From: Amphiscolops sp. MND2022 | Lineage: Eukaryota | Assembly (NCBI GenBank): GCA_964187785.1 | Contig: OZ076409.1 | Coordinates: 3,970,001 to 4,034,000 of the forward strand | Direction of reading: 5' to 3' | DNA length: 64,000 nt | Part shown: positions 1 to 64,000 of the stretch, in pieces | How positions within the stretch are numbered: position 1 is the stretch's first letter | How the letters are laid out: the number at the start of each line of letters is the position of its first letter | Position numbers and translations under genes: made by a program | The notes under the pieces: generated by a model | The model's database searches: none | Told to the model about the DNA's origin: nothing | The model's input: the letters and a program-made list of their open reading frames with translations, nothing else

Positions 1-279
1 ATTGACTTTGTATTTACTCTCTGGCTTGTTAATTTGATTTCAGCTATTCAAAGTGTAAGTGAAAACTAAGACGCTAAAGTTTACAACCATCTGATTGGTT
101 GTAATGCACTTTGTGGAATCTAAGACAAAAATTTGCCGGCATCTTGTCGGCATATTTTTGGTCCCAGTTTCCGCAATTTGAAACCGGCTTACGTATTAAC
201 CCACACCCTCGGATTCCGAAAAACGCCGATTTTCGTGGCGTGGATCCCGCAAAATCAGTGCTAATTTGTCAATTTTACA

Positions 280-925
280 CGCTTTAAGACCTGTCTGCAG
301 AATCGGAGGACATACACGCGCAGAAAAGTGTCTGTGGCGATTTAGCTTCCAGATGCAGTGTAATGTAACCCCAAACACTCTGGCTGGGTCTCCTAATTTT
401 AAACTTTGCTGGAACCACTAAGTCATTGGGGACTTAAAATTAGATCCAATTTAGTTGTTATTTTTGTGGCATTTACGTACACATTTTCCGCTTACCCATT
501 CCTTAAAACTGTTCACTAAAACACAATATTCTTCCTTCAACCAATTTTAAATTGATAAATAAAACGCAATAAATTCCTTCAACCAATATTTTTAAGTGTG
601 CACTATCGCGTTTGATAGATTTTCATTTTCAATCTTACATTACACCGATTAATACTATAGAGGTTAGTGCAGTTTTCCTTAATGTCAATATTTTTAATTG
701 GTAAAACCGTTCATTATTTGTTTTGTTGTTAATGTTTAGTTGTGAAAAATTGGTAATTTAGATAGTATGCATTGAAAATATGCTTATTTTAACTGTTTTA
801 TTGGTCCGATAAAATTGGTATTATATTTCATACTTGTAAAACATGGCTAATTTTTGATGATATAGATTGAAAATACGCTTATTTTAATTGTCTGACTGCC
901 CAGGATCGGGATTTCCCACACTACT
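280..925. mobile_element. Right-terminal region of a Polinton/Maverick-type element (the rest lies upstream or is lost)
   Basis: Ends ATCGGGATTTCCCACACTACT (925), nearly identical to the Polinton B end ATCGGGATTTCCCCTACTACT (54039). 650-925 aligns by eye with 38545-38841. 282-433 shares blocks with the Polinton B TIR. Confidence 0.75.
324..433 (-). ncRNA. Candidate Pol III-type structured small RNA, homolog of the Polinton B TIR element
   Basis: Minus strand GTCCCCAATGACTTAGTGGTTCCAGCA...GCCAGAGTGTTTGGGGTT...CTGGAAGCTAAATCG...GACACTTTT: A-box-like motif, pairing of 5' and 3' ends, then T4. Transcription is not shown. Confidence 0.45.
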
Positions 926-2185
926 AATTACGTCGGTGACGCTGTTTCTCAACCGTACGGAGGCAGCTGTTACTGGTATCAAACATTCAAGAAAAGATTT
1001 GTTTTTGTTTTTGAGTTCGAACGCTCTTTTGACACTTGAAAAATGGTAGTAGTTGTTGTAGCGATCACTTAGTGAGAGACTAAAACTGAAGATAATGGAC
1101 AAGTTTGTTTCTCAGTGGGCAATATTCAGCCCATGATAAATATGAAGAATGTCAAAGAATGTTGGTTTTCGCGAAGAAACGCACTCTTAATGACGTATAC
1201 CCTATAGGCGTATTTCACTGATTCAAAACAGTGAATACCTGGATGGAAGTGGCGCAAATATTGGTAGATTCGTTCGGAGCAAAAAGTTGTTTCAAAATAC
1301 TTTCAACATCTCCAAATTAATCACAGAAGAGACCTGTACCTGGACCTCAGAAAGCAACATGTGTCCAAAAAGTGCATCACCCACATGCGTGGAAATTGTG
1401 CTTCCAAAGAAGTGTTTATCAGCTAATTTCCCGAGAGTTTCACCTACAATGTTTTGTTGTACTTGTTATATTAGAGGATAAAAAGAAAACAGGTTTCGGA
1501 ATGAACATTGCCAATACTTGTTTCGAATAAGTTTTCTTTCTAACCACAATTTGTTGAAACACTTTTCAAAATAAAAGAAAAGACATTTGCGAGAGTATTT
1601 GGTGAGGCGTTTTTGACCAATACAACAGTTTTATGGTCGCACTAATTGCTTCATTATTGAAAAGGAACAGAATGCAAACGATGAAATCAAACTCTCAAAA
1701 AAATGGACCAAGATAGTTTTTTTAAAGATCGTAGTAAATAGTAAAGAAAAGACGGAAGAGACGAAGCGCTAATCATCTAAGGGACCTACCTTGATCACTT
1801 ACAACGGCGGAACGGCTGCCCAGGACATCATCGTAAAGGTCTTTCCGGTCCTTTCGTATTAATCCGTGCAAGATTGCAGCAATCAGAAGCATTGACGCTG
1901 AAACCAGAAAATGTCGAATGTTCAAACTTGTGTAAACATAAAACAAAAAGATAGGAAAAAGCGACGACTCATATCAGGTTTCCCAATTGGTTACAAATAC
2001 CTAAAGTTCACTTCAAGAACAATTTATAATTAATTGCAATTAGAAATTCCAAAGTTACACTGATATTTACCATTAAATCTTGGTACTATTTCATAATTTC
2101 TAATATTTACTCATCATTATTCTAATTTTCTCTAACTATCTAATGAATTATTTGGAAAAAAGTTTTATACGGACTTTTTTTTCTG

Positions 2186-2297
2186 ATATGAGTTTTGATT
2201 GATATGAGTTATCGCTTGATATGAGTTGTCGCTTTTTGAAAAGGTGTGAGTTGTCGCCTGATATGAGTTGTCGCTTGATATGAGTTGTCGCCGTACG
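2186..2297 (+). repeat. Short tandem array GATATGAGTTGTCGC(T/C)T, probable subterminal repeats of a MITE
   Basis: About six 15-21 bp units ending ...GTCGCCGTACG; one inverted unit (GCGACGACTCATATC) at 1961. Confidence 0.6.
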
Positions 2298-3859
2298 AGA
2301 TAGATAATATATATTTGACAGACATTTGCTTCAAATTAAAAGATGCTTCGGTTGTGATATTGAATGTTTACGCCTTCAAGGTTCAGGTCTAATTTGTTCC
2401 TGTTTTTGTTACAATTTTGTGTGATTATCGAGATCGATCACTAGCTTCCGTTAAAGATGAAATTACAAACCTGCAAGTGCTCCAAAAACAACAAGAGTGA
2501 TCACGAATCCCTTCGATTGACCCGATTTTGAAAAAATAACCACGCCAGCCATTGCGATCACAACAATTGTAAATGCAATGGAAATCACATGTAGGAAGAA
2601 TGTTGCTAAATATAACTCTAAAACAAAAAGAGAAACATTACTTTCGCGGATTGCTTCTATCCCGTCGGTAGAACTGTAAGTTTCAAAAACTCTTTCTAAA
2701 ATAGCACTCGGGATCAAAGGCCAAGTTTCGAGGATTAGGACTGGAAATTGTTGGCTGCGCTTACGAGATGACCATAATTTTTTGATGAATCAATGTTAAA
2801 GCATGCAAGAAAACGATTTCAAAAGCGAAAAAAAATCTTGTGAACATTTAAATTTATGAAACTTTTTATGGAATTTTTTCAGACAGGTTTTCGTCGAAAT
2901 ATAGCTTCAATAGTTTCATACTCCAGAATGTAACTCACTTTGGTAATTGCGCAACTCGTCTTGGCCCTCGGCACCTTCAACACAAAACGATGATCTATGA
3001 AAAAGATTTACTCGGAGGAGAACCACTCAAGGTGAAAGTTTTCTGGGATGCGCGACTTCCATACTTTTAACGAAGGGTTTTGTGGAAAAATCAAATAACT
3101 ACTTTTGTTAATTCCGTTTCTCATCTCTGTCCGTGGTACCCATGTTGAGTTTTCCTTTCGAATCTGTACAGAGCTGTGAGCATTATTCCCTTCAGGAACT
3201 GTTTAAGATCGTCACACGGAATCATCAGCACAGGTGCAGATCTGCAACGATCTTCACAGATGTTCAACGATTTTATGACCAGATATCCAGTAATTTTTCG
3301 GAGAACTTCTGTAACGTCCACCAACCCGGTGGACCTGTTCCAATTTTTGAAAATTTCAAAAAAGTCATGCTCGACCTAGCAGTACCTGCAGTACCTGAAA
3401 ATAATCAAGATGACGGTAAAGGAAGGAAACACACAACCGCACACCACAGACAGAGAAAAGAAAGACGAATGGAAGAAGAAGACTGCCGGGAAAGAGTACA
3501 GCAGTCACTCATGACATTGTGTCAAAGGAAAACATCGCGTCAGAAGAGTTCACCTAGAAGAATGCAGAAAAACCTGAAAGAAGACTTGTAACTGTTGAAC
3601 CGACTATGTCCAAAGTACGAAATTCGCTGGATTTCGGTCCACAATGTTGTTATTATATATGCTATTATCCCATTTTGTCAGTACATATTTTCAGAGGTAT
3701 AACGACTTTTAAGCTTCCAGGTCCCTGTTTTAGGTCTTACTCTGATAATACATTTTACTTTTTGGACCTCGGAAGGATCTAGGAAGTCGCCGGAATCCTA
3801 GGAACCGTTTTTACAGGCTTGAGGGTGTGTTAGGACTTTGAGGGTGCCGGCATGTTGAG

Positions 3860-3990
3860 TGAGTTGTAGTAAGACTATGGTCTCGTGTCTAAGCAACCGA
3901 GGCACTGACCCAATTATCGGATGTACACTGCTAGTTTGACATTACATTCAAAAGAACCAATATGTGACCTACTTTACCAACTATTTAGCT
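3860..3990 (-). pseudogene. GIY-YIG endonuclease-like remnant (Penelope-like element)
   Basis: Minus strand translates FECNVKLAVYI...QC.GC, resembling the FxCxSxNxVYxIxCxxC motif of Penelope GIY-YIG domains; frameshifted. Confidence 0.35.
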
Positions 3991-4714
3991 GACCAAGTCT
4001 CAGTCAGTCGAAACTCTCCATCATTCAAACTTCTGGAGCAGAAACATTTGCCGCATTCACATTGGTGTTGGTGGATGGTGGTTATTCAGATTTGTTTATA
4101 CAATAGTTTGTCAGTTTCACTGGATTTGTCGAGAAGTGGCTGCTAAACATTGGCAGGCTCATTTGCCATTTTGACACGTCGTTTGGTGCATGAACTTGGC
4201 GGAAGAGATGTGCCGACCGTCTGGGTTGTTATAGGTGTTGATAGAAAGCGGTTGTTGTAACGTTTTAGGAACACTTTTTGCTGGAGTAGTTTTACAAATT
4301 TATGGCTACTTGGAATATACTTGGAATTACTTGGAATTTACTCATGGAAAATTTATTGTGTGTCACCTCTATGTTGTGGAACTTTTTCTGTGTGTCACAG
4401 GTGCAAGCACATTCAGTGTCTATAAGGTCGGAAATATTAAAGTTAACTTTTCTGATGAATTTCAGGTTGTCTTTTGGGTGAGAAAGAGTTTGGAGAATGC
4501 GTGTTTTACGTGAGTCAGATGTAGGTTGAACGTTGCATATAATTGAAGAGTGGTTTTGAAGTTGTCATATGAATTTAGTGCAAAGAAAAAACATAGGCGC
4601 AACTGCCATTGCACGACGGCTCCGAGCAGACGATCTCTTACCAGGAGTGATGGGTTCTACGGACGTGCGCCCAAGGACCCCCAATTGCATGGGGGTACGT
4701 CAAAATACACTTTC

Positions 4715-5233
4715 TTGCAAAAAAAACGTTCTTTCGCAAAACCAAAAAAATTCCGATTTTTATTCGCCATTTTCACAACAACCAATGATCTTAGGATAAT
4801 AAAATTTTCATGAGCTTGGAGAAGACATCTTCTCGCGTCAGTCGGTACTAATTATGAGCCGGTTCGATTCGTTTAAGTAGTAAAGTTGAGCAAAATCTAC
4901 ATTTAGAAAATTTTGTCGCAAAAAACCCCAAAATTTTTCCAATTTTCATTCGCCATTTTCTCAACGCCCAATAATTGTAAAATAATGAAACTTTCACGAC
5001 CTTAAAGAAGACATCCTCAAAATCGGAAAAACCCCTGAAAATTTTCGCAAAAATCATTTTTTCGAAGCCAATATAATCGCCCAGGCGGAAAATTTTCGGA
5101 ACCTTCTTACATGGCCAGAAAGGGCATTCACTAGCGGATCTATTTTATGAAATTTTGAATTGTCTCGGAGAAATAGGCTTGGAGAAAAATAGCCGAAACT
5201 TTTACAAATGCAGAGGGATGTCACGTTTTGGCA
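4715..5233 (+). repeat. Direct copy of the Helentron 5' subterminal region (about 17030-17598)
   Basis: Shared sequence through AATGCAGAGGGATGTCACGTTTTGGC, with a ~65 bp deletion near 5019. Confidence 0.9.
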
Positions 5234-5434
5234 GAAAAAAAACATAGGCGCATATGATCTTTCATTGTATTATGTCAGAGAGCGTTGGCTAGGTCACTTG
5301 TAGGAGACGATGGGATTCACAGTAATCTCTGCGATAGTAGAACCTAGATAAAGCATTAATCGTCTATCGTGAAGAAATAATTTAAAGAAACCACACTCAA
5401 GCTTTGTTTTTCTGGAGGATTATTATTCAACAAA

Positions 5435-6274
5435 TCAGCTGATAGAGACAGAGACTGGGAGATGAAAGCTGAATATTGTTTCCAGAATAGATGAAACAAT
5501 AGAAATTTTCGAATAAATGACGTCCAGATAAGTAAAATGGGTGGTTGTATACCTGTGGGGCTCTAAGTAATACCCATGCTCCACGAAGAAAGAATGTAAA
5601 GGTGGGCAAAGTGCACCGTTTTCGCCAACGTTAACGTTTAATTCTCCTATGACGATGTCTGGATGAAAAAGATTGATGATTTGTGACAGAGATTGTTTCA
5701 AAGGAGCTATTGAAGTGGCACTGGTACGTCTATGAGCGGCAAGGATCTTCGTTTTGAGTCCCATCGCATCGATTGATATTTCAAGGAACTGCAAAGAATG
5801 CAAAATGGAGCTTGAAATATGGAGACAATCACTGGGAAATTCATTAGATATGTATACGCACATTCCTGCACGTGGACGTACAGATGTCGATTGCGGGAAA
5901 TTATAAGGTTGAATAGAGTATCCTTCCAATTTGAAATCATCAATTGAGTCTGCCAAAGTGAGCCAGGTTTCAGCAAAAATTAGGAAACTGCAATTTTGAT
6001 AGTTGACATTATTCACAATTTGTTTGAAATGAGCAGGCAGGGACTGAACATTATGGAAGAGAAACTTGATTTTCCTCTGTACGTTGATGAGAAACTGTAA
6101 ATGGAATTTGAAGCCTTTTTCTTCCAGACGAGTGTTCTCTATCTGCACATCCTCATCAATTTTGAAGTCTTTGACTGTCATTGCGGAAATAAGACTGTTT
6201 CCACGCTCAGTCCTACAACGGGAGAGTCCGACGTAAGCAAGACCATGGACCTTAAGTTTTGAATCGAAACACAA
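5435..6274 (-). pseudogene. RepHel C-terminus: helicase motif VI plus AP-type (EEP) endonuclease
   Basis: AYVGLSR (motif VI), then FHNVQSL, FAETWL, VIGELNV (GDxN), TYLDVIY and SFHLPV (SDH), with several catalytic residues degenerate. Confidence 0.85.
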
Positions 6275-7822
6275 CTGGAGATTATCCGTGGTTACACCCT
6301 AAAAATTGTGGTTTGTGACTCCTTGAGCATGTGTCACCGGAAATTGTTTCATTTCAACAGTGAAACGTTTCCCCAAACGTCCACTAAGACCAACAGGGAA
6401 ATCTCGTGTACACTTGTCAATCGGTGTCCACGATTTATCAACTTTGGAAGGATGTGACGTTCAGTATTTTGTTTTGGCAGATGAACCAGCCGTTGAATCG
6501 TCCAATTTGAGCCACAACAGCTCGACAGATGTACATCCATTAACATGTTTGGTTGAAACCGTTCGGAGGGTTCCAAGAGCTCCATTAATCAACCCATCTT
6601 CCTTGTCACTATTAGTGTTTATCATGTACCGTTGTCCGATAGCCAGGTGTAAAGAAACATTGAGACCTCCTGTCGAGCTGGCATCGTTGTCCGAATTCAA
6701 TTTAGCTTGATCAATTAGGTGTTTTCGACTTTCTTCGAAACAATTTCCTCGTTGCCGAACGTGGACGTCAGCAGAAACTTCATATACAGTGTGACACTTC
6801 TGGAGTTGCTGTTCATTATACTTCAGAGCGTTTTAACGTAAATGACAAGTTATGTGTGTTCCCTCGGGTACTTGCTGTCGAACCAACTTGTTTATCCTGT
6901 CGATGTCGATTAGAGATTGCACACCGCAACGAACGCGATTAAGTAATCGAACCCAATCTAAATCAGTTTGTCTTATAATTTGTGTCAAAGAAAACATTTC
7001 AAAATCCATCCATGCAGACATTATAAAGGGTCCATGTTTGAGACTTTCTTGGCTGATCTGGGCAAAAATTGGGCTATCTTTCATAGGAGGTTTCAATTGG
7101 AATAACTCTCCGAAGAAGATCAATGAAACACCACCAAAGGCTACGTCCAGTTGTTTAACGCATCGTAGCCGTTGATCCATTCGATATAGCGTTCTTGCAT
7201 CAACAAAAGAAGCTTCATCGATCAAAAGAACAGCGAGGTTTTGATGTTTCACGCGATGAGAGTTCAACGTACTTGCCGACAATTCGGAATTAAAGTTATT
7301 ACAGTTAGTACCGAACTTCAATCTCAGGAAAGTGTGAATGGTGGTTCCGCAAACGTTTCTAGCTGCAGTCGCGGTATAAGCAGCCACTGCCACATGAGGA
7401 TTCTCTAAATCATCCCTGAATGCACTCTGAAACAGTCTCAATAAAGCCTGATAAACAGCTTTCAGGGTTACACTCTTACCGGATCCGGCTCCCCCGGATA
7501 AAAAGGACATATTTCTGACGTCTTCTCCAAAAAGTCTTTTTCGCTCTCGACACAACATTCCGTAGAAGAACATTTGTTGTTCTGAATTGAGTTTAGAGAT
7601 CATGTCAAAGTATTCCTCATTGGGAATGGCCGAAGGGATTTTAATTTTTTCCTTGATCAACTCGATATCTACATCGTCATTATCATCATTCGTACTCCGA
7701 GTCAATGCAGTTGAATGTTGGAGTGCTTCTTCATCGTCTAATGGGGCTGTTTTCCTTCCAAACCTTGCTTGTGCAATTTCTGCCAACTCATCGATTCTTT
7801 CATCATTCTCAATTGTTTCCAC
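6275..7822 (-). pseudogene. PIF1-family SF1 helicase of RepHel, frameshifted
   Basis: FLSGGAGSGKS (Walker A), AYTATAA, GTTIH, LLIDEASFV, FGGVSLIFFGELFQLKP, LTQIIRQ, DGLINGALG, THAQGVT. Confidence 0.92.
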
Positions 7823-7937
7823 TGCATTTTCTAACTCTCGCTTCCAATGTTCGTAACGTTTGGCATTCTGTTCAACTATACGAGCAACGTTTTAATAAGC
7901 TCCTTGGTAATGTGAACAATCCATTTTCAACTCAGTT

Positions 7938-9632
7938 TCATTGAAGAAAGGGTAATACAACATTAATCGTTCTCTGTAGTAATTCCCTCAGTTCGCTGAA
8001 TCCGACATAACGAATCACTCGAACTTTCTTCATGTGTTTAACGAACTGACCGTTGAGTAGTTGGTGAATTTGCTTCGACTTTGTTGCTTCGTTCTTCGGA
8101 ATATAACGGAATCTGGCAAACCAATCAGCCAAACAGACCGACTTCAGTACCTCAGGTCGCAGTGAATAACGTTTCAAGTGACTGCAAATGTTACATCTTT
8201 GGACATGTCATCCAATTTCTGTATTTCCTCGAACGGTTTTAAAATCGTAGTGCGATTTTCGAATGCGGACGTAGGTATGAAAACTTTTTGGGTAGTACTG
8301 TAGTGACTCGGTAAATTAGTAACCCGTAGTGCAGCTTCCTGTGCAGAAATTTCAGTTCCTCTTATAAAAGAGCTCGCGAAACTTTTCAGAGAACCTAGTT
8401 GACTGTCGTATGTGCCTTCTTTCATTTCTTTGCTTGCACTTTTGAGCAAGTCACCCATTCCGTTGTTCAGCTTGCTCATATAGCTCGTCACGTATCGAGC
8501 AACATCATAAATATTGATTTTGTTTTGAACGTCCATATTTGATTGCCGTAAAAGCAAAATCAAGTGATTGTATGCATTGATCCTTACTTCTGATGGCATT
8601 CGCTTCAAGAAAATTTGGGGTTGCTTCAACAACGAAGAAATTATTTTCAAGTAATGTTTGTTGCAAACAGTTGCACAGTTGCTGCCCCAATGAAACTGGC
8701 GAATTCATTGAGAAAAAATTCAATCGTCCAATCACAGTGATCTTCTCGGGGCAACTTCGAATCCATGAATGTTTTAAATTGCGAATATTCGGACTTCAAT
8801 TTTTCCGAATCAGGCTCAGAACAATCCAACGGTCAGAAAATCACTGTTTTCTGCATAGGGTAAAATCGAATCCGAAGCGACATTGTTTTCTGTTCCCTTG
8901 GAAACATACATTTTTGTGACGATGGTTCTGACGATACTGAGGTAATCTTTTTTCCTCATCTGTTAAATCTAATCCAGGGATTGGAGGTAGCGTCCGTTGA
9001 CAACTGACATACTTGTCAACAAAATCCACTACTTTTTCATTGGGGTCACTATCAATCACCGGTGAATCTTCCACAGTTTCCACAAAATGCCGACGTAAAG
9101 ATCCTCTCCACTGACATTCTAGTACCCCTGAGTAATCAATAATGAAACCTAGCAGTCCGTTTTTTCTTTTGAGCGCATTGGTAAGAAACCAATGTAGTCG
9201 ATGGTGGAAATGTCGTGCAACTAGAACCGGAAAGTCTTTAATGAGGCTTGATTTTTCGAGAAAACTCAGTTTCAAAAGTTCGTCAGAAGATGGGATCAGG
9301 TGATTTGGATATTTAGCTTTGTAGAGAATTTTACGCAAATCAGGCCATTGAGACTCTGCAGAACTCAGAGTAAAAAACCAAGTTGCTCTTCCGTTTTGTC
9401 TGATTTCCGCCATCAAGTCTTTTTGTAGATAACTATACCATTGGGGCAAAAAACGTTGTGTTTTCAGAATTACATAGCAGCTGTCTGTTTTCATCAATCT
9501 CTTCAAACAATCGTTGTGTTTCATATCTGACGCTGCTAAACTAGTCGTTCGCTTGATTTGCCGGAACGCAATGTTTACTTTAGAATAGACCTGAATAATT
9601 TTCAATTTATCGTATTTGAAAAACAGGGCCAT
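7938..9632 (-). pseudogene. Helitron Rep (HUH endonuclease) domain, fragmented
   Basis: FFTLSSAESQWPDL (motif 1), ECQWRGSLRRH (degenerate ExQxRGxxHxH), QNHRH..C, CRFGF, NMDVQ, YVTSYMSK (YxxxY motif 3), EISAQEA. Confidence 0.9.
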
Positions 9633-10540
9633 CGGTTTCTGGAAACGTCCGAATATGCCCTTTTTGCTTCTGCTTTGGCGATTGTTCCATTTGTAACATG
9701 ATGGTACCGATCCTTTGGTCTGGCCCGGCCACCAAATACAGACGGAAAACTAGCTTCTTCGGCCAAGTCATCAATGAAGATAGAGAGAGGTCGCTGTTTT
9801 TCTCCCGGAGCAATAGGGTGATAAAATTGTGCAGAGTTAACATCCATGAAATCGTCAATCACTGTCTCGAATGAACCAACAGCCTGATCAGACTCGTCAT
9901 TGTTTTCATCTTTTTGATATCTCGGCGAAGGCTCTTCGGCCAAGAAAGAATGTTGAGATGATAGGTGATCTTCGTCCCAGTCTTCATTAAGTGTGGCATT
10001 TAAATCTTGGTAAAGCCTAGATTTGACCAGCAACCTGACTGCAGATTTCACAACCTTGACCCGAACGAACTTGGTGAAGTGTGGGTGTGAATCGCCAAGT
10101 CTTCTCATGAATTGAACCGCTATGAGTTCTTTTTGATGTAGAAAACGAGGAATACGGTTTATGGAATCAAGAAAATCCGACGGAACGTTCACAATACCAC
10201 TACGACAAGCTAACTGACCGCCATTGGGACGAGCCAATATTGACGTGAAGGGGATTCGTAGAGCAACCAATTTTTCTTCTGCAAACTGAAGACTTTCCAG
10301 TAGAGGATCAATAAAACGATAATCAAAACCGTTAAGAACAGATTCAAGTGGACTTTTTGACTGCCTCAGTTGTTTGAGACAAGTGAGACAAATCCATTTT
10401 CAAAACTCTTCTGAGAAAGTAGAGCATTTCGTAATATGTCGTTTTCACTGAGTTTTTCTCGGAATTCATTTCGGACAGTTTGAACTTGATTTCTGTTTCT
10501 AGATTGGAGGCAACATGAACAAATGAAAGTGAGACAGTTA
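9602..10540 (-). pseudogene. Helitron N-terminal Cys-rich / DUF6570-like region
   Basis: VALRIPFTSIL..GQ...GIVNVP and EEASFPSVF motifs typical of the region upstream of Rep; Cys cluster near 10520. Confidence 0.7.
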
Positions 10541-10585
10541 TCGTCTATCTAATTAAACCACGATTGACGAAGGTGAATATTTTGC

Positions 10586-11563
10586 TCACCTGTCGCGACC
10601 TCGGTACCACACCAGCATTTCCGTTTTGGCGAAAAGAAACAACAAACTTCCATCAGCTTTACGCTTGCGGGCAATCTGCAAATTACGCAGCCGTTTCAGT
10701 GGATTAAGGAGTCTTTTTTTGACATTCGCAAGATTTTTGCATTTCGACACCGGATCAAGCAAATGTTTTCTTGCATTGTCAAGATTGTTTTTTTTCTTAT
10801 CTGGATCGAGTAAACGTTTCTTGACATTCTCGAGGTTTTGGAGTTTCAATGTGGGATCTAATAATCGGTTTCTGGATCGATTCTAATGTTTTTCGTGATG
10901 CTCGGGATCCTCCCTGTATCTTCGAGAATGAGGCACACAATTGCCTGTGTTTACATTGGGAAGCCAATTGCGAAGAGTTGCCTGCAACTGCGTTGGAAGC
11001 GAATGGATCTCGGAATCATCTCCAGACAACATATTAGAGGCATCAACTTCATTGATACCATTGGCAAGTAGCTGTTTTAGCAGTCTCGATTTCTGCTTCC
11101 TCTTAGCTGCTGTCATTGGTGGTTTTAAAGTCTTGCCATCAGTTAAAACTTCTTGAGTTTTCAAAGAAGTGGTCGGAGTACGTATGAATTGTGATTCACA
11201 CCAAGGTTGTCTTTTTTCTAGAATGCAATTCGAACTGCCTTGGGAAGATCTGACGGTGGCACTATCTGCGTTCATTATATGTTGACTAGACTGAACAGCG
11301 AATATTTCAGTCGCATTTCTTGATGGGTCATTCGCCGATGTCTGCACGGTGACAGCTTGGGCTTCAACAAGACAAGTTTGGCAGATGAAGTTATTGACTT
11401 TGGACAACTTCTTAGGCAACACTCCGCAGCAGTTGTCTCGTACACGTATAAGACACCAGTAACCAGTAACAGCAAACGTTACATTTAATTGAAGGAAAAG
11501 AGGAAAGGAGTCTTTTTTGCACACAGAGCAAAAGTATTGCTTGGAGATGGGACATGCGCTCAT
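10586..11563 (-). pseudogene. RepHel N-terminus: PHD-finger-like domain and 17-aa basic tandem repeats
   Basis: CSVC...W...C....FICQTC (PHD-like, locally frameshifted); repeats of the NLENVKKRLLDPDKKKN type at 10680-10890. Confidence 0.65.
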
Positions 11564-13109
11564 TGAGTCACCGGTTATGCCTTACCGCTCAGGAGAAACT
11601 CTTATTGTCGGTCGACAAACGCCACCTAAAATGTTTCCAATTCCGCGTCTGTGGAATGACTTACGGACTGACGGCGGTAGGTTTCGAAGGTATCAAAGCC
11701 AGATCGAGCAGCTAAATTATAACCAAAGCTAATCAAAATATATCAACCCATAAAGTTCGGTAAAAACGAAGAAATACAGCGAGCCAGGAGAAGAATCATT
11801 TGAAATCTGAAACAGAAACCGGTTGCAGCAGTAGAAAAATTCATACACTCCTTATATTATTACATCCCAAAGAAGCAGTTATCGATAGTTGCCGGAGAAG
11901 TTAGGGCCCAAAATTTCGGGAAGGTGGAAACAGTACTCCAAGTTTCCCATTGTCGGTCGTTTTTCGCAACCTAGGGAAACTCGTAATGTTCTGAAACGAA
12001 ATTGCGTGAACAACGACGATGCTTTGAGATGCTGATACCAATTGAGGAGTAATTTCGTCTACGGGAGGTTGCATTTGGATCTTACGAGGGAAAGTAGTTT
12101 TACCAATGTACCATTCTAGGTTCCCAGTTTGCTACTGAACGAAAAATATTTGTCAAACGTCAAAAATTGTTTGCACTTCAAACAGAAAAGAAAGAGCACG
12201 TTTAAAGTTTTGATTAAAGCATATTCTTGAGGATATGACGAACCACACGTAGGTATCGCCACGTTATAAAGGAAAAACTTATGGAACAGGACTTTAAAAA
12301 ACTAATCGGGGGTATCGGGGCGCAGTGTCAACTGTATATGAAAACTGATTATGGTATTACTTGTTGACGTGATAAATTTGCGACCGAGTAAAAATCAAAT
12401 CATTTCAAAAGGTAAGTTCCCGAATTTGGCAACAGCGATACTTATGCTCAATCGACAGCGGTAGCTTTATGACAAATTACAGACAACAACGTTTTCGTTA
12501 AACTGGAAAACAAAAGCGTGTTGCAAGGTTTAGATCACACAATAGAAAAAACTCATCGGAACGAGTTCGGAAAAGGAAAAGAAAAATTTTGTTTGAGAAA
12601 TTGAAAATTGTTTGAAGCTGAAAGTAAACTTTTTGATAGGCGAAGAGAGAAAAGCAATGTTAAGGAATGACCAGTAAAACTATGTAGGTGAACAAAGTTA
12701 AACTTCAATTTTATGTTGGTTTAGAAAGAATTTCAAGATATCGACGTAATAAACCAAGATACATACTATACTGCAGAGACAAAATGACAATGTAAGTTAA
12801 GATTCGAAAATACATGGAGTTTGAAGTTTGAGAATCACGCCATAAAGCTTTCAAAACTCCAATTACTTCAGAATAACTCCCAACAAACGAGCTGCACAAT
12901 AGTTTGGTAGCCATACACTGTGATATCGAAACTATTGCGCATCATGGTTTCAACAAATAGATTCTTTCGTATAAAGGTTCGCAAAGAAAATTGCTAAATC
13001 AAATCTAAAAGACGAAACTACGTACAACAACGGCAGAAGAAAAGTGAAAACGGCAAACAGTGATGAATAATTGGCGTGAAATGTAGAGTTTGAGGCTCAC
13101 AACAAGAAG

Positions 13110-14450
13110 CGTTTTAAAGCTCCACTTTGTCAAGTTGCACGATAATTCGACAACCATCTGCAGTCCCATGTAAATTATTTAGCATTAAAGCTTCCGTAAT
13201 GGTTTCTTCCGTACATCCAAACTGAGTCAATATTTCATGATTGAAGAGGAAAGTTGTTTTCACCGATCATTACTTTGGCACTGAACTTTTCTGTACAGAA
13301 GTCGCTTTAATACGAACGTGGGTCAGGCATTTTACACATTTGACAAACACTAGCTTCTAGACTTGACTTCCGGTAGCTTGATGTCCGTTTTGCAACTTGG
13401 ATATTTTTGTTTCGATTTATTTGGGTGAATCTAAGAAAAAACAAAAAATGGACTTAAAATGGTTCAATGATGTCACACGGCTAAATTAAAGTTACGAACT
13501 TTTCAAAGAAATCTACGAAAAGAGCTGGTATATCCTCTTCAGGCTTTCACTATCGAGCAAAAATCAAAGTAACGTTTGCAAACGGTGAAAAGAGTTGCAA
13601 GAGGAAGGAGTAAGAAGTACCTCAATCAAACTTCGATCAGAATACTTAGATTATATTTCAACGTAAATTAGGAAAATTAAAAGAACCTGTACTGCGTCGA
13701 ATGCGACAGCTTCGAAGAATTTGTTTTCCGTGACACATGAAGGTTCCTCAATGATTGTAAAATTGGCGACAGCATTAGAAGCCTACACGAAAAAAGGTTA
13801 GCGATTTTTTTTCGACAGAGTATTATTAAAAGCAAAGTTTAGGGCACCTGAATAAAAATGGCGGACAAATAAGTTTTGACTGTTCCACGGATAGAGTACT
13901 TTGCCGAAGGAAGTAGTTCCGTTTTCGGGTTCCACCCTTTCAACTCTATGGTTTCATTTGTTTCCGGGCAAGCTAAAATATAAACGTAGAGAAAGACTTG
14001 GAGTTTTTCTATCCAAACACTTTTTTGTTTCGATTGAACGGTCGCCACAACAGTAACAACCGTGTTTTCCGTAGCTGTTTTGCAGAGGGATATGGGGAAT
14101 TTAGTCGCCAGCGAACAGTGTGTGAACTCAAACGATAAATCGTTACACTTGGTGACAGTACTCATTTCATTTACAATGAGTTTCACTTTGCTTGTGTATG
14201 CGCTACATTCTTGCAAACAACTCAAAGTAACAGGGTATCTCGATTCATCAGCCGCCATAAAAACACGTCGTTTCGAGGAGTCGAAGCAAACTCCTTCACA
14301 GCAACCGTCAAGCAGCAGTATGCAAAATTTGAAATACTATCTTGAATTTTTCGACGGTGAACAGTTACTGATATCGTGCACGAAACCAGAAAAAGTTCCA
14401 GCAATTTTGGCTTTCTTTTCAATTGATGACATCACACTTGGCGTCTGAAG
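13110..14450 (-). pseudogene. RPA70-like OB-fold ssDNA-binding protein remnant, probably intron-containing
   Basis: VTVVATVQSK...TIELKGWN...YSIRGTVKTY is OB-fold-like. A downstream segment after the TTTCTTAG acceptor (13431) has YPSC...CVKC, like the RPA70 C-terminal Zn ribbon. RPA-like genes are known Helitron cargo. Confidence 0.4.
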
Positions 14451-14979
14451 AAAAACACGTAAAAGTAGACCCAAATGTTAATTGTTGACTCTAATCCTTG
14501 GGAAACGCACACTAACTAAAGAAATTAGAAATGTTACATTCAGCGTACTAGTCAAAAACGATGAATGAGTAATATATCAAAGCAAATTGTAATGAATACA
14601 CTTGTTGTACGGTACTCAATCAGTTCTCAAAACTGTACAGGGGAAAACGCAAAAAAACCTAGAATAAACAACTTCACCACATGTTTCCCATTCTGGGTCG
14701 ACAATCGCCACCTAGGGAAGCATGTGTTTTTCTGTAGCAACTTGTTCAAAGTTCAAGGAGTACTTTGAGATGCTTCTACCTTTTTTCAAAAGTATGGCTC
14801 TGACATGGGGAGGTAATTCCACTGAAACACAATCCGGGTTTCTAGTTTGCTACTCAAAAAAAAGTGAGTTAGATGACGAATCAATCAACGATCAACAATT
14901 GAAATCCAACGAATTTCAGCACATAATTTAATCACCAAATTTAATTCAACTTCTGTTAGGAAAAAAACAATGTAGAAAT

Positions 14980-15344
14980 ACATCGAAGGGACTCGCAGGA
15001 TGCTTCCGAAACAAAATTGTCAAAGTTGAGTCAGCTCTGAGACTGTATAAACATCTTCATACATTACCTGATATGCAAAAAAACAAGGTTTTCAGTGCGA
15101 ATCAGCTATCTTCTTAAAATCAGAAAATTCAAAATTGAAAGCAGAACAAGCATGTGATCTGAAAAACAAGATAGGTATCAAATTACACAAATATCAAAAA
15201 TAAGATATCGTCCCGGTTGTAGTCCTCTGATTGCAAAAAAAGTCGCCCGTCTGTAGGTCGTGCTCCGGGCAAAGCCAAAATCTCAAAGTTCGTTCCCGGA
15301 ATGTTAACGTTTTTCAAAAATGAGTCAGAAAGAACGAGTGTCAT
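14980..15344 (-). pseudogene. SGNH/GDSL hydrolase-like remnant
   Basis: ATG at 15344 gives MTLVLSDSFLKNVNIPGTNFEILALPGARP...YNRDDILFLIF, matching SGNH block I (xDS), the PGA motif and the strand before block III. Confidence 0.4.
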
Positions 15345-16604
15345 GTTCTCTAAACGATTTCAACAAAATTAAAAAGATGTCCAAGTTCGAACTTTGCAGA
15401 TACTCTAATATTGCTAACTTGAAGAAAAACTTGAAGGTATTTTAATGGAGAAAAAGTTGTCAGTAATCAACACGAATTTCGAATGAAGAGTCGAATAATC
15501 AGTTTCAAAGGCCAACTTTCGCAACCTTACTGAACTTTAAAAGAAGGCTGGGTCAGTAAAAGAGATGAGAAGTAATTTTGCGGCCACATTTGAAAGTCAG
15601 TATTAATACTGCCCTAACAAGAAAGTACTCCACTCACCACCCTCTTTCACAGTTTTTTCGTAGACACACCACGCAAAAACAAAAAACCCTTGGTATAATT
15701 GTCAACAGATTATGCTATCATACCATTACAAAACTGAACAACTGAAGATCAATTTTTCGTTATCCGCAAAGCTAGCCCAGCATCATTCCATGACTTTATA
15801 GACTAGTCGCAATCGAATAGAAACCGCAATCGATCGAGGCCGCTAAAGTTGATAAACAAAAAATGGTGAACCTAAAAACATTACAAGTTTCCCATTGTCG
15901 GTCGACAATCGCCACCAGGGAAACTCATAATGTTCTGAAACAAAAATGCTTGAAAAACTACTACGCTTTGAGATGCTGATACCATTTGGAAAAGTAATTT
16001 TGCCTAAGATTCTATTTGGATATTCCAAGTGAATCTTACGAGGGGAAGTATTTTACCCAATAAAACATTACATATTAGCCTCACAAGAGACACTCGTCCA
16101 AGGTTTTCAAAAAACGACTGTCAAAGAATCATTCAACCATATGCGTAATAAGTTGAACATATTCATGAGAGAGGATATCGTCGATGCGTCAGACAGAGGT
16201 ATCCACACGCTGTGGAGAAAAAGACTGAAAAGCATTGTTTTCGCCTTACACAGAAATCCTCCTGAAGCACACCACGATTTTCAATTCGAAGCCTAATAAA
16301 CAATCAATCAAATAATAATGCTGAAACCTAAAATAAGATAACGTCGACGAACCGAATTTGGCACTGTCACGCTCAAAAGTAATAATTAATTCCAGCATAA
16401 AACATAACCTGTGCAGTAAAAATTTCTCGAGGTCTTCCGTATACGCCGACACATCGTGGTAGGTATTGGCACCCATCCCTTCCAAATCCACATCAAAAAT
16501 TTCAATTCCATGACGACTGAACTTAACTCAAACATAACTACAAACGTACAATTTTACAGCAATACCCTCTGAAATTATACCTGAATTGAGGTGTCCTGAG
16601 ACGC

Positions 16605-17400
16605 CTAATTATGAGCCAATTCAATGTCGTTTAGGTAGTAAAATTGAGCAAAATCTACATTTAGAAAATTTTCCCGCAAAAATGCCAAAAATTTCCAATT
16701 TTTAATCGCCACTTTCTCAAGGACCAATGATCGTAGGATAATGAAACTTTCATGAGCTTAGAGAACACATCCTCTCGTGTCAGTCGGTACTAATTATGAG
16801 CCGTTTCACTTTGTTTAAGTAGTAAAATTAGGCAAAATCTACATTTAGAAAATTTTTCGAAAAAAAACCCAAAAAAGCCATTTTTTTCGCCATTTTCTCA
16901 ACGCCCAATATCTGTAAAACAATGAAACTTTCACGACCTTAAAGAAGACATCCTCTTGCGTCAGTCGATACTAATTATGAGCCGTTTCAATTTGTTTAAG
17001 TAGTAAAATTAAGCAAAATCTACATTTAGAAATTTTTTTCGCTAAAAACCAAAAAACTTTTCCAATTTTTATTCGCCATTTTCTCAACGACCAATAATCG
17101 TAGGATGATGAAACTTTCCTGAGCTTAGAGAACACATCCTCTCGTGTCAGTCGGTACTAATTATGAGCCGTTTCAATTTGTTTAAGTAGTAAAATTAAGC
17201 AAAATCTACATTTAGAAAATTTTTCGAAAAAAAACCCCAAAAAAAGCCGATTTTTTGCCATTTTCTCAACGCCCAATATCTGTAAAATAATGAAATTTTC
17301 ACGACCTTAAAGAAGACATCCTCTTGCGTCAGTTGGTTCCCATTTTGAGACGGTTCGATATGGTTCAAGTAGAAAAATTACGCAAAATCGGAAAAAAATC
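16605..17400 (+). repeat. ~183 bp tandem repeat with alternating A/B units (~366 bp dimer) in the Helentron 5' subterminal region
   Basis: Units start CTAATTATGAGCC at 16605, 16790, 16971 and 17157, with a variant at 17340; units 1 and 3, and 2 and 4, share diagnostic variants. Confidence 0.9.
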
Positions 17401-17654
17401 CTAAAAACTTTTCGCAAAAATCATGTTTTCGAAGCTAATATAATCGCCCAGGCGGAAACTTTTTGGAACATTTTTACATGGCCTGAAAGGTCATTCACTT
17501 GCGGATCTGTTTTTGAAGTTTTGAATTGTCTCCGAGAAACAGGCTTGGAGAAAAATAGCCGAAACTTTCACAAATGCAGAGGGATGTCACGTTTTGGCGA
17601 AAAAAAAGCTAAACGCAAACAATAAGGCCCCTCGCTTCGCTCGTCGCCTTAAAA

Positions 17655-18988
17655 GCTATTAGAAGATATGCTGTCTGATTTTGTTAAATCGTAGTTTGAC
17701 GGTGGAATATGTTCATTTCAATCAGGATGGTACATATGAGCCGCGTTGTGAACTAGGATAATAATGTCATTGACTTGACAATTTTTTGGGTTTATCGTTA
17801 GGTATTGAACTTTCTAGAAGGGAAGTGATATCTATTTTGTTTAGAAGTTTTATCATTATAGCTGTGGTGTGCCGTACTTCTACTAGGGTATTAACATGAA
17901 TGTTCGGTGGGTCTATTGTTGGTTCTTTCAGAGTTAATATTATCACGCGAAGAGGAACGAAAGTATTGTACGAAAGACGTTTGAGGAGATACAGATCTTG
18001 CATATGCATCACGTTTAATGGCAGTACGAACTTTGTTTTAATACTCAGTTTCATGTTTGTTATCAGGATTTCGTGGTTGTGTGAACATAGGCTGTTCACA
18101 TTTTTGAGTATCTTAGTTTTGTGACTGTAATTGATTGTGAATAGAAGAATTTTCAGGAGTAGGATCGTGTGTACGAATTTTATCATTTGCTATATCTTAG
18201 CATCTACTATTTGGACAAGAGGATGAAAAGGTTTTGAGAGTTCTAGAACAGTAGAAGTGTGTTTCACTTGTCTTTCTTCGCAAAATCCTTTAGGTTCTTG
18301 GGAAATCTTTTGGTGAAAAATTCATCGCACTTCAAGTTCAAAGTAGAAGCATTTTCATTGCACCAGCTTTTTGCAGCCAGTTGAAGTGCAAAATGGCTTG
18401 GCGTACCGTTTTATTAGCCTTTTTAACAAGAGAAAACGCTTTAACTTGAGCATGACAGGCGTTTTTCGGAGAGAAATATTGTTCCCTAAAAGTTTGTACA
18501 AAAGCGGTTCAATCTTGTTTATACGTATCATGAAGGCGGATGTTACAACTATGGGCTGTAACAGCGATTGAGCTTTGATTGAAAGCCATTCGTCTAGCAC
18601 GCCAAAGTTCGTATTCAAACAAAGTTGGAGTTGTAGGTTGAAGTACTAACGAAAAGGTAACTCGAGCTTCGTTATATTGTGAGTAATCTTCCGAGGTATA
18701 TTTGTGGTTGAGATCATCAGAAGGTTTGATTGGTTTCGGAATAGAAGAAGAAGAACTTATATTTATATAGGGTTTGAGATTGTTGTCATTGGTAAAGTAT
18801 GTGTGTGTGTGTTGTTTGAAACTTTGTGGTTGGTGAAATAGTTTAAATATTGTGCGTTTACGAAACCAGAGTGGTGGGACATAGACCCCAATTGGTACAA
18901 GGCCTTCGTTGGACGTGCATAAGGTGGGAAATAAAAAGTTGGACCTCAAATGACACTTTGTGTAAAAAGCCCGATATTGGCTAAGCAA
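17655..18988 (-). pseudogene. Penelope-like element ORF N-terminal remnant
   Basis: KCHLRSNFL...C..EGLVPIG (FLxxCxxxxLxPxG-like) and SNYDLTKSD (NLSxxxLTxxE-like) next to the Helentron junction; many stops and frameshifts. Confidence 0.4.
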
Positions 18989-20224
18989 CCAACCTTACAC
19001 TCCACATCCACACATTTTTAAAGGGCCGACTAGCGGCGAAAAGTTGTTCACGAATGAAACGGCCTTTTTGATTGGTTGAACGGATTGTGTGTTTGTTCCA
19101 CCAACATGCGCCAAATTGCACCGAGCCGTCTCGGCCTTCTTTTGGTCGGCAAGAAAGCATTGTGTAGGTCCCACGAAAGCGCATTGATCGCATCGGCCTC
19201 TGATTGGTTGACGTTGTCCCAAAGTGTATGTCCCACCAAGTGATGGGTTTTTGAAAAAGCACGAACGCGGACCTCGGATTGTCAGGTCGTTTCTATCAGT
19301 GTAAGTCCCACCAAGTGAGATAATATTCTTTTGGTGATGACCCAGTAAAGTTCATGTTGCGTCATTGCAACATCACGTTTCTTTTATTATGATTCATTCG
19401 TAATTGATAATGGATGTCTTGCAGTGTGTATCTCCTCCTTGTGTCCCACCAAGCACCATGTTTTGAACAAGTGCTTGGTCAGGGTCGAACCGCGACCTCG
19501 GATTGAGATTGCGAAGTCGCTATTTATGGTTTAAGTCCCACAAAGTATGCTTTTTTGGTGTTTGACCTCGTTTCGTCCATAATGCGTCATTCTAATTTGT
19601 TCTGTTTTTGTTATGATTCACTCAATTAGTCGGTCATTCCAGTAGAAAGTCCATGTATGCAATGGAAAGAACAATCCACAGGGCCTCCCTAGAAAAAAAT
19701 TTAGTGAAAAAATTGCCAAGCATTAAATTTCATGCAAGTTCTTTAATTTAATTAATCACAGCAATTGGAAGCTGAGATGTTTCTCTTCCTTGAGACTTGT
19801 TGGAACGTCGAACTTGAAATAAAATCTTTATGAATTGGTTTTCGCCAAATGAAAATTATTGCGATTATTTGAAATAACTCAGTGAATTTACATCGAAATG
19901 ATTACGTGCAAACTAACATAGGAGCAAAAAAACATAGGAACGAAATTGTACCCATTCAAAAAAAAAACTGAATTAGTTTCATGTTACAAAAAACGATTTT
20001 AGCTGTATTTTACATACTTTGTTCAGTGAATCCTTTGAATTGTGAATGTATTTGACCACTAAGATTTGCCGTGAACACTTTGATTTTTAGTCGGCGCCTT
20101 TTCCCTTAAGGAAAAAAGCCCGACTCTCACAGTGAGTAGTTTTTTTTTTTCAGTTGACAATCTCACTCTGAGTGGTCCACTTTTCTTACAATTTTTGTTC
20201 ATCTTTCATATTTGTTCATCTTTC

Positions 20225-20266
20225 ATCTTCGACCCAGCCGGAGAGCGTGGGTTCGAATCCCGCACT
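20225..20266 (+). other. tRNA-derived T-arm / B-box fragment (SINE-like), not a full tRNA
   Basis: GCGTGGGTTCGAATCCCGCAC forms a T-arm; no D-arm or A-box upstream. Confidence 0.5.
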
Positions 20267-22209
20267 AAACCATAAATTTTTTAATGAGTTTTTCGGCATT
20301 GTGCGACCTAAAAAATACTTTTTTTCGAAAAAAAATCAAAATTTTTTTTTGAAAAATTTTTTTTCCAAATTTTTCCAATATTTGTTCCTTGAATGTTTTT
20401 GAGCCTAAGATATGGCGCCGACTTGGGACGTTCCCGTCTTGTTGTGTTTTGTGAAACGCAATAATTTATGTTATTTGAAACCAATTCAGTTTTCATGTTA
20501 CCTGCTATGTTGTTATTTGGGACTTCACCCACCAAAATATGGCATTGTTTTCCGAGATTTTTCCCCCTCCCCAAAAATACCCCACTGTAAAAGGAGCGTC
20601 ACCCACTGTTATCCCTTAAAATTACATTACATATGCCACAAATGTGAACTTTATCATCCAGTGTAAAGTGTATTTTCCGTAAATCGTATTCTAGTCAAGT
20701 TTTGCACCGTGTTCATCGCGGATTGTGATGCACGGTGTAATAGGAAATTGCGCATGGTAAACATAATGCGTGGTTGTGTAAAGTGGGTCATTTACTGTTT
20801 TAAGATCACTACGCGTAACGCCCAATCACACGTTTGTAACAAGCAAAACACGTAACGCGTTTCGAAATAATAGCGCGTTTTTATTGGCTGTTACTGTGAT
20901 ACAGTTCAGTAGTTAAACTACTGTTCTGGAAAAGAAACGCCGTGTGATGGACAAGCATCGCTTGCCTTGCTATTGAATGTTGCTAAATTTCACTGGCAAG
21001 CTTGGTACAATAGCGAGCCAATCACAATCGCATGCTGCCTGCACACTGTTATATTCGGGAAAAGAAACGCCGTCTGATGAGCATGCCTGGCTTACCTTAC
21101 TACTGTTATACTGTGGTTACTTTGTTACCCCACTGTTGTACACTTACAACTTGTCACCGATCTGTTACTGACTTCTACAACATATGTTTAACACGTCTTA
21201 TTTGATGAGCCACCTTGTCCGAATACGTCTACTTGCATTTCACTGAGAAACACCGTCACAACGCCGATATGCTATCTTGGCTCACAGAGTTTCAAAGTTG
21301 AAACTTCTAGTTCCCAACGTGTCTTTCTTCTTCTGTGTGACCGAAACATATTTTTTGGAGTTTCGAAGATTACTTGAATTACTTTTATTTTGCTTCTTTA
21401 GTTTGCGTTCTTTCGTCGATGTTACCCAAAACGTAACCTGCAGGTGACCCAACTCGTTTTATGTTGGTTAGGTAGTTAGTCATTAAAATCAGTCATATTC
21501 TCACAGCAGTTTTTATATTAAATTGTACGTTATCAAACAGAGGTGGATTTCTAATAAACAGATAACCTAAAAATTAAATTGAAACAAACTCTTCAAAGTC
21601 TGATAAATAATACACCCCATCTGATGTTTGTATTTCTGTTCCGTATTTTTCCAACAAGTATTGGTTTGTAAATGTTGAATATTCGTGGAATATTTGGTCT
21701 TTATTTTCAAATGAGTCAAACAATCCTTTATTATAAAGTAATTGAATAGTATCTTTGACTGCTTGATTTTTACATTTTTCCAATTCTACAAAAATGTTTC
21801 GTTCAAAGTGATTATGTGAAATGACTTGTTGTTCATTGGCTTGTTTGACTGCTTCCGAAATTATTTCTTTCTTCTTTTCTGTTAATTTATTTTTAATATC
21901 TTGTTCTAAATATTTCAAATTTATTTTTATATCTTCTATACTTTTATTTATATCTAAGAATAACTTTGCATTGACTACGATTTGTGTTTCATCATTGATA
22001 AATTGAATTTCTTCTCTAACTGTATTTCGGTATTTTGTAGGTTACCGAAGGCGCTTTGCGTATTAAATTTTTCTAATTTATCAGATACACCATCAACGGT
22101 GCTTTGCACATCTTTAAGTTTTATATTAAACAATTTGGTTTGTGATTCAAATTCTTTTTCAAGATTCTCAATCTTATCTTTTTGTAAGCTTTCGGCACTA
22201 TAACCAAAT

Positions 22210-23193
22210 TTATGAACTGACATTATTTATTTGACTATTATTATTCACATTTACCGGAGGGCAACTTCGCTGTACGCGTACAGCGCAATCGGTATGGAAA
22301 ATAATCATACTTTCTAACGTTTTGTTGTTAGATTTAAAATTGAATACACTTCTTAAAAGTTCTTGTTCATAATATTTTCCTTCTATTTGTTCGTTGTTTT
22401 CATCTACTGAACCATACGTAACTGGGTTAGTTGGATTCATTTTTTGTATTTTAAAAATTTCTCCACTCCAATTTGGTGTAAATCCTTTACTATATAAATT
22501 GCGTTTATCAGGAACTCTTACATAGCCTCCCACTTGGAATTTGGGTTGTTTACGCGATGCGCCTTCGGTATGCGAAGCCAGCTTTGCTGTGTTATGTTTA
22601 TAATAAATAATCTTTTTGTTAGGTATTAATTTTTGATTAGTTGAAATTTCAAAAGGTGTCATCTTAGTAGTTCCATGAAACGATTATTATATTTTTCCAT
22701 AGCAGTATCTAGATGTATCAACCAACAAGCTTTTCCTTCAATGTACATGGGTTCTTTAATTAAGTCTAAAAGTGTTCTATTGAATCGTTCAACAAAACAG
22801 CTTTTAAATCTGAATTAGTTGAATAAATATGAATGTTTTGTTCTTTTAGGAAATTCAAAAATGTTTTATTATAAACCTCTTTACCTCTATCTGACCAAAG
22901 TTCATCAGGTTTTCATTTTGCTTTTTCAATAAGACTTTTAAATGCAGTTGTAGTACTTTTTCCGGTTTTATCTTTGATGGGGATCGCCCATGCATACTTG
23001 TCAATGCTGTATGATTGTCAATTACTGTAAATACAAACTTGTAGTTTTTGTTATATTTTGATAAGCTAGACCTGTCAATGAGATCAAAACTCGAACACTC
23101 ATCTTCATAGTGAGTTTGTATTTGAATTCTTTGAAACTTCTAGATTACAGGAGAGAATATTTCTTTAGCAGTTTTTTTCTTCTTTTCTTTCAT
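22210..23193 (-). pseudogene. Polinton integrase, duplicated copy
   Basis: Reverse complement of 29158-30135, with additional frameshifts. Confidence 0.85.
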
Positions 23194-23207
23194 TTATTTA
23201 TCAATAA

Positions 23208-24060
23208 TTGAATGAAAAATTTTATATAGGTTCATTATGTGTAATTTTTATGATAGGTTTATATAATTATTGGTATTATATTAGACCTAGACATTACGAA
23301 AAATTATACAAAAAACTAAAACAATTCATGGGATTTAAAAAATCTCATTTAACTAACAAAGAAGAAGAACACGAACTTACTCCACCAGTTACATATACCA
23401 TTTCTCATATGTTAATTTATGGTACTAGTGGATCAGGTAAGACATCTTTCTGAAAACATTACCTAGACCAAACTAAATGCAAAGCCAGCGAAGCGGTATG
23501 CGTAGCCAGCTTTGCTGTATCAAATTTTATAGTATTCGGTAGCGATGAAACTGAATTCCGTCAAGAGAATTAGATACCTTTATTTCAATTAGAAAAAATA
23601 GAAATTGAATCACTTGCTAATAAAACGGTAAAACTGGATGATGCAGGTGCATATAAAAACCTTAAAACGAAGTAGAAGACTTTTTCATGTTTGGTAGACA
23701 TCATAATATACAAGTTATTTATCTTGCACACTATGCAAAGGATGTTCTCCCAGTTGTAAGAGAAAATTGTTTCAAGATCTTTACAACAATGAACAATCCA
23801 GATAGTTTCTTTGAAACAATAGTAAGCACTTATAGTATACCGAAGGAGCTTTGCTTAAAAGAACATTGGAAACAATATCGTAGTCAGTTAGAATTTGGCG
23901 TAATTGAATTTGATACTAGATCACAAAAGTATAAAATACTCAACCACAACTACCAAGTAGTATATGATACAACTAAACATAAATGGGGTCCCGAGGATTT
24001 TGTAAAATATGAAAGTTATTTCCTTACAGGTGAAGAATACAACAAACTCGAGGTGTTTTC
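23208..24060 (+). pseudogene. A32/FtsK-like packaging ATPase 1, duplicated copy
   Basis: IYGTSGSGKT (Walker A), LDDAGA (Walker B), GRHHNIQVIYLAH; stop codon directly after Walker A. Confidence 0.85.
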
Positions 24061-25320
24061 TAGGTGAAAAAAAATACAAATCTTGCAAGAATCTTGCAAG
24101 ATGTCTTGCAAGATCTTGCAAGACAATGCATTTTCCTGACAGGTTTCTTGCAAGATTCTTGCAAGATGAATCTTTAGCTTGCAAGATTCTTGCAAGACAA
24201 ACATTTCTCTTGCAAGATTCTTGCAAGACATGCAATTTTTAGTTTGTTGTGTTCAGCATGTTCCAAAAAGTCCTCGTTGCATGCGTCAGCCTCGTACCTT
24301 TGAAGTTCTAGTTTCACAGAAAGACGACCGTATGGCCATTTTTTGAAAGGTCGAAAAAAGCGTGTCTTCAAATGCCAAAAAAGGGACACATGGCGAGAGA
24401 CTGCAAGTCAGAGGAAAGCAGGGCGTGCTTCATGTGCAATAAGAAGGGCCATCTTGCAAAAGACTGCAAAACCAAGAAAGGGCAGTCCGGGGTCCAGCTA
24501 AGCTTGGCTTCTTCAGCTTCGGAAGCTTTGAAGGGGCTCCAAAGGAAGGGGACTCGAGTTTTTGGTGGACTCGGGTTGCAACGGGTTCATGCTGAAGGAC
24601 AGGGCTCTCTTCAAGGACCTCGACGATTCGTTCAACACCGATGTGGGAAATGCAAACGGGAGTCGAACACAAATGGAAGGTAGAGACACAGAACGCCGTG
24701 GGGTGGCGGACAGCCAGGGCACGATGTATGAGCTCGAGCTGAAGCAGGCCTTCTGGGTACCCACCTACACCTGCAAACTGAGTTCAGTAAAGATGTTTGC
24801 ATTTTTTCGGAAGTTCAAACGAAAAAGCGTGACTTCAGAGCTAGTTTGGGTTTGAGTTACTCTATCTTTGTGGAACTCTTTACTTTGGCACGAAAAGTGT
24901 GCCGTTCAAAAAGGACTGGATAAAAAACAATCTTTGCAAGAGCCGTGGTTTTTTCTCCGGAAACGTCGACTGTATGAAAACTTAGTAACTGTAACATGCA
25001 GGTTCTTTTGCTCCTAAAGCGCCCTTTGTCTAAGAAAGGAAACGTTCACCTGTGATTTCGTCTGTTTGTGTTGTGTCCCTCTCTAGAAGGAAAACTGGAC
25101 AAAAAACTATCCGGTGCCCATGTTGGTCACGTTTAGTGTTTTTTCGACAAAAAAAAGTTTTCTCTTCGTTTGATGTATTTCTTGCAAGAATCTGACAGAA
25201 AAAGTATTTCTTGCAAGAATCTGTCAGGTTCTTTCAAGAAATGCATTTTCTGCCAGAATCTTGCAAGATTTGTATTTTTTGTCAACATCTTGCAAGAGTT
25301 GTAATTGTTTTCAACCAGGG
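24060..25320 (+). mobile_element. Non-autonomous DNA element with TCTTGCAAGA palindrome arrays (CMC/EnSpm-like architecture)
   Basis: Clusters of the perfect 10 bp palindrome at 24081-24230 and 25180-25297; inverted ends (TACAAATCTTGCAAGA); right end TTTTCAACCAGGG. Further copies at 26327-26613 and 27192-28291. Confidence 0.75.
24350..24790 (+). pseudogene. Captured Ty1/Copia gag zinc knuckles plus protease fragment
   Basis: C..C.KKGHMARDC and CFMCNKKGHLAKDC (CCHC), followed by VDSGCNGFM...VGNANG (Copia protease DSG motif). Confidence 0.8.
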
Positions 25321-25480
25321 TTATGATGAATTTAAAAGTTTATGCAGAGAAGCATGGCGGAAGAAGTATAATTATTTATTAATAAATACGTTAGAAGATA
25401 AAAACAAAAACAAGTATAAAATATGCAATGAATCTAATCCGGTGTTCAAGGTGTTTAATCCACAAACGGAACCTTTTTAG
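25321..25480 (+). pseudogene. C-terminal fragment of packaging ATPase 2
   Basis: YDEFKSLCREAWRKKYNYLLIN matches the C-terminus of 42982-43908. Confidence 0.85.
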
Positions 25481-25541
25481 TAACTGAAGGAGCTTGTAAG
25501 ACCGAAGGTGCTGTGTATCAGCAGAGCTGGCTTCGCATGCT

Positions 25542-25905
25542 TTAGTGTTGATTTGTTGTAATGCATTGGTATTGTAATAGTTTATCTGCAATTGCTATGA
25601 TTTGTTCACTAAGCATAGGATTATCATTTCCTCGTACTTTTCCAAAATAAAATAGTTTTAATTGATCTACAAGCTCATCTGGATCAGATGGAAGAAAAAC
25701 ACAAATCAAAGATTTGCTCCGTCCAGGTGTAAAATTTAATCCACTTCCCAATTGGGATAGTTGATAAGGGATCTGTTGGTATATATTTTGATTAATCAAA
25801 TCTTTAATGAAATTATATCTCTTTGATTTTTTATCTCCATAATTTATATTATATTTCATATCATTCAATAAAGAATAAATTAGATTCACGTTGCTAATTT
25901 TGTTT
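25542..25905 (-). pseudogene. C-terminal fragment of the conserved Polinton PSDPDEL protein
   Basis: LPSDPDELVDQLKL...EQIIAIADKL, homologous to 41849-42847; repeated at 25904-26095 (+) and 26836-27183 (-). Confidence 0.85.
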
Positions 25906-26126
25906 GATTTGTGTTTTTCTGCCATCTGATCCAGATGAGCTTGTAGATCAATTAAAACTACTTTATTTTGAAAAAGTACGAGGAAATGATAATCCTATGC
26001 TTAGTGAACAAATCATAGCAATTGCAGATAAACTATTACAATACCAATGCATTACAACAAATCAACACCAAAGCATGCGAAGCCAGCTCTGCTGATACAC
26101 AGCACCTTCGGTCTTACAAGCTCCTT

Positions 26127-26326
26127 NNNNNNNNNNNNNNNNNNNNNNNNNNNNNNNNNNNNNNNNNNNNNNNNNNNNNNNNNNNNNNNNNNNNNNNNNN
26201 NNNNNNNNNNNNNNNNNNNNNNNNNNNNNNNNNNNNNNNNNNNNNNNNNNNNNNNNNNNNNNNNNNNNNNNNNNNNNNNNNNNNNNNNNNNNNNNNNNNN
26301 NNNNNNNNNNNNNNNNNNNNNNNNNN
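26127..26326. other. Assembly gap (200 N)
   Basis: Run of N. Confidence 1.
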
Positions 26327-28289
26327 TAAGAAAGGAAACGTTCACCTGTGATTTCGTCTGTTTGTGTTGTGTCCCTCTCTAGAAGGAAAACTGGGCAAAA
26401 AACTATCCGGTGCCCATGTTGGTCGCGTTTAGTGTTTTTTCGACAAAAAAGTTTTCCTTCGTTTGATGTATTTCTTGCAAGAATCTGACAGAAAAAGTAT
26501 TTCTTGCAAGAATCTGTCAGGTTCTTGCAAGAAATGTATTTTCTGCCAGAATCTTGCAAGATTTGTATTTTTTGTCAAGATCTTGCAAGAGTTGTAATTG
26601 TTTTCAACCAGGGTTATGATGAATTTAAAAGTTTATGCAGAGAAGCATGGCGGAAGAAGTATAATTATTTATTAATAAATACGTTAGAAGATAAAAACAA
26701 AAACAAGTATAAAATATGCAATGAATCTAATCCGGTGTTCAAGGTGTTTAATCCACAAACGGAACCCTTTTTAGTAACTGAAGGAGCTTGTAAGACCGAA
26801 GGTGCTGTGTATCAGCAGAGCTGGCTTCGCATGCTTTAGTGTTGATTTGTTGTAATGCATTGGTATTGAAATAGTTTATCTGCAATTGCTATGATTTGTT
26901 CACTAAGCATAGGATTATCATTTCCTCGTACTTTTTCAAAATAAAGTAGTTTAATTGATCTACAAAGCTCATCTGGATCAGATGGAAGAAAAACAAAAAT
27001 CAAAGATTTGCTCCGTCCAGGTGTAAAATTTAATCCACTTCCCAATTGGGATAGTTGATGAGGGATCTGTTGGTATATATTTTGATTAATCAAATCTTTA
27101 ATGAAATTATATCTCTTTGATTTTTTATCTCCATAATTTATATTATATTTCATATCATTCAATAAAGAATAAATTAGATTCACGTTTTAGCAACTTTTTT
27201 TGTCGAAAAAACACTAAACGTGACCAACATGGGCACCGGATAGTTTTTTGTCAGGTTTTCCTTCTAGAGAGGGACACAACACAAACAGACGAAATCACAG
27301 GTGAACGTTTCCTTTCTTAGACAAATGGCGCTTTAGGAGCAAACGAACCTGCATGTTACAGTTACTAAGTTTTCATACAGTCGACGTTTCCGGAGAAAAA
27401 CCACGGCTCTTGCAAAGATTGTTTTTTATCCAGTCCTTTTTGAACGGCACACTTTTCGTGCCAAAGTAAAGAGTTCCACAAAGATAGAGTAACTCAAACC
27501 CAAACTAGCTCTGAAGTCACGCTTTTTCGTTTGAACTTCCGAAAAAATGCAAACATCTTTACTGAACTCAGTTTGCAGGTGTAGGTGGGTACCCTGAAGG
27601 CCTGCTTCAGCTCGAGCTCATACATCGTGCCCTGGCTGTCCAGCACCCCACGGCGTTCTGTGTCTCTACCTTCCATTTGTGTTCGACTCCCGTTTGCATT
27701 TCCCACATCGGTGTTGAACGAATCGTCGAGGTCCTTGAAGAGAGCCCTGTCCTTCAGCATGAACCCGTTGCAACCCGAGTCCACCAATAACTCGAGTCCT
27801 CCTTCCTTTGGAGCCCCTTCAAAGCTTCCGAAGCTGAAGAAGCCAAGCTTAGCTGGACCCCGGACTGCCCTTTCTTGGTTTTGCAGTCTTTTGCAAGATG
27901 GCCCTTCTTATTGCACATGAAGCACGCCCTGCTTTCCTCTGACTTGCAATCTCTCGCCATATGTCCCTTTTTTGGCATTTGAAGACACGCTTTTTTTCGA
28001 CCTTTCAAAAAATTGCCATACGGTTGTCTTTCTGTGAAACTAGAACTTCAAAGGTACGAGGCTGACGCATGCAACGAGGACATTTTGGAACATGCTGAAC
28101 ACAACAAACTAGAAATTGCATGTCTTGCGAGAATCTTGCAAGAGAAATGTTTGTCTTGCAAGAATCTTGCAAGCTAAAGTTTCATCTTGCAAGAATCTTG
28201 CAAGAACCCTGTCAGAAAAATGCATTGTCTTGCAAGATCTTGCAAGACATCTTGCAAGATTCTTGCAAGATTTGTATTTTTTGTCAACT

Positions 28290-29143
28290 AGAAAACACCT
28301 CGAGTTTGTTGTATTCTTCACCTGTAAGGAAATAACTTTCATATTTTACATAATCCTCGGGACCCCATTTATGTTTAGTTGTATCATATACTACTTGGTA
28401 GTTGTGGTTGAGTATTTTATACTTTTGTGATCTAGTATCAAATTCAATTACGCCAAATTCTAACTGACTACGATATTGTTTCCAATGTTCTTTTAAGCAA
28501 AGCTCCTTCGGTATACTATAAGTGCTTACTATTGTTTCAAAGAAACTATCTGGATTGTTCATTGTTATAAAGGTCTTGAAACAATATTCTCTTACAACTG
28601 GGAGAACATCCTTTGCATAGTGTGCAAGATAAATAACTTGTACATTATGATGTCTACCAAACCTGAAAAAGTCTTCTACTTCGTTTTAAGGTTTTTATAT
28701 GCACCTGCATCATCCAGTTTTACCGTTTTATTAGCAAGTGATTCAATTTCTATTTTTTCTAATCGAAATAAAGGTATCTAATTCTCTTGACGGAATTCAG
28801 TTTCATCGCTACCGAATACTATAAAATTTGATACAGCAAACCTGGCTACGCATACCGCTTCGCTGGCTTTGCATTTAGTTTGGTCTAGGTAATGTTTTCA
28901 GAAAGATGTCTTACCTGATCCACTAGTACCATAAATTAACATATGAGAAATGGTATATGTAACTGGTGGAGTAAGTTCGTGTTCTTCTTCTTTGTTAGTC
29001 AAATGAGATTTTTTAAATCCCTTGAATTGTTTTAGTTTTTTGTATAGTTTTTCGTAATGTCTAGGTCTAATATAATACCAATAATTATATAAACCTATAA
29101 TAAAATTTACACATAATGAACCTATATAAAATTTTTCATTCAT
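28290..29143 (-). pseudogene. Packaging ATPase 1 of Polinton A
   Basis: Walker A IYGTSGSGKT, N-terminal hydrophobic segment; same stops as the left copy. Confidence 0.85.
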
Positions 29144-29157
29144 TTATTGATAAATAA

Positions 29158-30135
29158 ATGAAAGAAAAGAAGAAAAAACTGCTAAAGAAATATTCTCTCC
29201 TGTAATCAAGAAGTTTCAAAGAATTCAAATACAAACTCACTATGAAGATGAGTGTTCGAGTTTTGATCTCATTGACAGGTCTAGCTTATCAAAATATAAC
29301 AAAAACTACAAGTTTGTATTTACAGTAATTGACAATCATACTAAGTATGCATGGGCGATCCCCATCAAAGATAAAACCGGAAAAAGTACAACAACTGCAT
29401 TTAAAAGTCTTATTGGAAAAGCAAAAAGAAAACCTGATGAACTTTGGTCAGATAGAGGTAAAGAGGTTTATAATAAAAACATTTTTGAATTTCCTAAAAG
29501 AACAAAACATTCATATTTATTCCACTCATTCAGATTTAAAAGCTGTTTTTGTTGAACGATTCAATAGAACACTTTTAGACTTAATTAAAGAACCCATGTA
29601 CATTGAAGGAAAAGCTTGTTGGTTGATACATCTAGATACTGCTATGGAAAAATATAATAATCGTGTTCATGGAACTACTAAGATGACACCTTTTGAAATT
29701 TCAACTAATCAAAAATTAAAACCTAACAAAAAGATTATTTATTATAAACATAACACAGCAAAGCTGGCTTCGCATACCGAAGGCGCATCGCGTAAACAAC
29801 CCAAATTCCAAGTGGGAGACTATGTAAGAGTTCCTGATAAACGCAATTTATATAGTAAAGGATTTACACCAAATTGGAGTAGAGAACTTTTTAAAATGCA
29901 AAAAATGAATCCAACTAACCCAGTTACGTATGGTTTAGTAGATGAAAACAACGAACAAATAGAAGGAAAATATAATGAACAAGAACTTTTAAGAAGTGTA
30001 TTCAATTTTAAATCTAACAACAAAACGTTAGAAAGTATGAATATTTTCCATATCGATTGCGCTGTACGCGTACAGCGAAGTTGCCCTCCGGTAAATGTGA
30101 ATAATAATATTCAAATAAATAATGTCAGTTCATAA
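29158..30135 (+). pseudogene. Polinton retroviral-like (DDE) integrase, frameshifted
   Basis: FDLID, IDNHTKYAWAIP, WSDRGKE, KAVFVERFNRTL, YNNRVH...MTP, KGFTPNWS. Confidence 0.9.
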
Positions 30136-30876
30136 AGTCGGTTATAGTGCCGAAAGCTTACAAAAAGATAAGATTGAGAATCTTGAAGAAGAATTTGAAT
30201 CACAAACCAAATTATTTAATATAAAACTTAAAGATGTGCAAAGCACCGTTGATGGTGTATCTGATCAATTAGAAACGTTTAATACGCAAAGCGCCTTCGG
30301 TAACCTACAAAATACCGAAATAAAGTTAGAGAAGAAATTCAATTTATCAACGATGAAACACAAATCGTAGTCAATGCAAAGTTATTCTTAGATATAAATA
30401 AAAGTATAGAAGATATATAAATAAATTTGAAATATTTAGAACAAGATATTAAAAATAAATTATCAGACAAGAAGAAAGAAATAATTTCGGAAGCAGTCAA
30501 ACAAGCCAATGAACAACAAGTCATTTCACATAATCACTTCGAACGAAACATTTTTCTAGAATTGGAAAAATGTAAAAATCAAGCAGTCAAAGATACTATT
30601 CAATTACTTTATAATAAAGGATTGTTTGACTCATTTGAAAATAAAGACCAAATATTCCACGAATATTCAACATTTACAAACCAATACTTGTTGGAAAAAT
30701 ACGGAACAGAAATACAAACATCAGATGGGGTGTATTATTTATCAGACTTAGACGATTCAACAAGACAGACCGTGTTGAATACTCTAAAAAAAGACCAGTA
30801 CAAAGATATAGTTGACCTTAAATATAGAATGAAATTAACCACGAGCGATATCAATTTTATACTTTTCCAAAACTAA
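30122..30876 (+). pseudogene. Polinton hypothetical coiled-coil protein X1 (homolog of 52461-53237)
   Basis: HKxGYS N-terminus and KGLFDSFxNKDQ...TSDGxYYLSDL shared; frameshift near 30350. Confidence 0.75.
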
Positions 30877-30900
30877 AATTAAGTTTTTATATAATTTTAA

Positions 30901-31428
30901 ATGAGTGAAAAATTATATACCAAAGGCGCTTTGCGTGCAGAGCCAGCGAAGCTGTACCCCAGTTTACGCGAATCAGGTAGTTTAGATTTTCGATTAAAAG
31001 AAAAAAAGAGTTTTAATAATTCAATTCAAAATATAAAAGATATTCAAAATTTTTATAATCATGAATGTAAGAAGTATAAAAAGAAATCTAAAACATATAA
31101 AATTATAAACGGTTTAATTCAATCTGTTGATGGAGTTTTATTATTGGGTGTTTCTTCAACATGTATCATGTTAAGTGTTACCGGAGTTGGCCTTGTTGTG
31201 GTACCCATCGCGAGTGTCATAGGTGCAGGAGTATCCATAATCAGTAAAATTCTTAACGAATACCTGAAAAGAAAAGAACAACACAATATTTTAAAAAATA
31301 CTCTTGCTGGTAGAACACTAAATGATTTCTGTAAACTACTACATTCAAAATGTGTAGAAGATAATAAAATTGATCTGAATGAATACAACAAATTAAAACA
31401 AACTTATGATGTGTACAAAAACAATTAA
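30901..31428 (+). CDS. Polinton hydrophobic-hairpin protein X2, putative membrane-active virion protein
   Basis: 175 aa ORF with the hydrophobic stretch LSVTGVGLVVVPIASVIGAGV; homolog at 51854-52457. Confidence 0.7.
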   Translation: MSEKLYTKGALRAEPAKLYPSLRESGSLDFRLKEKKSFNNSIQNIKDIQNFYNHECKKYKKKSKTYKIINGLIQSVDGVLLLGVSSTCIMLSVTGVGLVVVPIASVIGAGVSIISKILNEYLKRKEQHNILKNTLAGRTLNDFCKLLHSKCVEDNKIDLNEYNKLKQTYDVYKNN

Positions 31429-31525
31429 ACTAAACTAAATTCTGAGTTTACTTTTTTAGGATAAATTTTTTAAGTAAAAATAAAATCAGTATAAAATTTA
31501 AATCCTAATTTTTATTCTTATTTAA

Positions 31526-32752
31526 ATGGAATTGTTTTCATTGAAAAGAAATATGCTATGAATAAACCTATTCATAAATTTGATTTTATTAAATACTCAC
31601 TTGGTAGTTTAGCTACAATTAATAATAGTAATTCAAATATTTCCATCATCTTCCCCAGAGAAGATGCATATATTTGTTTGCAGAATTCTTTTTCTAGTCT
31701 AGAATTTGAAGTTCTTAAAAACGATAATACAAGATATGCTGATGGTGATGAAATAAGCTTGGTCAACTTTGGGCCTGTTGCTTTATTTAGTGAAGCTAAG
31801 TTAACTACTAGTTCGGGCAAGCATTAAGAAAATGTTGATAACCTACACCCGATATGTTTATTGCATAAACTTTTAACATCTAATCAACAAACAAGTCAAT
31901 TGATGTACGGATTTGAAGAATCACAAGCAACTAGAAGACAAGAACTAACCAGAAACAAAACAGAAAAAGGATTTTTTGTTAGAATAAAACTAAAAGAATT
32001 GTTTGGATTTGCTGATCAAGAAAAAATAACTTATGGATTGGGTTACAGTCTCACGTTAAAACGTAATAATAATAACGACCCTATCATCAGGGACAACGGT
32101 GTGGATGCTGCAAAAATAAATATAAAAGACATCTCCTGGTATATTCCACACTACACACCATCAATGGGAAACCAACAACTCGTGATGGATCAAATATTAG
32201 ACAAAGACCCAACTGAAATATTTTATACCGAAAGAGCTGTTTTTTAGAAAAGATGTTAACACGAATAATTCTTGGACATCTGAATTAGGCAACAGTGGCG
32301 AATCCACACCAACATACGTTGTTGTTGGCTTTCAAGCAAGAAATAAAATTGATTCACAAACACATGATAACGCAATATTTGATCGTTTACCTGTTTCAAA
32401 TGCAGTTTGTAAAATAGGATCAGAAAAATATCCCGATGATGGAATAGAATGTGACTACAACCGGGATACGTATGACCAAGCATACAGTGAAATTGAAAAC
32501 TTCTGTTTGTTAAAAAGTGAAACTAATCTACTCAATCCGTTTATTGATTTGCATAAATTCAGGACAAATTATAGTTTCTATGTATTTGACTTATCCAAAC
32601 AAAAAGACCACATCGGGAGTCAACCTATTAGATTAGAATTTAAATTTAGTACTGCCATTGATGTAGCAGACTATATAGCTTATGCCCTAGTCCTAACACC
32701 CAAGTTAATTTCCATTAGTAGTGATGGACAAAGGCATTTTGATTTAACATAA
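31526..32752 (+). pseudogene. Major capsid protein (double jelly-roll) of Polinton A
   Basis: REDAYICLQNS..SLEFEV, FGPVALFSEAKL, ISWYIPH, VFDLSKQ...IRLEFKF; stops and frameshifts. Confidence 0.85.
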
Positions 32753-32886
32753 CCGAAGTTGCTTTGCATATGAGAAATAAATTTATAAAGAAATAAATAT
32801 ATTTATGCGAAATAAATTTATAAATAATATTTATATATAAGTATAAAATGATAATAAAGAATCTGTGATATATATAATTCATGGAT

Positions 32887-35800
32887 TTATAAAAGATGTG
32901 CTCGATCACTTATCCGTTTTAAAAGCTGTTGATGGTTCAGGGTTTGTTTCCAATACCAAACATTCAAATAAGTTTGGTCATCACTCAATCCATCACTCAA
33001 TTCTTTATAATACAAAACAACTATTTCAAACATTTTATACAGGGACAATCACCTTGTTGTGTGTGTTTATCCCATGGAAAACTTTGTATTTCATTTATAT
33101 GCAGACGTTTATCGTCAAAAGGATTCAAAGCAAGTTTGTTTTGTTTTTCAACTGTGAGGTTGTGTAATTTAGATCTAATTGATATATTTGTAGAACTTGA
33201 TGTTTGAGAGTTAAACAAACTGTTTATACAGTCTGTGTATTTTGGTGTATGTTGTATTCCTTTTTGTGTTGCTTTTTCTACAATACCGGAGGCGCTTTGC
33301 GTACCATTCGGAATGGAATTGTAACTAAAAGAATACGACTTTGATCGTAAAGCTACAAAACTGTCTAACACCAAAACTGGACTTGTTTCAATTTTCATTT
33401 TTCCTAAAACTTTCTTATTAGTGGGATCATACAACTCGTGGGATTTGTCTAATTCACTGAAATCAAATTTATCTTTGGTTTGTTTTAAAAACTCGATCAG
33501 ATTTTCTTGATTTTATCAAAACTAAGTATGAAAGAATCAGTATCCATGTAGTGTAGTTGTACTTTATTTTGCCAAAATGGTTCTAAAGTACGATAACAAA
33601 ATTCATACATTAATAATTTAGATAGTTCTAAAACTGTAAAACCTAAAAAATTGATTTGTCGAAGAGTGTTTTTTCTTTGTCATATTTGTACACACTAAAT
33701 GAATGGTAATGATCCACAATGCCTTTGAAACTTAACTTGAATTGTCTTTTTATTATTTGCTCAAATTTGGAATGATCAATGAAATCTAGGTTGGTTCTAT
33801 CTCCTAAATTTTCCACTGTCTTGCCAAAGAAAGCATTGTTCATTAATTTACACAGGTCTTTTTCAAAGTTTGTTTTTGCTACTGTGCGTTTTTTGGTGTT
33901 GTGATCAATATACTTTTCTAACCAGTTGTCTTGCTTGGATCGATACACACAGTGAATCTTTGTTATTTTCATTCCCATGCTGATGTAAAACTTGAATACC
34001 TTATAATGCATCATGTATTTTTGTTTGTTTGTTACATCACACATCAATTTGGGGTTGGGTTTGTAAATAGTTTGTTTTACACTATTCATATAATCTGAGA
34101 AAAGATTAGGATCTGCTTTTGTTTGATAAGGACAAAGTGGAATGTTTTCGGTTTTTTCTTCAATTTCAACAGGATACTCTAAATCACATTCTATAAAGTA
34201 GCCATATTCATTATCATCTGGTGTACTCAAAATGTCTTCTTTAATTTCATCACACAGTTCCAAATCATCACACAACGTGCTTTCAGTATTTTCTAAAAAC
34301 GGTACCGAAGGGCAGCAGAGCTGTATCTTTTTAAAGTCTCCTCTAGGAAGGTATTGACTCATAGCCCATCCAAACAAATTATTAGCGTCGATGTATAAGA
34401 TTTGTTTATTTTCGTTTGATTCAACAAATCGATCTCCCATTACACTTGAGATGCCTCCCCGTATATTGTTTTCTAGAAGTAGTAGTAGGTCTTTATCTTT
34501 TATAAAATCTAACTTTATATTAGTTAACTTTAATCCAGCTTCCCATGTATAACCAGGTAGAGAGTAACTATACAAAGGATTAATTTTATATTCTCGTGTA
34601 GAACTTTCCACAAAGTTTTCGAATACATCTGCTAGTTGTAAAACATCCATTTTTAAATATTACATAGTAAGTTGTTGGGGTGTTGTAATGTTGCATTTGT
34701 CAAATAATTGTTGAGTTCTTTTTATTTCATCATCACACGGGTAAGATTGGGTTAATGTTGACCAATAATCTCCTTTGGTTAAATTTAAAGGTTGAGACAT
34801 ACTTTCAAGATTGAATTTTTCATATGGAAGTTTTCAAGACTCTTAGGTGTAATATTTATTGCCAACTTTAGATTATAAGCTTGTGTTAAGAGTTCTTCAA
34901 ATATAAGATGACAATCATACCCAGAAAAGTTAAGGAAAAATATAGGAACAAAATTTGATGACTTTTGTTTTACATTTATGTTATTTATATTATGAGCTGC
35001 TCCTCTGTATTTTCCTGTTAGATGATCATGATCTCTAACCTTAGTATCATCGAGTGGATTTTCACAAAACCAACACTCCTCTGCGAGTTGAAATGATTCT
35101 TCTTCTTGAGGAGTTATTTGTAATTGTAGGTTTGTTTTAAAATAGTTACTAGCAATTTTTTCTAAAGTCAGCATTTCATTTACAAACCAACTTATACAGC
35201 TTTGCTGCCTTCCAGTACAGCTTTGCTGCCCTTCGCTGCAATCTACTCCGAAGTATGAATTACACTTGTTTCCGAATGGTGAAATTATATAATATCCTAC
35301 TGCAATTGGAATTTGTTTAAATAATAGTTTAGGGTTTTTTTGAGGTTGATTAATACATTCAAAATCAGCATATACTCTGATCGGGAGTGGCAGTTTCACA
35401 TGGTGATCTTCAAATTTTAGATGTTCCTTCATACTGAATGTGATATTAGTTGGTTGTTGATTTATACATCTTTTCATATGATCAATTAGAACCGGTTCTG
35501 AACTGAATGCTGTTAAACATCTTCTACATACATGTTTCATATGTGAATCTTTATTTATTAAACAATAAAACTTTGTTATTAGACAATAGTGATTCTGATA
35601 CAATAATAAATCTGTTTGTGATTGCTTGTAATTTTCGTTAATATAAATTGGTGTTAAAACATTTCAATTTAGTTCAAATACATTTATGCAAAGCGCCTTC
35701 GGTATACCGGTACCGGAGGCGCTTTGTGTATTTAAATTATTAAGTCTTTCAAATTTGGGTTTATCTTTTACTTTCATTGGGAATTCTAAACCTTTGATAT

Positions 35801-36680
35801 TCAAAGTATGCTTATACATATCATATTTTGATATCCTATCTTTATGATCCTCAACAGGATATAAATATGATAGGATACACCATAAAAAACAATATTGATC
35901 ATTATTTTTTATATTTATAAATGATTTATTATTCTTATATTTTAGTGGTAATTCAACCCACGAAAATGCTTTAATATCATTAACTTTATATATTTCTAAT
36001 ATAACTTCTTCTATTTCTTGAAATCGAAAACCTGATCCTTCTAATTGTAAGTCGTCTATTTTCTGCATTAATTTGCTATGAATTGTATGATCTTCATGCG
36101 AAGCCAGCGAAGCTGTATTAGAGTGATTATATATTAGATCTGATTTTATCCATCTTTTAAATACTTCTTCTTCTTCATTACCGAAGGCACCGAAGGCGCT
36201 TTGCGTGCTTTGTATAACGATTTTTGAGAACTTAGCTAAATAACTCAATTGATATTTAAATCGGGGAAAGTAACTTTTACTAAGTAATTCATTTATGTTA
36301 CGTTCAAGATTTTCATCTGGATTTATTTTAAGTTTAATGTATGTTCTTTCATTCATAATTATTTCTACTTCAGTACCGGAGGTACCAAACGATGTTTCCC
36401 GTTGGCGGTTTTGACTTTTTAGGATATGTTTTTCACTTTGGAAATGTCTTGTTTTATCGGATATATTTTTACCACAATCTCCCCACCATACTTTATTCTT
36501 TTTGCTTTTATGTTCATTTGAATTTAGATGGGAGTCTTTACATGATAAGGACATATATAAATTACATTTTTTCCAATAATATTGATTTTCGTTTTCTTGA
36601 TGACCTATTGATTTTATTTGATCGGATTTATAAGGTTTTTTATAATCTGAATTACAAAAAATACAATTCTCCATTTCCAT
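32887..36680 (-). pseudogene. Protein-primed DNA polymerase B with N-terminal Zn fingers, OTU-like domain and endonuclease VII insert
   Basis: YADFEC (ExoI), VRDHDHLTGKYRGAAH (EndoVII), YIDANNLFGWAM, KLMNNAFFGKT, YMDTDS, GKMK; several frameshifts. Confidence 0.95.
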
Positions 36681-36849
36681 TTATTAAGGAAAAACTAGTT
36701 TAATTAAAAAATAATTTTTCAAAAAATTGGTGAAAATACATTTTTATTTTGTGGTGTTAAGGTATTAAACTTTGCACAGATTTGAATGATAAATACAGCT
36801 TCGCTGGCTTCGCATACAGCTTCGCTGACTTCGCATATTTCATTTAGGA

Positions 36850-37503
36850 AACTTTTTTAAAATCTGTGATCTCCAACTCAAAACCTTTCCAATGATGTAT
36901 CATACACTGTGATATGTTGAACTTTTATAATCTCTACATGTTTAAGGGTTTCAGGTTTCAGGTGGTATAGTTTCAGCTGAGGGTGTCCGATCATGAAAAT
37001 TTTTAAAATCTGTGATCTCCAACTCAAGACCTTTCCAATGATGTATCAAACACTGTGATATGTTGAACTTCTATAATCTCTACATGTTTGAGGTTTTCAG
37101 GTTTTTCGAAGTTTCAGTTGGTCTACATTTGTACTAGGTTTTCGAATTGTATCTAGATAGATAGCCCTTGGCAAGACCTTTTCAATGGTATATTATACTT
37201 TGTTGTAACTCAAATATTCGTTGAGTTATGGCTTTTTTCCTGACCTATTAGTAATCTCTACATGTTTAAGAGTGAAAGTCTGAATGGAAAAAGTTGCCAC
37301 TTGAGTGCTTTTCAAGTGGTTTTTGACCCTATAATCTTTTTCAAAATCACTTTTCCCGAAAACTATATTAGGTAGAAACTTGAAATTTTCAGGGTAGACT
37401 ACTTATGGTATGATCTAATGATTGGAACCGAGACCGACAACCTCCGACTAATACCATGGTAACATGGTAAGTGGTATGCTTAAACATGTAGAGATAGGCT
37501 CTA
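36850..37503. mobile_element. Truncated non-autonomous DNA transposon fragment, possibly Academ-like
   Basis: TCTCTACATGTTTAAG at 36931, 37077 and 37256 and inverted at 37480-37494; ends GAGATAGGCTCTA; internal ~147 bp tandem duplication. The superfamily call rests only on the ..CTA end. Confidence 0.4.
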
Positions 37504-37639
37504 GCAATGTTTACATATTTGAATTTATTAATTGGTAGAAGTTTTGAAATTGAAAAAAAAATCAAATAATAAGAATTAACTGATTTGAAAGGTTACATTG
37601 TAGTATAGAAAGCACCTTCACCGAGTTAATTTCCCTTTC

Positions 37640-38034
37640 AGTCATTATTAAATAATTTGTTTTGGTATACTGGGACCCGCCAGGGCCTTCTCCGCTTCAT
37701 CTTCCTCGTCCCGTTTCCGCTTTTCTGCTCGTTCTTTTCTGATATCGCCAGTTTCTTTCAGTGATTTTAACTGTATTTTGTACTGACGTAAAGTATTGTA
37801 CTCTTTTATCAACTTTCATGTGTCCTGCAGAATGTTTTCCATGTTTTTTAGATTTCGCTCCAACACCGCCACATCAAGAGGGGCTTCGCTGACAAACATT
37901 TCTTTACAAAAGTCCCAAAGCTTAGGGTGAAAGAGATGCTCTTTGGTTGAATCCGCTTGAAATTGAGCATATAGATCATTCGATTTTTCTTTCTTTTGGT
38001 TTATTCTTTTCACTAGTTCTTGCTTATTACTCAT
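37640..38034 (-). pseudogene. Hypothetical charged protein near the Polinton A terminus
   Basis: MSNKQELVKRI... continues in frame past one TGA (37816) to ...KRDEEDEAEKALAGPS. Confidence 0.45.
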
Positions 38035-38913
38035 TTTGTTTCAACGATCAACGATTAAACGATACTGAATTCTATACGGTGTACTCTGGTTATGACACCA
38101 CTTGTTATACCACCACTCGTTCTACCACCAAACTCACTTGGCCACCAAATAGTGCGCGGACGGAGTGTTTTTATTAGTCAATAGATATTTTCCGTTATAC
38201 CACCAAATTTGCTTACCAACACTTTTTGCCAAGTACCAAGAATGGTGGTATAACGATATTAAATTCAAAACTGAAATTAATACTGAACTATTTGAAATTA
38301 CTAGACAGAGATGTCTGGTACACTGTCTGGTATTTTTTCTTTGATGTGAGCTTTCCAAGAAATTTCAATAATTGTGCGTTGAAAATTTGTGCGGTGGTTA
38401 TTTTGTCGAACAGTTACGCGAAGCCAGCTTTGCTGTGTGTTTTCCACTTGAACGCATTTGCTATTGCACTTGAATGCTACTTTCTTTCCAAAAATTTTTG
38501 CTACAAGGAATCTCTCGATACAAATTTTTTCTAATAACATCCACAGCACAATAGAGGTTAGTGAGGTTTTGCTTCATGAAAATATTTTCCATGAAAATTT
38601 TTGCTCATCGATTTTTATTTTGTTAATTTTTTAGTTGCGAAAAAGGCGAATTTCAGATGATTTGCCTTGAAAAAATGCCTAATTTTGATGGTCTATTTGG
38701 TCAGATATTTAATCCACAATTTGATTAAATTTTTTTTAAAATTTCCAGTAGTGAAAATACACCAATTTTATCGACTTTTTAATGAAAAAATGCCTAATTT
38801 TTATGGTTTGACTGGCCTGTATCGGGAATACGTATACTACTGACGTGCATCTAATTAAAACAACATTGATAAGTTTAGTTGGAAACCATAACTATCGGGC
38901 TACATATTAGTAT

Positions 38914-39729
38914 AGTAGTAGGGGAAATCCCGATATTGGTCAACAAAACTCCAAAAATTAAAAGATCAAAAAACCCCTGATTTAGAGGCATTTTCCAAAA
39001 ATAAATCACCAAATTAGTGGTTTTCCCTTATCGGTCAACAAAACCCCAAAAATTAAAAAACCCCAAAACCATTGATTTTAAGCACAAAATCAGGCGTTTT
39101 CCAATTCAATCCGCGCGATAGCTACCGCAGCTTCGCAACCAACAAAAAATTCATTTGTTTGTAAAAGCGTCCAAGTAGAACCAACGTTAATGTACGGCCA
39201 ACGTTAATGTACGGCCAAAGTTAATGTACGGCCAACGTTAATGTACGGCCAACGTTAATGTACGCCCAACGTTAATGTACGGCCAACGTTAATGTACGGC
39301 CAACGTTAATATACCGGACTGTGTGCGGAGCTTCGCGTAATACAAATGAATTTCTACCATCCATTAAACACACACACATCTTCGTTAATTGGAGCTTTCG
39401 CAGGAGCTTTCGCAGTTTCCCAATGGTATTTATACAAGTAAAACTAACACCTCTTTGTCTCCTATAGCTTAGTGGTTATAGCATTGACTAAAGTTAAGGC
39501 TTTGGCCGGAGTGTTTGGGGTTCACTTCTATCCAACGTCCCCCTGTCTTTGTTATAACTTACATGCTATGGGAGAATAATCACCAATGGCACAGTTCTGA
39601 AAAAGGATGATCCCTGCTGTGGAAACTCTTAGTGGAACGGACTCCCGATGGGCTTTGAGTTTACCATAGGCATTAGCGTAGCTCCACCAATGCGCGAAGC
39701 TGTGGGCATGCCTATGGATTTTGTATTTT
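38914..39729 (+). repeat. Left terminal inverted repeat (~816 bp)
   Basis: Reverse complement of 53258-54039; contains the 17 bp array CCAACGTTAATGTACGG x7 plus a partial unit (39181-39310). Confidence 0.97.
39457..39575 (+). ncRNA. Candidate Pol III-type structured RNA in the left TIR
   Basis: A-box TAGCTTAGTGG (39465-39475); TCTCCTATAGC pairs with GCTATGGGAGA, and GTTATAGCA with TGTTATAAC; TATA-like motif ~30 nt upstream; divergent homolog at 324-433. Confidence 0.5.
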
Positions 39730-39756
39730 ATATTATAAGTATAACAAATATAATAA

Positions 39757-40165
39757 ATGAAAGTATCTCTCATTCAAAGATTTTATTGAAAAATACAGAC
39801 TAAAAAACGAAGCAACCTCTAATGTAAAAACAAAAGAAATACTTAATAAGCTTCGCATTCAGTGTGGAAGATACATGAGAGATGATAAATTTACAACAGA
39901 TTCAGGAATTGTAAATTTACACCCCTCAGTGGGAACACACTGGGTTATGTGTACAGACAAATACTATTTTGATTCATATGGATGCCCACCCCCAACTAAT
40001 ATACTTAATCACATTAAAAAAGGTATCTATTCAGAATTTCAAATTCAGAAAAATGATAGTTATTGCGCGGCGTATTGTTTATACACACTGTATCTCACAC
40101 AAATTTTAGGGTTCAAAAATGCAGTACTAAATTTATACTATCAAACTTTCAAATTTAATAAATGA
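39757..40165 (+). pseudogene. Adenain-like (C5) cysteine protease
   Basis: IVNL...GTHWV, YYFDSYG, QIQ...YCAAYC (H-D-Q-C); +1 frameshift just after the ATG at 39757. Confidence 0.9.
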
Positions 40166-40344
40166 AGAAAATTAATAATTATTCAGCTCAATATAATATT
40201 ATCTCGGAACAGTTTCACAATCAAAATTATGGAAAAAATACAGCAAAGCCAAAGAGTTTCACACATAAGAAAACATTATCAAAAGATAGGCAAGAATTTA
40301 TAAATAACATTTCCGCTAGTGGATATAAACCATTTCATGCCTAA
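40162..40344 (+). CDS. Small basic hypothetical protein, possible core protein
   Basis: 60 aa; starts in TAAATG context; tightly packed between protease and penton. Confidence 0.5.
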   Translation: MKKINNYSAQYNIISEQFHNQNYGKNTAKPKSFTHKKTLSKDRQEFINNISASGYKPFHA

Positions 40345-40347
40345 TAA

Positions 40348-41361
40348 ATGGATCTATCAAACTTTATAACATATGATAAAAAAGAATCTCTTCTTTTAAA
40401 TATTGCAAAATCTAATCAAGAAATAGTTGAAAATACACATTCAAAACCTCAAGAAACTCTAGAATTGAAAATGACTAAACAAAAAGAATCTTTCTCATTC
40501 GATGTTCCTCTCGTTTTAAATGAAAAATGGATGATGGGAGTAACAAGTTTAGAAGTATACAACACTGTATATAATATCACTAATAGCAATAACAAAATAG
40601 AGATTATTCTGAATGAACAACAACTCGAAGAGCATAGAGTTGACACTGAATTAGTGTCAAATATAAGGAAGTTGTATGAAACATCTGATGATAAAGTTTT
40701 AGAAAAAACTAATACACTTATAACTGATAGTTATTCTAAAAAGAAAAAAAAACTTACTAGAAAAGACGTTAACCAACTCAAGCAATTAACTGAAGTTTTT
40801 AACTATCCTAATCAACAAATACATATTCCCGACTTTGAAATTGAACATGATTCCTTTGGAATACAGTTAATACCAGGAGCATATGAATTAGTTGATATAA
40901 ATAATGCTAATAAACAAAAAATTAATGAAAGTGAATATGATTTTAAAATTGATATAATACCCGACGCAATATCAATGAAATCAGTTTTAACAACCTCAAA
41001 CCCTATTCATTTTAACTCCAGACTTAACAAAGTCCTGGGATTTACAAGAACCGAATATCAAGCGGGAACACACACTTCAGAAAAACCAGTCATGATAACA
41101 ACCACCGATAAAGTTCATCTGAAGTGCGACTGCGTAGATGGTTCAATTGTTAATGGTATACGAGAACAAATTTTATTTTCTTTCAATTTAAGCGCACCTC
41201 CTGGATATAAAATTATAAAAGAACCCACAACTGTTTTGTACAAGCTGATAAACAAAACACGACTGGACACCATCCAATTTTTCCTTGAGGACTCTAACCA
41301 AAACCCAGTTGATTTCAACGGGGAGACACTCACCTTCACAATTCAAATTATCAAAATATGA
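40348..41361 (+). CDS. Minor capsid protein (penton, single jelly-roll)
   Basis: Intact 337 aa; CDCVDGSIVNG...ILFSF...PPGYKIIKEP...LEDSNQNPVDFNGE is the typical Polinton minor capsid C-terminus. Confidence 0.88.
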   Translation: MDLSNFITYDKKESLLLNIAKSNQEIVENTHSKPQETLELKMTKQKESFSFDVPLVLNEKWMMGVTSLEVYNTVYNITNSNNKIEIILNEQQLEEHRVDTELVSNIRKLYETSDDKVLEKTNTLITDSYSKKKKKLTRKDVNQLKQLTEVFNYPNQQIHIPDFEIEHDSFGIQLIPGAYELVDINNANKQKINESEYDFKIDIIPDAISMKSVLTTSNPIHFNSRLNKVLGFTRTEYQAGTHTSEKPVMITTTDKVHLKCDCVDGSIVNGIREQILFSFNLSAPPGYKIIKEPTTVLYKLINKTRLDTIQFFLEDSNQNPVDFNGETLTFTIQIIKI

Positions 41362-41390
41362 TAGGATTTAATACAATTTTTTTCTAATAA

Positions 41391-41822
41391 ATGAGTGTAA
41401 ATAAATTTGAAAACAATTCATATTGTGTTGGTGGAAACCATTATTCCCCCACCACAAATATTTATGGAGATATCAGAAACAATAATGTAAAAATGTTACG
41501 TGGCAACTGTATGATATGTAGCAGAAATAACAGTCTAATTGTATCTGACCGAACAATATATGCAGAAGGATTGGGCGACTTTTTCAAACATATTGGCAAA
41601 GCTGCAAAGAATGTTGGAAAGAAGATACTCAATAATCCAGGCCGCGCACTCGAAATAGCAGCAAATATTGGAACTGCAGCAGCAACTAAAGATCCAAAAC
41701 TTATTGCCGCAACTGCCCCCGACGTCATTAAATTCATTCATCAAGGGAAGGGCCTATACAAAGCCGAAGGTTTGTCGACAAGAACTAATGGTAAAGGCCT
41801 GTATCTGGGGAAAATCCACTAG
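41391..41822 (+). CDS. Zn-ribbon plus amphipathic-helix protein (protein VI / cupiennin-like, putatively membrane-lytic)
   Basis: YC...H...C..C N-terminus, then AEG|LGDFFKHIGKAAKNVGKKIL and two GKG|LY motifs. Confidence 0.65.
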   Translation: MSVNKFENNSYCVGGNHYSPTTNIYGDIRNNNVKMLRGNCMICSRNNSLIVSDRTIYAEGLGDFFKHIGKAAKNVGKKILNNPGRALEIAANIGTAAATKDPKLIAATAPDVIKFIHQGKGLYKAEGLSTRTNGKGLYLGKIH

Positions 41823-41848
41823 TTATATTCATTATATAAATTTAATAA

Positions 41849-42847
41849 ATGTATTCAATTCACACCCGAGATGACTTAGAAAATTTTAAAAAATTACAAG
41901 AAACAAAATCTTTACTAAAAGCTGAAAGATTGAAAGAGAAACTAGGGAAGCAAGACTTTCATTATGATATGGAAGAAGTATTTGAACCCGTAACAGAAAA
42001 CCAAATCCAAATCCAGAAACCAAACCAAATTAAACAACAAGAACTTTCCGAAAAGCAGATACAAGCATTACATGACTCTACTCGCGCGATAGCTAGCGCA
42101 GCTACCACAGCTTCGCAAACTACAACACAAGCAATACAAGACCAAACTAGAGCCATACGAGAATCAAGTAACACAATGCAAAAATCAATGCAACAATCTA
42201 TTAAACAGGGAATTCAAGAATATGATGAAATTACTAACCGTAACAATCAACTCCTTACGAATCTTGTTAATTCAAACCAAGTTGATTCTAGTATTGTAAA
42301 GACAGTTTCCAACCTTCTTAACGACAATAACAAAAGTCAATTTAGTTTAGAACCTGTTAAAGGAAGCGCAAATTTATTCATAATTAACCCCCACAATCCA
42401 CAACAAGTATTAATTAAAAATACTACACTAACCTTCTTGGGTAGTGGTAACACATACGATCTAAATGACCCAGATCTTCAATATTTTATAACTAATACAA
42501 ATTTTGACAAACAAATAAATAACTTGGACACAATTTTTAAGTTCCTAAATGATATGAATTATAACACATCATCGTATGGGGATAAAAAATCAACCAGATA
42601 TCTTTTTATTAAAAGTTTGATTAATCAATATACATATCAACAATCCCAATTAGGGCAATTAGGAAGTGGAGTGGGTGAAATTGCACACGAACCTACACAA
42701 ATCATCTTCCTTCCATCTGATCCAGATGAATTAGTGGATCAATTAAAACTACTTTATTTTGAGATCCTTGGAGGAAATGACTCTTTTCTACTCAATGAAC
42801 AAATTATAGCAATTGCAGATAAACTATTTGTTTATCAGATAAACTAA
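41849..42847 (+). CDS. Conserved Polinton hypothetical protein with C-terminal PSDPDEL motif
   Basis: 332 aa; FEPVTE, LGSG and LPSDPDELVDQLKLL; the 3' end is disturbed by a small duplication. Confidence 0.75.
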   Translation: MYSIHTRDDLENFKKLQETKSLLKAERLKEKLGKQDFHYDMEEVFEPVTENQIQIQKPNQIKQQELSEKQIQALHDSTRAIASAATTASQTTTQAIQDQTRAIRESSNTMQKSMQQSIKQGIQEYDEITNRNNQLLTNLVNSNQVDSSIVKTVSNLLNDNNKSQFSLEPVKGSANLFIINPHNPQQVLIKNTTLTFLGSGNTYDLNDPDLQYFITNTNFDKQINNLDTIFKFLNDMNYNTSSYGDKKSTRYLFIKSLINQYTYQQSQLGQLGSGVGEIAHEPTQIIFLPSDPDELVDQLKLLYFEILGGNDSFLLNEQIIAIADKLFVYQIN

Positions 42848-42981
42848 TGCAATTGCAGAGTATGAATGCATATCACCTTCTCAACACCAAAATATCATTA
42901 GTTCTAGAATGGTTCCGTTTATAGATTGAAGATCATGTAATTTGGATTAGATTCATTACACACCTGGTATTTACTCCCATT

Positions 42982-43995
42982 TTAATCTTCCAATCTATTT
43001 ATTATTAAGTAGTTGTATTTTTCTTTCCATGCCTCTCTACACAAACTTTTGAATTCATCATAAGACATATCAAAACCAGCAATATCTCTATAAATGTGTT
43101 CAACATCTTTCAAGGTTTGTTGAAATAAAATGATTATATTTGAATTGTTTCTAATTGTTCTTTTGGGTACCTCAAAGTAACTCTGACTTAAATAATAAAC
43201 ATCACACAAGTTGTGTCGCCCTCTAGTAAAAAATGGATCTATTAATTTCTGATTGGTGTCTAACATGTCATCAAACACAACACAACAATTTTGAAAATCT
43301 TGAATACTCTCATCACCTAAATCTTCTTCCACTACCATGCCTTGTATTTTTGCACCTAGATCTGCATCCGCATATTGTTCAGGACTTCTCGTAAAGATAT
43401 ATATTTGTTTTTCGCGATAGCTCTCGCGAAGCCCTGCGTTAGCTCTCGCACTATCACTGCAACGCCCTGCATCACTGCAACGCCCTGCATCACTGCAACG
43501 CTCGCCCAATCGAATTAATTGTAACATATTTAATAACAAATGAAATTTACCACAAAATGATGGACCAACTAATAATGTACTATAATGCGTGGGAGCTATC
43601 GTGGGAGTTATCGCGGGAGCTATCGCGTTAGCTGTCGCGGAGCTTCGCGCATCATTATTGGCAGCACATTTAAAAGAATCTTTGATATTAATATAATCTT
43701 GTGCGTTAGCTATCGCGAAGCCCTGTGCGTTAGCTATCGCACGGCCTTGTTGCATATGCTGCTTCTTAATATGAGATTTTAAATAACTTTTATTTAATTC
43801 CCTATTACAAAATTCACACTTCACCTTTTTATTAAAACATTCTATACATGTACTGTACATTTTACCGTTTATATACTTATAAAAATTTGTATTGGAATCT
43901 GTCTTCATTTTATTACACTCTTTACATCTTTTTTCACTAGATCAATCATCACACACTGATTTTTCACAACTTTCATTACAAATTAAGCACTTCAT
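42982..43995 (-). pseudogene. Packaging ATPase 2 with Cys-rich Zn-finger N-terminus
   Basis: LLVGPSFCGKF, VVFDDML, FTRGRHNLCDVYYLSQSYF..IRNN (A32 family); ATG at 43995 followed by an in-frame stop. Confidence 0.88.
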
Positions 43996-44009
43996 TTATT
44001 TAGAGAAAA

Positions 44010-44330
44010 ATCATTAAATTCCTCTCGATTCCTCTAAGAATCACTCAGTTTCTCATCACTAAGTATCACTAAGCTAAATCTCTAAGAACCTCTAAGAATC
44101 ACTAGGTGTCTCTAAGACCCCTTATATTCACTAAATTCCTTTAAATGCCTCTCAGAAGGGCCCCTTAGAGAAACTGAGTGAAACACTAAATGTCTCTAAA
44201 TCCTCTAAATTTCTCTAAGAATCATTCCTCTAAGAATCACTAAGAGTCTCTAAATCCTCTAAATTCCTCTAAGAATCACTATATATTTTTTGTTAATTTC
44301 TTGCTAAATTCCTCTAAGAATCACTATGTT
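44010..44330. repeat. Degenerate CCTCTAAGAATCACT repeat array between the two ATPase genes
   Basis: Repeated CTCTAA(G/A) units, e.g. 44032, 44089, 44227, 44266 and 44311. Confidence 0.75.
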
Positions 44331-44375
44331 TTTTATGTTATTTTTGCCATTTTTTGCTAATTCCTCAGTGTATTT

Positions 44376-45479
44376 TTAGTAAAGTTTTTTTGCATGATCA
44401 AATATAATTTTCTTAAAGTCCTCTTTAACTGAATCACTAATTAGTGGTTGTTGCATACGCTCAACGTAGTTGTCTATTTTGGATTCATTCACTCTGATGT
44501 TATTTGGTTTGCAATGAGCTACATAACAATAAGCTATGTTGAGTGGCGTTATTTCAATTGTCTGGTCGGACATTGCCTCTAAAAATACCTTCAATCTGTT
44601 GTAATCATCACCGGTGAAAAAGTAACTTTCATAAGCAACGAGTTGTTCTGGGCCCCACTTACTCCGTTTGCTCGAATCATAAATTAAATTGTACCCATGG
44701 TTAAATACCTTATATTTCTGACTCCTAGTGTCAAATTCAATTATACCATAATCTAACTGATCGCGGTAGTATTCCCAATTAAGCCCATTCTTAAAAGAAT
44801 AAGCTTGTACAATCGACTCGAAGAAGTTGTCTGGGTTATTAATTGTTAGAAATTATTTACTACAGTTTTCCCTCACGACTGGAAGAACATCCTTTGCATA
44901 GTGAGCGAGATAAATTACTTGAATGTTGTGGTGTCTACCAAACCGAAACACGTCTTCTATGTTTGTTTTAAGATTTTTGAATGCACCTGCATCATCCAAT
45001 ATAACAATCTTATTAGCAAGTTGTCCAGTACTAACATTTGCCAACTGCTGTAGTGGCACAAAGTTTTGAGGGGGAAACTCACGTTCATCTCGCCCGAATA
45101 CTAGATAACTTTGTTGGACCTGTGTTAAATAATGCTTTAGGAAGGATGTCTTCCCAGAGCCACTACTGCCATAGATTATGAAATGCGAGTTGCTATAAGC
45201 GTTGTCCTGTTCTTTAATTTCCTGTTCGCGTTCCTGGTTTGTAAGATGAGAGTATTTGAACCCTGCGAATTGTAGTAGTTTTTTATAAATTGTTTTGAAT
45301 TGTCTAGGGCGAATATAGTTCCAATATATTGCCACAACAATACAAACCACAAAAATTATACACACCACAAACATTGGTTTTGTGATTGTTTTATAGATTT
45401 GTGTTTTCTGAAACCAATGTAGTTTCGCGCAGCTTCGCCCACTGCCTTCATCATTAATCAAACTATAATCAATATTCAT
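44376..45479 (-). pseudogene. Packaging ATPase 1 with N-terminal transmembrane segment
   Basis: MFVVCIIFVVCIVVAIYW; IIYGSSGSGKT; VILDDAGA; FRFGRHHNIQVIYLAH; frameshift near 44855. Confidence 0.88.
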
Positions 45480-45502
45480 TTCTATAGAAGAAATTGTTAT
45501 AA

Positions 45503-46414
45503 ATGAACATCAATCAAAAGGCAAAAGCTGAAACGGAGCTTCGCACAGAGCTTCGCAAAGAGCAGATTGCTAAAGAAATATTCTCTCCTATAATCAAGAA
45601 GTTTCAAAGAATTCAAATACAAAATCACTATAAAAATTAGTGTTGGAGTATCGATTTAATTGATCGCTCAAGTTTAAGTAAATACAACAAAAACTACAAG
45701 TTTATTTTTACAATAATTGACAATCATACTAAATATGCATGGGCGATTCCTCTTAAAGGTAAATCAGGAAAAAGTACAACTGAAGTATTCAAAAAACTAA
45801 TAGAAACTAGTAAAAGAAAACCGCATAAAATTTGGTCTGATAGAGGTAAAGAGTTTTACAACACAACATTTTTACACTATTTAAAAGAGCAAAATATTCA
45901 AATTTATTCAACCAATTCAGATTTGAAAGCTGTTTTTGTTGAACGATTCAATAGAACACTTTTGGATTTAATCAAAGAACCAATGTACATTGAAGGTAAA
46001 GGCAACTGGTTGAATCACATTAATAATGCTTTGGATAAGTATAATAATAGGGTGCATGGTACAACAAAAATGACACCATTTGAAATGAGTTTTAAGATAC
46101 CAATACACGCGATAGCTACCACAGCTTCGCCCAAGTGCCACGCAGCTTCGCCCAAGTTCCAAGTGGATGATTTTGTAAGAGTTCCTGACAAACGGAACAT
46201 TTATTCAAAAGGTTATACAACAAATTGGAATAGAGAATTTTTCAAAATACACAGCATTAATTCAACGAACCCAATAACGTACACTCTAAATGATGAAAAC
46301 GGAGAAATTATTCAGGGAAAATATTATGAACAAGGACTTTTAAGAAGTGTATTCAACTTTGAATCTAACAACAAAACGTTAGAAAGTATGAATATTTTTC
46401 ACAAAATGGAGTAG
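45503..46414 (+). pseudogene. Polinton DDE integrase
   Basis: SIDLID, WSDRGKEF, VERFNRTL; a single in-frame TAG at 45638. Confidence 0.92.
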
Positions 46415-46484
46415 TGTTCCACGCAGTTTTTACACACTTTTCCTCACACTTTTCACGTAGTTTTCCAATAATTTTTTATTATAA

Positions 46485-47743
46485 ATGAGTATGTTCTCTT
46501 TAAAAAATAAATACACTCTTGAGAAACCTATTCATAAAATTGATTTTATAAAGTATAGTCCGAGTAGTTTGGCGACATTCAATAACGCAAACTCGAATGT
46601 AAGTATCAGTTTGCCATGAGAAGATGCTTATATTTGTTTGCAGAACTCCTATTTATCATTAGAATTTGAAGTTCTTAAAAACGATAATACAAGATACACC
46701 AATGGTGATGAAATAAGCCTCGTTAACTTTGGGCCAATCTCTTTATTTAGTGAAGCTAAACTGACAACATCTAGTGGGAAACACCTGGAAAAAGTTGACA
46801 ATTTGCACCAGATTTCTTTAATGCTTAAACTTCTGACAAGCACTAGTCAAACTTCTCAATTGATGTATGGAATTGAAGAAAGTACTACTATCAGAAGACA
46901 AGAACTAACAAACAACAAAAATGAGAAAGGAAACCTTTTTTTGTCCGAATTAAATTAAAAGACCTGTTCGGATTTGCTGATCAAGAAAAAATAACTTATG
47001 GATTGGGCTACACCTTAAGTCTAAAACGTAACAACAACAATGACGCGATTTTAAGAAGTAATACAGTGGATGCAGCAAAAATAAGTGTAAAAGACATTGG
47101 TTGGTATATTCCACACTATACACCCAGCTTGGAAAACCAACAACTTGTCATGGATCAGCTCCTGAATAAAGACCCAACCGAGCTGTATTACACAGAAAGA
47201 AGTGTCTTTAGAAAAGATGTTAACACCAATAATAATTGGACATTTGAATTAGGCAACGCAAGCGGAAATAGCGGCGGCAGCTATCGCGGAAGTGAATCAC
47301 CCACTTTTATTATTGTTGGATTTCAAGCTAGAAATAAAATTGATTCACAAACACATGACAACTCTGTGTTTGACAGGCTGCCAATTAGTAGTGCTGTTTG
47401 TAAAATAGGATCAGAAAAATATCCCGATGATGGAATAGAAAGTGATTACGACCGCGACAAATATGATCAAGCATACAGTGAAATTGAAAACTTTTATCAC
47501 TTGCACTCTGAGTGTAATTTACTCAACCCATTTATTGATTTGCACAAATTCAGGACAAATTATAATTTTTATGTATTTGACCTGAGCAAACAAAAAGACC
47601 AAATTGCAAGTCAACCAATCCGTTTAGAATTTAAATTTAGCAATCAAATTGATGTAGCAGACTACATAGCTTATGCACTTGTACTAACCCCAAAACTAAT
47701 AAGTATTAGTAGTGATGGACAAAGGCATTTTGATTTATTATAA
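46485..47743 (+). pseudogene. Major capsid protein (double jelly-roll) of Polinton B
   Basis: Same motifs as 31526-32752; TGA at 46617 and a frameshift near 46935. Confidence 0.88.
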
Positions 47744-47852
47744 AAGATCTGCCGAAGATCTGCCGACCTTCTTTAATACATAAAATAATGATGATATTTA
47801 TAAAATGATAATAATAAAAAAAATGTAATTAGCTTCGCATAGCTTCACGCAA

Positions 47853-50800
47853 TCATAAAAGATCTGCCCGATCACTTATTAGATTTAAAAGCTCTTGATG
47901 AGTTAATTTTTCTTTCCAATACCAAACATTGAAATTAATTTCTTCATCTGTTTTCTTGCTACCGTCATCATTTATAGTTAATTCTTTATAATACAAACCA
48001 ATTAATTTCAAACAATATATACAAGGACAATCACCACTTTGTACGTGTTCATCCCATGATAAACTTTGTATTGGATTTAAGTACACACGCTTGTCATCAA
48101 AAGGATTCAAAGCTAGTTTATCTTGTTTCTGAACAGTTAGGTTGTGGGTATTAGATCTAATTGAATAATTAGTTTCGGTTGTTGTTTCAGAATTAAATAA
48201 TGAATTTATAAATTGTGAATATGGTGGTGTATGTTGTATTCCTTTTTGTTTTGATTTCTGCGTAGTTCCATAGCTAAAAGAATATGATTTAGATCTCAAA
48301 GCTACGAAGTTGTCTAATTCAATAATTGGTGATTTTCTATTTTCATTTTACCTATTACTTTCTTGTTGATTGAGTTGTACAATTCATGACTTGGGTCAAG
48401 CTCGCTGAAATCAAAATCATCTTTGAAGTATTCCAAATCATTTATAAGGTCTCCAGTTTTAATACTTAGAATGAATGAGTCTGTATCCATGTAATGCAGT
48501 TTGACACTTGAACTGTAGTATGGTTGTAATTTGTGATAATAAAACTCATACATTAACAATTTACTCAGTTCTAAAACAGAGAATCCCAAGTAAATTGGTT
48601 TATCAAAAACTGTCTTTTCTTTATCAAACTTGTAAACACTGAATTCGGAGTAATGATTTACAATACCTTTGAAGCTTAACGTGGATTGTCTTTTTATTAT
48701 TTGATTAATATTGGTGTGGGGGATAAACTCTAAACTAGTCCGGTCCCTAACATTTTCCATAGTCTTGCCAAAGAAGGCATTGTTCATTAATTTGTACAAA
48801 TCCTTCTCAAAGTTTGTTTTTGCTTTGGTGCGTTTTTGGGTGTTATGATCAATGTATTTTGCTAACCAAAGTGATTGTTTGAATCTGTAAATCGTATGTA
48901 TCTTTGTTACTTTCATCCCCAAATTCATGTAAAATTTGAACATCCTGTAGTGCATCATATAAATATATTTGTTTGTTAGATCACACATAAGTTTCTTGGT
49001 TGGTTTGTAGTTGGGTTGTTTTACACTGTTCATATACGTTGTAAACAACTCTGGATCCGCTTTTGTTTGATAAGGACATAGTGGAAAGTTTTCGGTTTTT
49101 TCTTTAATTTCAGCTGGATACTCTAAATCACTTTCTATAAAGTAGCCAAATTCATTATCATCTGGTGTATTCAAAATGTCTTCTTTAATTTCTTCTATTA
49201 GTAATTCATCAACATCGCATATGAAGCTCTGCATCTTTTTGAAGTGTCCAGTAGGAAGGTATTGACTCATTGCCCATCCATAAAGATTATTTGCATCAAT
49301 GTACAGTAATTTAGTGTTGGTGTCTGACTCAATGTAACGAGGTCCCATTACACTTGAAATTCCTCCACGGATGTTATTTTCAAGTAGTAATAATAACTGT
49401 TTGTCTTTTATGAAATCTAATTTAATATTGGTAAGTTTTAAACCAGCTTTCCATGTATAACCCGGTAGACTATAAGAGTACAACGGATTGATGCCATACA
49501 TAAGAGTGCTTGTTTCAACAAAGTTTTCGAACACATCAGTGATTTGTAGAACATCCATTTTTAAGTATAACATAGATAGTTCTTGTGCTATTGTAATGTT
49601 GTAAGTGTCAATCAATTGTTGGGTTCTTTTTATATCATCCTCACATGGGTAAGATTGTGTTAGTGTTGACCAAAAGTCTTCTTTTGTTAGATTTAGTGGT
49701 TCTTGCGTAGCTTCGCGGAAATTGTTAAGATTGAATTTTTCGTATGGATAAGCTAGTTTTTTCTTAAATAAACTAACAGTTAGGCCTTCATTTTGCATAT
49801 AAGGAAAATCATTTAATGATGTTATAAGTTTTTGTAGACTACTACTCAAAAATCTGTATGAGTCTAAAAACCTTAAACAACCTATTTGAACTGATACATA
49901 GTTTTCCATTGACTTTGGTATAATATTTATTGGCAACTTTAGATTATAAGCTGATGTTAAGAGTTCTTCAAATATGAGATGACAATCATAACCTCTTAAA
50001 ATATGGAAAAATATAGGAACAAACGCACTTGACTTTTTTTACAATTTAAATCACACTTGTTGTGGGCTGCTCCTCTGTACTTACCTGTTAGGTGATCGTG
50101 ATCTCTTACTTTAACATGCGAAGCACCTTCGGCCCCGCCGAGTGGATTTTCACAAAGCCAACACTCTTCTGCAAATTGAAATGATTCTTCTTCTTGGGGA
50201 GTTATTTCAAGAGGAATATTAGTTTCGAAATATTCCGATGCAATGTTTTCTAAAGTCAACATTTCATTTACAAACCATGTTACACAATCTACTCCAAAGT
50301 ATGAGTAGTACTTGTTTCGCGGAGCTCCGCCAAATGGTGAAATCAGATAAAAGCCTACTGCAATTGGAATTTGTTTAAATAATACTTTGGACTTGTCTGT
50401 GGGTGCAGCTTCGTGATATTTTGTGGGATCATTCTGAGGCTGATTAATACATTCAAAATCTTCATATACTCTTATTGGTATAGGAATTTTCATATGATAA
50501 TCTTCGAACTTTAAATGATCCTTCCAACTGAATGTGATATTAGTTGGTTGTTGTTTTTGACAACGGCCAATGTGTTGATTGAGAATATCCTCAGAACTAA
50601 ATGCAGTTAGACATCTTCTACACACCCATTTCTTGTGTGAATCTTTATTTATTAGACAGTGTAATTTTGTTATTAAGCAATAATGATTTTCAAATAGCAG
50701 CAAGTCTATTTGTGGTTGATCATAGTTTGTGGAAATGTGGATTGGTGTTAAAACTGTTTTTGTGAGTTCAAATACATTTACGTTTAAATTATTTAAGTTT

Positions 50801-51720
50801 TCAAACTTGGGAATATCTTTACCTTTCATAGGAAATTCTAAACCTTCTAGGTTGAGTTTATTGAAGTGCATTGAATAATTTGTTGTTCTACTTTTATTGT
50901 CCTCAACGGGATATAGCTTTGCTAGGATGCACCACAAAAAACAAAATTGATCATCATTTTTTATATTTATAATTGATTTATTATTCTTATATTTTTATGG
51001 CAACTCAACCCATGAAGAAGCTTGAATATCATTGACTTTATATACCTCCATTATAACATTGACAATACCGTTTAACACAAAACCTGATCCTTCTAATTGT
51101 TCATCATCTAATTTCTGCATTAACCTGTTGTGAACATTCTCATAACTACCGACGGCGCTCTGCGTGTGATTGTAATTAAAATCTGATTTAACCCATTTGT
51201 GAAATACAACTTCTTCTCCGCTGATGTATTTTGAAAACTTAGCTAAATAACTCAATTGGAACTTGTATTGGGGAAACAAGCTAGTTCTTAGCAAATCATT
51301 AATCTGTTCTTCAAGATGATGCGAAGCGACGCTTGTTGGATTTACTTTCAGTTTAATGTATCTTTTTTCATTCACAATTACTTTTACTCCATTACCGAAT
51401 GTGTTTTGTGTATTTCGTGTATCTTGACTAAGTTGATTGTTTTGACTTCTTAACGTGTGAATTTCACTTTGGAAATGTCTTGAATTACTTATATATTTAC
51501 CACAATCTTCACACCAAATTTGTGTAGCTTCACGTTGTTGTTTGTTTTTGTTTTTATGTTCATCTGAATTTAGATGATTAGACTTGTCAGGCAAAGGCAT
51601 AAATGTATTACATTTTTTACAATAATATTGATTTAATTTTTCTAAATGTTTTACTGATTTTAGATGATCTGATTTGTAAGATTTTTTATACATAGAATTG
51701 CAGGTATTACATTTCTCCAT
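47853..51720 (-). pseudogene. Protein-primed DNA polymerase B (Zn fingers, OTU-like, EndoVII, exonuclease, polymerase)
   Basis: QFCFLWCI...HYCLI (OTU-like), VRDHDHLTGKYRGAAHNKC, LRFLDSYRF, YIDANNLYGWAM, KLMNNAFFGKT, YMDTDS; frameshifts near 50995, 50040 and 48320. Confidence 0.96.
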
Positions 51721-51853
51721 TTCTTTTATTATAAAAAAATTAATTTAATAGCATTTAAATTTCTTTAAAATAGGAGTTATTTTTCATTTAATTTTATGTT
51801 AAATTTCATGTTAAATTTCATGTTAAAATTAATGTTCAAATTGAATAAATTAA

Positions 51854-52457
51854 TTATAAAAAACTGTTTGGTTTATGACTTGTATCGCATGGCTTCGCAC
51901 GCATGTTTTGTGTTTGAGTTTGATAATTTTCAAATTGAGTCACAAATCGTTGATATTCTTTTTCATCCACATAGTTGTCTTTTAGGCTAGCAGTGTAAAG
52001 GTGTCTAAAGTCATTGAGTGTCTTCTGAATAATAGCGTACTTAAGTTTATAATTTTGTTCTTTTTTCTTCAAATAACTAGAACAAATTTTAACAAGAATA
52101 CCAGTTGCACAACCAACTCCTGCAGCGATTGGAACAACTATAATACCCACACCAGTAATACTTACACACCAGTGTGACAGATGTTGAAGTTGTTCCAATC
52201 ACTATAATACCATCGAGGGAGTTAATTAGGTTATTTATTAGCTTGTATTTGGTGTATTTTTTCTTGTATTTCTTTTCTTCCAATTCATAATATTTCATCA
52301 TTAGACTAATGTTTTGAATAGAATTATTGAAACTATTTACTTTTTGTAATTCGCGTTGCAATTCACTTTGCAATCGCTTATTTATGAGAGTTTCAACATC
52401 ATATGGTGCGGAGGGACTGAGAGTGGGGGTCAGGGACGGATAGAGTTTTTGTTCCAT
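51854..52457 (-). pseudogene. Hydrophobic-hairpin protein X2
   Basis: LYPSL, SFNNSIQNI, SITGVGIIVVPIAAGV; frameshift near 52170. Confidence 0.75.
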
Positions 52458-52460
52458 TTA

Positions 52461-53237
52461 TTAATCATATAAAATGAAATTTATTTCCATTGGTGTTAAT
52501 TTCAAACGGTGTTTCATATCAACAAGGTCTTTATAGGAATCTTTTTTCAATGACTCTAAAATTGATTGTCTAATAGAATATTCTAAATCAGACAGATAAT
52601 ATTCACCATCTGAAGTAGGTATTGTTTTTCCATACTTTTCAAATAAGTGTGCTTCACTGAAAGTGAGGTATTGTTCAAATGCTTGATCTTTATTGGGAAA
52701 AGAATCAAACAACCCTTTATCATAAAGTAGTTGAATTATGTTTTTAGTTATAGTAATTTTATTCTCGTGCAGGCCATTAAAAAGTTTAAACATTTCATCT
52801 TCATTTAAAATCATTCCAGCTTGACCCGGTGTCGACAAAAACTTTAAGTTGTGGACTGTTAACATTTCAAAACTATTGTTGTGTATTAAATTTAGTACTT
52901 CATTTACTAAAGCAGTTCTTTGTTCGGTAGAAGATTTTTTCATATTTTGTTCTAACTTATTTATGGTTTTTGAAAGGTCTGAAAACTGGGAATAAATATC
53001 TTTGATTAACTTTGAGTCTAATAAAACATTTCGAATTTCCTGAGAGTCTAATAAGTTTCCTGATAAGTTTCCTAATTCATTTTCTAATTCATTTTCGAAA
53101 TCTTCTTTTAATTTGGAATGGGTTATTTGGGCTAATTTTTCTTGACTTTTTATCATATCTTTTAGCTCCTGATATTCCCGTGGTTTTAGCTGTTCACTAG
53201 AATAACCAAACTTATGAAGAGACGGAGTTTCATACAT
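52461..53237 (-). CDS. Hypothetical coiled-coil protein X1
   Basis: Intact 258 aa ORF homologous to 30122-30876. Confidence 0.75.
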   Translation of the reverse strand: MYETPSLHKFGYSSEQLKPREYQELKDMIKSQEKLAQITHSKLKEDFENELENELGNLSGNLLDSQEIRNVLLDSKLIKDIYSQFSDLSKTINKLEQNMKKSSTEQRTALVNEVLNLIHNNSFEMLTVHNLKFLSTPGQAGMILNEDEMFKLFNGLHENKITITKNIIQLLYDKGLFDSFPNKDQAFEQYLTFSEAHLFEKYGKTIPTSDGEYYLSDLEYSIRQSILESLKKDSYKDLVDMKHRLKLTPMEINFILYD

Positions 53238-53257
53238 TTATTAAAATGAAAAAGTTG

Positions 53258-54039
53258 AAAAATACAAAACCCATAGGCATGCCCACAGCTTCGCGCATTG
53301 GTGGAGCTACGCACATGTCTATGGTAAACTCAAAGCCCATCGGGAGTCCGTTCCACTAAGAGTTTCCACAGCAGGGATCATCCTTTTTAAGAACTGTGCC
53401 ATTGGTGATTATTCTCCCATAGCATGTAAGTTATAACAAAGACTGGGGGACGTTGGATAGAAGTGAACCCCAAACACTCCGGCCGAAGCCTTAACTTTAG
53501 TCAATGCTATAACCACTAAGCTATAGGAGACAAAGAGGTGTTAGTTTTACTTGTATAAATACCATTGTGAAACTGCGAAAGCTCCTGCGAAAGCTCCAAT
53601 TAACGAACATGTGTGTGTGTTTAACGGATGGTAGAAACTCATTTGTATTACGCGAAGCTCCGCACACAGTCCGGTATATTAACGTTGGCCGTACATTAAC
53701 GTTGGCCGTACATTAACGTTGGCCGTACATTAACGTTGGCCGTACGTTAACGTTGGCCGTACATTAACGTTGGTTCTACTTGGACGCTTTTACAAAGAAA
53801 TGAATTTTTGTTGGTTGCGAAGCTGCGGTAGCTATCGCGCGGATTGAATTGGAAAACGCCTGATTTTGTGCTTAAAATCAATGGTTTTGGGGTTTTTTAA
53901 TTTTTGGGGTTTTGTTGACCAATAAGGGAAAACCACTAATTTGGTGATTTATTTTTGGAAAATGCCTCTAAATCAGGGGTTTTTTGATCTTTTAATTTTT
54001 GGAGTTTTGTTGACCAATATCGGGATTTCCCCTACTACT
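53258..54039 (-). repeat. Right terminal inverted repeat (~782 bp)
   Basis: Mirror of the left TIR; 17 bp array x5 plus a partial unit (53678-53773). Confidence 0.97.
53413..53531 (-). ncRNA. Second TIR copy of the candidate structured RNA
   Basis: Mirror of 39457-39575; this copy has a GGC-TTCG-GCC hairpin (UUCG tetraloop). Confidence 0.5.
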
Positions 54040-54929
54040 TAGTATAAATGTACTAATCAAAAAGCCTACCTAAGGTAACATGTACGGAATAATTCTTAAA
54101 ACTGAAATTATTTGGTTAGAATGAAAATAGCAGCAAAGACTCATGGTAAGATAGCATCAAATATTGCTAAAACGAGGTTGAGTTTAGAGTAAAGTTCTAA
54201 AAAATATATGTTTTACCACTACCAGAAAAGGCCACATTTGCTTCTAGGCTGCGCTCAATATTAATATACTTCCCAGTTGAACTTCACAAAATTTATAGTT
54301 TCTTTCTGCAAATCCTCTATTTAGGTTATGAGCAGATTTTTCGATTTTTTGACGTTTTTCTTTTGTACCAGTCAGTGGAAAGTTTCAATTGCTAACTACA
54401 TAATGGTAACCCTGTAAGCTTATTTGATCGAAATGTAGCGCTATTTCCCAATATCAGATCCGTCCCGAAAGTTTTCGTTTTCATTGTAGCATTTCCGAAA
54501 CAGTTTGAAAAACAGCAAATTTTTAACGTTCATTTTCTCTTGATGTTTTTCGAGCATTTACGAAAAAATGCAGTTTCACAGCGATTAATGTTTGTGACTC
54601 CCTTTCATTTAATTTACTCGAAGTGCTTTGCCACTTGAAAAGCTTTGTTACAGATTGACCTCACGGGCTTGAAAAACAAAACGAATCTGAATCCGTAAGA
54701 CTGAGAGTGCAGAAGATTAAGAGTACAAACCTTTCAGGAGAAACGAAACGTATTTGACTTCATACCAAGACTTCACTTCGTTCTCTGAACATCCCTTGCT
54801 GACCAAAAGGACATCTCAATCTTGAGTATCAAGGTGAAAAGATTTTTTCTCCAAATATGTCGAAAACTATAATCAAGTTTTCCTGTTTTTGCATTGATGG
54901 AGCTGTAAAACCTCTAGAAATATTAGAAT

Positions 54930-54930
<1 letters not shown>

Positions 54931-54978
<48 letters not shown>
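54931..54978 (+). repeat. (TATC)n microsatellite
   Basis: 12 tandem TATC units. Confidence 0.97.
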
Positions 54979-54980
<2 letters not shown>

Positions 54981-56135
54981 ATATCTGTCTGTTTATCTAA
55001 GTAACAATTCTCATTGCTTTCTGGAATTTTTCATAAACTTTCACTTCATCTGTGTAACTCTGTAATTGACCATCTATGCTTTCAATCGATTTTGTTACAA
55101 AGATATCATCAATGGTTCAAAATGTCCTTTTACCAAAACATTGGTATTGCCATCACTGAAAAGAGAAGGGCAACAGAGGCCAGAATGACGCCAATGACGG
55201 CAAGAATCTGGAACTTTTTCATCGGTATTATCAGCTCCCAACAGCTGAAACGAACAAGTCTTATTTATGTTCTGTCATTGCTGCAAAACGCAGTGAGGCA
55301 AATTCGACAAAGTAATTCCTCTCTTTTTTTGAAGTCATGTGGATTCATTGGAAAAGTTGGTTTCAGAAGGTCTCATAATCTCTCAAGGTGACTTTCAGGT
55401 TTCTATTCGAAACTAAATATTCTAAATCTGAATAGGACTAAGATGTCTTTTTTTGAACAAAAAACAGATAAAAAAACAGCCTCAACTTATGCATGAAATT
55501 AAAAGACATTTTATGAAAAGGTGGTTTTGGATTATATCTTTTTGTCATGCTTTTCATGTCTATACCTCCGGAAGCCTTATTCTAGTTTTTATTCGAAAAG
55601 CCTCAGGAACTGTTAGTTGTCATATTGTAGTATTTCTACGTCTAAAACACAGTTACCCAAATAATATGTTGCTTTTTGTTGAACACAATGCCCAAAAAGT
55701 TTCGAAACTTTTGAACTTGATAGTCAAACAGACGTTTATCGACATGAATGATGCCCTGGACTGGTTGACTACAATTTGTGACTGATTCGAGAGAAAGAAT
55801 GATGATGTAATCAAAATTAATGTCAATTGGTTATTCAATGCAAACATAGTAATACCCTTATCGCTGCAACAGTTACAGTAGCACTGAAACGTCAAATCTT
55901 GGCACTGAAACACTTAATTATTTCTCAAAAAAAGAAAGAATATATTATTTTCGTAGTTGCTTCGTGTTTTACAATAGCAGATTCAAAATAGTTTTTGACG
56001 GAACTCGGCGAACTAATTTGAACTGAACGTTTTTTCCAGCTAAAGGTTTTGGAACAATTAAAACCGATCAATAAAGCTGTTCAAAAAACAGATTTGTGAC
56101 TGGAATCATTGTACATTTTTTCTGGCAGATATCAT

Positions 56136-56800
56136 TCAGTTTCGTCCCGACATCATAGTTTCATTGTATCTTGGATGCCAGAGATTCATTCTACATCGAT
56201 GGGTGAACCAAAAAACAGCTGAAAATATCCGAGCTTGGTAACTTTCCATCGAAGCGAAGAAACGTTCACACATTAAAGATGTGAACGGTGAACAATGAAT
56301 GTTAAAGACGTCTAAACATTTTCCTAAAAGTTCCGATTGTTCTTTGTCGAAAATTTGGTTACGTAATGAGACGATGATTGGCAAAGAACCTGAAAGGTTA
56401 TCAGCAACTTGTTTTCAAAGAGTACCGTTTTGAAGAGTTAATTCTTTACACGTTTCCTTTTTGGTTCACCCAGCAGAATACAGAGCAAAGAAGTTTTAGC
56501 TTTTTCTCCTATACTAGATGAACGTTGGAAAATGGAGCGAAAATGAAGTTCACACTTCAAATTGCCTAATGAAAGTAAAGGAGAAGCTAAAAAGCCCCCA
56601 TTTAAAATGAAGCGTACATCACGTATCACATCTTAACTGAGCATGCTGTGAACCTCTCGAGAAAATATAGACATATACCAGTCACATCGTTAACACAGTG
56701 ATATGTGAAAGATCTTTGATGCTCAAACGTATGTGGAAAAATGTCAAATTGAATGATTGACAGGCTGATTATCAGCGTTTAACTTTCTTGTGAAATGTTC
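56136..56800 (-). pseudogene. hAT transposase C-terminal (dimerization domain) remnant
   Basis: PFTSLMCERFF resembles PxTSxxxERxFS; upstream DVRF resembles DPRF. Confidence 0.45.
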
Positions 56801-58079
56801 TTCGACAAATTGTAGACAATTTGAAGAAGACAAGTTCTTTATTGCTTTCTTTTTTGATTTGCTTAGTACTTTAGTCAACAAAAATTACACTCTCGATTTT
56901 ACCATGTGCTAAGGTTGAAGGCTGAAAATCGCAGTAAAATGAGGAATATAAAACAGTTTTTAATGGACCGTTTTGCTTTTATGTCTGATCTGATCTTTCC
57001 CGCAAAACTTATGGCGACTACTTTCTGGCGTTTTCGGCCAATTTTCGTGGTTGAGGTGAGAATTCGTGAAACCGGTTTCAGCTATTACCATTCCAATGCC
57101 ATCTTTATGTAGCTCTGGTTCTCCTCTACCAATCCTTCAAAAATCAGCGCCCAGTAAAAGCGTCGACCGTTACTTTTTTGCCCAGTTTATTCTCTTCCGA
57201 TACTACAGTCACGGTCAAAATGATTCGGCAGCTTCTAATTAAAAACGTTTTTCAAAAAAGTCCTGTTTTTTAGGGTAATTTCCAATAATAACAAGAATTT
57301 TTAATGTATGCTCAAAAGAAGATTAAGTACGCGAGTCAATGTATTATGTCAAAAAATGTATATAAATGCAACTATATAGATCGAAGGAAACGCGTTCAAT
57401 CCGTCTTCCGCACTGGTCGACTTGAACGGGCAGTCCGCCATTCTGTTAACCAATCAGCGTTGAGCTTTTCTAATCTCATTCATTCATTTGCTAGCCATTA
57501 CGGTCGCATCTTGTATTACGGACCACCAGTCCACTCTGTGTATTTATTTACTTTAGCGTGCTTACATGCAAATAGACATAACTGAAGTGTCATAGTATTG
57601 ATATTTAGACTTGAAAGGCGTGCCGCCTTAACTCCCCCCTTCTCCGTTTTCCATCGCATGACATTAAGGAAAGTGCTAATTATAGAATGAAATCACCATG
57701 ACGTAGAGATAATATGATTCCCCAGGGTTGAGCTACCCAGATCTAGTGCTATTTTTAGTCTTGGTAACTTGACGTCACAATAACGTTGAGTCTCTGATGC
57801 TATTTTTATATAAAGATCTCTGATAGTTTGAGCGTGATGGCCCCAAAACTATATAAACGGGGACCGTGAGGGAAGCGGGACATTATTCTACATATCTTGC
57901 TACAACCTCTCCAATTGAATGAACACAATTATCAATTCGCAACTATTGATGTGACTTTAGAACAGAATACTATTGGAAATCATTGTGTAGTTAATTACTG
58001 TTCCTTGATTTGAAATTAAACAAGTTCGTTGCTGTAGTAAAGTGAACAGTTCATTATTGTTCAAACAAGATTTTCCCCA

Positions 58080-58472
58080 ATGCCATCCACTAGAAAACAA
58101 AAGGCGAAAGAAAGGCGTTCTAGACAAGTCGACTTGATGTCTGATACAGAAAATCTAGATATAATGCTGTGCTCTTACTCAAGAAATGAACTGGAAAGCA
58201 GTTCAATTGATAGAAATGATGATATGGACCATGAGTCTGATAGGACTAGACAAGACGTAGCCCAAAATAGTGAGGATTTTAGATCACTCCTCAATTCAAA
58301 TAGTAGAGGGAGCAGTGAATCAACTATAGAGACAATGAGGATAGCTAATTCTGAGATTTCCAAACAAATGGACGGATTTAAGAAGGAATTAAAATCACAA
58401 ATAATGGATACCATTAATTCCGTGATTAGTGAAAAGGTCCTTTCTGATATACGCAACACCATGGTAAACTAA
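58080..58472 (+). CDS. Upstream ORF of the Gypsy element (basic N-terminus, coiled coil)
   Basis: 130 aa, MPSTRKQKAKERRSRQ..., same strand and just 5' of gag. Confidence 0.55.
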   Translation: MPSTRKQKAKERRSRQVDLMSDTENLDIMLCSYSRNELESSSIDRNDDMDHESDRTRQDVAQNSEDFRSLLNSNSRGSSESTIETMRIANSEISKQMDGFKKELKSQIMDTINSVISEKVLSDIRNTMVN

Positions 58473-58798
58473 CATCCTAGGTTTCGGGAAGAAGTGGACC
58501 ACCGGTCTAGTAGGATAAGCAGGACCGCCGAAGAGGAACATATAGGAAATGCATGGAAAACCAACTCAAAACCAATTTCAGTCAATAGTAGCCAGCGTAA
58601 CTACTTTTGGGAGGACTCAGACGCTTCCCTACTAATTGATAATGGTAATGAACCAATAACTCTTGGTCACGACATGGTGACAGGAGCCAACTCTACCCCC
58701 GTACGGTTCCTGAAATTCTTACTGGATGGCCAACGCACTCCCGATCTGAAACACAGAACCAGGATCTCTCACAAGGTCCGACTTAGGAAAACATCCTT

Positions 58799-59791
58799 GT
58801 GGTCCCAGAGACCACCGTCAACTCTGACCCCATCCGACGCCTCGCAGACGTGTTAGTTGGAATGAACAGCAAACCATCTGCACAAACTCTCTTGGTGCGT
58901 CCTGTCAGAACTACCCCATTGACATTCGAAAGGAAATCAGAAAAATTCGAACTTTTCGAAGACCTTTTTCATACCATGATCAAAATGCAACCAGAAATGA
59001 CTGAATCCATGAAGATCAATCATTTCAACTCCCTACTACGTAAGAAGGCACTGCAAACTTTCCGCAACATTAACTCTGCCAATCGGCAGACGCTGGAAGA
59101 CGTACAAGCAGTCTTTGGACGAAAGTATGTCAAACCAGAATCCCAGACAACTGCCAAACACAAATGGCACAAACTAGTATTTGAACCAAACACCATGAAG
59201 TTACCCAATTTTCTTGACGAACTTAATCAGGGGCAGACAAAGCGTTTGGCGGAAATGCCCAGACAATGATTGATAGCCTTCTATACGCCAAATTAACACC
59301 CCCCCCAACTCAAGAGGTCAGTTAACATGGCACGTCTAGAAAATGCCCCATATGAAGAAATTGTCACCCATTTAGAACGTGAATTAGAACTTAATGGACT
59401 TGAGGAAGGTGACGACATTCCTGTACCCACAATGTCTACCGCCCGTACAGCAACACGACCGGGAACTGGCCTTCTTTCCTCTGGCATCGATTCGAATGTC
59501 ACGTGCAACTATAGCAAAAAACCAGGAAACGTCAAAAATGACTGCCGAAAACTCAAAAGGAAGGAAGAACAACGCCGCAATGACGGACAGGATACCAAAA
59601 AAGAATATCCAAAATGTCCAACTTGCGACAAAACTAATCACCCAGCGGAACGGTGTTGGAAAGGCCTTGGAGCCCACCTCAAGCCCAAAAACCCTAAGAT
59701 GGAGGACGCCAAACAAGACGAATCGTCCCGCAGCCAAAATGACACCAACAGTAAACAGACAACTTCAATTCTCAAAAACTCAAAAAACTAG
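58799..59791 (+). pseudogene. Gypsy gag with two CCHC-type knuckles
   Basis: FELFEDLF...INHFNSLL; CNYSKKPGNVKNDC (degenerate) and CPTCDKTNHPAERC; frameshifts. Confidence 0.85.
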
Positions 59792-60371
59792 ATTTGCCAC
59801 GACTCCAAATCAATGAAAAACTATGCGTCAGACAATATATAATATCTGACCCTTCTACCATAGTTTACATCGAATTCTATTCTCCACTTAAAGGTTTCTC
59901 ATCCGCTGACTGGCAGAAGCCAATGAGAGCCTGTGCTACTCAATCATATACTCCGGACCACTCGACTATCGACCACATTCGACCACCTCCATCGATACCT
60001 GACTATAACCCCTGTTAGACTGATCCCGCCTATGGTCTAGACCCCTACTGGGACATTCAGCTCAACGATCAGAATGCATTGCATTTTCTCGACAATTTTA
60101 CAAAACCTATTGCGGATATAGAACCTGATTGCCATGCTACTGATGCGGCTCCAAACTCTCGTTTATTCAAGGCATTAGTTGACTCATGGCAAACGAGAAT
60201 CGATACCTGTGCCTTAACATCACAAGATTTTACCAGTTTTACCCAATCCGACCACCAGTCGTTTTGACTACTGCCGTCGAAGCACGATTTGTGAACACTC
60301 TGGTCACCAGGAATGGAGAACCAAACTATGTACCGCTGACAACCAACCTTGGACTCAAATATAAACCACGA

Positions 60372-61140
60372 ATGCTCTATTTTCCTATGCTTTTGGCGAA
60401 CTTACATTAGATGGCCTTGTTGACACAGGCGCCCTATCTAGCACAATCCCCGAAGCTGATATACGTAAAATCCGATTACTAGCCCCTCAGTCAATTGTCA
60501 AAGAGGGCCCGGCGCCGAACTTCTAAATAATGGTAGCAAATGGGCAGCTGGAAACTCCGAAGAGTACTGTCGAACTCAAATTTGAGGTCGGCGAGATAGA
60601 ATTTTATGAAATCTTCATTGTAATGGAGAAATTGACGAGTCCGTTGGTCGGCCTTTCGTTCCTACAACGAAACAACACCATATAGGACATGAGACAAGGA
60701 GTCTTCAATTTCCCGTTCTTCTCCATGCAATTGAAGACAGAGGATCACAAGCACACCAACGTCATGGAGCCTATATGTACGCGGAAGGACATTACTATTC
60801 CTCCTAACGATAGGCTGTTAGTCACCTTAATCTCCCAAATGTACGTTGACACCGCTGTTACGGGAAATCTTCAGCCGAGCAACACAATCACTGGAGATGG
60901 TGATATTGCCTTTTGTGCGGCATTGGTCACATTGACCACCGGTCAAGTTGAAATTTACCTCAATAACTTCACTGACCACCCTTATACTCTCAAGAGAGGT
61001 TCGCATGTCGCTAATTTCTCTGTCATGACCCCAGTAAAGACGAAATATGTCAAACCTATTGACACGGTGACCACATGGCACCTACTACAAAACAATCATG
61101 AAAGCGCTGCCTTTTACGTTAGCAGCTTGATCAAATGTTC
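60372..61140 (+). pseudogene. Aspartic protease plus dUTPase-like spacer domain
   Basis: LDGLVDTGALSS near 60410-60440, stop at 60524; DITIPPN...IYLNNFTDHPYTLKRGSHVA. Confidence 0.8.
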
Positions 61141-61331
61141 TAGACAGAACATTTCCATGAGAATATTGGTTCCCAACACCGGAAGATCCCGGGGATCCGC
61201 AACAACATACACCTATACAAAAACGTATTTTGACAGAGCAACAAAATCTTCAGGAGTTCGAAAAACTCAATCGTCAGGATGACCCTGAGTCTAGACAACA
61301 ATTCCTGACCAACTTTGATTGAATTGATTCT

Positions 61332-63077
61332 ATGCTGCAACCGGAAGAAGTTGCAAAAATTGAAGACTTGCTAGTTGAATTCTATGACATATTCGCTCTG
61401 CACCGATTTGACATAGGGATGAATGAGGAATTCAAGGTTAAATTAACCCCCAAAGATGATTCCCTGGCCTATAGACAAAGTCTACCAACACCTATTAATC
61501 TCAAGGAAAATATCCTTGTCGAATTGGCACTTTTACAACGATACGGGATAATAACAACCCTCCCATTCTCTAAGTACGCTAGCCCGATCTTTGCCCAAAA
61601 GAAACCTAATGGCAAATTACGATTACTCGTTGACCTCCGCAAAATCAAGAATCTCATTTCTGACGACTACATCAACAACAACGATCCCGTCAGTACGCTT
61701 ACCGATGCAGCTCAACACATGGCAGGCAAAAAGCTATTTTGCAAATTGGATTGTTCGCAAGCATATCACTGCCTGCAAATGGCGGACCAGAGGTCCATTG
61801 AAATGTTAGCATTTAATTTCGCCAGCCGAACGTTTGCATACCGCCAATTAGCACAAGGATTGAGCCGTGCCCTATCAGCCTTCTCAAGCTTTATGCGCGA
61901 ATACCTTGACAAAGTAATCAAGGCTGATCAATGTGCCCAATATGTCGATAATATCGGCATCGCAGCAAATGATGCCGCACAACTCATAAAAAACCTACGG
62001 GCTACCTTCCAATGTATCCGAGTGGCAGGATTGAAGCTCACAATGCACAAATGTCATTTTGGTGCAAAGGAAATCGACTTCCTAGGCAGGACAATCACTC
62101 CAGTCGATGTACGTCCGCAACGACCTCGAGTCCAAAATTTTCTTGAAAACACAAAATTCACAAAATCCAAGAAAGCATTACAAAGATACCTGGGAGTTCT
62201 CAACTATTATAGGAATTATTTTCCCAGGCTTTCAGAAAAGTTAACACCATTCTTTAAACTGTTAAAAAACGATGAACAAATACTGGTGACACCGGACCTG
62301 TTGGAAAAATTTACCGACATCAAGAAAACCCTTGACCGATGTTGTGAATTAGCACTCAAACAGCCGCTACCAAACGAACAAATTGACCTCATGACCGATG
62401 CCAGCTTCATGGCCGCTGGGTACGCAGTCCTAATTGAAGATGATCCACAAGAGAAATATACTTCAACGAGAAAGGCGTTTGCTCCGGTGGCTTATGGTTC
62501 AAAGACCTTCAGTCCCGCACAGTTGAAAATGTCAATCTATGCGAAAGAATTCTTAGCAATATTCTTTTCTTTCAAGGAATTTGTACATATATTCTGGGGG
62601 ACGCCTAAACTGGTAATAATAATGACCGATAACAAATCGGTCACGCGTTTCTTTCAAACAAAGGTCATTCCAGCAACACTCTGGAACGCGTGCGAATACG
62701 TCACTCAATTCAACTTCATCATTGCACACATTCCCGACAAAAATAACACGGCGGCTGATTACTTATCGCGTTTAGAAATTTCACCGAAAGAAAAATTAAT
62801 CCTTCGCATTAGAGAAGATATCCCCGCAACCCCAAGTGAACTTCATGTCCGATCCGCGGGGATCACAGAAGAAGGACAAATCTTCTATACTGAAGATGAT
62901 GATGAAACAGAAGAACAAATCTGGCAACGAAAGGAACAAGCCCGAGATAACCTTAGAAACGACTTGCCAAATATTTCTTTCGAAAAATTCACCACCCATA
63001 ACAGCAAATACCAACACCTATCAATTTGTCAAAAAACTAATCAATATCAATTCAGTGGCTATAGAGCAAAAATTTGA
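61332..63077 (+). CDS. Reverse transcriptase plus RNase H, probably inactive
   Basis: YASPIF..KKPNGKLRLLVDLR, LDCSQAYH, LAQGL, YVDN (YxDD mutated), TDAS, KEFLA, TDNK, ADYLSR. Confidence 0.95.
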   Translation: MLQPEEVAKIEDLLVEFYDIFALHRFDIGMNEEFKVKLTPKDDSLAYRQSLPTPINLKENILVELALLQRYGIITTLPFSKYASPIFAQKKPNGKLRLLVDLRKIKNLISDDYINNNDPVSTLTDAAQHMAGKKLFCKLDCSQAYHCLQMADQRSIEMLAFNFASRTFAYRQLAQGLSRALSAFSSFMREYLDKVIKADQCAQYVDNIGIAANDAAQLIKNLRATFQCIRVAGLKLTMHKCHFGAKEIDFLGRTITPVDVRPQRPRVQNFLENTKFTKSKKALQRYLGVLNYYRNYFPRLSEKLTPFFKLLKNDEQILVTPDLLEKFTDIKKTLDRCCELALKQPLPNEQIDLMTDASFMAAGYAVLIEDDPQEKYTSTRKAFAPVAYGSKTFSPAQLKMSIYAKEFLAIFFSFKEFVHIFWGTPKLVIIMTDNKSVTRFFQTKVIPATLWNACEYVTQFNFIIAHIPDKNNTAADYLSRLEISPKEKLILRIREDIPATPSELHVRSAGITEEGQIFYTEDDDETEEQIWQRKEQARDNLRNDLPNISFEKFTTHNSKYQHLSICQKTNQYQFSGYRAKI

Positions 63078-63199
63078 CGTGATTTTCCAGCAACCTAAAC
63101 TTAAAATTCAGAAGGAAAAGTACTCCGAAACGATCCTGTTACAAGACATAAGATACCAACATTACCTACGTCAACTAGACCGGATGTCCATTCAAGGGG

Positions 63200-64000
63200 A
63201 AATTATCACCAGACAGTACTATGACGAAACGGGAAATGCCAAATACAATCAAGTACTACTGCCAAAACACCTGGTGACTGAATTACTTGAACTTCTCCAC
63301 GGGACGGCAAATCGACATCCGGGCATTGCCAAATTGTTACTTACAAGAAATGAGATCCAAATATTACTACCCCGGAATAGCAATACTTGTCCGCAAATGG
63401 GTAAATGGATGTGAAACTTGCATCAAGGACCAAAGAATTAGCAACGACCAAATAACTCCTGAATTACTCAATCTCCCGGAGTGGACCTTGGGTCTAGAAG
63501 ACGCAATGCAAAAAGACCTTTTACCAAACCTTCCACTAAGCGGGGGATACGAAAACATCTTTACCGCTATAGACGTTTTCTCGCGTTACCTTTTCGCCTA
63601 CCCAGTCACAGAAGCTTCAGCGCCAAATACGGCCAAGGTCAATTTTAACATCATGGCCAAACACACTTACTTGCCAACGACCTTGATTACTGATAAAGGA
63701 TCAGCCTTCACGTCAAAGTTAGTTGCTGAAATTGCACTAATATTGGGCATTCAAATCAGGTGCGCGACGACAAAACGCCCTCAGACTATAGGGAAACTTG
63801 CACGAACGCATGCTAGTTCCAAACAAAATCTCAAAATGGACTCAGGGGATTACAGACGACAGTGGCACAAGTATCTGCCCCTGGTAGTTCTAAATTATAA
63901 CACGTCTTACCATTCGACGTTGGGCTGTGAGCCTTCAAGTATATTTCATGGCCGCATTCCATACAATATTTTAGACCACAAATTGGGGCTCAACCCCAAT
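63200..64000 (+). pseudogene. Gypsy integrase (HHCC plus DDE core), frameshifted
   Basis: LHG...HPG...CETC; DLLP; IDVFSRYLFAYP; TDKGSAF; YNTSYH. Confidence 0.9.

Follow-up and report, generated by a model that had tools for sequence, protein, structure and literature searches.

The two Polintons in our window, the whole 64,000-nucleotide stretch of DNA that was analysed, carry short GC-rich repeats with the signature of DNA mini-hairpins. The explanation that we judge best, and hold with about even confidence, is that these are Polinton-restricted hairpin micro-repeats that spread and expand inside the element, probably in a single-stranded phase of replication, and are filtered by selection on the peptides they encode. 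The first-pass annotation had proposed a selfish or selected micro-repeat system. This reading holds in part: enrichment, stem and loop specificity, presence/absence, tandem expansion and Polinton restriction all support Polinton-specific mini-hairpin units that add in-frame peptides at copy-specific sites.

The region analysed (21596-54039 of the window; 32,244 nt without N) covers two elements. Polinton B (38914..54039) is complete at 15,126 bp, with terminal inverted repeats (TIRs), a 6-bp flanking duplication TAGTAT and termini AGTAGTA.../...TACTACT. A profile search of its 17 stop-to-stop ORFs gave Pfam matches to rve (2.5e-9), DJR (1.6e-20) and Pox_A32 (1.2e-6). Polinton A (21590..38841, the latter being its right terminus) is rearranged: the stretch 21590-25160 repeats 27191-30755 in inverted orientation, at 98.1% identity, around an N gap (26127-26326), and the element contains a GC-richer gag-like zinc-knuckle stretch. 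No unit-sized indels were found between the two arms of A, which would agree with unit changes being tied to replication of the element itself, although so small a sample carries no weight.

In this region GCGNAGC, counted like the following words on both strands, occurs 48 times against 2.02 expected from 200 dinucleotide shuffles (sd 1.44, maximum 6), CCGNAGG 20 times against 1.90, GCGATAGC nine times against 0.15 and GCAAAGC 22 times against 3.00. The flanks lie at expectation and have no GCGNAGC excess (left, 2 against 2.91; right, 1 against 1.55). These counts, together with the peptides and indels that distinguish A from B, confirm that GC-rich hairpin-motif islands recur in the Polintons, and a GC island or motif lies no more than about 35 nt from each of the 22 motif positions listed previously. 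The strict motif is present in 12 of 21 GC islands in A and 16 of 39 in B, so not all GC islands are hairpin units; in the flanks the figures are 1/58 and 1/48. Could chance, base composition, CpG effects or an assembly artefact produce this pattern? Raw counts are indeed inflated because A is partly duplicated in inverted orientation around the N gap, and the Polinton background is CpG-poor (observed/expected 0.51-0.64), the GC islands not (0.93-0.98). We nevertheless regard such an origin as extremely improbable, as no shuffle exceeded 6 against the 48 observed, the excess persists in the non-redundant 24.9 kb left after removal of the inverted duplicate and in dozens of other copies, and the flanks have CpG near 1 yet no motif excess.

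The wider genome points the same way. Searches returned 648 matches for one unit core against 0 in the reversed control, and 126 against 1 in another search; the sampled match loci were Polinton DNA in 6/6 and 10/10 cases (16/16 in all). Across 15 element termini we counted 98 motifs in 33.1 kb inside and four in 19.0 kb outside. We put at about one in two the chance that the GC islands are a small set of short repeat units confined to this Polinton lineage.

Stem and loop choice is narrow. In the non-redundant sequence, GNA/TNC loops on GC-GC stems occur 41 times against 1.8 expected and on CC-GG stems 13 times against 1.8, with no excess on CG-CG and GG-CC stems (one and two occurrences). 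One review reports that GNA is the sole triloop type to form, and that GC-GC and CC-GG stems are tolerated and CG-CG and GG-CC are not (PMC13037366). Judged from sequence, the enriched stems and loops match these formation rules for the mini-hairpins d(GCGNAGC), d(GCGNNAGC) and d(CCGAAAGG). In X-CGNAG-Y contexts, X and Y are complementary in 67/106 cases, as opposed to 30/128 in the flanks. The 18-mer was compared in 110 copies: position N of the loop is variable (T in 89, C in 21), the loop A is kept in 104 and the loop G in 108, although a substitution of this G would be synonymous in the usual frame. GCAAAGC, which the first-pass annotation had counted among the mini-hairpins, drops out, being listed as a non-former in the review (PMC13037366). 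Because the dominant 18-mer form contains GCAAAGC, one of its two halves is no true mini-hairpin. In nearest-neighbour DNA folding of eight stretches, only two 18-nt units placed head to head (35686..35729) stand out (-18.2 kcal/mol, z -8.95), single units being no better than shuffles (z -0.7 to 0 in 4/8 stretches); the weak scores of single units probably reflect a parameter set that lacks the special GNA bonus.

The units are 9-21 bases long and each bears one or two mini-hairpin motifs, with a GNA or GNNA loop on a GC-GC or CC-GG stem. The set comprises a 12-mer dyad GCGNAGCTNCGC, an 18-mer ACGC(A/G)AAGCGCCTTCGGT, 9-mers like GCGAAGCCA and a 21-mer that contains CCGGAAGG. Every unit length is divisible by three, and this also applies to units in the non-coding terminal repeats. 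Related genomic copies display clean presence/absence and tandem copy-number changes of the 12-mer, the 18-mer and the 9- and 21-mers; 31 polymerase copies give presence/absence and series of 1, 2, 3 and 4 copies at unit sites, and overall units vary in tandem from one to 4-5 copies. As copies share descent, many of these counts are not independent events.

Several such sites lie in the polymerase of A, here on the minus strand. An 18-nt unit with a 9-nt repeat in its N-terminal ORF (36176..36216), read as TQSAFGAFG, is 36 nt long in A, 18 nt in four related copies and absent from 26. The head-to-head pair, a palindrome with an 18-bp stem, encodes TQSASGTGIPKALC; two 9-nt units of GCGAAGCCA type (36098..36116) give TASLAS and number three in locus L010. 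Two 21-nt units (35195..35236), encoding SEGQQSCTGRQQSC, are present in 1, 2, 3 or 4 copies among related elements. An 18-nt unit in the C-terminal part (33285..33302, GTQSASG) lies within a 33-nt A-specific insertion. Outside this coding region, a 21-nt x2.1 array of GCTTCGC units (36793..36837) sits just upstream of the polymerase ORF and in no long ORF, an 18-nt unit on the plus strand (30284..30301) falls in an 82-aa ORF (NTQSAFGN; inverted duplicate at 22044-22061), and an 18-nt unit plus a GCGAAGC unit (30919..30955) lie at the beginning of ORF 30901-31428, inside a 63-nt stretch specific to A.

In Polinton B, the polymerase ORF has a 12-nt perfect palindrome GCGGAGCTCCGC (50319..50330) that adds GAPR and is found in B only, 1 of 31 copies. 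An antisense 18-nt unit (50118..50135, GGAEGASH) falls in the endonuclease-VII-like segment, and locus L024 carries the 18-nt unit in sense orientation at the equivalent site. The N-terminal ORF holds a 12-nt unit GCGAAGCGACGC seen only in B (51321..51332) and an 18-nt variant on the minus strand (51148..51165, HTQSAVG). The double-jelly-roll capsid ORF has a 27-nt B-specific insertion (47271..47297, plus strand) with GCTATCGC, a GNNA-type motif on the opposite strand. An array cluster in the second A32-like ATPase ORF (43412..43649, minus strand) consists of 12-nt units with GCGATAGC at 43412-43449 and 43591-43649 (x5.1) and, at 43453-43501, an 18-nt x2.7 array that has no hairpin motif. Two further arrays are a 12-nt x2.3 array of GAGCTTCGCAAA (45536..45563), intergenic and upstream of the ATPase ORF, and a GCTTCGC-bearing 21-nt x1.9 array within the integrase ORF (46122..46161, plus strand).

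Direct comparison of A with B gave 28 indels of 9-90 nt, 12 of them with a strict GNA/GNNA motif. Ten of these 12 are multiples of three; the other two flank the start of the ATPase ORF, one intergenic and one at the ORF 5' end. Among 36 motifs in homologous parts, 21 face a gap in the other copy and only one site is conserved in both, in keeping with the earlier claim of frame-preserving insertions at differing sites. Translations bear out the proposed polymerase insertions, namely LNNLN-TQSASGTGIPKALC-INVF against LNNLNVNVF and GVDC-SEGQQSCTGRQQSC-ISWF against GVDCVTWF in A, and SPFG-GAPR-NK and ENPL-GGAEGASHV-KVRDH in B. The suggested difference in vocabulary is also real by motif counts per copy: CCGNAGG (A 11, B 2), GCAAAGC (12, 3), GCGATAGC (0, 9) and GCGNNAGC (0, 25). 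The recurrence of TQSA(F/S/V)G is genuine as well, with the correction that a single 18-nt unit, read in one of its modes, yields this peptide.

This bias in reading could mean that short flexible peptides such as TQSAFG, or low-complexity loop expansions, are what is selected, DNA structure being irrelevant. Of the 26 18-mer sites that lie in open frames of 100 codons or more, 19 read TQSAFG, three TEGALR, three PKALC and one RRRFA; the other two basic reading modes were seen at none of these 26 sites, and only non-basic modes are common in ORFs. In a 91-sequence alignment of the family, polymerase indel sites also fall where conservation is lower (0.39 against 0.50; 101 of 10,000 random sets as low), which lends indirect support to the protein-loop remodelling put forward in the first-pass annotation. 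Full-length polymerases of 1,250-1,293 aa with unit insertions exist in clusters of 81 and 8 sequences, in keeping with our preferred reading, in which selection filters the encoded peptides. We nonetheless find a purely peptide-level cause unlikely, by a wide measure: identical units are found in either orientation and are read in three modes, they are also present in non-coding terminal repeats and intergenic DNA (24 of 50 18-mer sites are outside long ORFs), the synonymous change at loop G is avoided, and stem specificity and complementarity are DNA-level features.

A reading with a modest chance of being right is that the hairpins act in cis as signals on single-stranded or terminal DNA (priming or origin, SSB exclusion, packaging, nuclease protection), kept by positive selection, with coding copies as spill-over from the terminal repeats. 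Motif density does peak in the two B TIRs (18 motifs in 1,597 nt, 11.3/kb, compared with 3.6/kb in ORFs and 1.3/kb elsewhere). The left TIR (38914..39729) has the highest density and contains, besides a dyad (39325-39337) and a 12-nt x2.1 array (39391-39415), a motif-free 17-nt x7.9 array; the right one (53259..54039) holds a dyad (53651-53663), a 12-nt x2.1 array (53573-53597), motifs at 53817-53842 and a hairpin at 53288 that is intact in 27 of 29 copies. The GNA signature is kept even at a synonymous site, and the review places mini-hairpins, including CCGAAGG, at sites of single-strand priming in phage G4 and plasmid ssiA, the G4 hairpin region not being bound by SSB (PMC13037366). However, the remaining terminal-repeat motifs are each found in only 2-11 of 24 copies, A and B show no conservation of motif position, units differ between lineages, and we saw no spacing rule among motifs. 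The natural mini-hairpins in the review are single regulatory hairpins at phage and plasmid origins, where single-strand replication starts; the Polinton units form a dispersed, expanding and partly coding family.

Junctions bear on how the units arrive. At the site level, all 14 clean motif-bearing insertions are multiples of three, and three events within the non-coding terminal repeat are exactly 12 nt. Their junctions have an ambiguity of 0-2 nt (5 nt in one case) and no target-site duplication was seen; insertions without motif are often plain tandem duplications. Motif arrays have periods of 9, 12, 18 and 21, other arrays 10-17, 19, 20, 29 and 31. Some units have an inverted copy of themselves alongside. 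Such neighbouring inverted copies, like the tandem series, are consistent with template switching and slippage; junction microhomology of only 0-2 nt, however, gives little support to microhomology-guided switching. The tandem series resemble in-frame micro- or minisatellite slippage, but slippage alone does not account for the presence of the same 12- and 18-mers, in either orientation, at previously unoccupied sites whose flanks are unrelated.

REP elements are mobilised by RAYT transposases and IS200/IS605 ends by TnpA. By analogy, a dedicated enzyme recognising small single-stranded hairpins, or the endonuclease-VII-like domain of the polymerase, might mobilise the units. Clean insertions without target-site duplication, the conserved hairpin signature and the Endonuclease_7-like HNH segment of the B polymerase (P0040, 25.6 bits, cut-off 23.6) agree with this idea, which we consider improbable: no HUH, Rep or Y1 transposase family was detected in the 17 ORFs of B (E <=0.1), no GTAG-type tag was seen at units, and the HNH segment is conserved throughout the 91-sequence polymerase family. 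As none of 150 distant members of the family has unit peptides, this segment is not specific to the hairpin-bearing lineage.

Hairpin micro-repeats inside Polinton genes seem not to have been described before. Like the Polinton units, REP elements are GC-rich hairpins of small size that build arrays and multiply inside a single genome; the Polinton units differ in that they are shorter, lack a GTAG/CGTC tag, have no RAYT/HUH gene among the 17 ORFs of B, and are carried by a eukaryotic virus-like transposon. Together with REP elements, yeast mitochondrial GC clusters and Rickettsia palindromic elements (RPEs) are the nearest analogues. A review describes GC clusters (e.g. in var1) as optional between copies, mostly extragenic but also in frame in coding DNA, and regarded as mobile (PMC8811140). 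Like the Polinton units, they are short, GC-rich and palindromic and sit in a selfish or compact genome of very high AT content; they are organellar and tens of bases long, whereas the Polinton units have 9-21 nt, reside in a nuclear-integrated virus-like transposon, follow the GNA mini-hairpin rule and lack terminal AG/TAG repeats and target-site duplication. RPEs likewise are palindromic repeats that enter unrelated protein genes in frame with peptides apparently compatible with the fold; they are bacterial, about 150 bp long and with a conserved peptide of their own, unlike the Polinton units of 4-7 codons, which occur in tandem series and both orientations (PMC10969869).

Under our preferred explanation of Polinton-restricted hairpin micro-repeats, the units would spread and expand on the long single strands exposed by protein-primed, strand-displacing replication. 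Stable mini-hairpins may favour slippage as well as brief template switches, by which a unit present at another place in that genome would be copied. Selection on a densely coding genome would then retain only lengths divisible by three and peptides that can be tolerated in the variable parts of proteins.

The Polintons of this region of the 1.07 Gb host genome carry a family of GC-rich micro-repeats of 9, 12, 18 or 21 nt that contain DNA mini-hairpin motifs (a GNA or GNNA loop closed by a GC-GC or CC-GG stem). These units are restricted to Polinton DNA and have lengths divisible by three; they are gained at new sites, expand in tandem, flip locally, differ between lineages and are filtered by the way they are read in genes.

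Polinton B (38914-54039) is a complete element of 15.1 kb, with terminal inverted repeats of about 800 nt (AGTAGTA.../...TACTACT) and the 6-bp target-site duplication TAGTAT on either side. Its place among the Polintons/Mavericks is borne out by a retrovirus-like (rve) integrase (45641-46414; PF00665, E 2.5e-9, 37.7 bits, cut-off 32.6), a double-jelly-roll major capsid protein (46925-47743; PF21738, E 1.6e-20) and an A32/FtsK-type packaging ATPase (44853-45509; PF04665, 28.7 bits, cut-off 22.8). A second, weaker A32-like ATPase copy lies at 42982-43941, and 12- and 18-nt arrays greatly lengthen the N-terminal half of this ORF. ORF 39761-40165, which resembles an adenovirus-type cysteine protease by eye only, has no Pfam or PHROG match. 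The long polymerase gene is split into three ORFs. No Pfam polymerase match was obtained for the window ORFs or for the family member P0040, and a PDB profile search with the polymerase returned zinc-finger matches and no polymerase. The family nevertheless comprises 25,299 relatives and keeps an invariant D-T-D-S, which we take to be motif C of family B polymerases; one relative (P0090) has a precomputed PF03175 annotation. An endonuclease VII-like HNH segment (50100-50200; residues 508-549 of P0040) is located between the zinc-finger N-terminus and the polymerase core, and its KVRDHxH...CN signature is conserved over a 91-sequence polymerase alignment. Rfam and tRNA scans of 21000-54500 gave no match.

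Polinton A (21590-38841) is rearranged. Its segment 21590-25160 is an inverted copy of 27191-30755 (98.1% identical) around a 200-N gap (26127-26326); this duplication is either genuine, from a head-to-head rearrangement, or an artefact of the assembly. The two arms are separated by 68 substitutions and by indels of 1 nt (eight cases) and 8 nt (one case), none of them the size of a unit. A GC-richer stretch (about 44% GC; 24372-24855 and 27494-27760) with a zinc-knuckle ORF (zf-CCHC, E 6.7e-7) probably derives from a retroelement gag. Arrays on the 10-nt palindrome TCTTGCAAGA (24079-24230, 25230-25315, 26515-26607, 28121-28270; periods 11, 29, 31 and 42) are a repeat system different from the hairpin units. 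B is inserted just past the right terminus of A, leaving 72 nt between them (38842-38913), and among the matches listed, clusters of elements a few kb apart occur at other genomic loci too. The alignable part of A and B spans about 9.7 kb, in which they are 67% identical overall and 71-83% identical in blocks.

The first-pass annotation had proposed that GCGAAGC-like words recur in the Polintons as in-frame micro-insertions. Counting both strands of 21596-54039 against 200 dinucleotide shuffles, we found 48 GCGNAGC where shuffles gave 2.02 ± 1.44 (maximum 6), 20 CCGNAGG against 1.90, 9 GCGATAGC against 0.15 and 22 GCAAAGC against 3.00. The host flanks showed no GCGNAGC excess (left, 2 against 2.9 expected; right, 1 against 1.6). 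A strict motif is present in just 12 of 21 GC islands of A and 16 of 39 of B, and in 1 of 58 and 1 of 48 in the flanks. Word counts agree that A and B favour different vocabularies (GCGNNAGC is counted 25 times in B), and no strand bias was apparent in B when motif positions were inspected by eye. The peptide differences between A and B listed in the annotation are present in the ORF translations. Of the 28 indels between A and B that measure 9-90 nt, 12 contain a strict GNA/GNNA motif; the proposed multiple-of-three length holds for ten of these and fails for two around the ATPase ORF start, one intergenic and one at the 5' end of the ORF. Because the enrichment holds and 21 of 36 motifs face a gap in the homologous copy, with only one site common to both, we see neither a dinucleotide-matched background level of motifs nor motifs lying in alignable ancestral codons, either of which would speak against the proposal.

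The sequence rules followed by these words are those of DNA mini-hairpins. According to a review by their discoverers, GNA is the only triloop that gives such a hairpin, the stem may be GC-GC or CC-GG but not CG-CG or GG-CC, GNNA loops (GATA and GGAA, for example) are likewise permitted, and GCAAAAGC has no melting transition (PMC13037366). The enriched words GCGNAGC, GCGNNAGC and CCGNAGG match the Hirao mini-hairpin sequence, which admits no loop but GNA and no stem but GC-GC or CC-GG. For GNA/TNC loops in 24.9 kb of non-redundant Polinton DNA, where 1.8 occurrences of each stem are expected, GC-GC was observed 41 times and CC-GG 13 times, CG-CG once and GG-CC twice. The outer bases of X-CGNAG-Y are complementary in 67 of 106 cases (G..C 41, C..G 13, A..T 8, T..A 5), compared with 30 of 128 in the flanks. 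The loop N of the 18-nt unit is T in 89 and C in 21 of 110 copies, while the loop G is kept in 108 and the loop A in 104, even though a change of the G is synonymous in the usual frame. Together, stem preference, outer-base complementarity and the fixed loop G and A point to a constraint on the DNA hairpin, not on the word or the peptide. Nearest-neighbour folding assigned no special stability to single units, whose thermal and nuclease stability is a prediction; the head-to-head pair 35686-35729 is the one exception (-18.2 kcal/mol, z -8.95). We take this as a likely limit of the folding parameter set, and not as positive evidence.

We also considered GCAAAGC as a deaminated GCGAAGC produced by CpG decay. 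In favour of this, the 18-mer varies at CpG positions 2, 3 and 10, and the GCGAAGC form occurs in 30 of the first 100 genomic matches listed for the 15-mer core of the unit; however, the CpG at 18-mer positions 15-16 is almost invariant and the observed/expected CpG of the host flanks is near 1, and we regard this origin as doubtful. The Polinton background (28400-54039) is CpG-poor after masking of GC islands (observed/expected 0.51-0.64), whereas neither the GC islands (0.93-0.98) nor the host flanks (0.90-1.03) are.

To follow the behaviour of the units, we aligned 31 polymerase N-terminal regions (74-93% identical) and, separately, 29 B-type terminal repeats; in both alignments a few units show clean presence or absence. 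The 12-mer dyad GCGNAGCTNCGC presents a mini-hairpin on each strand, and such dyads include the perfect palindromes GCGAAGCTTCGC and GCGGAGCTCCGC. The 18-mer unit is ACGC(A/G)AAGCGCCTTCGGT, the 21-mer contains CCGGAAGG, and GCGAAGCCA is an example of the 9-mers. Copy number forms series: one to four for the 21-mer, one to three for the 18-mer, and two or three for the 9-mer. In Tandem Repeats Finder, motif-bearing arrays have periods of 9, 12, 18 and 21 (one row has period 11 with a 12-nt consensus unit), in contrast to 10-17, 19, 20, 29 and 31 for arrays that lack the motif. A systematic list of clean insertions with a motif holds 14 site-level events, every one of a length divisible by three, with a junction ambiguity of 0-2 nt (5 nt in one case) and no target-site duplication or flank similarity; non-motif insertions are frequently plain tandem duplications. 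Three of the 14 lie in the non-coding terminal repeat and measure exactly 12 nt each, where the other repeat has a 17-nt period, and intergenic motif arrays have periods of 12 and 21. These few non-coding cases suggest that the three-fold length is intrinsic to the units. Some events add an inverted copy beside an existing unit, giving a longer palindrome, and at the same codon of the endonuclease VII-like segment the 18-mer is antisense in B and sense in the related polymerase copy at another locus (L024). The 17-nt tandem repeat, present in both terminal repeats (39181-39314 and 53674-53773), has 7.9 copies in one arm of the element and 5.9 in the other, and a variant reaches about 8 copies in other elements.

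Genome-wide, the 16-mer GCGAAGCCAGCGAAGC has 126 matches against 1 for its reversed control, and the 15-mer core has 648 against 0. All six other sampled loci with the 16-mer and all ten sampled isolated matches of the core are Polinton-homologous. At the 15 of 28 terminal-repeat loci with exactly one recognisable element terminus (the other 13 were set aside), 98 motifs fall in 33.1 kb inside the element and 4 in 19.0 kb outside. A repeat of at least 40 nt (TTTAAGTAGTAAA..GCAAAATCTACATTTAGAAA), present four times in the left flank (4876, 16818, 16999, 17185), is unrelated to Polinton termini despite the common AGTAGTA. Unit peptides were found in 15 of 95 close polymerase relatives and in none of 150 distant representatives. 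IMG/VR viral contigs gave single matches per contig to the 15-mer core, which carry no information since chance would yield them in so large a collection. Private insertions of distant polymerases are richer in G/A/R/P (0.224 against 0.156; 34 of 43 sequences), and we did not count these as the same system because loop composition could explain them. One such insertion, PSTSAGLPTFAGPST in the distant relative P0134, resembles a short Ala/Gly/Pro-rich repeat, possibly a sign of separate micro-insertions in other Polinton lineages.

We counted 99 occurrences of the 18-nt unit in about 284 kb of Polinton DNA from this genome. They fall at about 50 sites when grouped by their flanks, a clustering that may split some homologous sites, and 26 of these sites are within open frames of 100 codons or more. 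The unit reads TQSAFG in sense at 19 of the 26, TEGALR and PKALC in antisense at three each and RRRFA at one; the other two sense frames (RKAPS, AKRLR) are used at none of them. In the polymerase alignment alone, the sense 18-mer occupies no fewer than six different columns, and its phase is identical in all of them. We read this bias as selection against basic peptides, in which case the genes were of consequence when the insertions occurred. Consistent with this, full-length polymerases of 1,250-1,293 aa carry several unit insertions, some in clusters of 81 or 8 sequences. Indel sites of close polymerases fall in less conserved parts of the 91-sequence alignment (0.39 against 0.50; 101 of 10,000 random sets were as low), a comparison that stands in for a surface-loop test, as the AlphaFold model from 18 close sequences (mean pLDDT 31) was unusable.

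The enriched words obey DNA and not RNA mini-hairpin rules, and a single-stranded DNA stage is therefore indicated. Most likely, units are gained and expanded on the long single strands that protein-primed, strand-displacing replication would expose, where stable mini-hairpins would favour slippage as well as brief template switches by which a unit present at another place in that genome is copied; three-fold-length units would then outlast other lengths in a mostly coding genome. A cis-acting function of the hairpins is possible: motif density in B is highest in the terminal repeats (11.3/kb, against 3.6/kb in ORFs and 1.3/kb elsewhere), one terminal-repeat hairpin is kept in 27 of 29 copies, and mini-hairpins mark the single-strand priming sites of phage G4 and plasmid ssiA (PMC13037366). 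Mobilisation by a dedicated hairpin-recognising enzyme is less likely, because no HUH-type gene was found among the ORFs of B (E up to 0.1) and the endonuclease VII-like segment is common to the entire polymerase family.

GC-rich short palindromes that invade coding DNA are known in organelles (PMC8811140) and bacteria (PMC10969869), and the closest systems are yeast mitochondrial GC clusters, Rickettsia palindromic elements and REP elements. With all three, the units share GC-rich palindromes that multiply in an AT-rich selfish genome and are tolerated in frame; with the yeast clusters in particular, they share being optional and in frame when in genes. Each comparison nonetheless misses a defining feature. 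The yeast clusters have terminal AG/TAG repeats taken as a target-site duplication, whereas no recurring flank word accompanies the 0-2 nt junction ambiguity of the units. Rickettsia palindromic elements are about 100-150 bp long and encode their own conserved peptide (PMC10969869), compared with 9-21 nt here. REP/RAYT systems have a Y1 (HUH) transposase gene, whereas none of the 17 ORFs examined in B matched such a family (E up to 0.1). A full-text search of one literature collection found no description of such palindromes in Polintons/Mavericks or other eukaryotic virus-like elements, and the matches listed for the mini-hairpin heptamer contained no link to Polintons or mobile elements.

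More speculatively, and in our view less likely than not, units of 12-21 nt could be smaller than any self-propagating genetic element seen before: either 'hyperparasites' in hairpin form or cis-signals that have been co-opted, suited to the single-stranded phase of a protein-primed virus-like transposon, whose three-fold length evolved for life in coding DNA and whose spread would continuously remodel polymerase, capsid, ATPase and integrase loops. To our knowledge, Polinton replication has hardly been studied by experiment, and the units offer a sequence-level handle on it, of relevance to work on Polintons, non-B DNA and repeat-driven protein evolution. They could confound alignment-based dating of copies, and lineage-specific vocabularies could mark active Polinton lineages for tracing. 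For the elements themselves, the units readily supply replication and capsid proteins with in-frame variation.

Follow-up and report, generated by a model that had tools for sequence, protein, structure and literature searches.

A candidate structured RNA unit near the termini of several Polinton lineages in Amphiscolops

Near their ends, several Polinton lineages in the genome of Amphiscolops sp. MND2022 carry a self-contained unit with a conserved fold, and we see about an even chance that it is a structured RNA gene, with RNA polymerase III (Pol III) as the likelier enzyme. The unit was studied in a 64-kb window (the whole stretch of DNA analyzed, to which all coordinates refer), in which an earlier note had pointed to an element repeated inside Polinton termini and likened it to adenovirus VA RNA. 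In the reading we prefer, this element would be the 5′ domain of a compact transcription unit with a TATA-like box ~26 nt upstream. The RNA, read inward, would have its first base at or close to the G of GTCTCC, and its first ~120 nt would form a panhandle with an A-box match immediately behind the 5′ arm and, ~40 nt farther on, a B-box-like motif. In the family represented by Polinton B (family B), it would continue to a second hairpin and then to T4/T5 runs, giving a length of about 245 to 275 nt. The product would most likely be a Pol III-transcribed non-coding RNA laid out like vault RNA or adenovirus VA RNA, and plausible roles would be binding host proteins or buffering the host's RNA-based defense.

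Polinton B and its terminal repeats

Polinton B is complete at 38914 to 54039 and is framed by a 6-bp target duplication, TAGTAT, at 38908 to 38913 and 54040 to 54045. Its terminal inverted repeats are ~815 bp long and lie at 38914 to 39729 (+ strand) and 53259 to 54039 (− strand), as delimited by inverted-repeat arms (I3, I5, and I16 on the left), the terminus motif, and the TAGTAT duplication. Pfam searches of its proteins returned an rve integrase (37.7 bits), a Pox_A32-type ATPase (28.7 bits), and a DJR-like (double jelly-roll) capsid protein (74 bits); the polymerase B open reading frame (ORF) had no Pfam match at an E value of 0.01, and a DTDS motif is visible in its sequence. Terminal repeats, a 6-bp duplication, integrase, ATPase, capsid protein and, by its DTDS motif, a polymerase are thus all present, as expected of a Polinton. 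The first genes are a protease at the left end and a 258-amino-acid ORF at the right end, whose first ATGs (39757 and 53237, respectively) lie 28 and 22 nt beyond the adjoining terminal repeat. The inner ~305 bp of the left repeat constitute the RNA-like unit. Its counterpart in the right repeat occupies 53258 to 53563 (− strand), with a TATA module at 53550 to 53563, hairpin 1 at 53531 to 53413 (covariance model score, 154.9 bits), hairpin 2 at 53324 to 53271, and T runs at 53269 to 53258.

Copies and lineages of the unit

Alignment confirmed the three copies reported in the earlier note and the sequence blocks that they have in common. One lies in each Polinton B repeat, at 39457 to 39575 (+) and 53531 to 53413 (−), and a third lies near the start of the window at 433 to 366 (−), hereafter the start copy. 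All of them point inward, as had been described, at a distance from the terminus (38914 and 54039 for Polinton B and near 923 for the start copy) that measures ~495 to 545 bp, close to the ~490 to 540 bp first given. A pattern drawn from the core matched the 1.07-Gb genome 612 times (314 + 298), while a reversed control gave no match, so the element is not a chance pattern. Most matches form +/− pairs ~14 to 15 kb apart, from which we estimate roughly 300 genomic copies of family B.

The same Polinton flanks were found at 29 of 30 sampled loci, the remaining locus being the start copy. This speaks against a possibility that the earlier note had itself raised, namely, that the motif is an unrelated high-copy SINE head found mostly outside Polintons. 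Heads of tRNA-derived SINEs do resemble the element in carrying A-box- and B-box-like motifs, but the element is not dispersed at the sampled loci, lacks a poly(A) or simple-repeat tail, and is not flanked by a target duplication. A MITE or foldback transposon was likewise rejected, as there was no dispersal into unrelated flanks at the 30 sampled loci and no target duplication around the unit.

Pattern searches and BLAST brought up further lineages in the genome. Besides subfamilies of B, these are L092, L091, and L085, long forms that have both arms, and the short forms L086, L089, L090, L093, and L094, which are missing ~38 nt, the part that holds both 3′ arms. The short forms keep the core despite this loss and have T4 to T5 at +46, which would stop Pol III early and is a point against reading the element as an RNA gene. 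Identity to the 39457 copy is at background upstream of −36, is raised at −35 to −1 in 6 of 8 lineages, and is high from +1 to +80 in all 8 and to +120 in the long forms. Farther downstream, L091, L085, and the short forms are at background identity to B, while L092 is still 89 to 91% identical. Across lineages with unalignable flanks, the core is better conserved than the arms.

The earlier note had found no element at the Polinton A end, and we agree, since the inner 1.1 kb of that end, which lies near 38843, contains no copy. Polinton families L087 and L088 also lack the element. The C7 lineage has a terminal repeat of only ~300 bp (98% identity between ends) and, ~190 bp inside the repeat at one end, its only copy of the element; at the opposite end, the repeat is followed directly by the protease gene. 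Presence in both terminal repeats is thus true for family B and false for the C7 lineage. A covariance model was built from 19 copies and run on the 64-kb window and on selected loci, where it recovered all expected copies and had no match at the element-free C7 end, in two related terminal repeats, in the 20 kb to the left of the window, or in the rest of the window. Its hit alignment mixed in antisense matches and was left out of the pair counts given below. Beyond this genome, a search of viral contigs for relatives of the element gave no matches, and the seven loci found in metagenome contigs all lacked the second block and so are chance matches.

A position outside the terminal repeat and at a single end, as in C7, speaks for a gene and against a function of the terminus. 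The proposal in the earlier note of an ssDNA replication or packaging structure is disfavored by this position and by the absence of the element from other Polinton families. An element acting in cis at the DNA level, whether as a hairpin or cruciform or as a set of protein-binding sites in replication, packaging, or integration, would fit the constant distance from the ends at which the element lies in both family B repeats, and inverted-repeat arms that need like recognition would also covary. We nevertheless consider it quite improbable, given the C7 copy and the Polinton families without the element, the short forms that keep the core without both 3′ arms, the conserved TATA upstream and T runs downstream, and an asymmetry of 51 G·T to 5 A·C on one strand. 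In family B, the terminal repeat would have expanded to 815 bp and so enclosed the unit, which places two copies in each of ~300 elements; Polinton B would then illustrate how a lengthening terminal repeat can engulf a gene.

Fold and covariation of hairpin 1

Hairpin 1 (39457 to 39575, + strand) has outer arms at 39458 to 39468 and 39565 to 39575 and inner arms at 39474 to 39483 and 39550 to 39559, and it scores 151.9 bits with the covariance model. Within it, on the same strand, the alignment of copies marks an invariant CTAAAGTTAA at 39488 to 39497 and a conserved block at 39508 to 39523. The inward strand has a minimum free energy of −44.1 kcal/mol (z = −4.44; none of 200 shuffles folds as well), compared to −31.0 kcal/mol (z = −2.98) for the opposite strand. 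Among the 19 long-form copies, 95.7% of cells in the 11-bp outer helix are paired, and sliding the 3′ partner by 1 to 3 columns lowers pairing across the whole structure from 89% to 42 to 49%. The inner helices differ between our two structure analyses of the hairpin.

Three outer-helix pairs have changed on both sides (CG 9/UG 6/AU 3; AU 15/GU 2/GC 1; and AU 12/GU 3/GC 2); the arms with these changes are those of L092, L091, and L085. The inner helix of L092 has three one-sided changes, each of which keeps or improves pairing. Where subfamily B2 has an A·C mismatch, L032, L034, and L039 again have a G-C pair, and because the restored variant is found at both ends of one element (L032/L033), it must be older than that insertion. 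Nine cells have changed on both sides, versus 3.4 in shuffles (reached by 1 of 500 shuffles), and the covariation score of 0.093 is a modest excess over the 0.076 of shuffles (6 of 500 reach it); the count of pairs changed on both sides was reached by 48 of 500 shuffles. These controls are of moderate strength, with few independent lineages contributing (the B subfamilies, L092, L091, and L085). On the inward strand, 51 cells are G·U and 5 are A·C, and this excess suggests an RNA that is read in the orientation given by the TATA-like box.

The conservation does not follow a reading frame. The earlier note had argued against coding from a 1-nt difference in the spacer between conserved blocks, and this argument holds: the conserved halves lie in different frames in B and in the start copy. 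With the halves out of frame with each other between copies and stops in every other frame, protein coding was rejected. A spliced-leader RNA was also considered, since AAA/GTTAAG could be a splice donor, and was dropped, as the start copy has AT at the putative donor and no Sm-like site was seen by eye.

A transposon insertion in the start copy

By alignment, the start copy consists of only the first 68 nt of the element (366 to 433, − strand), within a fragment of another Polinton lineage that has its terminus near 923; relatives of its terminal repeat are present elsewhere in the genome. The copy ends at 366, and from 365 downward lies a DNA transposon with inverted termini (1 to 365, − strand), which is unrelated, is present in high copy number with unrelated flanks in the genome, and is not part of the element. 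A first look at this family gave 898 candidates, of which 40 were scored; leaving aside the copy in the window, the remaining 39 were 89 to 92% identical over query positions 557 to 930. The flanks of the other copies are unrelated, and the same terminus recurs in inverted orientation 1.1 to 1.8 kb away. As a transposon or MITE family (1 to 365 on the − strand and loci L041 to L069), it is 1.1 to 1.8 kb long, with the same 21-nt inverted terminus, starting CATTACAGTGCATC, at both ends. Neither the other end of the transposon nor the rest of the interrupted Polinton was found within 20 kb to the left.

Because the element is cut at 365/366, the CTGGAA arm, the ACAGGTCTTAAA block, and the T4 of the start copy are all foreign. 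The compensatory stem described in the earlier note therefore survives in one half: the pairing of TTATAG with TTATAA in B is real (fold z = −4.44), whereas the CTGGAA arm is transposon sequence. The downstream ACAG..AAA block (ACAGGTCTTAAA), which had been listed as shared, belongs to the transposon in the start copy, as the near-identical ACATGTCTTAAA, one base off, stands at the same offset in 28 of 29 other transposon copies. So does the T4 that had been noted after the 324-to-433 copy. The start copy is thus a case in which the insertion of a transposon fakes a compensatory change.

Upstream module and Pol III-like signals

Upstream of hairpin 1 lies a promoter-like module at 39425 to 39449 (+ strand), which consists of a TATA-like box (core at 39431 to 39434, 26 nt before the element) followed by AAGTAAAACTAACA and is kept at the same distance in lineages that cannot be aligned farther upstream. 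The TATA core and the following AACTAAAACTAACA hold their spacing in 22 of 22 aligned copies. Inside the element, TAGCTTAGTGG at 39465 to 39475 matches the A-box consensus, TRGCNNAGTGG, at all specified positions in family B and in the L086 and L092 lineages. The B-box-like motif at 39519 to 39529, which is GGTTCACTTCT in B and GGTTCGCTTCT in other lineages, fits 7 of 9 specified positions of the consensus, an imperfect match, as the earlier note had also cautioned. That note had described the 5′ part as a tRNA-like A-box/D-loop; by eye, the D stem is not kept across lineages, the 3-bp stem of B being broken in the start copy, in L092, and in the L086 group. CTTAGTGG, which forms the core of the A-box-like block, occurs a second time at 39626 to 39636, ~170 nt into the unit and inside a predicted small hairpin.

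No T run directly follows hairpin 1. In intact B-type copies, T4 is absent from +1 to +238 to 262, and the first T4 occurs at +238 to +263. A T4-free stretch of 262 nt is not unusual, as it is found in 24% of composition-matched shuffles and in 9% of windows; T4 absence as a signature of selection was rejected as not significant, with 24% of shuffles being T4 free too.

For comparison, host U6 genes have a TATA-like box at about −30 and T5 to T8 at their end. Three of them (loci L103 to L105) share GCTGTTATTYYG ~26 nt before the TATA-like box, and several element lineages have GTTATTTC 21 to 25 nt before TATA. This U6-type upstream motif is missing upstream of host U2 and MRP and in the copies within the window itself. 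Its occurrence in the element lineages is kept only as a lead.

Downstream part of the unit

In family B, hairpin 1 is followed by a middle segment (39576 to 39663, + strand) that is conserved between family B and L092 only, with 89 to 91% identity to L092 versus 51 to 56% to L091 and L085, and that has no unusual fold (z = −0.96). Hairpin 2 (39664 to 39717, + strand) has a stem of 10 to 12 bp and a variable loop. In a search that demanded TTT after the arm, it was found in 39 of 43 distinct copies, with loops of 6 to 54 nt and one pair that varies as C-G, U·G, and U-A across lineages. Two T4 runs follow at 39719 to 39729 (+ strand), where the right copy and most others have T4 and then T5, and the arm of the terminal repeat ends at 39729, so that the Polinton B repeat stops directly after the T runs of hairpin 2. 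Measured to the first T runs, the family B unit is about 265 to 275 nt long, and the length of ~110 to 120 nt expected in the earlier note does not hold for it.

Both repeats adjoin the first coding gene, which leaves room for a promoter or leader role. The TATA-like box could be a Pol II promoter for the mRNA of the adjoining first gene (the protease on the left and the 258-amino-acid ORF on the right), with the hairpins forming a structured 5′ leader that acts in cis on stability, on translation, or on escape from host sensing. A TATA core at −26 would suit such a promoter, as would the lack of a T run directly after hairpin 1 and the way in which the unit, on both sides, points to the first ATG and ends 22 to 28 nt short of it. 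We regard this alternative as unlikely, though it is the most serious of those considered. The leader would be ~300 nt long and contain eight upstream ATGs, and seven gene starts, including those of both terminal genes, have a TAATAAATG context of their own. In C7-type lineages, moreover, a second TATA (GGGTATATAAGG) lies ~50 to 60 nt beyond the element. Neither the terminal hairpin with its T4/T5 runs, which has no role for Pol II, nor the invariant A-box-like and B-box-like blocks would be explained.

Comparison with known RNAs

The check for a known family that the earlier note had proposed, with Rfam and a tRNA finder, matched no VA RNA, tRNA, or other Rfam family. ARAGORN found no tRNA genes in the 64-kb window, Rfam at gathering thresholds gave no match over the window, and no family matched over 39380 to 39680 at E values up to 10. 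An opposite-strand snoRNA match at the start copy (Rfam, E = 10) was set aside as noise. A tRNA identity was rejected, as neither ARAGORN nor Rfam had a tRNA match at the element or its truncated copy. The element contains a T-loop-like GGTTCA with at most 2 flanking pairs; by eye, there is no tRNA-like T arm.

Adenoviruses belong to the same wider lineage as Polintons, and their VA RNA is a highly structured Pol III transcript of about 160 nt with internal A and B boxes and with its 5′ and 3′ ends paired in a terminal stem. The element is like VA RNA in its paired 5′ and 3′ ends, and in having a carrier of this wider lineage. It differs in that VA RNA has a T run after the terminal stem and the element has none, and the unit is longer (~265 nt in B), has a TATA at −26, and lies at the genome end rather than internally. 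The host presumably has no PKR pathway of the kind that VA RNA targets. The idea in the earlier note that Polintons may encode a structured small RNA laid out as for Pol III survives and is strengthened by the conserved upstream TATA, compensatory changes in other lineages, the wobble asymmetry, and the terminal hairpin with its T runs; it fails as far as membership in the VA RNAs or any other Rfam family is concerned. The literature on VA RNA includes PMC3643585 and PMC4140831.

Vault RNA (RF00006) has the same layout: an A box that immediately follows the 5′ arm, a B box, a 3′ arm that pairs with the 5′ arm, and an upstream TATA-like box. The panhandle is 107 to 135 nt long in host vault RNA and 119 to 121 nt long in the element, and a stretch of 13 to 14 nt in the A-box region resembles that of host vault RNA genes. 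In contrast, T5 to T6 directly follows the 3′ arm in 3 of 4 host vault genes fetched and does not do so in the element. Host vault RNA genes score 44 to 54 bits with Rfam RF00006 (threshold, 34 bits), whereas the element had no match at E values up to 10, and the element's own covariance model had a best E value of 1.6 on the host vault genes, in the wrong register. The host vault RNA genes include a tandem array at C8:47.69 to 47.86 Mb, which holds 43 of the 49 listed matches, ~690 bp apart and scoring 44 to 54 bits. Two other vault-type host genes (C6 and C8:52.87 Mb) have an embedded tRNA-like stretch.

The likeness to vault RNA in the A-box region, together with the imperfect inverted repeat that the 26-nt arms of hairpin 1 make up, could also mean that the unit is a functionless relic, either of a small foldback or MITE-like insertion or of a captured host sequence derived from tRNA or vault RNA. 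Such a relic is very improbable. No copies were seen outside the Polinton context at the 30 sampled loci, no target duplication flanks the unit, and the covariance models link it to host vault RNA in neither direction; a relic would also not be expected to have a core more conserved than its arms in lineages with unalignable flanks or compensatory changes that preserve pairing.

Other virus-borne small RNAs, namely the tRNA-like TMERs of MHV68, the EBERs, the miRNA cluster of BLV, and BocaSR of bocavirus, have type 2 internal promoters, and some virus-borne Pol III RNAs are tRNA-like in sequence and clustered near the genome end. The element differs from the TMERs, EBERs, BLV cluster, and BocaSR in having no cloverleaf and no evident pre-miRNA-sized hairpins of the usual form following it. 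The literature on such Pol III small RNAs of herpesviruses, retroviruses, and parvoviruses includes PMC8223928, PMC12498455, and PMC11194592.

Expression data

The one public run that was found, X1, is labeled a metatranscriptome and is available as contigs. It contains short contigs that are 85 to 99% like 39477 to 39670, with variant arms, together with small pieces of the protease gene. No X1 contig covers 39330 to 39473, a gap between contigs that is not informative on the start site, and the short contigs give no starts, ends, or strand. Between them, two of the contigs supply variant 5′ and 3′ arms that could base-pair, which is no more than a hint, since it assumes that both come from a single molecule. 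The contigs show that another sample holds relatives of the unit, which may be present there as RNA. Since DNA can be in such a library, X1 is weak support for the RNA-gene reading.

Significance

Polintons are usually treated as protein-coding virus-like transposons, and a literature search of titles and abstract openings returned no description of a Polinton non-coding RNA. A stronger claim is that a vault- or VA-like structured RNA, transcribed by Pol III, is encoded by this animal's Polintons themselves and is the first example of a non-coding RNA gene in the Polinton/polintovirus group. This claim is tentative, and we hold it to be rather less likely than its opposite. If it is true, structured decoy RNAs could be an old trait of the adenovirus-Polinton lineage, or they could have been captured from host vault-type genes, and in either case they would be used against RNA- or protein-based defense. 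The most successful family, with ~300 copies, would then have doubled its RNA dose by drawing the gene into its terminal repeat. If a conserved small RNA gene is present, the gene set of Polintons would gain a functional class new to it, and the finding would be relevant to where adenovirus VA RNAs came from. Its product, being short and abundant, would be easy to detect and would offer a direct means of telling whether and when Polintons are active in animals.

Other features of the window

Several observations concern Polinton B and its surroundings. In the protease gene (39757 to 40165), the frame of the ATG stops after 10 codons, and the adenain-like ORF goes on in a different frame. The TAATAAATG context occurs at seven Polinton B ORF starts (39757, 40162, 40348, 41391, 41849, 52457, and 53237), both terminal genes included, and AATAAATG is found 10 times in the 15.1 kb of Polinton B, counting both strands; TAATAAATG and AATAAATG may represent a gene-start or promoter motif of this element. 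The B terminal repeat contains two tandem repeats, a 17-nt unit present 7.9 times (39181 to 39314) and a 12-nt unit present 2.1 times (39391 to 39415) just upstream of the TATA box, and tandem copy number is unequal between the two ends. The terminus of Polinton A, at 38821 to 38843 (− strand), is ~70 bp off the left end of Polinton B. Elsewhere in the window, nested inverted repeats at 21590 to 30755, with arms of up to 1,187 nt that are 98% complementary, surround a gap of 200 N (26127 to 26326) and may be an inverted duplication or an assembly artifact.
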